From positions 25,854,001 to 25,918,000 of the forward strand of contig OZ249448.1 in NCBI GenBank assembly GCA_965235115.1: a DNA stretch of 64,000 bases. Direction: 5' to 3'. This DNA is from Laetmonice hystrix. Lineage: Eukaryota. Positions 1 to 64,000 of this stretch are shown here, piece after piece. The notes beneath the pieces are model-generated. The model saw only the letters and a list, made by a program, of their open reading frames with translations. It ran no database searches and had not been told where the DNA came from. The translations under genes were made by a program, and so were the position numbers. Every line of letters begins with the position of its first letter. The stretch's first letter is position 1.

Positions 1-143
1 ATCAAATTACTGGACTTTTCCTGCACTGGAGCAAGTATTCATTAATTTTCTGAACTTTTCCCGACTCAGGAGGCACCAATATCGAATTCCTGGACCTTTC
101 CATGTTCCCCAGGGATAGTGTTAATTTTTCTGGCCACACTCAC

Positions 144-3100
144 CGACACTGCCTGACCTCCTGATGTTATGGAGGTCAACACGTTGGCTGCAGTGGCTCC
201 CCCTGGGGCCACTGCTGTACTTGATGTCACTGATGAAGATGTAGACGTTACTGTTGTTACAGCAGCATCCTTGGACAGTGCCTTTTCAGCCTCAGCTTGG
301 CCTTTTTTGTTAGCAATGTCTGAAATAAAATAAGGGTGTTTTTGCAGTCAATTTATCACTAAAGTTCTCAACGTATCTAACTTTACTACATGTACTAATT
401 GTTTCTGTATGACATGCATACAAGTATCCCGACTGTGCTTTCTCATTTTTCCCTTCACATTTTCCCAAAGACACACTGTAATGTTCTGATTTATACAGAT
501 AGTAGGCCTCTGACTGTCTTACCTATGGCCGTTTTTAACTTTTCATTCAAGGACCGCACCGTGGCAGTGAGCTGCAGTGCATCCTGAAGCTCTTTGGAGG
601 TGGTGGAGGTGATGGCGTCCCGCTGAAGGCTCTCCATCTTGGCCATGATCTGGGCAAACACCTGGGGAGCCTTCTTGATGGTGTCGGGCACGTGTTTCAT
701 GTGCTGACAGGTGGCAAGTAGCTGACTGACCTGGTGTGAGGTCATCTGGATCTCCTGGTGAGCCTTGGTGATTATCTGTAGCCTCTGCTGGGCCTCCTGC
801 CTGAAACAGGGAACAACACCATTCTGTTTGAAACCAGTTCTCCTACACTAAACCTACACCTGGTAAATCACTTTGATATGTAATCAGGCCTTGTTCTTTG
901 AAAAGTCCAGGCAGAAAGTAATTACTTGTCAAAACTTCAATTTCAGCCTCTGTCTATGAACGTATGTATGAATGGACATACGTACGGATGGAAGGCAAAT
1001 TGGGGCTAAATATTAGCACAAAGAATACTGGGTAATAATGCCATCAAATTTTCTTCCACTACCTTTTTTTAGCTTCCTCTTGCTCCAGCTGGCGACGACC
1101 TGCCTCAGCCTCACGCATTTTGGTATCAAGGCGCCTGGCATGCTGCTGTGAACGTTCTCTCAATTGTTGCTCCATCCGCTGCTTCTCAGCAAATCGAGCA
1201 CGGAAATCAGCCTCGGCTGCTGCCAACTGCCGCTGAGCCTCGGTGGCCTTGCGGTAGTAGAGCTGGTCAAGAGCATTCTCTGCCTGCTCTACCAGAAGTT
1301 TGGATGTTTTCTCAAAGAGCATTTGTCGCTCATCCAAATATGTCTGATAATGGACAGAATTCAATACATAGCTTAGACCGAGTATTACCCTTTAGACTGT
1401 AAATAAAACATTTAAAGCATGTCCAAAAGTTAAAGGCTTAAATTTCAGTCATTTTTCTTAAAAGTAAACAATATACCAGGGCTCTCACTGGAGTTTTCAG
1501 TAGAAGGGTCAGAGACTTCTGTCTATTTTTTTGGGGGGTCAACCCTCAAAAGTCAGGGGTCAAGCATGGTCAGTTCACAACTTTGAAGAGTCAAATGCAT
1601 GCCAGTATTTTTGTCTAATCTAAACCCGTAGTCAACGTGTTGTTGAGTGTGCTCATATGTAGATAATGAAATTGGCCACTCGACGAGAGCGTTTTTATTT
1701 ATTTCAGTCATTATGCATGCCTTTTGCAGTGGAGGGTTGTAACCCAGCATACCATTCTCTAGTCTGGGGGTCAAAATTGGGGGAATCTTCGTGCGTCGCA
1801 CTGACTCCTGCTGGTTTTTATTGTGCGTCAGACTAAACACTTCATGCGTATTTGACCCGAGACCTCGGGTCATCGAGAGCCCTGATATACCATAAATTAT
1901 GTTACAAGATTAGAGTTATATTTTATCAAGTGAAAGCTAAGCACCCTGCTTTGATAAAGTTCAGAGGCATTGGTTATAACTTACCAAAAGGTGATTGTCA
2001 CAGGACTGCCATCAAAGCTCATTTAATAACATCAAATAATTCAAAAATAGATTAATTAAATATTCACACCTTGGCCTGATGTTTGAGTTTGTCTTCATAA
2101 TTCTTTATGGCGACTTCCACCAAGGTAACCTCTGGTGAAATGAAATTATCCTCTGTAGTAACAGTTGATCTGTCTGGAGATGTGGAGCGATCGGTTAACA
2201 CACGATGTCGACGTGCCTTAGTCGACACCTCATTAATCTGATGATCAGCAACTCTTGAAGTTTCTTCTTCATTACGTAACCTGCAAGAAAAGATATTTAT
2301 AACTGGCTTCTATCTCATTACTCAACGTTAAAATTTTATTCATGTAACTGCCGTTATATTTCTTAATTAATTGGCTTTACAAAAAAAAGAAAAATAATTT
2401 TTTTAAATGGGTGCTTTCATATGTTATCTTTTGTACCCAATGGTCCATGTCTCGTCATCACTTGAATGGTCATCTTGCTGGTCCCTCCAGGATCCGTCCA
2501 GGACAGAGCATGGTGATCGTCCGTGGCCAGGAGATCTCTTGTATGCTGTAACTGCTGGAGGAGATGTACACTCCTTCAACATTCCCTGGAAACAAAATAA
2601 CATTCTTACATTCAGCCTGCTTCATCAAAATGTGTCAGTGGTAGATGCAGCCACTTGACCACTTTGGGGCCTACTGATTACTTTACTGAGGACAAAGTAG
2701 TGAGGTACCGGCGGTACCGTTCAATTCTTTATAGTGTGCAGCGCTGAACATGGCGCCGGTGTTCAAAGTGCTGTTATGGCAACACACTTTAGTAACTTTC
2801 TTTAACAGATTCCAAGCAGTTAGCAACTTTTCCATTTGATTATACCTACGATTTACTTGAAATCAACTGTCAGAAATGTAACAGGCAATTAATGTCAATT
2901 ATGGCTGCTTGATCGGAGCGAAAATGGTAAAAAGCACAGCCTGTGAATCTGTGATGCAGTTCTATTTTAGCATGGAAACTAGCAGGCGCGGATCTAGGAT
3001 TTTTAAGGGGGTGGCTAGGAGCCTTGGACAGGTCGAGCGCCAAAGGCCCAATAATATCCTGCTAGGGGGGTCCAGGACAAGTGCGCTCTAAATTTTTTTT

Positions 3101-3478
3101 TAATTTAAGGTGCAATTTGGTGCATTTTGGTGCATTTTGGAGCAAAAAATGCTGTATTTAAATGAAATGTCAAAAATGATTAGCAAAAAAAAAAAAAAAA
3201 AAAAAAAGTGGCTAGCCACCCAAACAATTCACCCCCCTGGAATGGATCCGCCGACTAGGCCTATTTTCTGGCAGGCAGCGATATGTTTTACATTTGACCG
3301 ATAAGTTTTGTGACCCAACCGACCCCCCCCCCCTCAAAAAAAAATACTGGACGATAATAGGGGTGATTGTTACAAAACCTACCTCAACACCTCCCTTCTC
3401 ATACCAACAGCGATCGTATTTCAATTGCCCTTTACTTGTTTTCTGCAGAGAGACAAGGGTGTTGCTTAATGTTGCCAT
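144..3478 (-). CDS. GLE1: mRNA export factor GLE1, 5' part. Coding exons 3383-3478, 2437-2585, 2070-2280, 1063-1343, 523-800, 144-319; gene continues beyond position 1
   Basis: Exons join with GT-AG ends and consistent phases. The translation MATLSNTLVSLQKTSKGQLKYDRCWYEKGGVE|GMLKECTSPP...VEVAIKNYE...QHARRLDTKMREAEAGRRQLEQEEAKKRQEAQQRLQIITKAHQEI resembles my recollection of the human GLE1 N-terminus and coiled coil (LKALRSSDKGRLCYYRDW..EDVLEECMSLP..HRAKILNLKLREAEQQR). The diagnostic C-terminal GLE1 domain is outside the window. Confidence 0.8.
1477..1884. mobile_element. Non-autonomous hAT-like MITE (GLE1 intron 3) with 6-bp target-site duplication
   Basis: Terminal inverted repeats CAGGGCTCTC (1477) / GAGAGCCCTG (1875-1884), flanked on both sides by ATATAC. 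Confidence 0.7.
2983..3251. mobile_element. MITE with CAGGCGCGGATC...GGATCCGCC termini (GLE1 intron 1)
   Basis: Imperfect inverted termini. A related partial copy lies in the opposite orientation at ~35365-35471 (shared GGATC[CT]AGGATTTT and CCTGCTAGGG..GTCC). No clear TSD. Confidence 0.5.
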
Positions 3479-4963
3479 TGAACCACGTTTATACCGACAA
3501 GTACAACATATATCAGCACTGGTCACCGGACTGCCGCTTTCACGACTCCGCTTGTTTAGTTCAACTTGGTTCCAGGTGGGGATGCAACACTGCACCATAC
3601 TACATATTCGTTAGAACGGGTACCCGAATAGACTGTTTCACTGTTCTCCCGCTAGGGGCGAGGGCCGTGCAGTACCTACGCAGAAGGAAACAACCCTATT
3701 TCTCTCCCACTACACTAAGACCTGTAAGGGACGATCAGTTGTTTTTTTTATGATAGAGTCTATGTCTATGAGTCTGACAATGATATGAGGCACGTGGGGC
3801 AAGGGGGGGGGCTCATTTTACCGCCACCTGGTGGAATAACGGAGAAACACACAGTTTATGTCACTTAGCCTACCGGTTGTATTTAGAAATCGAGTTTCAT
3901 GTAATATCTCTGGCCGAATAACCAGTGTCTGGCCAGTGGGGTATCTCGAAAGACTACCTTTAACCCTGGTTTGACCTTAGTCTTGTCAATAAATTGTTAC
4001 ATAACGGACTACATGTAGCGATCCTATTATGCAGAACGGAAACTTTGATTTACCGGAATGGACTCTAAATTTTAGTACCGCACCCCCCCCCCCCCCCGCC
4101 GTTGAATAAATAAGGCGAAAAAAAACTATAATATTTTTTTTATATTTGTCTCCTATTTCCAACCGGATGAAATTTTCCCTCCACTTGGGCTCTTTTATTT
4201 TTGAGGTTACTCTGCCAATCCAGCTTGCCCCCAACAAGTGGCAGCAATCTGGCAAATTTACCATGCTGTCCCAGGGTTGGGAAATATTTTTAAAAGTTTT
4301 GTATGAATTTATGTTTGTCCTTTTTCTGTGACTCATTTGAGTTAGGCCTGCCCTAGGGCATTAGTGTTATAGGCCTACCCGGTATGAAAAACTATAGGCC
4401 TAGGCCTAGTGAGGAAAACATGCCTACTCAGGTACTCCCATGCCAAATTTAGTTTTCAGATCAATTGGGCACTTGAGCACATGATTAAAATAGGCTACAT
4501 AAGAAACCTCTTTTCTTCTGAAATTAAGCCTATCCGAAAAAAAACTATTAGCCTATAAAAAAAATTAAAAAGCGCGCCCCTGTCTCAGGAGATAAATGAA
4601 ATGATCGAGAGACAACTATAGATCTATCATTTTTTCGGCCTAGACCAACCAAATAAAGAACCCAATATTGAAAAAATAAGCAAATAAATAATGAAAATTC
4701 TAAAATAAATAAATTTTGCGGCGTTTGAGTGACTTAATGAACTAATAAAAAAAACGGCAACATGAAGTTTTTTTTTCTCCCTTTTGACACTACCCCCGGC
4801 AAGCCACCCGCCATCTGATGTAATCACGTGCGTTCCGGCAATTCCGTACTGTTCCGATCTGGCTTTTAATGCAGTTGTCCTTGTTTGTGGGAGAGGCCGT
4901 ACGGGTCTTGCAGTCTGACATACACGTGCTTGGCTGGAGTTTTGTCATTGCCAAAACCCAAGA
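3479..4963. promoter_or_regulatory. Shared divergent promoter region of GLE1 and CLUH, with a CTCF-like motif at 3821-3834
   Basis: About 1.5 kb lies between the two start codons. It contains CCGCCACCTGGTGG (reverse complement CCACCAGGTGGCGG), E-boxes CACGTG at ~3791, 4825 and 4923, and several TAGGCCTA palindromes. Confidence 0.5.
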
Positions 4964-7900
4964 ATGACTGGAGTCTGTGAGACAAACGGGGAGCGACAGA
5001 CAGGGACACAAGAAGATGGCATCAAGATACAACCAAAAGAGCCAGTAAAAGACAAGTTCCAAGTGAATGGCAAAGGTAGGTAGATATTTTCTGTGGATGC
5101 CCTTGACGATGACCGGTTCCCGAACAGACGTCAGTGCGGAGCGTCTGCCGTCAGCTGTGGTCTGCACACGGGCCTCGGTCGATGGCCTCCCGTTCGCTTA
5201 TCAGCTACGCAGTGCCCGGTGGACCCTGACAGCGACGCTAAACCATTTAATTCTAGTCTTTGCGGACAGAAATCATAGATGTCTGATAAAGAAGGTATAT
5301 TGTGAGAGTTATTGGAGGCGGGTTTTTATTTTTATAGCGGAGACAGCCAGTGCTGTGCTAACGTAGGTTGGTTACCAAACGCGCGTTCGACCTTGGGAGG
5401 GTACGCAGACGGGATGGACACAGTGGCGCCGCAGCAATCGCTGAGTCCGAGCCAAGGTTACGTGGGTTCACTTCCAATGACCTCTGTAAACATCACAGGG
5501 ACTGCCTTATTAGACTGGTTGGGCAGAATGTGTACATTTAATATACAATAATAGATTTTTCTCTGTAGAACCTAGAGGAATATCTACTTAGATTAGATAG
5601 ATTGATGTGTCTCAGAGTTGACGAAGTCGAAGTTGTACTTGAGTTGTAGGTCAAAAGCCAAAGGTCATAGGCAGCCTGCTGTAGACACTCTAGGCCTATG
5701 TACATGTGCGTTAATTACTGCTATTCACATGGTATAATTAAACTGTCTGCTGCTTGATAATGACTAATGTCCAGTGTTTCTGTTTTGCTTGCTGCTGGTA
5801 CCGTGCACTGGTCAGGGGCGTACCCAGCCAATTTTGAAGTGGACTCAAGGGGTCCGTTTCACTAAGCTGGCGACGTCGCCCGTCAAAATGTCGCCAACGT
5901 TAAAGCAATAGGATACGTCGCCAGAACAGGCGACATATTACCTTATATGGGGCAGCGACGTCCCATTTGGCGAGGTTGCTGGCTTTAAATAATAATGAAA
6001 TGGGGCCTTGAATGCCGACTCAACACTGGGGAAGGGGTGACCCCCCCCCCCCCCCAACACACACCAATCAAACCCCTGGTCAGAGGGTTGTATTACCATT
6101 TACTAAGGCTGAAATTTTGGCACTTTCCTATATTAAAAGCCGAACGACCTTAAACAAGTCAGCATATATTAGGCCTAATTACATAAAATAAATTATAAAA
6201 GCATTTCAAGCTAAGAAATTTCATTCAGATAGGTTTCAATATAATATATTGAAAATCCTGGGGGTGGGCGTGGCAGTATAACATGGCCAGTCCTAAGTGG
6301 TGGCAGAATGAACTAGGATGGCCAGGCTACTTCCATAACTCTAAAAATGAAGACGCTTAACCCCAAAAAGTAGGACAGGTCATGAAAGGAGGACACTCAA
6401 GTTAATTTTTACCAGGAAATTTTAAAATTGTTTTAAACCAAATAATTTATTGGGAAATAATCTAGATACAGTAAATTACATAAACCTATGCTATGGCTAT
6501 TAAGCAGCAAAATAACCTGTTTCGCATCGCAAATTGCTATACAACTGATGCAATTTGCTAATCATTTTCCAAAATGTTCAGTATAATTTAGTACTATCTG
6601 CTAATCAAACTTTTATTTTGCTAGTCAAATTTTCTGGATTATTTTGAGCCTTGGGCTATGTACGGTGACGTTAGGCCATTAAGTTAAATATGTGTCCTAT
6701 ATTTAATTCTATAGATGTGTTGGGCCTACTTTCTCTCCCTTTTTTTGTTTTGTTTTTGTTTTTGAGAAATGATGTGGACTCAGCTGTGTATTTGCGTATA
6801 GGTAGGCGCATGCTGGTAGTTACATTTAATCATAGTAACTAAGTCATAACAGTGAGATAATGTAAAAGCTAGAGTTTTACTTAAAAGCCAGTAATTTATG
6901 ATGTGTTGGTGTGCAGGGCTTATTCATCCAGTATGCAGCCAGCAGTACACATGCAGGCCTGCTTAAAATTGCAGTCTGAGGTTTTTTCAAGACCAGCTGA
7001 AATTTAATTTTCTGTCAGTGTCAACTTATTCTCAGGTTATTGCAGAAGTTTTCAATAAGATATAAGGGGGGGGGTTATGGGGGTTGCAAACCCCCCACCC
7101 CACCTCCCTTCTTACGAAGTAAATTTTCTTGATGTTTTTTTTGAAAGGTTCACACAAACATACACACACCCTACTGCACCCACAACCACCCTCTTGTCAC
7201 CCAATTCCCCCCCCCATTGCCATTGTCAATTCTGCTATTTTTGATGGTGAATGGTGATATCTTTTCGCCTGCGTAGGTTGTACATGTCACATGTACAAGG
7301 TAATCCTGGAACAATCCGTTTTATTTGTTTTTCAGAATCGGGTTCAGATGATGGTCTGTCAGAGGTCAAGGTCAATGGTGTGCTGACCAATGGGAATCCG
7401 ACTACAGTATGCAAGGAAAAGGGAGAGGTTGAAGATGGAGGGAAGACTACAAGCTCGGTACGGGACCCTCCCTCTGTATCTGATCAGAATGAACCTGAGA
7501 AGGAGGCCGAGAGTGTTGTGATTATCCAGGACACCGGCTTCATGGTTTACATCGAGGCACCTGGTGTGGAGCGCTTTGAGCTGCCTGTAAGTCTGTACCA
7601 GATGTACTGTGAATAAATTTAATATGAAAGTTTTACATTACCCCCAATATTTATGAGGGCAAACATTTTTTAATAATGTTGAGGCCTCGTATTTAAAAAT
7701 AACTGTTGCAGATAACATTAATGACAGGTGATGTTGTTAAAACCTTACATTTTGTGCATTTAAAGTCAGACTTTTCTTATTATTAAATAACTTCTTAGAA
7801 CCCGTATAGGAAATAGAATTTTGGAGAAGTGTAAACTTTAAACATTTTTCTGATGACAGGTAAGTACGATGGAGCTGGTGCAGGAGATCTACCAGGTACT

Positions 7901-10900
7901 AGTTGACCGTGAAGACACGTGCCATCGCACCTGCTTCTCCCTTCAAGTGGATGGGAACACACTCGATAACTTTGCTGAACTAAAAAGTATTGAAGGTCTT
8001 GTAGAAGGCTCTGTAATCAAGGTTGTGGAAGGTCAGTGTATATTTTGTATATTTATGATGTATTTTGTACATACTTCACACTACTGTTTTTCTACATTCA
8101 GTGTTTTCCGTGTATGCAGTTTTCCACATTTTTCTTACCTTGGAAACCCTGGGGTGCATTTAAATCCAAAGATATCTTTGAAAACCTCGCTGGAGCCTGG
8201 TATACATGTTTTATTCTCAGCAAAGCCAGTCATATTAAATTGTCAACTTTATTCCTAAAGAGGCATACACAATGCGTGAAGCACGCATTCACGTCCGACA
8301 CATCCGAGATCTTCTCAAGTCAATTGATTCAATCGATGCCTACAACGGGGCCGACTGTGCCTCCCAGTCCTTCCTGAACACGGTCACAGGAGGTGACATC
8401 CTGGGTAGGTATTGTCATACCTCCTACAAACCTTTCATCCAGAAAATGCAGAAAAATGTTTTTTCATAATGAGGAATTAATAATTAAAATTTAAATTCAG
8501 TGCCTCTCGTTCAACTGTATGAAACTAAAGCTTTCTGACAATTACATACAATTTTGGTATTTTGTTTCAGATAAGAAAAGGATAAAGCCAGAAACCCTTG
8601 AGTGTACTCCTCCAGACTACATTATGCCTGGAAGTAAAGACCGACCTATACTACCGTTACATCCCTATAGTAAGGACAACAAGGTAATTCTCAGTAGTAT
8701 GAAAACTTCACACAAACAAAGCTCTTGTAATCATGGTGAAAGCCTGCAGAGGCAGAAATCCTGACAGATCCCAGATTAATGTTGGAAGTACTCGTTAATT
8801 TGTGTCATTCTAGACTCCGCAGTGTCTCAGGGTGATCACATACAGTGGATGGAACCCTCCGCCTGGACCGAGACGGCTGCATGGTAGATATAATTAAAAT
8901 GTTTAAATTTTGGTGGGGAAAACGAACGGTTCAGTAACATATGTAGTTCCTGGTATGCCGAGTGAAGATGGCAGTGAGTGTAGTTGAAGGTAAGCATGAG
9001 CTGTTTGTGGTTTCAGGAGATCTGCTTTATCTGTACATTGTGACGATGGAGGAGAAACGTTACCACATCACCGCATCCATGAAGGGATTCTATGTCAACC
9101 AGTAAGTCACCACCTCATGAACCAGAAAGGCAAATGTAAAGTCAGCTGTGCATATTTTTATAATTACTCAACTTCAAAAACAGGATGCAGAATCTATATT
9201 TAACACTTTGGGTAAATTGATCATGTTTGAAAAAAATTATGGTGAAGAATTTTGTTCCTGTGATAATATGCTCTGTTGGTGTACAGGTCGACGTCGGATG
9301 AATTCAATCATCGACCGGCATCTCAGCCCCATCTCTGTCACTCCCTGATTGACCTTCTCAATCAGATCAGCCCAACCTTCAAGAAAAACTTTGCCTTACT
9401 GCTGAAAAAAAGGTGAGCTTAGAGACCACTGAACACAGAGGGTCAGTAATACTCATGAAATTTTCAGTTTCTTAGATTGTGGATATTGTAAGTTGACAAA
9501 GAAATAATGACTTTTGCCTGTTTTGCCTGTACAGAGCTCAGAAGCATCCGTTTGAGCGGGTTGCGACACCTTACCAAGTTTATAGTTGGTTGTCGCCAGT
9601 ACTTGATCACAGTATTGATTACATCAGAGCTGAGGATGGTGAGTGACACGTAACAATAAAAATGGAGAGGGGGATACATTCCAAGTTTTGGTGCTCGACA
9701 AATCTCCCACGTGAGGGGAGTTGAATAAGATTATATCAAAAACTTCGGAAGCATGTATGAGTTGACTGCAGAATGAAGTGTTTTGGGGGAAGCGTTTTGG
9801 GCTTACCAAGCTGATTAAAGCTAAATAACTATTAGATCTAACAAGAAGCTTGGTTTCTCGGGGGGACAGCTTTCTCCTCGAGACTTGGATATGAAGAACA
9901 CATCCCAGGACAGACGAGGGACTGGAACGAAGAGCTTCAGACAACCAGAGAACTGCCACGGAAAAATCTACCAGAGAGGCTTATAAGAGAACGGGCAATT
10001 TTCAAGGTAGGCTATGAGAAATATCAGTTGGCCAAACGATGGTGTTTTTATTTTAGAATTGTACATGTTGTGAATGAGGTAGTTGTCAAGGACTGGAGAA
10101 TGTTGATTTCTAGGAATATAGCGGTGATCTGGTACAGATTACAGTGGGAGTACAGGGTGCCACATCAACCCGTCATTTTGAATGATTTAAAGTTTACTCT
10201 GTGTTGATAGGTACACAGTGACTTTGTCGTCGCTGCGACACGAGGAGCAGTCGCTGTTGTCGATGGTAACATAATGGCCATCAACCCAGGAGATGAAACA
10301 AAGTAGGTTATCCTAGCTAGAATGGTTCTGAAAGGTTTTTATGACAATACAGGAAACATCGTAACAAAGGCTGACAGTGGTAATTGACCAAATCCATATT
10401 GTTTTTTGAGTTGTGTGATAATTTGACTTCTAGTGTAGATAGTTGAAGTATCATAATTATTTATTAGTGCCAGATGAGCTGCGATCTGTACAAATAAGCT
10501 GTACATTTATTATTATTATTATTTTACTTGGTAGGATGCAGATGTTCCTGTGGAACAACATATTCTTCAGTCTTGGCTTTGACGTAAAGGATCACTACAA
10601 AGATTTTGGAGGAGATGCGGCTGCCTATGTGGCTCCGGTCAGTTTTTGTTTCATTCCACGGGAATTTTAATGCGGGTAACAGCCACATAGAAGTACCTCT
10701 TCCAGGTGTCACACAGCAATCAGGAGCTTGTCCTTACGTTGTTATTTAATTGCTGTTGCCAGGGTAACGACCTTCAGGGTGTGAAAGCCTATGCCAGTGT
10801 TGACACAGAAGGACTGTATACCCTTGGAACAGTGGTGGTCGACTACCGTGGCTACCGAGTGACAGCACAGTCCATCATTCCAGGTGATGAATTTATTACA

Positions 10901-13900
10901 AAAATTCTTGAACTTTTGGTTAAAAGTGTTCCTTGGTTCTTTGATCTTTTTGAAACTGATAAATTTGATATTTTAAAGGAATCTTGGAGAGGGAGCAGGA
11001 ACAGTCGGTTGTCTATGGATCTGTCGACTTTGGAAAAACTGTCGTCACACAAGAGAAATATATTGAATTGGTAAGTAATAGGAGATGGCTTCTGGATATG
11101 AAATGATTGCATTATAATGTCTAGAAGTGAATGATCAAATCATAAGTTCTATAAAAATTCTCTAAGAAAATCTTTAAAAGAACTGCTGTTTTTCTGTTTT
11201 ACTTCCAGCTAAAGAAAACGGCATCAGCACTGAAAATAAGGCCTCACACGTAAGTTCACTGTTGAATTTCATACTTCTGTGACTTTTCTAGATGTTCTGG
11301 TAATTTGAGAATGAGGATGGTAAGACGAGCTATTTTTAACTCAAATCAATCCTGTAGTTAGTCTTTGTGAAGAGGGTTTTTTAAGGAGAATATTGTTTCA
11401 GGGTGATCACAGAGAAAGGGGAGGAAGTCGAACTGTTCTCGTCGGTGGAGTGCAAGGTGAGTTTGTCATGTTTTCAGTGCACAAGACGGAAACGGATACA
11501 TGTAAAAAAAATGTCTGAAATATTTGTGTGATATCTGATAAGATATGAAGATCCCAGTAAGTAAATTAGTAAATCCCTGGTAATAATGTCTCCATGAAAT
11601 TTGGTGGTACTCAATCCTAATCTGAAAATTTCTCAAACCTCCCTAAAAAAAACTGGCTCTGCCCCTAACATTAACCCTTCTTTAACTCCAAAGTCCAAAT
11701 GTTTCTACATGAATTATCTGATTGTGTGATGTATGTTCAGGGTATCACAGGAAACGATGGCAGGCATTATGTCCTAGATCTCCTGAATTATCTGTGAATC
11801 TAACCTGATTGTGTGATGTATGTTCAGGGTATCACAGGAAACGATGGCAGGCATTATGTCCTAGATCTCCTGAATTATCTGTGAATCTAACCTGATTGTG
11901 TGATGTATGTTCAGGGTATCACAGGAAACGATGGCAGGCATTATGTCCTAGATCTCCTGAATTATCTGTGAATCTAACCTGATTGTGTGATGTATGTTCA
12001 GGGTATCACAGGAAACGATGGCAGGCATTATGTCCTAGATCTCCTGAATTATCTGTGAATCTAACCTGATTGTGTGATGTATGTTCAGGGTATCACAGGA
12101 AACGATGGCAGGCATTATCTCCTAGATCTCCTGAATTATCTGTGAATCTAACCTGATTGTGTGATGTATGTTCAGGGTATCACAGGAAACGATGGCAGGC
12201 ATTATGTCCTAGATCTCCTGAATTATCTGTGAATCTAACCTGATTGTGTGATGTATGTTCAGGGTATCACAGGAAACGATGGCAGGCATTATGTCCTAGA
12301 TCTCCTGAATTATCTGTGAATCTAACCTGATTGTGTGATGTATGTTCAGGGTATCACAGGAAACGATGGCAGGCATTATGTCCTAGATCTCCTGAATTAT
12401 CTGTGAATCTAACCTGATTGTGTGATGTATGTTCAGGGTATCACTGGAAACGATGGCAGGCATTATGTCCTAGATCTCCTGAGAACATTCCCGGCAGACC
12501 TGAACTACCTGACAGGTGAAACTCATTGACTTTCTCATAAAAGAAGTACAGATTCTGAGTGTCTTCAACATGTTTCTAGTTTACAGTAGCCTGTCAGACA
12601 CTTGCACAATATAGAGGTCTATAAAACACTGGTAGAAATTGTTAAGGGGGGGGGGGACTGAAAAATCGTGTTATGCTGTGCTGACTTGTGTTAGTGAGTC
12701 CTGAGGTGTGTTGGGATTGTCGAGAAAGCGTGTGGTTTGTTGAATGGCTGTTGTTGTTTTTGATCCAGTTGAAGGGGTGGAGTTGAGTCCCGAAGTCAAA
12801 CAGATGGGCTACCCACGACAGCATGCTCACAAGCTTGTCTCACTCCGACAGGAACTCATTGAAACCTTTGTCGAGTGAGTCCACAATTGACTCTTAAAAA
12901 ACCTGTCATCCAATAATCTCCCCATAAGTTCATTATTTTCTTGATTTCATAAATCTAAATTTAATATTTTACTGTTAGGTAAAAAGACTCTTTTTTTTTT
13001 TGTTTTTTGACAGCAATCGGTACATTACGTTTGTGAAGAATGCAGCGTATCAGTTCCAGCAGTTACGTGTGAAGAAGATGCAGGAAGCAAAGGTATTGTC
13101 TGTCAAAATATAATCAGTAAGACATAATCAATTGCTTTGGTCATGTGCCACTATTTACTGCCGTTGTCCACAGTACTATATCACTTTTTTTCTAAATGAA
13201 GCAGAAGAAAAGTATCGAGGAAGCGGAAAAAGAAGAGACAGGAAAAGAAGACAAAAAGGATGACATTGAAACAGATGAAGCAAAGAAGATAGTCGAGGCG
13301 CTGACAGACACAAACTCTGAGACATGTAAGATTTTGACATTTTACTCCTACTCCAATAATGTTTCAAGTTGTAGCACTGTGTAACTCTATCAAACCCAGG
13401 GCTCTCAAAAGTAGGCGGTCAGCGGCCTACTTCTTGTTAAAAGACAAAAAATCTTTTTGGGTAAATGTTCTTTTTTCACTTTCCTGCACATATGATCCGC
13501 ACACGGTGCGATACGATGTCAGTGATGACTAATTGCCCCTCTCAGATGCCAGGAAATTGTATCTCAAGGGGGCATTTTTTCACATTTTTACGGGGGAGGA
13601 CCCCAAGAGCTGTCTCCTGCTACTTTCTCTTCTGTACCCTGCTACTCCTGCCAACTTTGACAGCCCTGCCAACCCAATATGAAGTCGTTTGATCATAAAT
13701 TGTTGTGGTTTCTCCCGTCAGTTGAAGAGAGCAGCAAGGATATTGTGAGGAAAGCGGCGAGGTCGGTCAACTCACTGAGCGACTCTGAGTTCTCTATTGG
13801 CTTCAATACCGATCTATTCCAACCCCACGTCAAGCATTCCCATCAAGGCGTAAGTTCGAGATTCTTTACAAGTTTATTTATTTGTGGTATATCAACAGAA

Positions 13901-16900
13901 TCAGAACTGGTGACTTATATCCTGACAACCAGGCCACCTGAATTCTCAAGTTGTACTACCAGACAACCATGGGCTACTAGCTAAATTTTCAGTTTGGGCA
14001 ACCTACATGAATACATTATTACATTCGGCTGAATCTTAAGGCTAGACGACAAAGTCTCAACTTGTGGGTGGAAAGTATATTTCATAGTTGTGATGGTAAT
14101 GTTTGGCATGGTTTGTTTTACAGAGTGAGATGATGTTGAAGGAGATACAGTTAGTGAAGGATGCCGGAGAGTTTCTTCTCGTACATCAGATCCCAAGCTT
14201 TGTATGTCTCTAACAGAAATACTTTACATACGTTTAGAATGATTCTCCATGATAATGTATGCAAGCAGAGATGGTGTGACTGTTGAGACCTTGGAATCTA
14301 AATTTCTAAGGTTCATATGATAATCATTTGTCAATGTAACATCTCATAATCAAAATATTTTTCAGTAATTTCTACCTCTTGACTAAAAATCTGTACTCTT
14401 TTCAGATCAGAGATTGTCTGGAGCACACATCCTCGCCAATTGATGGCTACACGCTAACAGAGGCATTGCACAACAGGTAAGATAATTTATTTTAAAACAA
14501 CAATACGGTAATTTATAATTAGCACACTACATTGTCCAAAAAAAGAAAGATTGTCTGAGAATCTTCTGGTATTTCATCCAAGATCTTAGGTTATTTTGTG
14601 AATCAGCGTTGGCAACCCTGCTTGGGTGTAACTGGCCACATGTCCTCTCAAGGAAAATCTAAACATTTGAAAAGACTGGAGCCTTTTATAAATTATCATG
14701 AAGTGCATAAATGTTATGTGTTTGCAGTGGCATAAACATAAGATATCTGGGTAAAGTGACCGAGCTGGTCGCCAAGCAGCCCTCCCTCTCCTACCTACGT
14801 GTAAGTATATACAGAGAGGATTTCAGTTTAAGGAGGGTTTGGTTAGTAGAACCTTGCTGACGAATACTGTAAATAATTAAAGTCATGTTTTGACCAAAGA
14901 AAAAAATCTAAAAAATGTCAGAAAATCAAAGATGGCCACCATTTCCATGGCAACCATTGCTATGGAAACTAATCACCACCATTTTTGCAATTCATTTAAC
15001 CAGGTATGTATTGTAATGAATTAAAGTCTCTTTTTACTGTTTTCAAAAAATTGACTTTTTACATGGGTCAATGTGTATCTGTAAACGGTAAAGAAAAATG
15101 CGACTAATGTAGGCTGAAATATGAGAATATTGCTGTGTGTTTCAGAGTATCTGTGTCTTGGAACTGTTGGTGCGGGCCACCAAACACCTGTTCAACACCT
15201 ACATGCAGGGTGTGGATACGATGAGTCTGGCTGCTGCTATCAGCCACTTTCTCAACTGTGCTCTCACCTCCTTCCCTAACCCACACGCTGCCATCATTGA
15301 AGACGTAGGTCCCGCGTCACTGTACTCATTGTATCCTCACACCATTCTGTCTTGGTTCTTAAGATTTGATGATTAAAAAATAATGTATACATCACTTTTT
15401 ACGAAATTCATGTTTTTTGCTTGCCAACTAGTCTTAGATTTGGGATAAATAGTTGCCAATGTATTGACTTCAGTTACAAAGCCAGAGGTCCAAGAAACGC
15501 AGCAGACGGCGGAATAAGGGTGGGCATTTTGCTGGAAACAGTGACAATGTCGAGTGGGCATCAGAAACTCCACGCTCTCTGTGGAAGAAGATCACAGATG
15601 AAACGTTCAGCTACTACCACTACACACTGGCATGGTATGAACCACGAAAACTTTTCTTTTTCTAAAGGTAGACCAAGCAAAGTGTGAGTAAATGAAATAA
15701 TGGACTGCTATACCATGTGTATGATAACTTTCTCATTGTTTGTTTCAGTGATGGTATTGATAGTGCTGTCGAGACGTATGGCATACAGAAAGTTTCCCTG
15801 TTCCGCCTGCTCTGTAAGAAACTGGGCATACAGATGTTCCTTAGGGAATACAACATGGACAGTAAGACACGGCAAACCTTTGTTGAGGATGACATTATCA
15901 ACATCTTCCCAGTTGTCAAACACATTCATCCAAAGGTAAGCTTTGTATAAACTTGGCAGCGCACACAGAGGTGGAGAGCTTGATAACTTGTATAATTTGT
16001 ATAATGATACATCACAACACTGTGAGCCTGAATTGTACCTCAGTCCTGGATTCTAGGAAACTTGCATATTCCTAAATACCGATCGGTACCTTTTCTAGAG
16101 TTAAAGTAGTCGTTTGTGATATTGGCAGGCCACGGATGCATACCATGTGTTCACGACTGGACAACACAAGATCCAGCAAGGATTGTTACGAGAGGGTTAT
16201 GAGTTAATTAGTGAGGCTCTAAACCTGCTCAACAATGTCTACGGAGCCATGCATCCAGAGATAGCAGCCTGTGCACGACTCCTGGCCAGGCTCAACTACA
16301 TCATGGGAGACTACGTCGAGGTGAGCAGATTACCACATCACTATCAGTATTAGTTATGTTTAAAAGGTTTTTCTAACATACAGGCTTAAACTCAGGTGTC
16401 CATGTCTAAAACAGTACAGAACGTAATTAAGAAGGTTCAGACTTTTTTTATCAGTGCAAGATTCACAGCTAGTGTCTAACTGTGAGTTTGATTTCATTGT
16501 CATATTTTAACCGTTTGTCTGTTTAGGCCTTGGCTCACCAACAGAGGGCAGTCCTGATGAGTGAGCGTGTCCTTGGCGTCGACCACCCCAACACCATCAC
16601 AGAATATGTGAGTCCCCTGTCGAAAATTAAGTAGATAAAAATGATATTGTTCATCAACCTTTCTTAGGCATATTGTAGTGTACAATTACTGGGTAAAGTA
16701 CTGAATATGTAAAATAATATTAAATGTTGAGAATCCATAAATATTTTTGCTATGTTTTATAGGCACACCTGGCCCTCTACTGTTTCGCCAACAACCAAAT
16801 CTCCACAGCCCTACGTCTCATGTACCATGCCCGTTACCTTGCCCTGCTATGTCATGGAGAGAACCACCCAGAAGTGGCGCTGTTTGATGTACGTACACAT

Positions 16901-19196
16901 GTGCTGGGGAGCAAGGTTCACATTCTGCCTGACACCATGGATACCCAGAATGCTGGGAAAGTCAAGGGATCTCTTTGGAGGGAAAATATTTTGTATTTCT
17001 TGACCTATGTCATTAACTTGAAAAACGAAGGAAGGTTTAAAAGATGTGATAGAGTGCATCCAAAATTTGCATAAATAGTCATTTCCTCTGGTAAATCAAA
17101 GAGGGTCTACTCATGCATGTAAAGTCAAGTTTGTGATTCATTGGTTTGGGATCTGTTCAGAGGGCCAATGGTAGCCAATGGCAGTCAGACTTGGAAGTGA
17201 TTTTTAGCCCTGATTTTATTTCAGAGTAACATTGGCCTTATCCTGCATGCCGTGGAGGAGTTTGACTTGTCACTGCGCTACCTCACTAAGGCTCTGGAGC
17301 TGAACACGAAGTAAGTCGAGTAGGGATTAGAGAATAGAGAACATGTCTGACTGTCTGTGACAGTCATAGGACATGGCTGTAATCAGTATCAATGTATCAT
17401 AAAGTAACAGTTCAGAGATTACAAGTTTAGCCGTTGATGAGACCATCAGTGAGTTTGTACATTGAACATATTGTTGATATCTGAAGGGAACATGTTGATA
17501 TCTGTAGTGAACATGTTGATACCTATAGTGAACATGTTGATACCTGTAGTGAACATGTTGATATCTGAAGTGAACATGTTGATATCTGAAGCGAACATGT
17601 TGATATCTGAAGCGAACATGTTGATATCTGAAGTGAACATGTTGATATCTGTAGTGAACATGTTGATATATGTAGTGAACATGTTGATACCTGTAGTGAA
17701 CATGTTGATATATGTAGTGAACATGTTGATATCTGTAGTGAACATGTTGATATCTCAAGTGAACATGTTGATATCTGTAGTGAACATATGTAGTGAACAT
17801 GTTGATATCTGTAGTGAACATATGTAGTGAACATGTTGATATCTGTAGTGAACATGTTGATATCTGTAGTGAACAAGTTGTTGATATCTCAAGTGAACAT
17901 GTTGATATCTGTAGTGAACATGTTGATATCTGTAGTGAACATGTTGTTGATATCTCAAGTGAACATGTTGATATCTGTAGGTTCTTTGGTGTCCGGAGTT
18001 TGAAGGTAGCCATGAGCTATCATCTGGTCGCTCGAGCCTACTCCTGCAAGGGTGACTTCCGCACAGCCTTACTTCATGAGAAGGACGCCTATGCTATCTA
18101 CAAGGGCATGGTGGGTGAAGTACATGAATCCGGAGTCGTGCTTGTGCCCTTTAAGCATCTGCAAAAGCTGTGTAAAAAACGCTAGATATGAATATGATGT
18201 TTTAAATCATTCATGGTACTTTAGGGCTGAGTTTTAGGTTTGTGTGTTGGCAGCTAGGAGAGGAGCATGAACGGACGAAGGAAAGTTCTGACTGCCTGAA
18301 ACATCTAACACAACAAGCTGTCAAGTTCCAGAAGACAATGAATGAAATCTACAAAGGAGAAAAGGCCATCCAAATCCCCCCCATCCAGGTAAGTTGACCC
18401 CAAAAGGCCATCCAAATCCCCCCCCCCCCAAAAAAAAAAAATCCAGGTAAGTTGACCCCAAAATGATCTGTGGTATAAATGTTATTTTTCTATTACTTGG
18501 ATAGAAACAATTTTCTATTTAAGTTTTTCCAATGTTTCTGTAGTGTCTGATTTAACAGTTATTGATTTTGATGTATTGATCACAACAGCAGTTATTGATT
18601 TTGATTTATTGATCACAAATACGATCAGTATTACATTGACCATTATATAATATAATCGCATCACAATCTGGATCACTCTGACGTAACATACGCTAAGCCT
18701 GTGATTCACATTGTGTTTGAATATTAATTTGATCATCTTAGATCCAGACCCCAACCTTGGCCAACGTCCTTGACACCCTCAACCTTATAAATGGCATTGT
18801 CTTCCTACACATCAGGTTAGTGATCACGTTATCTTGTAGCAGAATATCCTGCACAGATAAAGTTTGATGTGTAAAAAAATTATGTATGGATAAAAAGTTG
18901 CTGATGAAGTTGCAGAAATTGCAGAGCCTTTGGGATGAGAGAAAATAAATGATATGTAACATTTTAGAAATTACTTAAATCTCAAATTGTAATTTTGCAG
19001 CCAAGAAGACATTGAGAGGTTCCGGGAGGAGATGTTGCGAAGGCAACAGGAAGGAACAGACAGTTCAGCGACGGAGGTGAAGGCAGCCGAGGCTGCTGCT
19101 CCTTCACAAACAGATGGGATTAACTCAAAGACTGAGGAAAGTGGTAGCAATGAAGAACGGGTAAAGGAAGAAATCAGCGAGGAAGCCCAGCGATAA
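4964..19196 (+). CDS. CLUH: Clustered mitochondria protein homolog (clueless/CLUH), 35 coding exons, ~1359 aa. Exons: 4964-5075, 7336-7586, 7860-8031, 8261-8404, 8571-8683, 8814-8883, 9017-9101, 9287-9412, 9535-9638, 9870-10006, 10211-10302, 10535-10637, 10763-10883, 10979-11070, 11209-11249, 11402-11456, 12437-12515, 12769-12874, 13014-13092, 13205-13325, 13722-13849, 14124-14201, 14406-14476, 14728-14800, 15146-15304, 15474-15634, 15749-15935, 16129-16320, 16527-16607, 16763-16888, 17225-17310, 17981-18110, 18254-18388, 18742-18815, 19001-19196
   Basis: All exons join in phase without stops. Hallmark CLUH motifs are present: [144 protein letters not shown], plus a C-terminal TPR region. The first exon assignment is less certain. 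Confidence 0.97.
11710..12482 (+). repeat. 87-bp tandem repeat, ~9 units, comprising the intron 3' end, the AG acceptor and the first 45 nt of CLUH exon 17
   Basis: Acceptors GTTCAG|GGTATCAC recur at 11741, 11828 ... 12437 (696 bp = 8 x 87). Confidence 0.95.
13397..13668. mobile_element. hAT-like MITE, same CAGGGCTCTC terminus as 1477-1884 (CLUH intron)
   Basis: TIR CAGGGCTCTCAAAA / CTTTGACAGCCCTG. Flanks CAAACC / CCAACC (5 of 6 match). Confidence 0.6.
17463..17980 (+). repeat. 21-bp minisatellite (TGAACATGTTGATATCTGTAG), ~24-25 units, ending exactly at the acceptor of CLUH exon 32
   Basis: Direct reading of the repeat. The last unit supplies ...ATATCTGTAG|GTTCTTT (17980/17981). Confidence 0.95.
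18362..18462 (+). repeat. Two-copy duplication of the CLUH exon 33 end and its donor
   Basis: AAGGCCATCCAAATCCCCC..ATCCAG|GTAAGTTGACCCCAAAA occurs twice, with donors after 18388 and 18446. Confidence 0.9.
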
Positions 19197-21027
19197 TCAT
19201 CAATATGTCATCATGGATTCCCAGAATCCCAGCCATCCTAGAATGTGATACGTAGGGTCCAATAACTCAGCCAGTAGCAGGGACATCGCCTGCTGTGGGA
19301 GAGAAGCAACAATTCTGTAAACGACAGACATGACGCCAAACAACTCGGAAAGGATCACTCAGCTCTTGAGAGCTTGAAATGGTAGGAGAGTTTATTCTCA
19401 GATCCTGGAAGGCAAGGATTATCGTTAGATCCTGGAAGATGTCGATCTTTCAAATATAATGATGACAGTAAACAGCTGTAGCATGTAGGCTGTCAGCGTT
19501 GCTACCTATAGACAATAATTGGTTGAATTGTTTTCACTTGAGACTTCCTAGAGCTCCACACCCTGAAGGTGTGACTTTAATTATGTAAGAAATTTGTTGT
19601 CGTTTAATACCAAGTACTCTTTCCTTGTGCTTCACAGCAAATCTTGACAGAAAAAACTAATGCAAATTTGCTCAAGAAATTTCTTGGAAAGAGTATGAAA
19701 TGTTATGCACAGTGTGGGGACTGTTGTTGAGAAACAAAAACTAAAATTTGTTTTGATTTGTTTGATTTCTACAAATACAACAGGGGTATATGATTTTAGC
19801 ATCATGAGAGGAAGAGAATATTCTCTGGTGCTGCTGCGATCGTATTTGAGTGGGTAGATCTTCAGTCTGTTATTTTTGAGAGGCCTGTAGGGGAGGGGGA
19901 ACTGCTAAGGTGCTGGAGACCAAACGATTTGTTTATCTTGCGAATTAAAAATGGTTTACATCGGTGAAGTAAGCCCGAGTGTCGTTGGCTCCTCCTTCCA
20001 GAATGAACAGATAAATGTGTTTGCACTGTTGAGTTAGTAAGATTAGAATCAGATAAAAGATTAGGAACCCAAGCTTCACTTCAGTAGGTGCCTTGATGTA
20101 GATAGGAATTGTCCTCATATATTGTGGAGTACCGAGATGTTAAAAAATTGCCCTCGTACGGGGATGAAGAAGTATGTGATTGTTACTCTGTATGGTTGGA
20201 GCCTGGCTTCCTCTCGGCCAATGTTTGGGGAGAGAGTGACCAGCAGAGTTTAAATTTTTATTCTCTCAGCTGTCCATGGAGTCCCCCCTAAAAAATGTGA
20301 CCCTCTTTACAGCACAACAAACCTGGTGGATATAAGAAAAAAAGAGTTGGACATTGTGTTGTGTATTTTGATTTTTGAATCGCCACTTAGGTACATTTAT
20401 TAGGATATTGAAGTAAGTTGTTGTCAGAGATCTTGACATCGACTCTCGTGTTGTTCTTGGCAATAAAAATTGTCATTGAATATGTAAAATGTGGGGTCCT
20501 GGTATGATATGTGGTGATTCCTAGTCTGCAGTACTAGCTTCACGGATCGCAATGTTCTTCCTAACTTTATAAGACAAGCAAAAATTGAATCAAATGACAC
20601 AACAGAGGATCCAGGCTGCCAAATTGTAAACAGAATTGTCAAATACCATTCTGTCAAAAGAGAAATCTTATTGTGTTATTATTCAGTCTCTGTGTATGGC
20701 GGGTACCTGTAATGTACAAAGGTGTGTTAGACAGGTATGAATGGGTAAAATCCTGAAGGGATAGGTGTGTATTAAACCCGCTTTATCTGTACCTGTTAAA
20801 CAGGTCAAGTCAGGTGTGATATCTTGTAACAAGCCATCTGTCATCCAACCAGGCTCGTCACACACTCTTGTAGTGTCGTCAGCTGCCAACAGGTGGCGTT
20901 ATAACGGCCCTCAACAATTCAGTTTAAAGACGGTCTGGGGAACACATAATTGACCCATATAATTTGGCTGATTTAATAACTGACCTATTTAATTTGAGCC
21001 TGGCATGTTATTTTTCCTTAGCACTTG

Positions 21028-21033
21028 AATAAA
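21028..21033 (+). terminator. Candidate polyadenylation signal for CLUH
   Basis: AATAAA ~1.8 kb after the stop codon, followed by GT/T-rich sequence. Other candidates exist further downstream. Confidence 0.3.
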
Positions 21034-24000
21034 GAACCCGGTGTAAGACCATGTTGTTTAGGGAGGTTGACATACAACACACTGCTATGATATATGAAAA
21101 TTGTTAAGGTAACTCCCTGCTCAAAATATAATGGAGCCTTGCGACAAATAATGTGTGTAGGAGACATGAGGACACGGTCCAGTGGAAGTCGTGGTTCACA
21201 GATATTAATACAATCAGACTACACCTGGTACCGTGATGCAAGAGTTTATTAAATGTGGTTGTTTTAACGGAATGATGTATTGTGTTTGTGTCTTTGACGT
21301 TTGTCGAAGATCAGCACTCGGAGCAAACACTGTGAAAACACTTAAAATAAGAGAAGTTGAGAAGGTCGAGAGAATATGACTTTAGACAGGGAATAGGGAA
21401 CGGTGACTAGCTTGGATATTGATTTGCTTTTTGGTGCAATTAGTTGGCAAGATCTCAAAATAATTGCCATCGAAACTTTTTCAGAGGTGATGGCAGAAAT
21501 AGAATAGCATTCAATGAACTGGTTCAGTGTTTTTTGGTGCACTTTCTGTCTAGATACTGATAGACTTGTTGGGCACTTTACAAATTATGTAACCTGTATC
21601 ACAGCCATTCACTCCTTGTATATTCTAGAGCAGAATATAATGGTTGGATTGTACAAATTTTCCTGATTAGCAGATGGCGATATCGATTAGATTAAGTTAT
21701 ACAAAATACATTGATGTTCTTGGTATTCGGTGACTAAACCTGTGAATGGTACCTGAAACAATTAACTCTTCAGTAATGTTCCTTATAATGCCAACAACCT
21801 AAAAAAAGAAGCACTGCATTTGGAGATGGTCCGAAGGTTGTGAGGAATGCTGTTCATTTTTTAAGTGCAATTCAGATAGGATATGCTGGAGACATGAAAT
21901 ATAAGCAATGTATTTTAAGGGATGCAAGATGATCGGAGACGTGGGAGAAATCTCTGAGAACAAGAAGGAAAGGAAATCAGTTAAATTCTTGTCAAGGTTT
22001 ACTGTAAAATGAAATCATCACAAGTCATCAGTGATTATGAAATATATTTTTGCCAAATTGCATGCGAGCAATAAAAATAGAAATTTTGCATGGAGAGGAT
22101 GCATGTATGATGTAGATAAAAGGTTTCAGCAGTGCATGAATACTTATGATCATGGCAAGTATGTGTAGTCGTAATTTTTGTTGTTGTTATTCTTCTGCCG
22201 GCTGAGCATGACGAGAAGAAAACAACTATATTTCATTTTCCTAGAATTTATCAAATTGCCCCAAGCAACATTTAAAATTTGTTTTAAACTGTACCGGGTA
22301 ACTAAACGAAAATAGAGGGTTCCGGCTGTTAGCATTTTTTCATTTTAATTGATGTAGCACCAATGAGACATTATATATTTAGTGAGAGAACACGGGAAAT
22401 GTGCCAGTTATTTATGTAGTTTAGACTAATAATGTCATGAGTGAGATTAAATTTGGTAGAGGACAGTCGCTTGTTGAATTTGTTAAGTCTTGAAGTGGAC
22501 ATAAATGGATCAATGTTAAGATGATCGGGAGAAAACTCCATCCTGAATTCTGTAAATTCTTCAGTTAAGCTGGCTCGACAGAAGAGCAGATTTGTATGAA
22601 GCAGATTTTGAGGTTGCCGATTACGTTAAGTTTTTTTTGCATACAAACCGGTACAGACTGTATTGTGAGACACCAACTCTCGTTGATGCCTCGACGGTAA
22701 CTAGAAGTTAAGACCAGTTCTTGACGGCCCATGCTGTAACTCATTCATGTGTTGGTAGATAAAATTATATTTTCGTTTTATTTTTTACGTATAGATTTGT
22801 TATTTGCATGGATTGACTCCGTGTGCACAAAGTATCAAATCGTAGATGAGGCACGGGACAAATGTTATATAATGCATGGTCGGGTTACGGTGTCCCTCTG
22901 CACTGAAAGAAAATCACGCTACTTGACAGTTGTGTTTTTAGCGATGGTTTGCCACATTACTGTAGGAAAGAAGTCTTGTATTGCAGACAGCGACAGTAGG
23001 ACTATTGTGGATCGTGATGGATGTTTACAGCCCATGGCCGAGCACTGGCCGGTGTCTCAAGTCAGATTGATTACTGATTGAAAATTTGGTTTATGATAAA
23101 GTCCGGGGGGGGGGGGGAATTGCTAAGATCAAACCTATAAATATAAGCAGATCAGTTTGAACAGCAAGTCTGTCTGTGGGATGTGTGTGTGTGTTTCCAT
23201 CATTCATTCTTCAAACTGGGGTACGAGACAAGCCAACATAGTGACATAACCACAGTCGAACCAGGCGTCATAGAATTTTGTCGCTTCCCGAAATTTGGGG
23301 AATCTCTGGTGGATGATGATGATGATGATGTAAACAGAGCGACTAAATATTGGTCCGATGAGATTGAAGCTTCGTATCTTTGGGTTTTCAAATATGGTAC
23401 TACGGTATCTTCAAGCGTACCTTCAAGCCGATGTAAAGTGTTCTCTGATGCCGAGTGTTGAAGTTTATAATAAAAGGGATGACTTACTTTAAATGATGTT
23501 TGTTGGTTCTGTATCATGACATGAAGACTAATGGGAATAAAAGGACTGATCGTGAATTAATGCTTGTCCCAACTTGTTTTTTGCTTTGCTGAAAATGAAA
23601 TACAATGAAGCCAAGTGCCACGTACTAAACTCATATTGTCATTTTGTTCAGCCCGATTGAGTCTAATTTAGAAAAAGATCTTGGGTGGAATCTAAATTAA
23701 TAGGCCTATCAGCACAGAATTTGGCATGATATCATTCTTGATTATATTCCTCAGAATAACATCTGTTAGTGTTAAATGATCAGTATCTGGCCACCTAGTG
23801 TGAAATATTTGAACCTTTTATAGTGAATTGCATGGGCGCCACCTGGTAGTGCAAGTTTCAAGAGCTTCTTTGCATTGAATAGGCCTACATTAGTCATTAC
23901 AATGGGAAGCCTGAGAGGCCTTGCTTTTACATTGAATAACCTATATTTATATAACCTATAAATATTTCCTTAGTATTCTCGGCAGCTGTTGAGAAACTCG

Positions 24001-24261
24001 TAATCTTACAATTAGGAAGCGGGCACAACGTTTTCTAGACCCCTCGGCCTACATACCTCATCAACTTGACACAGTTTGTACGCATGGGTAGAGCGTGGGC
24101 TGGCCAGGGGCTGGTATTGTTCCACACACAGTCAGCGTGGCGAGACCTGAACGTGCGGCTCGCGGCCGACGATCGCGTTCACAACAACGAACAGAACGTG
24201 GGAATAGACCAAGGGACGGACGCTGAACGAACGCGGATTATGCGGAGATATCACCCCAGAA

Positions 24262-27200
24262 ATGCCGGGATACGCCCATTTCTTCTTCGATAAAGTGAAG
24301 CGCAAGTTTCTGTGCCCGATATGCCAGCTTCCTATGCGGGACCCCGTGCAAGTCACGACATGCAGACATCGGTTTTGTGACTCTTGTTTGCAGGCGTATC
24401 TGAGGTAAGCAGCCTATTTTAGTCCGGGACCGGGCGGGGGTACCGTGGCCGGGACCTCGGCGCTCGGGGGCCGGCGGGTGATGGTCGCGGCCTCTGGCTC
24501 CGCGACACTCAGACAAACAAAGCACACTCAGTCCTTGGTGTGCCACAGCATGTACAGCAGGCCTACTTTGTCGCACACCCTACCTGTCATTGTGGCTTTT
24601 GTCTCTCTTTGTACACGTATGGCCGTCATTTTCTGTTTGTTTTATGTCGAAAATTGATTTTTACCTTGAATCACGATCTTACTTTTAATAAACTAGTTAG
24701 CCTATCATCGAGCTGGCAGCTCTATTAACCATCCATGAATTTTGCCAGTTTGGGTTGATTTGTAATTGTAATTTTGAATCAATAAAGTGCCTGATTCTCA
24801 TTGCCATGGGCCAGCTAGATTTATTGACGAGTTAGACTAGTATCATATTGACATATTAATATGAATGCATAATTTAGGGATAATACTTGGGTACCAGGTG
24901 GATGGCTTGGCCTGTGGCTATGCTGACATGTGTTGTGGTGGGGGGGGGGGGGGGGGGGGGGTAACTGTGTTGACGTCATACTTCAAGCCTTAGGGCATCA
25001 GTGCAGGTCTGGTGCATAATTATGGTGAATGTCTTTTACTGTTCTTACTCTTAGTATTGGTTCAAAGATGGCAACTAGTTTCATCTTTAACTTAGCCTTA
25101 GGTGTCACACAAGTTTTGGTGTTTTTAAAAGTATGTTGGTAAGTCACAATAGTTATCCAATTCTAAAGCAAAGGGCCTTTCCCCAACTTGTATTTAAATT
25201 ACAATTTACAGCAATGAGATGTGGTTAAATGTAGACTGTCTATTCAATTATGATTTTTTAAAAATCTTTATGAGATCCATTAGATATTTTTATTTGCAAT
25301 ATGCCAACTGGTGCATTAAACTGATAAAAGGCATTAACGGCATTAAAGGCCTTAGATTGCCATCTAAAACTGGAATACTTTTGACAACGTCCAGATAAAG
25401 ATTTAGTGTTGGCCCATAATAGAATCAACGGCAATGATTTTGTGCAACAAATGACACCCTTTGCTCAAAATGAAAGTGGAGGACAGCCCTCAGACCTCAC
25501 ACAAATAGCATTTATAAAACCAGAGGAACCATGTCAGCACTGCCTGATCTATAAAGTAAGTCAACAAAGACTTGCTAATATATGGAGTAGGAGGCCAGTG
25601 GTTGAGTCAGCAGACCCAGCCAGCCCAGCCAATTATATACAGCCCAGCAGGCTCTCACGCCCTTTTTTTACCATTCTTAGGCATTATGTGCTCCCCGCCT
25701 CAGACTAGCACTTTACAACTCTAAGATGTAGATTGATTTTATTTGAGCTTAGATTATTGCAATGCTTGGACTTAAGCACAGTGTCCCAAATGACCAGGGA
25801 ATTCAGCTGTTATAAAAAGAAATGTTGTGTATCCCTGCAGTCACTGGTTAATTCCTTCCTCTTTTTTTCTGACTGTCAGACATATTTAACCACTCATTCT
25901 CCTCCAGGCTGATCAGGATTCAAGTACAGACCATACACCACATGAAGAATGATTTCTGCACCCTTCTTTATCTTCCAGGGAAGAGAAATCCTTTGTTCTC
26001 TACGGTAGCCTTCTTGGAATTCAGTCGTGTATTTTCTAGTCAGTACTGGATGTTCATAAGGTTAGAAATTCCCCACCCAGAGAGAATCAGCCAGGTTTGA
26101 TGCCTGACCTTCAGCTTAGGTCATCATTCTTCTTGCAGGCCCATTTAAGTTAGGGGGAAACCCCCTACAAAATCAGTTGCTCCCCCTAAAATTCCTACCC
26201 TTGAACAGTGGCGTACTCTGTGGGGTGCTTGGGGTGCTCGAGCACCCCCCTCAATTTGCCCATTTTCGTTTTGTTTTTTTGTGTGCGCTTGTTGCCAATT
26301 TGCAGCATCAACGAGGTTGGTTATTTCCAGCACCCCCCTGGGTCCAGTTTCTGGGTACCATACGCAATGCTGTGGGAAAGCCTGGCTGTCCGATGTTGTA
26401 GTATGGTGTGTATTGTACTCAATCCACTTAGCTGGTGTAAGGTCTCCCCTCCCACCCCACCCACCACATGGGACCACCACGTGGGACCACCACGTGGGGA
26501 CAAGGCCACATGTCTGTGCAGCCTGAGGTCACACAGGTCGTGCTATCCACTAATATCTCTGCTATCAAGAGTTGTCACTCAAATTGTTGACATGTCTTAT
26601 TGCCTTTGGAGCGTGCCATGTGTGACCCAATGAAGATATAATGCTTATTTCTTTTCAGTGCAGGGAACTTCAGCAAGTGCCCTGAAGACCAGATACCAAT
26701 TGACTATGCCAAAGTGAGTATGCCCCCTGGGTAGTCCAGGCTGTTGGGTTGCTTAGGTCAGCTCTGCTGGCCCCTCGGGCACTGAGAAGATGCCAAGCTA
26801 CATGTGGTTTTAGTCGTTTACATAACTTTATCACTTTAAGACATATAACTCAAGACAAAGGTACTGAACAAAAACATGTTTAAGACAGGAGAAATCTCTT
26901 TATTCAACTGATTGTGCAGCTCTGGAAACAAGGGACTGGTCAGAAACTGAGAAAGAGTAAGACAAACAAAGGTCAGGCAGAACTGAAGTGGCATTCAAGG
27001 AGCCACCTCAGCTCCTTATGTTGCTGGAGAACTTAGAAACACACTGGTATGATAACTGTAATAACATACCATTCACCATGTCCCAGACAACCAATGGATA
27101 AATACCCTGGCCTTCACACCTTTGTAATTATCTAACCAGTTCTAGGTTATCAACCAGGTCAGAGTGTACTAACACAGGGCCCATGTGACCACAAGAACCA

Positions 27201-30114
27201 TCAATTATATCAAGGACTGCTTTGTTAGGACTTGTAAGATTTACATTAAATTATAAAAGAAAACAGAGGAAATCATCTTTGTTCCTTTTGTTGAAAATCT
27301 TTCTTAAAATACTCATTGTAGTTTGGAGGGTTACAGTTCTCCATTGTAAAATGAGACTTTTTAAAGAGAGTTGATTTAAAGATCTTCTCACTTGTTGTTA
27401 AAGTTAGACCAAAAATTGCTCAGATACTTGTACCTTTAAACCCCAGGGACGCCATGTTAAAATTTCAACGTCAAGCGATAGGCAAACGTATGTTAAAATT
27501 GGAATGGAAAAATATGTCTCCGTTGGCTTTCACACCGAGTGTGCTGCCATACTTGGTGATCTATAAATAGATTACCGCAAGTTCCGAGCCCATGCTGGCT
27601 TAAGAACATAAATGGGTGGTAGGGTAACTTGGAAACCTAACAAGTTTCGCTTGTTGGGTTTGATTGGGAGATTGATCCGGGTTTACCCAGAATATGTACA
27701 GATGATGGTTAATTTCTCTTGTAGATCTATATGGATGATGAACTCCACCAGGAGATTTCCACCAGCAGGGTGCGCTGTTCACGCCACCTCGAGGGGTGTG
27801 GGTGGACCGATAAACTCAGCAACCTCCAGGTCTGTTAATGGTTCAGGAAAATCATTTGGTGTCCTACAAAAATTTAAATTCCAAGAGAGTGCAAAAAGAT
27901 AGTGGAGAAGAACAATGCAATATTTTGCACACTGCACTTTAAATTTAATAAGCAATAATGTGCTGTTTTATACCTGAAGTAAACTACGGTATCTTTTGCA
28001 TGACCTGCCAGTGGGAAGCCATGTATTTTCCAGAAATGGGTATTGACCATTACAGGGCGTTCAAATTGAGCCGGCAAGATCCCCATCTATCTGCGTCAGC
28101 TACTTTAACGGGATTCCAGGCATGAATTGCACTTGAGGACGACCAACAAAAAAGTGATGGTGCCTGCTACTTTAGCCTAAACCCCACCTACTCAATAGTG
28201 CCATGTGTTTCTGTATGTGGTATCATGTTAACTTCAGGCTCACCTTGATGTGTGCCGGTACAACACGGTCCCCTGCCCCAACCAATGCTCGGCGTTACTC
28301 TCACGACTGTGTCTCCAGGACCACGTCCAGTACACATGTTCACAGCGTAAGGTCGTCTGTGAGTGCTGCCAACAGGAGTTCTCCGGAGAGGCCATGGAGG
28401 TAAGAATGACTCCAGCAACCACAAATATTACAGTAGATGATATCACGACAGCATTATGTCATATTTATCTAGTTTCATTTTCACCCCAGAAAGGTTTACA
28501 TGCTGAAAGTGTCCCTTACCAAATTTGTACTAAATAAAGAAGTGTGAAGTTGGACCTCTCCATATAACATCTGTTGATTATATGTTTGAGATTACTGCAG
28601 CACACTTGCTGAGAGATTTATTGATGATTTCCTTTGTTTCTCCCAGACTCACCAAGGAAACTGTCCCAAGGAGGTGGTTTGGTGTGAAAACAAGTGTGGC
28701 GCTCGCCTTCAGCGACAATACTTGAGTAACCACATGAATAACGAATGTCATAAACGCACCCTGCCCTGTCGCTACTGCCGCAAAAAGTTTGTCTACGAAA
28801 CACTGCAGGTGGGCCTCCTTCAGTGAGATCTACCGTTAGTTTAGGATTTAACTGAATGCTATGAGGGAAATATTGAAACTTGGACAGGACTCTCAATGTG
28901 TAAGGAGACATGGCCCCAGATTTATATAATTATATTAGACGTTATAAGTAGGTCACCCTCATGAATAATTACATGAATATTTCATACAAATATAAGAATA
29001 TTTGAATAAATGAGTCACAGATTTAGGGTCCACAGTGCGGAGGTGACTCAGCGGGACAATGATCTGAGAAGAAAGCATGACATTATCCTATGTTTTTGTA
29101 GGAGCACTTTTACCGCTGTACCCGTTACCCGGTGATGTGCCCGAATCGGTGTGACCCAATGAAGATAGCTCGTGAGGACATGGAGAAACATATCCGGGAC
29201 GAGTGTCCCTCGTCAACCATCCCCTGCTCGTTTACTGAGGTCGGATGTAAGGTTATGGTAAGGCTGCACTCTGATTGTACAATCCGTGCAGAACTTGGCT
29301 GTCCATCAGCAGTAGATGACAAATTTCTCTATTATCCCAAATTATTACTATATCTTTTTTTGGTGCCTCTTTACCTTCTCAATTTCAAACAATATCATTT
29401 TGATTTTGTAGGGGCAGAGCATTGATTTGTTTCATGATAGAAAAGCAGATCTTACCATAAATAGAATTATGTTTGATCATATTTTTGTAATGCCTGCTCC
29501 AGGTGCCACGTTTCTGCCTGGAGAAACACCTGGAGGAAGCGACGTCAGCCCACCTGTCGTTGATGTGTTCCGTGGCGCTGTCACAGGCAGCCAAGATCAA
29601 GGAACTCCAGGGACAGATCGATACCATGACCAGGTTTACAGACGGAACCTTCGTGTGGAAAATACCAAACATAACTGACAAACTAAAGGAGGCCAAGGCT
29701 AAAATCACAGAGCTGAAGAGTGAGCCATTCTATACCTCTTGGTATGGGTATCGTCTTGGAGCGTCAGTCTTTCTAAACGGGAACGGATCAGGTGAAGGAA
29801 CGCATATTTCACTCTACATCTGCATGCTCCCTGGAGAGTATGACAACATCCTCAACTGGCCGTTTTCCTTACCCATCTCATTCCTGCTACTCGATCAGTG
29901 CTCCGACCCAGAGAAACGGGTGCCTATTTTTGAGAGCTTCATCCCTAATCCAACATGGAAACACTTCCAAAAGCCGCAGGCTGATGTAGAGAGCATGGGG
30001 TTTGGGTACCCAAAGTTTGTGGCTCACGACACCCTGAAAAATGGTACGTACATCAGAGATGATGCCATATTTATAAAAATAAAAGTGGACATAAGAAAAC
30101 TTATCCTGCCGTAA
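24262..30114 (+). CDS. TRAF4: TNF receptor-associated factor 4 (RING, TRAF zinc fingers, MATH domain), 464 aa. Exons 24262-24404, 26659-26713, 27725-27829, 28238-28399, 28647-28808, 29102-29257, 29503-30114
   Basis: Starts MPGYAHFFFDKVKRKFLCPICQLPMRDPVQVTTCRHRFCDSCLQ, continues CPEDQIPIDYAK and WCENKCGARLQR, and ends with the MATH domain FLNGNGSGEGTHISLYI...GFGYPKF...DDAIFIK. These are characteristic of TRAF4. Splice phases are consistent. Confidence 0.95.
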
Positions 30115-30194
30115 CCGAGGGGCCAGCCAACAAACCTGCAAGCCATTTAATCTCCAATGTCTAGACAATCAGGGGCTTGGTATGAAGACTTACT

Positions 30195-30384
30195 GGCAAC
30201 TATTGAACGGTTGTTAAGGGTAACTATTGAATGGTTGTTAAGGGCAACTATTGAACGGTTGTTAAGGGCAACTATTGAACGGTTGTTAAGGGCAACTATT
30301 GAACGGTTGTTAAGGGCAACTATTAAATGGTTGTTAAGGGCAACTATTGAACGGTTGTTAAGGGCAACTATTGAACGGTTGTTA
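30195..30384 (+). repeat. 24-bp minisatellite (GGCAACTATTGAACGGTTGTTAAG), ~8 units, in the proximal TRAF4 3' UTR
   Basis: Direct reading. Starts ~80 nt after the TRAF4 stop. Confidence 0.9.
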
Positions 30385-31504
30385 GGGGCTGGAGAAACTG
30401 CCGTGAAAGGGATGAGCTTAGAGACCCAATCTAGTGGGAGTTAGAATCAACTCGTTTTGGACCCATCCAAAGGTTTCGTTTACAAGTGTCTCACAGTGAC
30501 AGAAAGGTCGGGTTGGGAGATGATGGCAAGCTGGACATTGCCCATCTACCCCAGCTGTTTGGTCATAAATGTGGGGTTACGTGTGAGAGATTATATGGTT
30601 TGAGGACGGCAATTGGTACCGTTGTACTCGGCAGGGAGTGGTGCAGGCCATTGACATGATATCACTCTGTTACTGGGTAAAATATTGTGTGGAAAGTAAC
30701 TGTGTACCAGTAATATTCTGTTGTGCAAATGATTCAAGTTGTGTGAAAAAAGCTTTCACCCTTCATATCTAGCACAACTTGCTGGACTGAAATTACTGAT
30801 TCAAAGACTGAAGTTTACTGAAGAATCGACAGACCTTATCTGCCTTGTCGATCTTGAGAGGGTTCATATAATGTGATTAGATGCATTTATCCTATTGTAT
30901 CTTGAGCTGTCGCACATTAATTGCAGAATGCTACCCGAACTGCTGTCAGCATAGAAATCATTGCTGTTTTTAGGACAATGTCCCATTATGACTGAATAGT
31001 GGATTTGCAAGTGTACATAGTGCCTTAGTGTAGAAGTGTTGAATATTATAATGTGCAATATCTTTAAAAAAGAAGTGCCTTATGAAAATGATGAGCAGGG
31101 TTGGCCGCCGCCCTACCTCCCACCAGTGGTTTACAGTGTTATAGCACTGTGCCTTCGTACTAGTGGACAGTTTGGTGGTTATTAGTTAATAAGCTTAGTT
31201 TTACAACGGTATTCTTGACCATAGTGCTAACAAGGGCATTAATATTATGTTACGGATCCTTAGCATCAGGTATTACCACTGTCTGTCCCAGAGGAAAGTC
31301 ACGTACAATTGGTTGTCAGTACTGTTATTGATACTGTTAGAAGTCTAAGGCCAGTCAAGTTGTATTGATACTGTTAGACATCTAAGGCCAGTCAAGTTGT
31401 ATTGGTATTATCGGGTAAAGTCAGTGATGAAGACGCTATCTATTGACAGTTAAAGGAAGACCGTTTTGTTGGAGCCTGACAGTTAAAGGAAGAACTGATG
31501 GAAC

Positions 31505-33292
31505 GTGACTGGATGATCAGAGGGTCAGTGAGGTTGTGTGTTTGGTGTGTTACTGAGACAGCCTGAGTGGATGATCAGACAGTCAGTGAGGTTGTGTGTT
31601 TGGTGTGTTACTGAGACAGCCTGATTGGATGATCAGAGGGTCAGTGAGGTTGTGGTGTGTTTGGTGTGTTACTGAGACAGCCTGACTGGATGATCAGAGG
31701 GTCAGTGAGGTTGTGTGTTTGGTGTGTTACTGAGACAGCCTGACTGGATGACCAGAGGGTCAGTGAGGTTGTGTGTTTGGTGTGTTACTGAGACAGCCTG
31801 ACTGGATGATCAGAGGGTCAGTGAGGTTGTGTGTTTGGTGTGTTACTGAGACAGTCTGACTGAATGATCAGAGGGTCAGTGAGGTTGTGTGTTTGGTGTG
31901 TTACTGAGACAGCCTGACTGGATGATCAGAGGGTCAGTGAGGTTGTGTGTTTGGTGTGTTACTGAGACAGCCTGACTGGATGATCAGAGGGTCAGTGAGG
32001 TTGTGGTGTGTTTGGTGTGTTACTGAGACAGCCTGACTGGATGATCAGAGGGTCAGTGAGGTTGTGGTGTGTTTGATGTGTTACTGAGACAGTCTGACTG
32101 GATGACCAGAGGGTCAGTGAGGTTGTGGTGTGTTTGTTGTGTTACTGAGACAGCCTGACTGGATGATCAGAGGGTCAGTGAGGTTGTGGCGTGTTTGGTG
32201 TGTAAAGGCCCTGATCCACCGGTGGCGACACGTTCGTAACAGCTTCGCGATGGAGATGCTCGATCGCGAAGCCGTAGTTGTCATTTTGTTGAGACAGCTT
32301 GGCGACATGATTTAGTAAGTCGCCAAGCTGTCTCGAAGCACGCGCCAAGGTGTCACGAAAATCACATACCTGATCCACCGGTTGCGACAACAACACCCTC
32401 GCGAACTGCGTCCGTTGCCAAACTTGTTTGATATTGGCGACACCTGTCGCGAAGCTGTCACAAAGCCAGGTGTGTCGCGAAGCTGTCACCAATCCGTCTC
32501 CAAAGCTGATCCACCGAAATTGTGTTTCGCGATTGCCGAGCAATTTTTAGATGCTCGGGCTGTCGCGAAGATGTCACGAACATGTCGCCAACCCATCACG
32601 AAGCCCAATCGCCACCGGTGGATCAGGGGCATTACTGAGACAGCCTGACTGGATGATCAGAGGGTCAGTGAGGTTGTGTGTTTGGTGTGTTACTGAGACA
32701 GCCTGACTGGATGATCAGAGGGTCAGTGAGGTTGTGGTGTGTTTGGTGTGTTACTGAGACAGCCTGACTGGATGATCAGAGGGTCAGTGAGGTTGTGGTG
32801 TGTTTGGTGTGTTACTGAGACAGCCTGACTGGATGATCAGAGGGTCAGTGAGGTTGTGGTGTGTTTGGTGTGTTACTGAGACAGCCTGACTGGATGATCA
32901 GAGGGTCAGTGAGGTTGTGTGTTTGGTGTGTTACTGAGACAGCCTGACTGGATGATCAGAGGGTCAGTGAGGTTGTGTGTTTGGTGTGTTACTGAGACAG
33001 CCTGACTGGATGATCAGAGGGTCAGTGAGGTTGTGGTGTGTTTGGTGTGTTACTGAGACAGCCTGACTGGATGATCAGAGGGTCAGTGAGGTTGTGGTGT
33101 GTTTGATGTGTTACTGAGACAGTCTGACTGGATGATCAGAGGGTCAGTGAGGTTGTGTGTTTGGTGTGTTACTGAGACAGCCTGACTGGATGATCAGAGG
33201 GTCAGTGAGGTTGTGTGTTTGGTGTGTTACTGAGACAGCCTGACTGGATGACCAGAGGGTCAGTGTGGTTGTGTGTTTGGTGTGTTACTGAG
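31505..33292. repeat. 58/61-bp minisatellite (GTCAGTGAGGTTGTG[GTG]TGTTTGGTGTGTTACTGAGACAGCCTGACTGGATGATCAGAGG), ~23 units, interrupted by a MITE
   Basis: Direct reading. Arms at ~31505-32202 and 32632-33292. Confidence 0.95.
32206..32631. mobile_element. 426-bp PIF/Harbinger-like MITE inserted in the minisatellite
   Basis: 23-bp TIRs AGGCCCTGATCCACCGGTGGCGA / TCGCCACCGGTGGATCAGGGGCA (21 of 23 match). Flanks TAA (32203-32205) and TTA (32632-32634) sit at the TTA of a repeat unit. A TWA TSD is typical of PIF/Harbinger. Confidence 0.85.
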
Positions 33293-33841
33293 ATAGTTTG
33301 AAGTGATTTTGAAGTCGCTGCCTTCCGTAGAGGGGTTTAGCCCCACTCCTTGACGGTTTAATAACAACAGTCTCGCATTGTGACAGTTTCCCGGAAGACA
33401 AGTTTCGGCCCTGTTGATTGGTATTGACTGGGTATTGTAAGGTGCCCTTGTCGTGACCTTGAAAATTGTGGTTTGTGTGCCGTGAAGTGTTCGTGTGTGA
33501 ATTATTTGAAAGTTTCCAGGTGCAAGGACCACACTTTGTTGGGGTTTTTCCGTAGTTATATTTACTGCTGATGTTACATCATTATATTGTGTACAACTGC
33601 CAACTGTACAAAGCTTTACTCTTGTGATTTTGTCCGATTAGATCGCGACGCTTGTGCTGACTACAGAACGCCATGTACCGAGAGTGTTCAGCAAGCTTGT
33701 ATCTTGATTTTATTGTGTTATCTGAACAAGTTCCCAGTGCCGTACCGTTAGCTATTATATTTCTGTGCAGAGCTACATAATTAATTATAGTCCCAGTTTT
33801 ATGTTTTCCTTTCTCAGAGTAAAAGCAGATATCAATATCAG

Positions 33842-34267
33842 CAGGGTGACCACAGCACAGGGAAAACGGGGAAAACGAGGAAAATGATAAAAATAAATTC
33901 CCTGCAGGGAAAACACAGGGAATTTGGAAAAAATAACCCTTAAAACACAGGGAAAACACAGGGAAAAAATTTTGACAGCCAAGGGTAAAAATTAGGCAAC
34001 AGAAAAAAAGTCAGTTAAAAGACAGCATTGTTGAATATTGAGGTTTATTTGAAGAGCTACTAAGTCACAATGCTTTTAATGCCTAAGGGAATAATCCCAC
34101 TTGCAAATTGCTGCTTATGATGGCGATCTTATTCAAAACAGCTGCCATATTTGATAAAAACACTGAATGGCAGCCATGTCCGATCACAGGGAAAATTCAT
34201 CGCAAGCCAGGGAAAACACAGGGAAAACACAGGGAGTTTGAAATTGAAAATTTTTGTGGTCACCCTG
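33842..34267. mobile_element. hAT-like MITE with 6-bp TSD
   Basis: TIR CAGGGTGACCAC / GTGGTCACCCTG. TATCAG on both flanks. Internal repeats of ACAGGGAAAA. Confidence 0.8.
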
Positions 34268-36304
34268 TATCAGGCAGTGGACATTTACAGTGAGGTAATG
34301 AATTCAGAGTCATAGAATTTCTCATTTCTCTGTGAGCCAAGATAGCCACAGCTACGTATTTATAGATTGTGTTGGGTAAGGCGGACCCTGTGTCCTGTAA
34401 CTGGCCATGGTGTGGGAGTATTGATATCAAAGACCCCTAGTTGACCCATTTATTGACAAGTTATCCCAACAGTCTGCGTCTGTTTGTTTGAGGTGACTGC
34501 GTGTGTCCACACCATACGTTGTGAAGAAAGTGATTTACTGGATGCAGTGAGAGGAGGTGGGGGGGGGGGGGTCTTTGATTTGGTGTTACCTGCCCTGATA
34601 TCCACTGATTGTTTATCGACTGAGGACATAGGTGAATTACCTGGGCCCTGTGCTCGGACAGAGCTGTTTGAACGTGAGGGGGTCGGTGCACCAGACATCA
34701 CCAACACATACCTGAAAATCCTCACACCCGTAGAGTACTCAACCTGGTACCATGAGATCTAACCGTACTAGGTTATCAAGTGCCAGTATTCGCGATTAAC
34801 TGACCCACAGCATGGAATGAAAAGTACTGAACTCTTGCAAATGTCTGAATGTAGAAAACTCGAGTTTGTGAATTTTTTTTCATTGTCATTTCACTATTTA
34901 TTTAATTATCTGACGGATTTGATGCAACCTTAAGCTTCTCTTTTTTCAGGAGACTGGCTATTGCATGGATTACTTGTTATGTAAATTTTGATTATAAGTA
35001 AATAATAAATAAGTAGATATCTACAAAAGAACCAATATCTTGCTGAATTTGTTCATGTAACTGCCGACATCTAGACTGACGATACTTGTATATTATAACA
35101 TATCAGTGCATAGGCCCATTGGTTGGAGAGAACAGAGATATTCACATGTGTCCATAGCAAACAAGACATAGCTCAAGGACATGGTTACGATCCTCAACCC
35201 TACCATCTCTTACCTTGTAGGCCTACCATCAGGTCATTACTCAACCTTAGATCTACCAACGCCAGTCTCTATACGACCAATTACCCATATCTGCCAAAGT
35301 CCCTGCTATTTTAAACGATATAAATTTCAGACAATGTATTTTCCCAAATATTGATTGATTTGCTGAGGTGTCCACAAAGGGGGGCATGCCCCCGGACCAC
35401 CCTAGCAGGGATCGGCCCCCCTTTTCCAACCGCCCCCCCCCCCTTTTCCAAAATCCTGGATCCGCCCCTGAACATAGCAGTGCATGGGCCTATTGGTTGG
35501 ATTGGGGACATCTTCCGTACTTGAGATTTGGAATTAATTTTTTCTAGATGAATTATAAACAAAAACTCAATGACATCATGACGTAATACGTCACAGTACC
35601 GGTACGTAATCAATCTTACTATTAGTGTTTCATAGTAACTATGGCTCTAACTCCAACCATTTACACGTTAACATCCCCCTAGTAAGGTGTTGGGATAATG
35701 AAAAGATGATGAACTGAGTACATTGAGATTGAGTTTCATGAAATGCAGGTTTATTCAGGTATGTTGACAAACAATTGGTGAATCCTATACCTGAATGAGA
35801 TAAAACAATACCAGGTAATTACTCTAACATCAAAACAGGTTTTGGTACGAAACAATCTAGGATACCACAGTAACAACATAACACCTTAACCGTCTCGTCA
35901 AGATTGCTCAGCTGTCCCTCTTGAATTAAAGGGTGAGTCTTGCAACTTGCAGAGGTTGTTCTAAGTCTAACTCTACCACTTTGACCTAAAACAATATATG
36001 CCACATAAATGAAATTCAGAATAACCATTTCCTGGTTCAAGCACCTGATACTTTTTTTAATATTAAATGTTTCATATCTGGAAATAGTTCTTACCATAAT
36101 ATTTTATAACTCCATACAGGTTAGACTTCACTTGATGAAAATGTTCATGGTCATGGATACGATCCTGGAATATGTTTAACTTCATGACCATCATTTCAAA
36201 ATACAACTTACCGTACATGGATACGACCCTGGAATATCATACTGGTGCTCAAGTTTATCTATAACTGGTGCTTCATATGGTCCTTGGTGCATGAACTCGG
36301 TGCA

Positions 36305-39300
36305 TCACTTGAAACGATTTTTGAAGAACTGCATGACTTGATGCATGAGTTCTATTGTCTGACCGTCAATCCAGGCAAGCTCTAGCACAATATCTCCATC
36401 CAATTTCTTAATAGTCAGTGTACACTTGAGAATATAATCCTCGACCTCACTGATCGACACATCCAGTTTGTCTGATTCCATGCCGTCTCCCATACACCCA
36501 GCCGCCCGAGCTCCGTCTTCACCTACTTCCTTTCTTATCTCGTCTCCCTTTTCATCCTTTTGACCATTTTCTGACACATCCATTGGTGTGGCTGATGATG
36601 ATGACACGTGACCAGAACATCCTTGGCTGGGCTGTGTGTTAGAACTAGCCTGACTGAGAGCGAGACCAACTCGCTGAGAGCTGGTACCCTCGGTCTCAGA
36701 AACAGGAGTCTCCCTGGTAGGCTGTGGCAGAGAGAACCCATGTGGTTGTTCTGACAGTCCCTCTACTCGCTCTGTCGGACGCTCCACGTGGGGCTGTTTG
36801 TCTGGCGACGGTCCCTCTCCTCGCTCTGTCGGACGCTCCACGTGGGCCTGTTTGTCTGGAGACGGTCCCTCTCCTCGCTCTGTCGGACGCTCCACGTGGG
36901 CCTGTTTGTCTGGAGACGGTCCCTCGCTTCGCCTTTCTTTCCGCCGTTTGCGACGTTGGTGTGACCATGTGTTTTCTCGTGCCACCATCTGAATTACCAT
37001 GTCCTCAGGAGATGACTTTTCAGGTTCATACATTATCTGATACACAGGAAAAAACAAATCAAATCAGTCATAAATACAGAGGCAAATAGATTTATTATTT
37101 ACAATGTTACAAATATTCATTCCCAAACTCAGCTTCAATTTGTTTCCTGTGTCAATTCAAAACTACTCTTTACAAAGTTTGAACACGACTCTACTCCACT
37201 GCTATCCAGTATGATTTTTGTTTCACTGGGTCCTTTGTTTCCTTACTAAGTTTTAATGATGTGTAACATCCATTGATAGGTAAAGAATTACCCCAAAACA
37301 TCCAGTAGGCATTGCCCTTGGTCCCAGGGAGGTCTATTTACCTTGAGTTCATCTAGAATAGCCATGACCTTGGCCCCGATGTGGGACACCTTGTATTCCA
37401 GGGTTGGTAGTGAGCCCATCTCGTGTGGAAGTTTGTAGATTGCTGGAGGTTTAGGCTTGGACTCCTTCAATACTTTACTAGGTGCTTTCTACAAGATACA
37501 ATTTACATCATTAATGTCACAGAGTGAGCAACTAGTAAAAATTTATATACTGGAATCAACTCAAACTTAACACCAGCTTTGTAGGAAGATTTCCAACTCA
37601 CTGCCTAAAGAATATGTTATTTGCAACATTATTCTTTTATGACACCAGGGAGCGCCCTCGTCTTGATATTATATGATTGTTAGAGACTGGGAGCTATTAA
37701 AGAATGATCTATTTGACTGATCTCAACTTGGATAAAGATCTTTAGTTGGAAAGATTTCTAAGTCACTAAAAAATATTTGTGAATCTGTGTCAGCAAACTG
37801 TTAAATGCTTTTCATCACAGCAGGTGGCACTCTAGTCTAAAGTCAACCTCAGATATTCAGATATTGTACCTTCACTATTACATGAGTTAAACAGCATGTG
37901 GTACAACAGAAAACTATAATGCTATATTTTTCTAAAATAGAAAAACATGGACTGTCACATAAATATATATCCTAGAGAATGGTTTACACATGTATTCTGC
38001 TAATGATACTTACAGGAAAGTTGACGGTAGAATCAAATGACCAGGCGAGTCCCCATCTCATGGTACGTCCCTGACAGAACTCAGTCACGCCAATATTGGT
38101 AATCTGCGTGATCAGTGGTCAAACATCAGCCACATTCACTGTTGTGGTCAAGGAGCAGCATACCCCCACCCCCATTATAACGAGATAAGAAAATGCAGCA
38201 GAAAAATGAATCACACCTTTATAATAATACCCCCACTACAAATCACTGCGAGATTTTCAGAACTCCATTAACAACTTTAAGAAATCAGCACCACTATCAA
38301 TAAGCAAACTTATTTGGCACACAGTGTTACAAATTTCATGGAATGGATGAAAAGGAGCAAAATAATAGTAGCCAGTGTAGCATTAACAAGCCCACCTTTT
38401 GTCTGGTAAGCTCCATCTTGAGTGGTGCTATGCTGGACTTCTTGCCGACCATAGTTGTGTAGATTCTACAACACCAGAAATAAAAAAAAAAAAAGAAAAT
38501 TTCAGGGCACAAAAATGTCCTCAATGTTTCCTTGTAACCTGGGCTTCTCCTGTATTACTTGACCCTGTCCCTGACTGTTTCCTTGTAACCTGGGCCTCTC
38601 CTGTATTACTTGACCCTGTCCCTGACTGTTTCCTTGTAACCTGGGCCTCTCCTGTATTACTTGACCCTGTCCCTGACTGTTTCCTTGTAACCTGGGCCCC
38701 TCCTGTATTACTTGACCCTGTCCCTGACTGTTTCCTTGTAACCTGGGCCCCTCCTGTATTACTTGACCCTGTCCCTGACTGTTTCCTTGTAACCTGGGCC
38801 TCCCTGTATTACTTGACCCTGTCCCTGACTGTTTCCTTGTAACCTGGGCCTCTCCTGTATTACTTGACCCTGTCCCTGACTGTTTCCTCGTAACCTGGGC
38901 CTCTCCTGTATTACTTGACCCTGTCCCTGACTGTTTCCTTGTAACCTGGGCCTCTCCTGTATTACTTGACCCTGTCCCTGACTGTTTCCTTGTAACCTGG
39001 GCTTCTCCTGTATTACTTGACCCTGTCCCTGACTGTTTCCTTGTAACCTGGGCCTCTCCTGTATTACTTGACCCTGTCCCTGACTGTTTCCTTGTAACCT
39101 GGGCCTCTCCTGTATTACTTGACCCTGTCCCTGAATGTCACGTTATCCTCAATAATTCTCCCGTCTTACCTGACCCTCTCCTTCAGCGCTGTGCTGTCCT
39201 CAATGATTCTCCGAGCAAACTGGACCTCTCCTCCTGGGAAGATGCTCTCTGTAGGACTAGCTGTGTTCACACTCCTTGGCTCCGGGCGGTCCTCACTCCT

Positions 39301-41522
39301 GGAGGAGAAAGTTCCCCATGCCTCCAGGTTGTTGGCAAAGAATGGTGGGTTGCACATACAGAATGTGTATGTGTCCTCATTGGTCGTGAGCATGTCCAGC
39401 AGGCTGGACTCTGGCTCTACCTTCACCACTAAGGAAAGATCAAAAAGTAGGGAAAAACAGCTCCTTTCATAGATAAATCAGCATCAATGTTCCATTCCTT
39501 TAGGATGTCTTTAATAATGCTGTCAAAACTATTTCTCTAAATAATTGTGTTCACTTGCCTCAAACAGCACAATGAATCTATCTTATGGATACAATTTCAA
39601 ATTTAAAAAAATATTCACTCTTTTAATCAAATACATGTACAAGATTTAAAAACATACCTTTAATGGATTCTGCCAAATTATTTTGCTGTACATTTTTCAC
39701 TGCACAGTCATAGTTGACGTCATCTGTTTCACTTGCAATAAACTTCCAATTGTTTTTTCGAGCTCCTAGCATCGGATACACACATGCTGCTCCTGTGCCT
39801 AAAAAATGACAATTCTAGAAATAGTGAATAAAACAGCTGAGGTGTTCAAATAATGTTGACATGCCCTTTTCTATCACCAGTTATTGTAGTCTATCTCGAG
39901 CTCTTACCTATATCAATGCCGACAACAGTTTCTGAGCCTGTTCCAATGATATCCTCAATCCAGAGCAGGTAGTTGAGGCGGAGTGGGATGGTGGGTATGA
40001 GACGGTCCACAGGCAGTGTCACATCAATATCCCAGTCTTCTTTGAGTAAAGCCCAGCTCAGCACTCGGAGACACTCAGGGTTCTTGAAGTCAAGATGTAC
40101 CTCACCACGCAGGTCCTAGATAGATCAATAGATAAACACTTAGAGACATTGTCTAAAACATGATCAAACTGGCTTCCTTACTGAGGAAGTGTGCTATCTT
40201 TATGACTGAACCAGCATATTAGACTGGAAAAATATACCCAACAGCAATGAAAACACATAGGCTGAAAATATAACTCAAATATTTATTTGAAAGGAACAGT
40301 CACATTGGGATATTTGACAAGAAACCAGACATATGAGAGCGGTAACTCAATGGAATAGACAACTCAGAAAACAACATTCCTGTTCTCAACCAAAACACTT
40401 GGCATATCCTCGTACTCCTAGCGATACATACATTTGGACCTATGCATTTTCATTGCCGTTCAGTATATCTGTTAATTTGTACAACTGCATTTTATTTAAA
40501 GGTAAACTCTATTGAATTCAGTTTCCGCGTCGGACTGCAGCGATGGCCCAATGTCACGTACCCGTTCTAAAAATTGAATGCTCCGTTCCCCGAGCAAGCA
40601 CGCCAGAGCGAGCGACTGGAGGGCTCACCGCTGTACCGTGGGAACGGGGCATTCAATTTTTAGAACGGGTACGTGACATTGGGCCATCGCCGCAGTCTGA
40701 CGCGGAAACCGAATTCAATAAAGTTTAGCTTTAATTAATCGCATATTCTTTAGAAAATGTCACTTGACTTATGATCATTAGACTAAAAGTGTTTCCAGTT
40801 GCCAGGAAATTTCATAGCTAGACTAAGTAACAAGAGAATCAGAATACTGAATAGAAATAGGCGCCTCTCAGACATAAAACAGGTCGCTCTCTCAGTCTCA
40901 GTCCTATCAGTGTCGGTGTCACTCACACTACTCAGTCACACATCATGCAGTGTCTGTCACTGTCAGTGAGTGAGTCTCACTTGATTTGCACAATGACAGA
41001 CAGCTGTAGACGCTGTGCCAAACTAAGGAGTATTGGAAACTGAGTGCAATCTTATATCAGCATCACTATTCTACTTTACTCCGACACCTGGTCCAAGACA
41101 CGCGGCCCCTGCAAAGCCAACGGCACAGCCACAGGCCTGCTGCTGGGCCGGGTGGCCGCACCAGGCCCTGGTTTTTAGTTTGCAAACCGAGTCTTAAGAT
41201 TCAAATCTTAAGATTGAACTCTTGTTTCAGAGCTTCTGATTGGTCCTTCAAATGAAGTTAGCCAATGAGAGAGCATAATACAAGTCAGTCTTAAAATTTC
41301 AGTCTTAAGATTGGTAAAATGACAAACTAAAAACCGGGGCCTGGGGGCTGGGGCGCAGCCTGGGCCACAGGGTCTGGCGCTGTCAAAACAATTCACATTT
41401 CTTTCACGTTTTACCTGAATGGCATGCTTCCTGAATTCGGGATATTTGATTGCAAGAGCCTTGAAGTCTGGTCTCTTCTTTTTGTAAATATTTCGGGGGT
41501 GCATCAGTTTGTTTAAAGCCAT
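36305..41522 (-). CDS. METTL16: RNA N6-adenosine methyltransferase METTL16, 584 aa. Exons 41415-41522, 39908-40115, 39658-39798, 39170-39428, 38396-38465, 38014-38103, 37342-37488, 36305-37036
   Basis: Motifs MALNKLMHPRNIYK, DRLIPTIPLRLNYLLWIED, SAM-binding GIDIGTGAACVYP, catalytic FCMCNPPFF, GGEVQFARRII, TEFCQGRTMRWGLAWSF, and C-terminal VCR-like segments (ENTWSHQRRKRR; ELMHQVMQFFKNRFK). Phases are consistent. Confidence 0.96.
36760..36925 (-). repeat. 54-bp coding tandem repeat (EGPSPDKQAHVERPTERG x3) in the METTL16 last exon
   Basis: Three near-identical 18-aa units in the ORF. Confidence 0.9.
38525..39212 (-). repeat. 51-bp tandem repeat (~12 homogenised units plus one intermediate unit) in register with the METTL16 exon 4 end and donor
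   Basis: Minus-strand unit GGAGAGGCCCAGGTTACAAGGAAACAGTCAGGGACAGGGTCAAGTAATACA, compared with the exon/donor GGAGAATCATTGAGGACAGCACAGCGCTGAAGGAGAGGGTCAG|GTAAGACG. Confidence 0.9.
40503..40727. mobile_element. Foldback/MITE element with ~88-bp inverted arms and a ~49-nt spacer (METTL16 intron 1)
   Basis: Left arm TAAACTCTATTGAATTCAGTTTCCGCGTC...GCTCCGTTCCC matches the reverse complement of the right arm with 5 mismatches. Confidence 0.8.
41165..41340. mobile_element. Harbinger-like MITE (METTL16 intron 1)
   Basis: TIR GCCCTGGTTTTTAGTTTG / CAAACTAAAAACCGGGGC, with flanks CAG / CTG. The terminus resembles that of the 61923-62182 element. Confidence 0.6.
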
Positions 41523-41910
41523 TTCACTAACTTTTGGCTTAGCTGACCGTGCTTTTTCGCCGACGACGCGCGTGGGATAAACGTTACATGGGCGCGGCCA
41601 TATTGATTCTCACTAAATTCTCGTACTGCCCGAGATCAAACTTGCGCACATAGCATGCGCGTGAATCATTGGAGTTGGGTATTGTGGGTAAACCATCAAC
41701 GTGTAGCCTAGGATATTTTATTAAATTTGTTGAAAACCTTGGCATATCAAGCGTTTTTGGCAAATTTTTCGTCTCTGTCAGTTCTCCAGGTAAGCTGTCT
41801 AACAAGTATAACACACAGACACACGTGTGGTCAGTATAATGTTTGTGTATTGACTGTTTTCTTACTGCCTGGTTTGAAACGCCTCAGAGTGGCGGCCATA
41901 TTGACATGTT
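41523..41910. promoter_or_regulatory. Bidirectional METTL16/LIS1 promoter and putative non-coding LIS1 exon 1 (donor after 41789)
   Basis: CpG-rich. Two YY1-like motifs GCGGCCATATTG at 41594 and 41892, and an NRF1-like GCATGCGC at ~41653. Strong donor CTCCAG|GTAAGC at 41789/41790 upstream of the LIS1 acceptor at 44218. Confidence 0.6.
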
Positions 41911-42664
41911 TGACTGAATTTCAAATGAGGACAGCGATAAATTAGCAGCAGTCTGTCACTGCGTATGACTTTATTTGTGAGATTAGGATATTCCAAATAA
42001 GTTTTTTTGGTTCATAGTGAATGTCCAGTTGAAAACACAAGGTAAATCCAGAGAATTTAGCCGGTTATATCGGCATGACATTAACCCGATTGTGGCTACT
42101 TCCCACCCGGTCTGGGACTTGGCAACACTATCTTGCCGCAGCTGTCAGTGAGTGTAGTGTACTGTCACTGTCAGTGTGACTTTGACCTTATTATTGTTGA
42201 GGAACTCCTGGTCAGTTCAATTGTCGGAATGAAAATAATTCATGTTTTTTAATAACACTATAAACGCAGAAGGGTTCCCGCAATATTATAGTCTACTGTC
42301 ACTTGAAAATGTATAATGTTAAAGTCCAACAGACATCAAAATTTACATGAAATTTAGTGCCAGATCCTGATGATACATGTAATTTGTTGTTGTTTAACTT
42401 AAAGGAGCAGTTATTGTACAAGAATATGAACTGTGTGTAAGCCGTTTTAAAGACCAATTCCCCTAGTGACGTCATCAGGGGCAATGGTAAAGAATAGGCA
42501 GGAGTGAGACTGATAAGGCGCGAGAATCGAATTTTCAATATTTTTCTTAATTGAGAGGACTTCTCAGAAAAAACTATCAGGGATACGGCTACAACTCAAA
42601 GTGATCTATCTAGATCAGTAAAGTTACCTATGTGATGTCAGTTGCACTTTAACGTTCAAGCAAT

Positions 42665-43071
42665 CGGGGATATATCTAGGCCCCCAACAGGCTCCACTGT
42701 CCATGCCCTTTTTTGCCCCCAAAAGCCGCCACTGGTGCCTTTCTTACAACCAAAGATCTGCCGGTGGTGCCCTAATAATACCACCATACATGCCCAGTGA
42801 CTGCGGCTAATTGACTGTGCACAGTTGATTAAGTACTGTACTGGTGAAGCAAGATATTTTAATGAGGCATAACCACAGATCATAGGGAAAGGAAGGTTTG
42901 AATTATTTGCTAAATTATTTGACGTCAGATGTGATGCACAGAAAAACCAATGTTGTACTCGAGCTGATGCCTTAGAAGACTTTCGGTGTTCAATTTCAAA
43001 TGATACTGCGACATAGTGCCCTTTTTTGGATATGAGCGCCATGCCCTCTTGAAATCCTAGATATATCCCTG
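42665..43071. mobile_element. MITE with 16-bp TIRs
   Basis: CGGGGATATATCTAGG / CCTAGATATATCCCTG. No TSD recognised. Confidence 0.55.
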
Positions 43072-43385
43072 ACCTTACAATTTTACTTTTTTAGTGCAAC
43101 CATGCATTGGCATTGCCAGGCAGTGATTGCCACATGTATGTCACTGGTGTCACTTGGCAGTGACCGTGCATACAGGGATTGAAATTATCGGGAGCAATGG
43201 CTTGTAAAACCTATTTTTAAGAAATTCCCTCAATTTCGACACAGGCTGTGCTTAACTCCCCAAGTGACCCGCATCTGGCGGTCGGACCCACAAACCGACA
43301 CCAAAACCCACTGACCCCCCCGGACAGCAGACCTGCCTAAATTTACACCTAAATGCTAGGCCTATCCTACTTTCAGTTTGTATCG

Positions 43386-43771
43386 CAGACCTGCCAACTG
43401 CTACACATTTCGTGTATTTGGTACGCATTTGACACTCCAACTACGCTGCTACGCTGAGTCCTTCATATCATACGCAAAAACCTCTAGAAATGGCTATTTA
43501 CCCTAAAAATTGCCTTTTCACCGCCGATTGAAAAAGATGGGCCTACGTTAGGCATCACTTTCTGCTCAAAATGTATCTGAAACAACCCTTTTAAAATTTC
43601 ATTTGGGGAGGGGTGGCTCCCCATATCCCCCAGCAGAAGAGGGATACCCCCCTCCCGTACCTAACCCTGCATCCTGGCACGTGGCACGCGTGTCGTGGCT
43701 GTGCCACTTTGGGGTATGGGGCTGAATGTTGCTAAGTACTCAAAAAAAATTGTGAAATGTTGGCAGGTCTG
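43386..43771. mobile_element. MITE with perfect 13-bp TIRs; an internally deleted, truncated copy lies at ~45437-45567
   Basis: CAGACCTGCCAAC / GTTGGCAGGTCTG. The second copy shares the 5' end and the segment GGGGTGGCTCCCCATATCCCCCAGCAGAAG...CCTAACCCTGCATCCTGGCA. Confidence 0.7.
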
Positions 43772-44237
43772 GACTGTTGTTTGTTGAGGATAGCCTGCAG
43801 CTTAGTGTAATGTGATGACCAGGGCTCGAAAAAGAGATCTACCAGTTTTACTTGCCCGAGTAGTAACCAAGACATATTACACAAACCTTAAATTTTACTT
43901 GCCCAGAGACATATTCTAGTTGTCTCGGACGACGGGACGACCCCCCCCCCCCCCCCATCCTCTGCTGGTTGGGACCTTGCAATGTCATGGACAGAATAGC
44001 CAAAGATAACCGGTTGTTTTGAGCAGCACTGTTCATGAGCAAACTTCGATGTAGAATTCATAAGAATGTTTGTCAGATGGTTTTTATTGTTATTGGATAA
44101 TCTGTAAATAATCTGACCCTTGTGGCTCTACTGGTGAAAGATGCTGTCTGTAATATTTGCAGGATGTGCATAAAGAATGGTGTAACTATAATCTTCTCTT
44201 TCATTTGTTTTTTTTCAGAAATGGAGTAGGTCGAAGA

Positions 44238-44432
44238 CGCAGGACACGGGACTTTCATCCACCGACTGGAGTATTACGCAGGACACGGGACTTTCATCCA
44301 CCGACTGGAGTATTACGCAGGACACGGGACTTTCATCCACCGACTGGAGTATTACGCAGGACACGGGACTTTCATCCACCGACTGGAGTATTACGCAGGA
44401 CACGGGACTTTCATCCACCGACTGGAGTATTA
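44238..44432 (+). repeat. 39-bp tandem repeat, exactly 5 units, in the LIS1 5' UTR exon
   Basis: CGCAGGACACGGGACTTTCATCCACCGACTGGAGTATTA x5 (195 bp) between the acceptor at 44218 and the ATG at 44530. Confidence 0.9.
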
Positions 44433-44529
44433 ATTTGCCGACATTGGATCTTAAGAAGCACTGGCTTCTTGCAAGCCCTTCTAACTTTCACCTGTGAATA
44501 TTTGTAACGTGTTACTTCAACAAATCATC

Positions 44530-59457
<14,928 letters not shown>

Positions 59458-61922
59458 GGAGACGCAGGCTACTATAATGGATGAGACACGTCAGAGATTT
59501 CGCTTCCCTGATTTCACTCTGCAGGGACTACTGGTTTAACCCAAGTCCAACCATTACGCGCTGTGAAAGTTTCGAAGTGAACTTGACAGTATTTTTGTTT
59601 GCTATGTGGTCGGATCTATGGGTGTGCAAACAAAAGATTACAATAGTACGCTCCAGTCACCAGTGTCTGTGCCGTGAAGCTGACCTTCTGTGTCCTGAAG
59701 TCAGTGTTACCTATTTAAGACCATATAATATTCCTAATTAATTATTAATTAGAGCAGAGAAGCAGGGAAGCGTCCCTGCCCCAGCCAGGCCGAGTTCTAG
59801 ATGTTCTTCACCTTTGGTCCGTGTATGCTGTGCTCAGCCCGCTTTGCTGGTGATATTTTAATGTATATTGTTGTGTAGAGAGGCTGGCTTGGGGACGTAA
59901 TACCTGCCTGAGTCTGTCTCTCTCCTTGCCAGCTCTAGCTTGTGGTGCACGGCAATGGCGTCACGCGTCGGGGCGACCCACTGGCCACCCCCTGGCGGAG
60001 AATGGGGGAACTGACGGACGGAGGACAGGTGGCGCCAATGTGTAGGCGGTGGCCTCTGGGTGCTGCCCCCTGGAGACTAGAAATGGCATCATAGCTAACA
60101 GTGCGGTGTCCACTGCAGCCAGATGTGTCAATACGCATACACTCATGTACACTCATGCATAGCATTTTCAACGTTAGCTTTGGCTACTCTGGCAAAATTT
60201 CATGTTTCTTTTCATAATTTTCTGTAGAGGAGGAAAGGTTATATGGCTGTTAACTGACTGGCCTTCCTGATCATTGAGCAGTCTAGGTGTGCTTCAAACA
60301 TATATTCCGTTTGTGTTGTTCTTTTGTATAAAGAAAAAGTTAGAGAAATCCATCTTGACAGGAAATTCATATGGTCAAAAGGTGAGAGTGATACTGTGGG
60401 TAGCAGAATAAAGGGCGAAGTTTCCGATTGTGAATGTTTTTGATGGGGCAGGAGGTGTGCCTGCGTTGACTGCTGTGGAGGCGGACGTGTCGAGTCGGAG
60501 CTGGGATCCACCGATCGTGGAGGAAACTATGCCGTGATGCTGTGAACTTGTCGACGTCTCAATCAGAGTGTGGCGGCTGACAAACCATCCTACCAGTGGT
60601 CAGTCACCGGAAACTTTGTGCCATGAACGCCCACCGCTCCGATCTCTGACCGGACGAACAGACTCGGGTGGCTGCACCACTGGCAGGATGACGTCCGAGT
60701 TTTGTAATTATTTAATAATCAACCAATGTGGCTTGTAGAGACAGTGCTGCAGTAACGTGAAGCTGCTTAGTTCAGCAAGTCTAAGAGTAGTTGAGGTGAG
60801 TGGGGTGGGAGGAGGCCAGCGAGTGACCGTCACACAGTCCCTTCTACAGCAGACTACAGCAAGCACAGCCACCTTACAGACTGAAACCATTTGGAAATTG
60901 ATATGATTATAAATTTTCATATAATTATAATTATAATTATAGCAGTTTTCATGTAATATGGAAAGTTTGGCTGGGTTGATATCCTTGGTACACAAACTGA
61001 AGGCACACATTGTGGTTTAGAGTGGGACTGTGTGTAGATCGCTGTGACGGCCTGGGTCGGTCTGTCTCCCCATGTAACTGGTCAGCTGGTCCAGCTTTAG
61101 GTCCATGTCCTGGTCAAGATGTATAGGTAGCCTTGGCCATTCTTCTATTGATGATAATATAAGGACTTGCTCACACGTTCTGTAGGTCTGTGCTCACAAC
61201 CAGCTTAGTGGCCAGTCTGCGGCCTCGCACTGAGTGTGTCAGGGCGTAACACGTACGGAGGGTAGTGACGATGTCGGCCACTGTTGTATAAACAAAATGC
61301 TTCTATAGAAAAGCCTATTATAAGTCTCATAATGACTATATGCCAGTGTGATAGATGTCACGTCAATGAATTGCTATCTCAAATTTGAAATGTAATCATT
61401 GATCATTCGTTCAGCAAATTGTATAGGTAACAAAAGGTAATCATCCTATTTTTTTTGTTTTGTTTATGTTTTTTACCTGTTTAGTTGATGGGCTGATGAT
61501 AATGATTAAAGCCTTCGCCAAGGGACACTTGTGTATAAAAACAAATTGTTTTAGGTTACCAGGCAGGAAAGTGGCACCAAAAAGTAATGGCGGGAAATTA
61601 CCAAGGTGGTAACTGGCAATGAATTTGTAAAGTAATGTATGAGTTTGTAAATACTGACTGTGGATTGTTTGCGCATCGACCCTCACCTCATTAAGTTATT
61701 ATTGATCAGCACTAATTCATGCTTTCCCCTGGCAATAGGGGGCGCTACTGGCCCCATCCGTTTGTATATAGGTACTGTATTTAAAGTGCTTTGTTGGAGA
61801 GGTAGTTTACACAGTCTAGGGCTGAGGTAGAGAAACCCATTCAAAGTGAGCAGATTGATTATGACACTGTGAAAGAGAAAGTAGTCTGAAGTTATTTCTC
61901 CAGTCCATCCACGTCTGTCCAG

Positions 61923-62182
61923 GGCCCGGTTTTTTTGTTTACTTTTCCACCGTGAGCAAGGGTGAGCTGAGCTGGGCAAGGGTGAGCAGAAGCTCATGCT
62001 CACCATTTTGCTCACTGTTTTCGTTTTTAGGGTGTTTTTCCGCGAGCTTGCTCGCCATGAGCAAGCCTCGTGGAAAAAAGCAACCAAAAAACACAAAAAC
62101 AGTGAGCATGAGCTCATGCTCACCCTTGCTCAGCTCAGCTCACCCTTGCTCACGGTGGAAAAGTAAACAAAAAAAACGGGCC
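61923..62182. mobile_element. 260-bp foldback PIF/Harbinger-like MITE with CAG TSD
   Basis: Long inverted arms GGCCCGGTTTTTTTGTTTACTTTTCCACCGTGAGCAAGGGTGAGCTGAGCTG.... CAG at 61920-61922 and 62183-62185. Confidence 0.8.
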
Positions 62183-63050
62183 CAGTTGTGGGGTTTGTGT
62201 GCCCTGACATGGCTATAAACGTTGGTTAGATGAAGTTTGCCCAGAGCCAGATGTCCCGGGCTTGTAAGGAAAGTGTCACTCACAGTTTGTACAGACTGTG
62301 TGTAAAAAAAACTCCACTGAATTTAGAACTTTTGATGATCACTGACTGAAGATAAGAACAAATCTGAACAGAATGGAATGGTTTCGCTTGAAATGAGACT
62401 TTCTTCTTTTCAATACGAAATGATGCTGTTATGTCTCCAATGTCGGAGCTAACTGCAAATTGTGTCCAGGCTTAGAGAATGCACCCATCCCGACAATGCT
62501 GAAACATGTTAGCTGTGTATTCAGACAACAGAATCAGAGTTTGTCCAGCACCTGTTGACGCTTATCTAGAGTGTTAAGAAGGCTAGCAGTAGCACTCCTA
62601 AATACTAACATGTTTACCCACAAGCAGTGTCACCAACTGTGATCAGCGATTGTAGGCAGCTGTCTTCAGTTGGTAGCTTACTATCCTGTCAGCTTTATCG
62701 TCCCACCAGTAGCGCCTACACAGAGAACACAGAATGACACTTATGAATGAGACCACAGAGTCCCAGAGGCTCTCAAAATACTTGGAGAGAGAACTAATTA
62801 TGGTGAGGGCGTCTGCTTGTTGCGATAACGTTCTCTGTTTTATCTCGTGTAGTTGAGGCTTTGTTATACCCGTGCATGTTTATGGTGCTTGACTTGTATA
62901 CAGTGATACAGTATCGTATGGAAACCTCTTCCTCGATACCTAACCCATGTAGAGTCGAGTTGACGTGTAGAGAGACAGATATATGCAAAATGACGACGAT
63001 GTTGATCCTCCAGTCTTTACCCCAACGTGGTCGAGTCAAACCGCCCGGCA

Positions 63051-63102
63051 CGTGGCGGCACCTAGCGGCACCTAGCGGCGACACTCACGCCACCTAGCGG
63101 CA
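63051..63102 (-). promoter_or_regulatory. Cluster of three CTCF-like motifs
   Basis: G[GC]CACCTAGCGGC at 63057, 63067 and 63089 (reverse complement GCCGCTAGGTG[GC]C). Confidence 0.4.
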
Positions 63103-64000
63103 GATTATAGCGCGTCGCTGACTGACGACACGCCTCTGCTGGCGCTGGTGTCACGTGGTCAAAGTACTGATCTCTGGGGCTATCTAGCCGAAAATTACTT
63201 CGGGAAGGACTGAAACTTTAGACAGGCCACAAACAACTTCAGAAATGGCCAGACATCTTATGTGTTGTACCAAGAACCTCGAAGGACTGAAACTTTAGGC
63301 AGGCCACAAACATCTTCAGAAATCCTCATGAGGATTCTTATTTGTGACGTGAAGAATGATGGTATCTTACCGTGGGAGTTGTTTATAAAGGGTTTGCATT
63401 ATACTGGAGCGTCCCAATATGTAAATGACGTGAGGGTAGGGCCTACTTAACCTTTGAACTTTGAACCTTTGACCACGTGGCGCAAGCATCATGGAGTTTG
63501 ACCACCTGTTTTCTCCAGACGTGTCCCCCGTCTAGATTTTCTCATCGTTCATGTATGATATTGTAACGTGCCGTAGAAACGGGGTGTTACAATGTATTAT
63601 GTCCACATCCATGCTTGTCACACACACAACCCTAGTATGCTATTACTAGGCCTACTACTTACCAGGGTAGTATACTACCTCTTACCAAGGTAGTATATCC
63701 TACTACTTGCCACAGTAGCAGCCCCCCCCCCCCCCGCCCCCTCCTTTTTAAATATTATGCTTCCACTACTATTTCTAATATTGGATGCTCGATGGTTGCC
63801 AGGGGAAACGTGTGAATTGGTTGCTATGATTAGTACACTTGTCCCCAGAGAAACCACCTTGTTAACATTATTACGACATGACATTGTGTTTTGGGGTCCA
63901 GTGTCGGACCACCTTATGAGGACGATTTCAGATTTGGGATACACGAACTGTAGTTGTCATTGTACTGTAAATGTGTACATTTGAATGACTTCCAGCATGT

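Follow-up and report, generated by a model that had tools for sequence, protein, structure and literature searches.

Boundary-spanning minisatellites at splice junctions of three genes in the annelid Laetmonice hystrix

Minisatellites that duplicate exon-intron boundaries

Minisatellites duplicating intron-exon boundaries are known in amphioxus as 'mirages'. They occur in Adh3, TnC, the globin genes BflGb6/9 and PGBD5, where the mRNA is spliced normally and the copy number is unstable (PMC3087553, PMC3902484). In the human F7 intron 7 VNTR, and likewise in LMNB2 and PDGFA, only the most upstream donor is used (PMC1557585). The Rogers model, as cited in PMC3087553, derives intron gain from tandem duplication across AGGT proto-splice sites. 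In earthworm metallothionein genes, large minisatellites lie in introns, and extra copies of exon 4 do not appear in the transcript (PMC12783039).

We analyzed a window of 64,000 nucleotides from Laetmonice hystrix (contig OZ249448.1, 25,854,001 to 25,918,000, forward strand; GCA_965235115.1), located 2.1 Mb from the end of a 28-Mb sequence (C18, probably a chromosome) in a minisatellite-prone region. The mitochondrial genes follow the annelid order. At seven junctions in CLUH, METTL16 and LIS1 the junction itself is tandemly repeated, with periods of 21-93 bp and 2-24 copies. A sequence-only reading had proposed these seven amplified junctions, and both Tandem Repeats Finder (TRF), which lists six of the seven arrays, and our reading of the sequence confirm them. 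The same reading knew of no description at this density, but arrays of this kind are already known as amphioxus mirages and in several human genes.

Like mirages, whose units of tens to ~160 bp lie across a 5' or 3' exon boundary with its AG/GT signals and whose inner units are homogenised next to a distinct edge unit (PMC3087553), the arrays found here are head-to-tail, have periods within ~10-160 bp and contain the boundary and a splice signal in the unit, with normal splicing seen for two arrays. On the other hand, the host is an annelid and not a cephalochordate, and about one intron in eight is hit in the window. We also measured an excess over chance and a regional clustering, whereas PMC3087553 and PMC3902484 give neither a genome-wide count nor such a measure. 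The human arrays of F7, IFI6, CBS, LMNB2 and PDGFA resemble ours in that the first monomer spans the boundary, leaving identical donors in the intron (PMC1557585), and the LIS1 donor in use at 58474 is the most upstream one, as in F7, LMNB2 and PDGFA. However, the human cases are isolated and are all donor arrays, while acceptor arrays are at least as common here. The Rogers model shares with our arrays a tandem duplication that yields duplicated splice signals, so that the intervening sequence can be spliced out, but the present copies lie inside existing introns and show no new intron. Two LIS1 introns are missing in a related species, and neither contains repeats tying it to the Rogers route. 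The earthworm metallothionein genes are also annelid genes with intronic minisatellites and duplicated exon pieces missing from the mRNA, although their monomers are ~180 bp and are not described as junction-derived arrays (PMC12783039).

Anatomy of the junction arrays and their splice sites

The gene models of CLUH, METTL16 and LIS1 (Table 1), and that of a TRAF4-like gene with 7 exons, translate cleanly without internal stops. LIS1 matches human LIS1 residues 225-301, and four of its introns are confirmed by an RNA contig. These four models contain 56 introns, with junction arrays at seven of them (~1 in 8), compared with the earlier estimate of 1 in 9 of ~60. The first LIS1 intron (6.4 kb; gene start 44530) contains seven further arrays, none of which is on a junction.

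Table 1. Genes and junction arrays, in positions of the 64,000-nucleotide window
Feature	Position	Strand	Description	Basis
CLUH gene	7251..19196	+	34 coding exons, 1332 aa, mean intron 241 bp	spliced alignment to CLUH proteins
CLUH acceptor array	11718..12482	+	87 bp x 8.8, 99% matches	TRF, sequence, gene model
CLUH intron array	17472..17980	+	21 bp x 23.7	TRF, sequence
CLUH donor duplication	18347..18460	+	x2, imperfect	by eye; absent from TRF list
METTL16 gene	36305..41522	-	8 coding exons, 568 aa	
METTL16 donor array	38525..39203	-	51 bp x 12.1 (TRF 38525-39138) plus diverged first copy	
LIS1 (PAFAH1B1) gene	44530..59457	+	11 coding exons, 409 aa; exon 1 = 44530-44561	
LIS1 donor array (64-mer)	51988..53140	+	64 bp x 18	TRF, sequence
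LIS1 acceptor array (93-mer)	57150..58061	+	93 bp x 10	TRF, sequence, human LIS1 match
LIS1 donor array (81-mer)	58458..58811	+	81 bp x 4.5, copies 84-90% alike	TRF, sequence

An exon part together with the AG or GT is present in the units of six of the seven arrays. The unit of the CLUH 87-mer consists of 40 nt of the intron 3' end with ttcag, then the first 47 nt of exon 16, and that of the LIS1 93-mer consists of 29 nt of the intron 3' end and the first 64 nt of exon 8. In both, the last copy carries the real acceptor (exon starts 12437 and 57998). In the LIS1 64-mer, the last 35 nt of exon 5 are joined to 29 nt of intron and the first copy is the real donor (exon end 52022). This donor reads GTAGGT, while the decoys read GTGGGT, with G and not A at +3, in every copy that keeps the register. 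The LIS1 81-mer contains the last ~17 nt of exon 9, GTAAGTTGA (GTAAGT) and intron sequence, the first copy again being the real donor (exon end 58474). The CLUH donor duplication repeats the end of exon 32, where CAG is followed across the boundary by GTAAGTTGA; the first intron bases are 18389 for the real donor and 18447 for the copy. In METTL16, the real donor (exon end 39170, first intron base 39169) lies within a diverged first copy, behind which comes a homogenised array whose 51-mer unit is homologous to the junction with z = 6.2; the decoys read caa/GTAATA and the real site cag/GTAAGA. The CLUH 21-mer is the exception, as it stops exactly at the acceptor AG (17979-17980) in front of exon 31 (start 17981) and contains no exon sequence; several of its units have an acceptor-like tgtag site, in frame and without a stop.

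The inner units are homogenised and the real edge unit is left out of this homogenisation in the LIS1 64-mer, the METTL16 array and the CLUH 87-mer, where the real copy has a T and all decoys have an A. The splice site does not fix where a unit begins or ends, and the exon share of a unit ranges from 0 to ~70%.

We compared the strengths of real and decoy sites. All nine acceptors of the CLUH 87-mer score 10.0 bits, both donors of the CLUH duplication score 11.4 bits, the decoy acceptors of the LIS1 93-mer equal the real site at 13.0 bits, and the unused LIS1 81-mer copy at 58786 scores the same as the used donor 58474 (10.7 bits). The METTL16 decoys reach 5.2 bits against 8.9 bits for the real donor. 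Thus, the decoys are equal to the real site or slightly weaker, indicating that the site is chosen by position and not by strength. One assembled RNA-type contig from one sample, compared with positions 53400-59399, checks two of the seven arrays. It joins 54607 to 57998 and 58474 to 59063 in LIS1, so the last acceptor of the 93-mer array and the first donor of the 81-mer array are used. The rule of first donor and last acceptor, proposed for all arrays, is therefore backed by RNA at 57998 and 58474. For the LIS1 64-mer, a loose end of the RNA contig joins ...GGAAGTGGCTAG to exon 6, and its 30 letters fit more than one copy of the donor. Decoy-spliced isoforms were not found in this one RNA-type run, represented by a single contig in which rare or NMD-degraded forms would be invisible, since rare variants are lost when contigs are built and NMD eliminates such RNAs.

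The use of a decoy would lead to a premature stop in six arrays, for example after 18 codons from the CLUH 87-mer decoys and after 2 codons upon read-through of the CLUH donor duplication, and all the in-frame stops previously pointed out are present. However, read-through into any intron of these genes meets a stop within 30 codons in 85% of cases (median 7). We thus rejected the stop-bearing decoys as a sign of design, since their frequency is the chance expectation for intron read-through.

Junction overlap compared with chance

Against a null of uniform seeding on array-collapsed genes, 6 of 18 arrays in the window lie on junctions, compared with 2.9 expected. Seven genes from a set of 18 dynein genes, picked without regard to their repeats, have 16 of 49 arrays on junctions compared with 6.4 expected (p = 2e-4). 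In the pooled sample, 22 of 67 arrays lie on junctions where 9.2 would be expected (p = 2.5e-5), a ~2.4-fold excess. Plain geometry, namely short introns and units of 50-90 bp, accounts for roughly 40% of the observed overlap; uniform seeding gives a probability of 0.62 of junction overlap for the CLUH 87-mer alone. The suggested junction-favoring process accordingly has statistical support beyond a large geometrical share, and the bias may lie in mutation or in survival and expansion.

The excess depends on array size. Expanded arrays are on junctions in 19 of 39 cases against 7.2 expected, while small or two-copy repeats are so in 3 of 28 against 2.1. The excess is mainly in the expanded arrays and little in the small ones, which argues for expansion or persistence over seeding. 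In related-species CLUH loci, small two-copy duplications lie on junctions in 5 of 10 cases against 1.5 expected, two of the duplications being called by homology or within 3 nt, and in related-species LIS1 loci none of 7 arrays is on a junction.

Base composition was rejected as the cause. Intron-internal units have a G+C of 0.45 against a background of 0.41, but a G+C-weighted null raises the expectation only from 9.2 to 9.6 against the 22 observed, so G+C content does not account for the excess. Core-like motifs rich in G (CAGG, AGGT, GGGA, AGGG and GGTG) seemed enriched in non-junction units and were also rejected, as a motif model learned from intron-internal arrays puts only 10.3 arrays on junctions. 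CAGG/CCTG is present in 82% of junction units, compared with 36% of all seeds that span a junction. A genome test that used splice-site matrix scores in place of annotation was dropped, since control segments pass the thresholds in 15-27%.

Array density is strongly regional, ranging from 0.1% to 49% of a gene. Arrays are also found in intergenic DNA and intron interiors, and one lies in frame within the METTL16 coding sequence. The same junction-array structures recur in unrelated genes of independent minisatellite-dense regions, and one dynein gene has arrays at 13 junctions or more.

Each unit is confined to its own locus within the 627-Mb genome. No arrays were found at the orthologous CLUH and LIS1 junctions in the related-species loci L001, L002 and L005-L007; L001 and L002 have small junction duplications, but at other CLUH junctions. 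These locus-private units and the absence of the arrays from orthologous junctions indicate that the arrays are young and locally born.

Origin, tolerance and meaning of the arrays

We consider it fairly probable that the arrays are boundary-spanning ('mirage'-type) minisatellites of local origin that are tolerated, and that their excess on junctions reflects biased survival or biased expansion. In the minisatellite-prone region, tandem duplications of only 20-125 bp would form locally and may then expand by unequal exchange or replication slippage. When a founding unit lies across an exon-intron junction by chance, every extra copy would fall on the intron side. The spliceosome would keep the exon-continuous copy, the first donor or the last acceptor, as the RNA shows for two LIS1 arrays. 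The donor choice agrees with scanning in the 5'-to-3' direction, the rule demonstrated in human F7, and the acceptor choice may depend on pairing across the exon. The mRNA is then unchanged, so the array is tolerated. Duplications wholly within exons would mostly be purged by selection, and with such purging, introns of ~240 bp and exon-dense genes, a large fraction of the arrays that survive is bound to touch junctions. The residual ~2.4-fold excess would reflect survival or expansion; possibly, deletion of a whole array is viable on both flanks for an intron-internal array and on only one flank for a junction array.

A junction-biased mutational process, in which the founding duplications or the first expansion steps start preferentially at exon-intron boundaries, seems to us rather unlikely. 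It might be driven by breaks or fork stalling from transcription, splicing, R-loops or nucleosome phasing in domains near chromosome ends where recombination is active. The excess in the repeat-blind genes, the failure of G+C and simple motifs to explain it, the frequent CAGG/CCTG in junction units, the two-copy duplications in related-species CLUH and the exact end of the CLUH 21-mer at the acceptor AG speak for such a process. Small repeats at nearly the chance level, unanchored unit edges, the many intergenic arrays and the related-species LIS1 loci speak against it. The stronger version, in which exon-intron boundaries attract the very machinery that creates or expands minisatellites, for example through transcription- or splicing-coupled breaks or fork stalling in recombination-active chromosome ends, appears doubtful. 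If it is true, splice junctions would be mutational hot spots with a steady supply of decoy sites and possibly new introns.

The proposed copy-number-tunable unproductive splicing, by which decoy use would bring premature stops and NMD and the arrays would be heritable expression dials, is very improbable. In its favor, the decoy sites remain intact and many equal the real site in strength, their use would give stops in six arrays, and human IFI6 and CBS do splice from the two decoy donors that lie closest to the authentic one (PMC1557585). However, the stops are at chance level, the 21-mer decoys have none, the arrays lack the conservation of poison elements, being absent at the same junctions in related species, similar arrays occur in unrelated genes wherever minisatellites are dense and in intergenic DNA, and the RNA contig has only normal joints. 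The decoy sites are thus without demonstrated function. That the assembler made the arrays or their copy numbers is hardly credible. The copy numbers do rest on the assembly, as Logan contigs collapse repeats and cannot count copies, and some within-array bins have zero depth. Nevertheless, contigs built from the reads of three DNA runs extend across array edges and from one unit into the next without mismatch (58459-58609 and 56892-57179 are examples), with 13-20 contigs per run fitting two places; the units carry ordered variants, no array exceeds 1.3 kb while the whole assembly consists of 35 sequences, and the structures recur in independent regions. A backward-running contig joint in the LIS1 81-mer array, seen in contigs of one sample, hints at a second allele.

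In such regions, decoy exon pieces and decoy sites will mislead gene predictors. Dozens of natural constructs are available in this genome, each with as many as two dozen identical or near-identical splice sites in competition, and these include acceptor arrays, which have hardly been studied. They provide a system for testing how splice sites are selected by position over strength. The 2.4-fold excess and the regional density make it testable whether splice-site duplications are mutationally favored or only better tolerated. The answer bears on whether such duplications feed intron gain.

Gene models and junction copies

Gene models were built in three ways: homologues of CLUH were placed by spliced alignment, open frames were linked via splice-site matrices trained on the introns from these alignments, and the first exon of LIS1 was searched for separately. 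The models for CLUH (34 exons, 1332 aa), a TRAF4-like gene (7 exons, 457 aa), METTL16 (8 exons, 568 aa) and LIS1 (11 exons, 409 aa) all translate cleanly and together contain 56 introns. At 36305-59457, METTL16 and LIS1 (PAFAH1B1) form a head-to-head pair, adjoined by CLUH and the TRAF4-like gene. METTL16 and PAFAH1B1 have the same arrangement in human 17p13.3.

Tandem Repeats Finder gave 56 rows for the window, and arrays cover 14.8% of it after merging of overlapping rows. The sequence-only reading had reported seven amplified junctions in CLUH, METTL16 and LIS1, and all seven were recovered, six by Tandem Repeats Finder and one by reading the sequence.

Arrays at exon-intron junctions (window coordinates)
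Array	Position	Period x copies	Source
CLUH 87-mer	11718-12482	87 bp x 8.8	Tandem Repeats Finder
CLUH 21-mer	17472-17980	21 bp x 23.7	Tandem Repeats Finder
CLUH donor duplication	donors 18389/18447	two copies	reading of the sequence
METTL16 51-mer	38525-39138	51 bp x 12.1	Tandem Repeats Finder
LIS1 64-mer	51988-53140	64 bp x 18	Tandem Repeats Finder
LIS1 93-mer	57150-58061	93 bp x 10	Tandem Repeats Finder
LIS1 81-mer	58458-58811	81 bp x 4.5	Tandem Repeats Finder

Compared with the gene models, the array units are copies of junctions. The LIS1 93-mer combines 29 nt from the 3' end of an intron with the acceptor and 64 nt from the start of an exon; this exon matches human LIS1 residues 225-301. 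The CLUH 87-mer holds an acceptor and 47 nt of CLUH exon, and the LIS1 64-mer holds the final 35 nt of an exon together with its donor. In METTL16, a diverged first copy across the real donor is followed by the homogenised 51-mer. The CLUH 21-mer contains no exon bases, and its array ends exactly on the acceptor AG.

Other repeats were also seen. Within the last coding exon of METTL16 (36753-36932, minus strand) there is an in-frame 54-bp x 3.3 repeat, which encodes an 18-residue motif about three times in the C-terminal part, where METTL16 is poorly conserved. Upstream of LIS1, about 100 bp before its start codon (44530), is a perfect 39-bp x 5 array (44237-44432); it belongs to the 5' UTR/promoter region that separates LIS1 from METTL16, which is oriented divergently. 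Two arrays 430 bp apart (31506-32203 and 32632-33293) share one 58-61-bp unit and both have a strong G-over-C skew; they are flanked by the 3' ends of METTL16 and the TRAF4-like gene.

Junction overlap and regional density

For the null expectation, each array was collapsed to one unit and a seed of the same length was placed uniformly along the gene; seeds entirely within an exon were dropped as non-viable. CLUH packs 66 junctions into 10.8 kb, so that the probability of an 87-bp seed hitting one is 0.62. In the window, with the full LIS1 gene included, 6 of 18 arrays are on junctions (2.9 expected, p = 0.04), and 6 of 9 among those with at least three copies and a period of at least 20 bp (2.0 expected, p = 0.004). 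Since the window had been flagged for the junction pattern itself, we made a blind sample of dynein heavy-chain genes from a Pfam search (200 kb covering seven genes), in which open frames showing conservation among paralogues served as exon cores. Conserved exon cores are overlapped by 16 of its 49 arrays (6.4 expected, p = 2e-4), nearly all of this signal being contributed by one gene. Seven of these 16 arrays were read, and in six the unit copies either an exon end with its GT or an acceptor with the start of its exon; the other is borderline, its exon-core overlap being due to open-frame read-through.

Taken together, window and dynein genes have 22 of 67 arrays on junctions (9.2 expected, p = 2.5e-5). 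The expanded arrays account for 19 of 39 (7.2 expected, p = 8e-6) and small or two-copy repeats for 3 of 28 (2.1 expected). The earlier suggestion that repeats meet splice sites beyond random placement thus holds in part: geometry accounts for roughly 40% of the overlap, but a real excess of about 2.4-fold stands beyond it, mainly among expanded arrays, with an anti-conservative bias of up to ~1.3-fold from unannotated exons and an opposite one from arrays at unknown junctions counted as intronic. We rejected base composition as the cause of this excess. When seeds are weighted for G+C content, or for G-rich motifs learned from intron-internal arrays, the expectation climbs to no more than 9.6-10.3, versus 22 observed.

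A genome-specific process had also been proposed. Array content is 0.1%, 0.2%, 0.7%, 4%, 9% and 10% in six dynein genes and 49% in another (C18:27.76-27.79 Mb), and along the 28.0-Mb contig C18 it increases in the direction of the end, from 14.8% in the window, 2.1 Mb away from that end, to the 49% of this gene, 0.23 Mb away. The process is therefore regional instead. In human, too, minisatellites are concentrated close to the ends of chromosomes. The array-rich dynein gene (G000:C18:27760001-27790000, L021-L023, minus strand) contains 30 minisatellite arrays within 30 kb, and conserved exon edges are copied by at least 13 of them; one 124-bp unit including 63 nt of exon is repeated four times.

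Splice-site choice and stops after decoys

RNA-like behaviour was found in one of four runs, all from a single sample. A 1171-nt contig of this run contains LIS1 exons only and skips four GT..AG introns. Its joint 54607|57998 uses the last of ten acceptors in the 93-mer array, and 58474|59063 uses the first of five donors in the 81-mer array. At the 64-mer array, the exon-end sequence runs straight into the next exon, and the 30 letters shown do not distinguish between the donor copies. The proposed rule of first donor and last acceptor is thus confirmed for two LIS1 arrays. By matrix score, decoys, the extra splice-site copies, equal the real site in the CLUH 87-mer (10.0 bits), the LIS1 93-mer (13.0 bits) and the CLUH donor duplication (11.4 bits), and are somewhat weaker in METTL16 (5.2 vs 8.9 bits) and the LIS1 64-mer (7.0 vs 8.1 bits). 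Therefore, position rather than strength decides. This agrees with oriented scanning in the human F7 intron 7 minisatellite, where the most upstream donor alone is used (PMC1557585). In acceptor arrays, cross-exon pairing with the donor downstream may select the last acceptor.

The stops that the sequence-only reading listed after decoys are all present, but they are not evidence of design: in 85% of cases, translation continued into any intron of the modelled genes runs into a stop in the first 30 codons (median 7 codons). The CLUH 21-mer decoys are in frame and without a stop.

An intron-internal 82-bp x 15.6 array (55284-56559) has strong acceptor-like sites (10 bits), and a 112-nt contig from the run with RNA-like behaviour sits on it at low depth (55949-56060, minus strand). 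In DNA contigs of the same sample, 16 other letters replace a 133-bp stretch at 55139-55273, and a backwards-running joint occurs inside the 81-mer array (58716-58813). Both discrepancies are probably differences between two haplotypes.

Origin of the arrays and known counterparts

In the 627-Mb assembly of 35 sequences, where the window occupies C18:25854001-25918000, the 93-mer and the intron-internal 82-mer have no match outside their own loci. Therefore, these arrays were born locally, consistent with the earlier view that they are not one mobile family. At the CLUH junctions amplified in the window, the orthologous loci of related species (L001 and L002) lack arrays; they carry, at other junctions, small duplications, a 64-bp copy of exon end plus donor (L001) and one of 32 bp (L002). 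Two of the junction calls in related species depend on homology or a 3-nt tolerance. None of seven small arrays within the LIS1 genes of L005-L007 is on a junction. Thus, the window's arrays are specific to their own lineage. Two LIS1 introns (51024-51205 and 51686-51925) are, in the comparison with L005 and L006, absent in a related species, where the flanking exons are fused, indicating either loss there or gain in the window lineage.

The 16.8-kb mitochondrial sequence encodes every gene on one strand, in the order cox1-N-cox2-D-atp8-Y-cox3-Q-nad6-cob-W-atp6-R-H-nad5-F-E-P-T-nad4L-nad4-C-G-M-rrnS-V-rrnL-L...S2-nad1-I-K-nad3-S1-nad2. We take this to be the conserved annelid arrangement with trnG alone moved; trnG is placed between trnC and trnM, not before cox3. 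The mitochondrial non-coding region (G000:C35:1-2100, L003) has about four tandem copies of a ~512 bp unit.

Similar arrays are known elsewhere. Amphioxus mirages, minisatellites spanning exon-intron boundaries, show normal mRNA splicing, unstable copy number and edge units outside homogenisation (PMC3087553, PMC3902484); normal splicing, at two LIS1 arrays, and non-homogenised edge units recur in the window. Donor-type arrays occur in human F7, IFI6, CBS, LMNB2 and PDGFA (PMC1557585), and earthworm metallothionein genes have intron minisatellites with exon copies missing from the transcript (PMC12783039). We found no description of junction arrays in this lineage in the literature searched. 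These arrays are real and recurrent, were generated locally and belong to a known kind of feature; their preference for junctions is modest but reproducible. Most likely, they are tolerated rather than functional.
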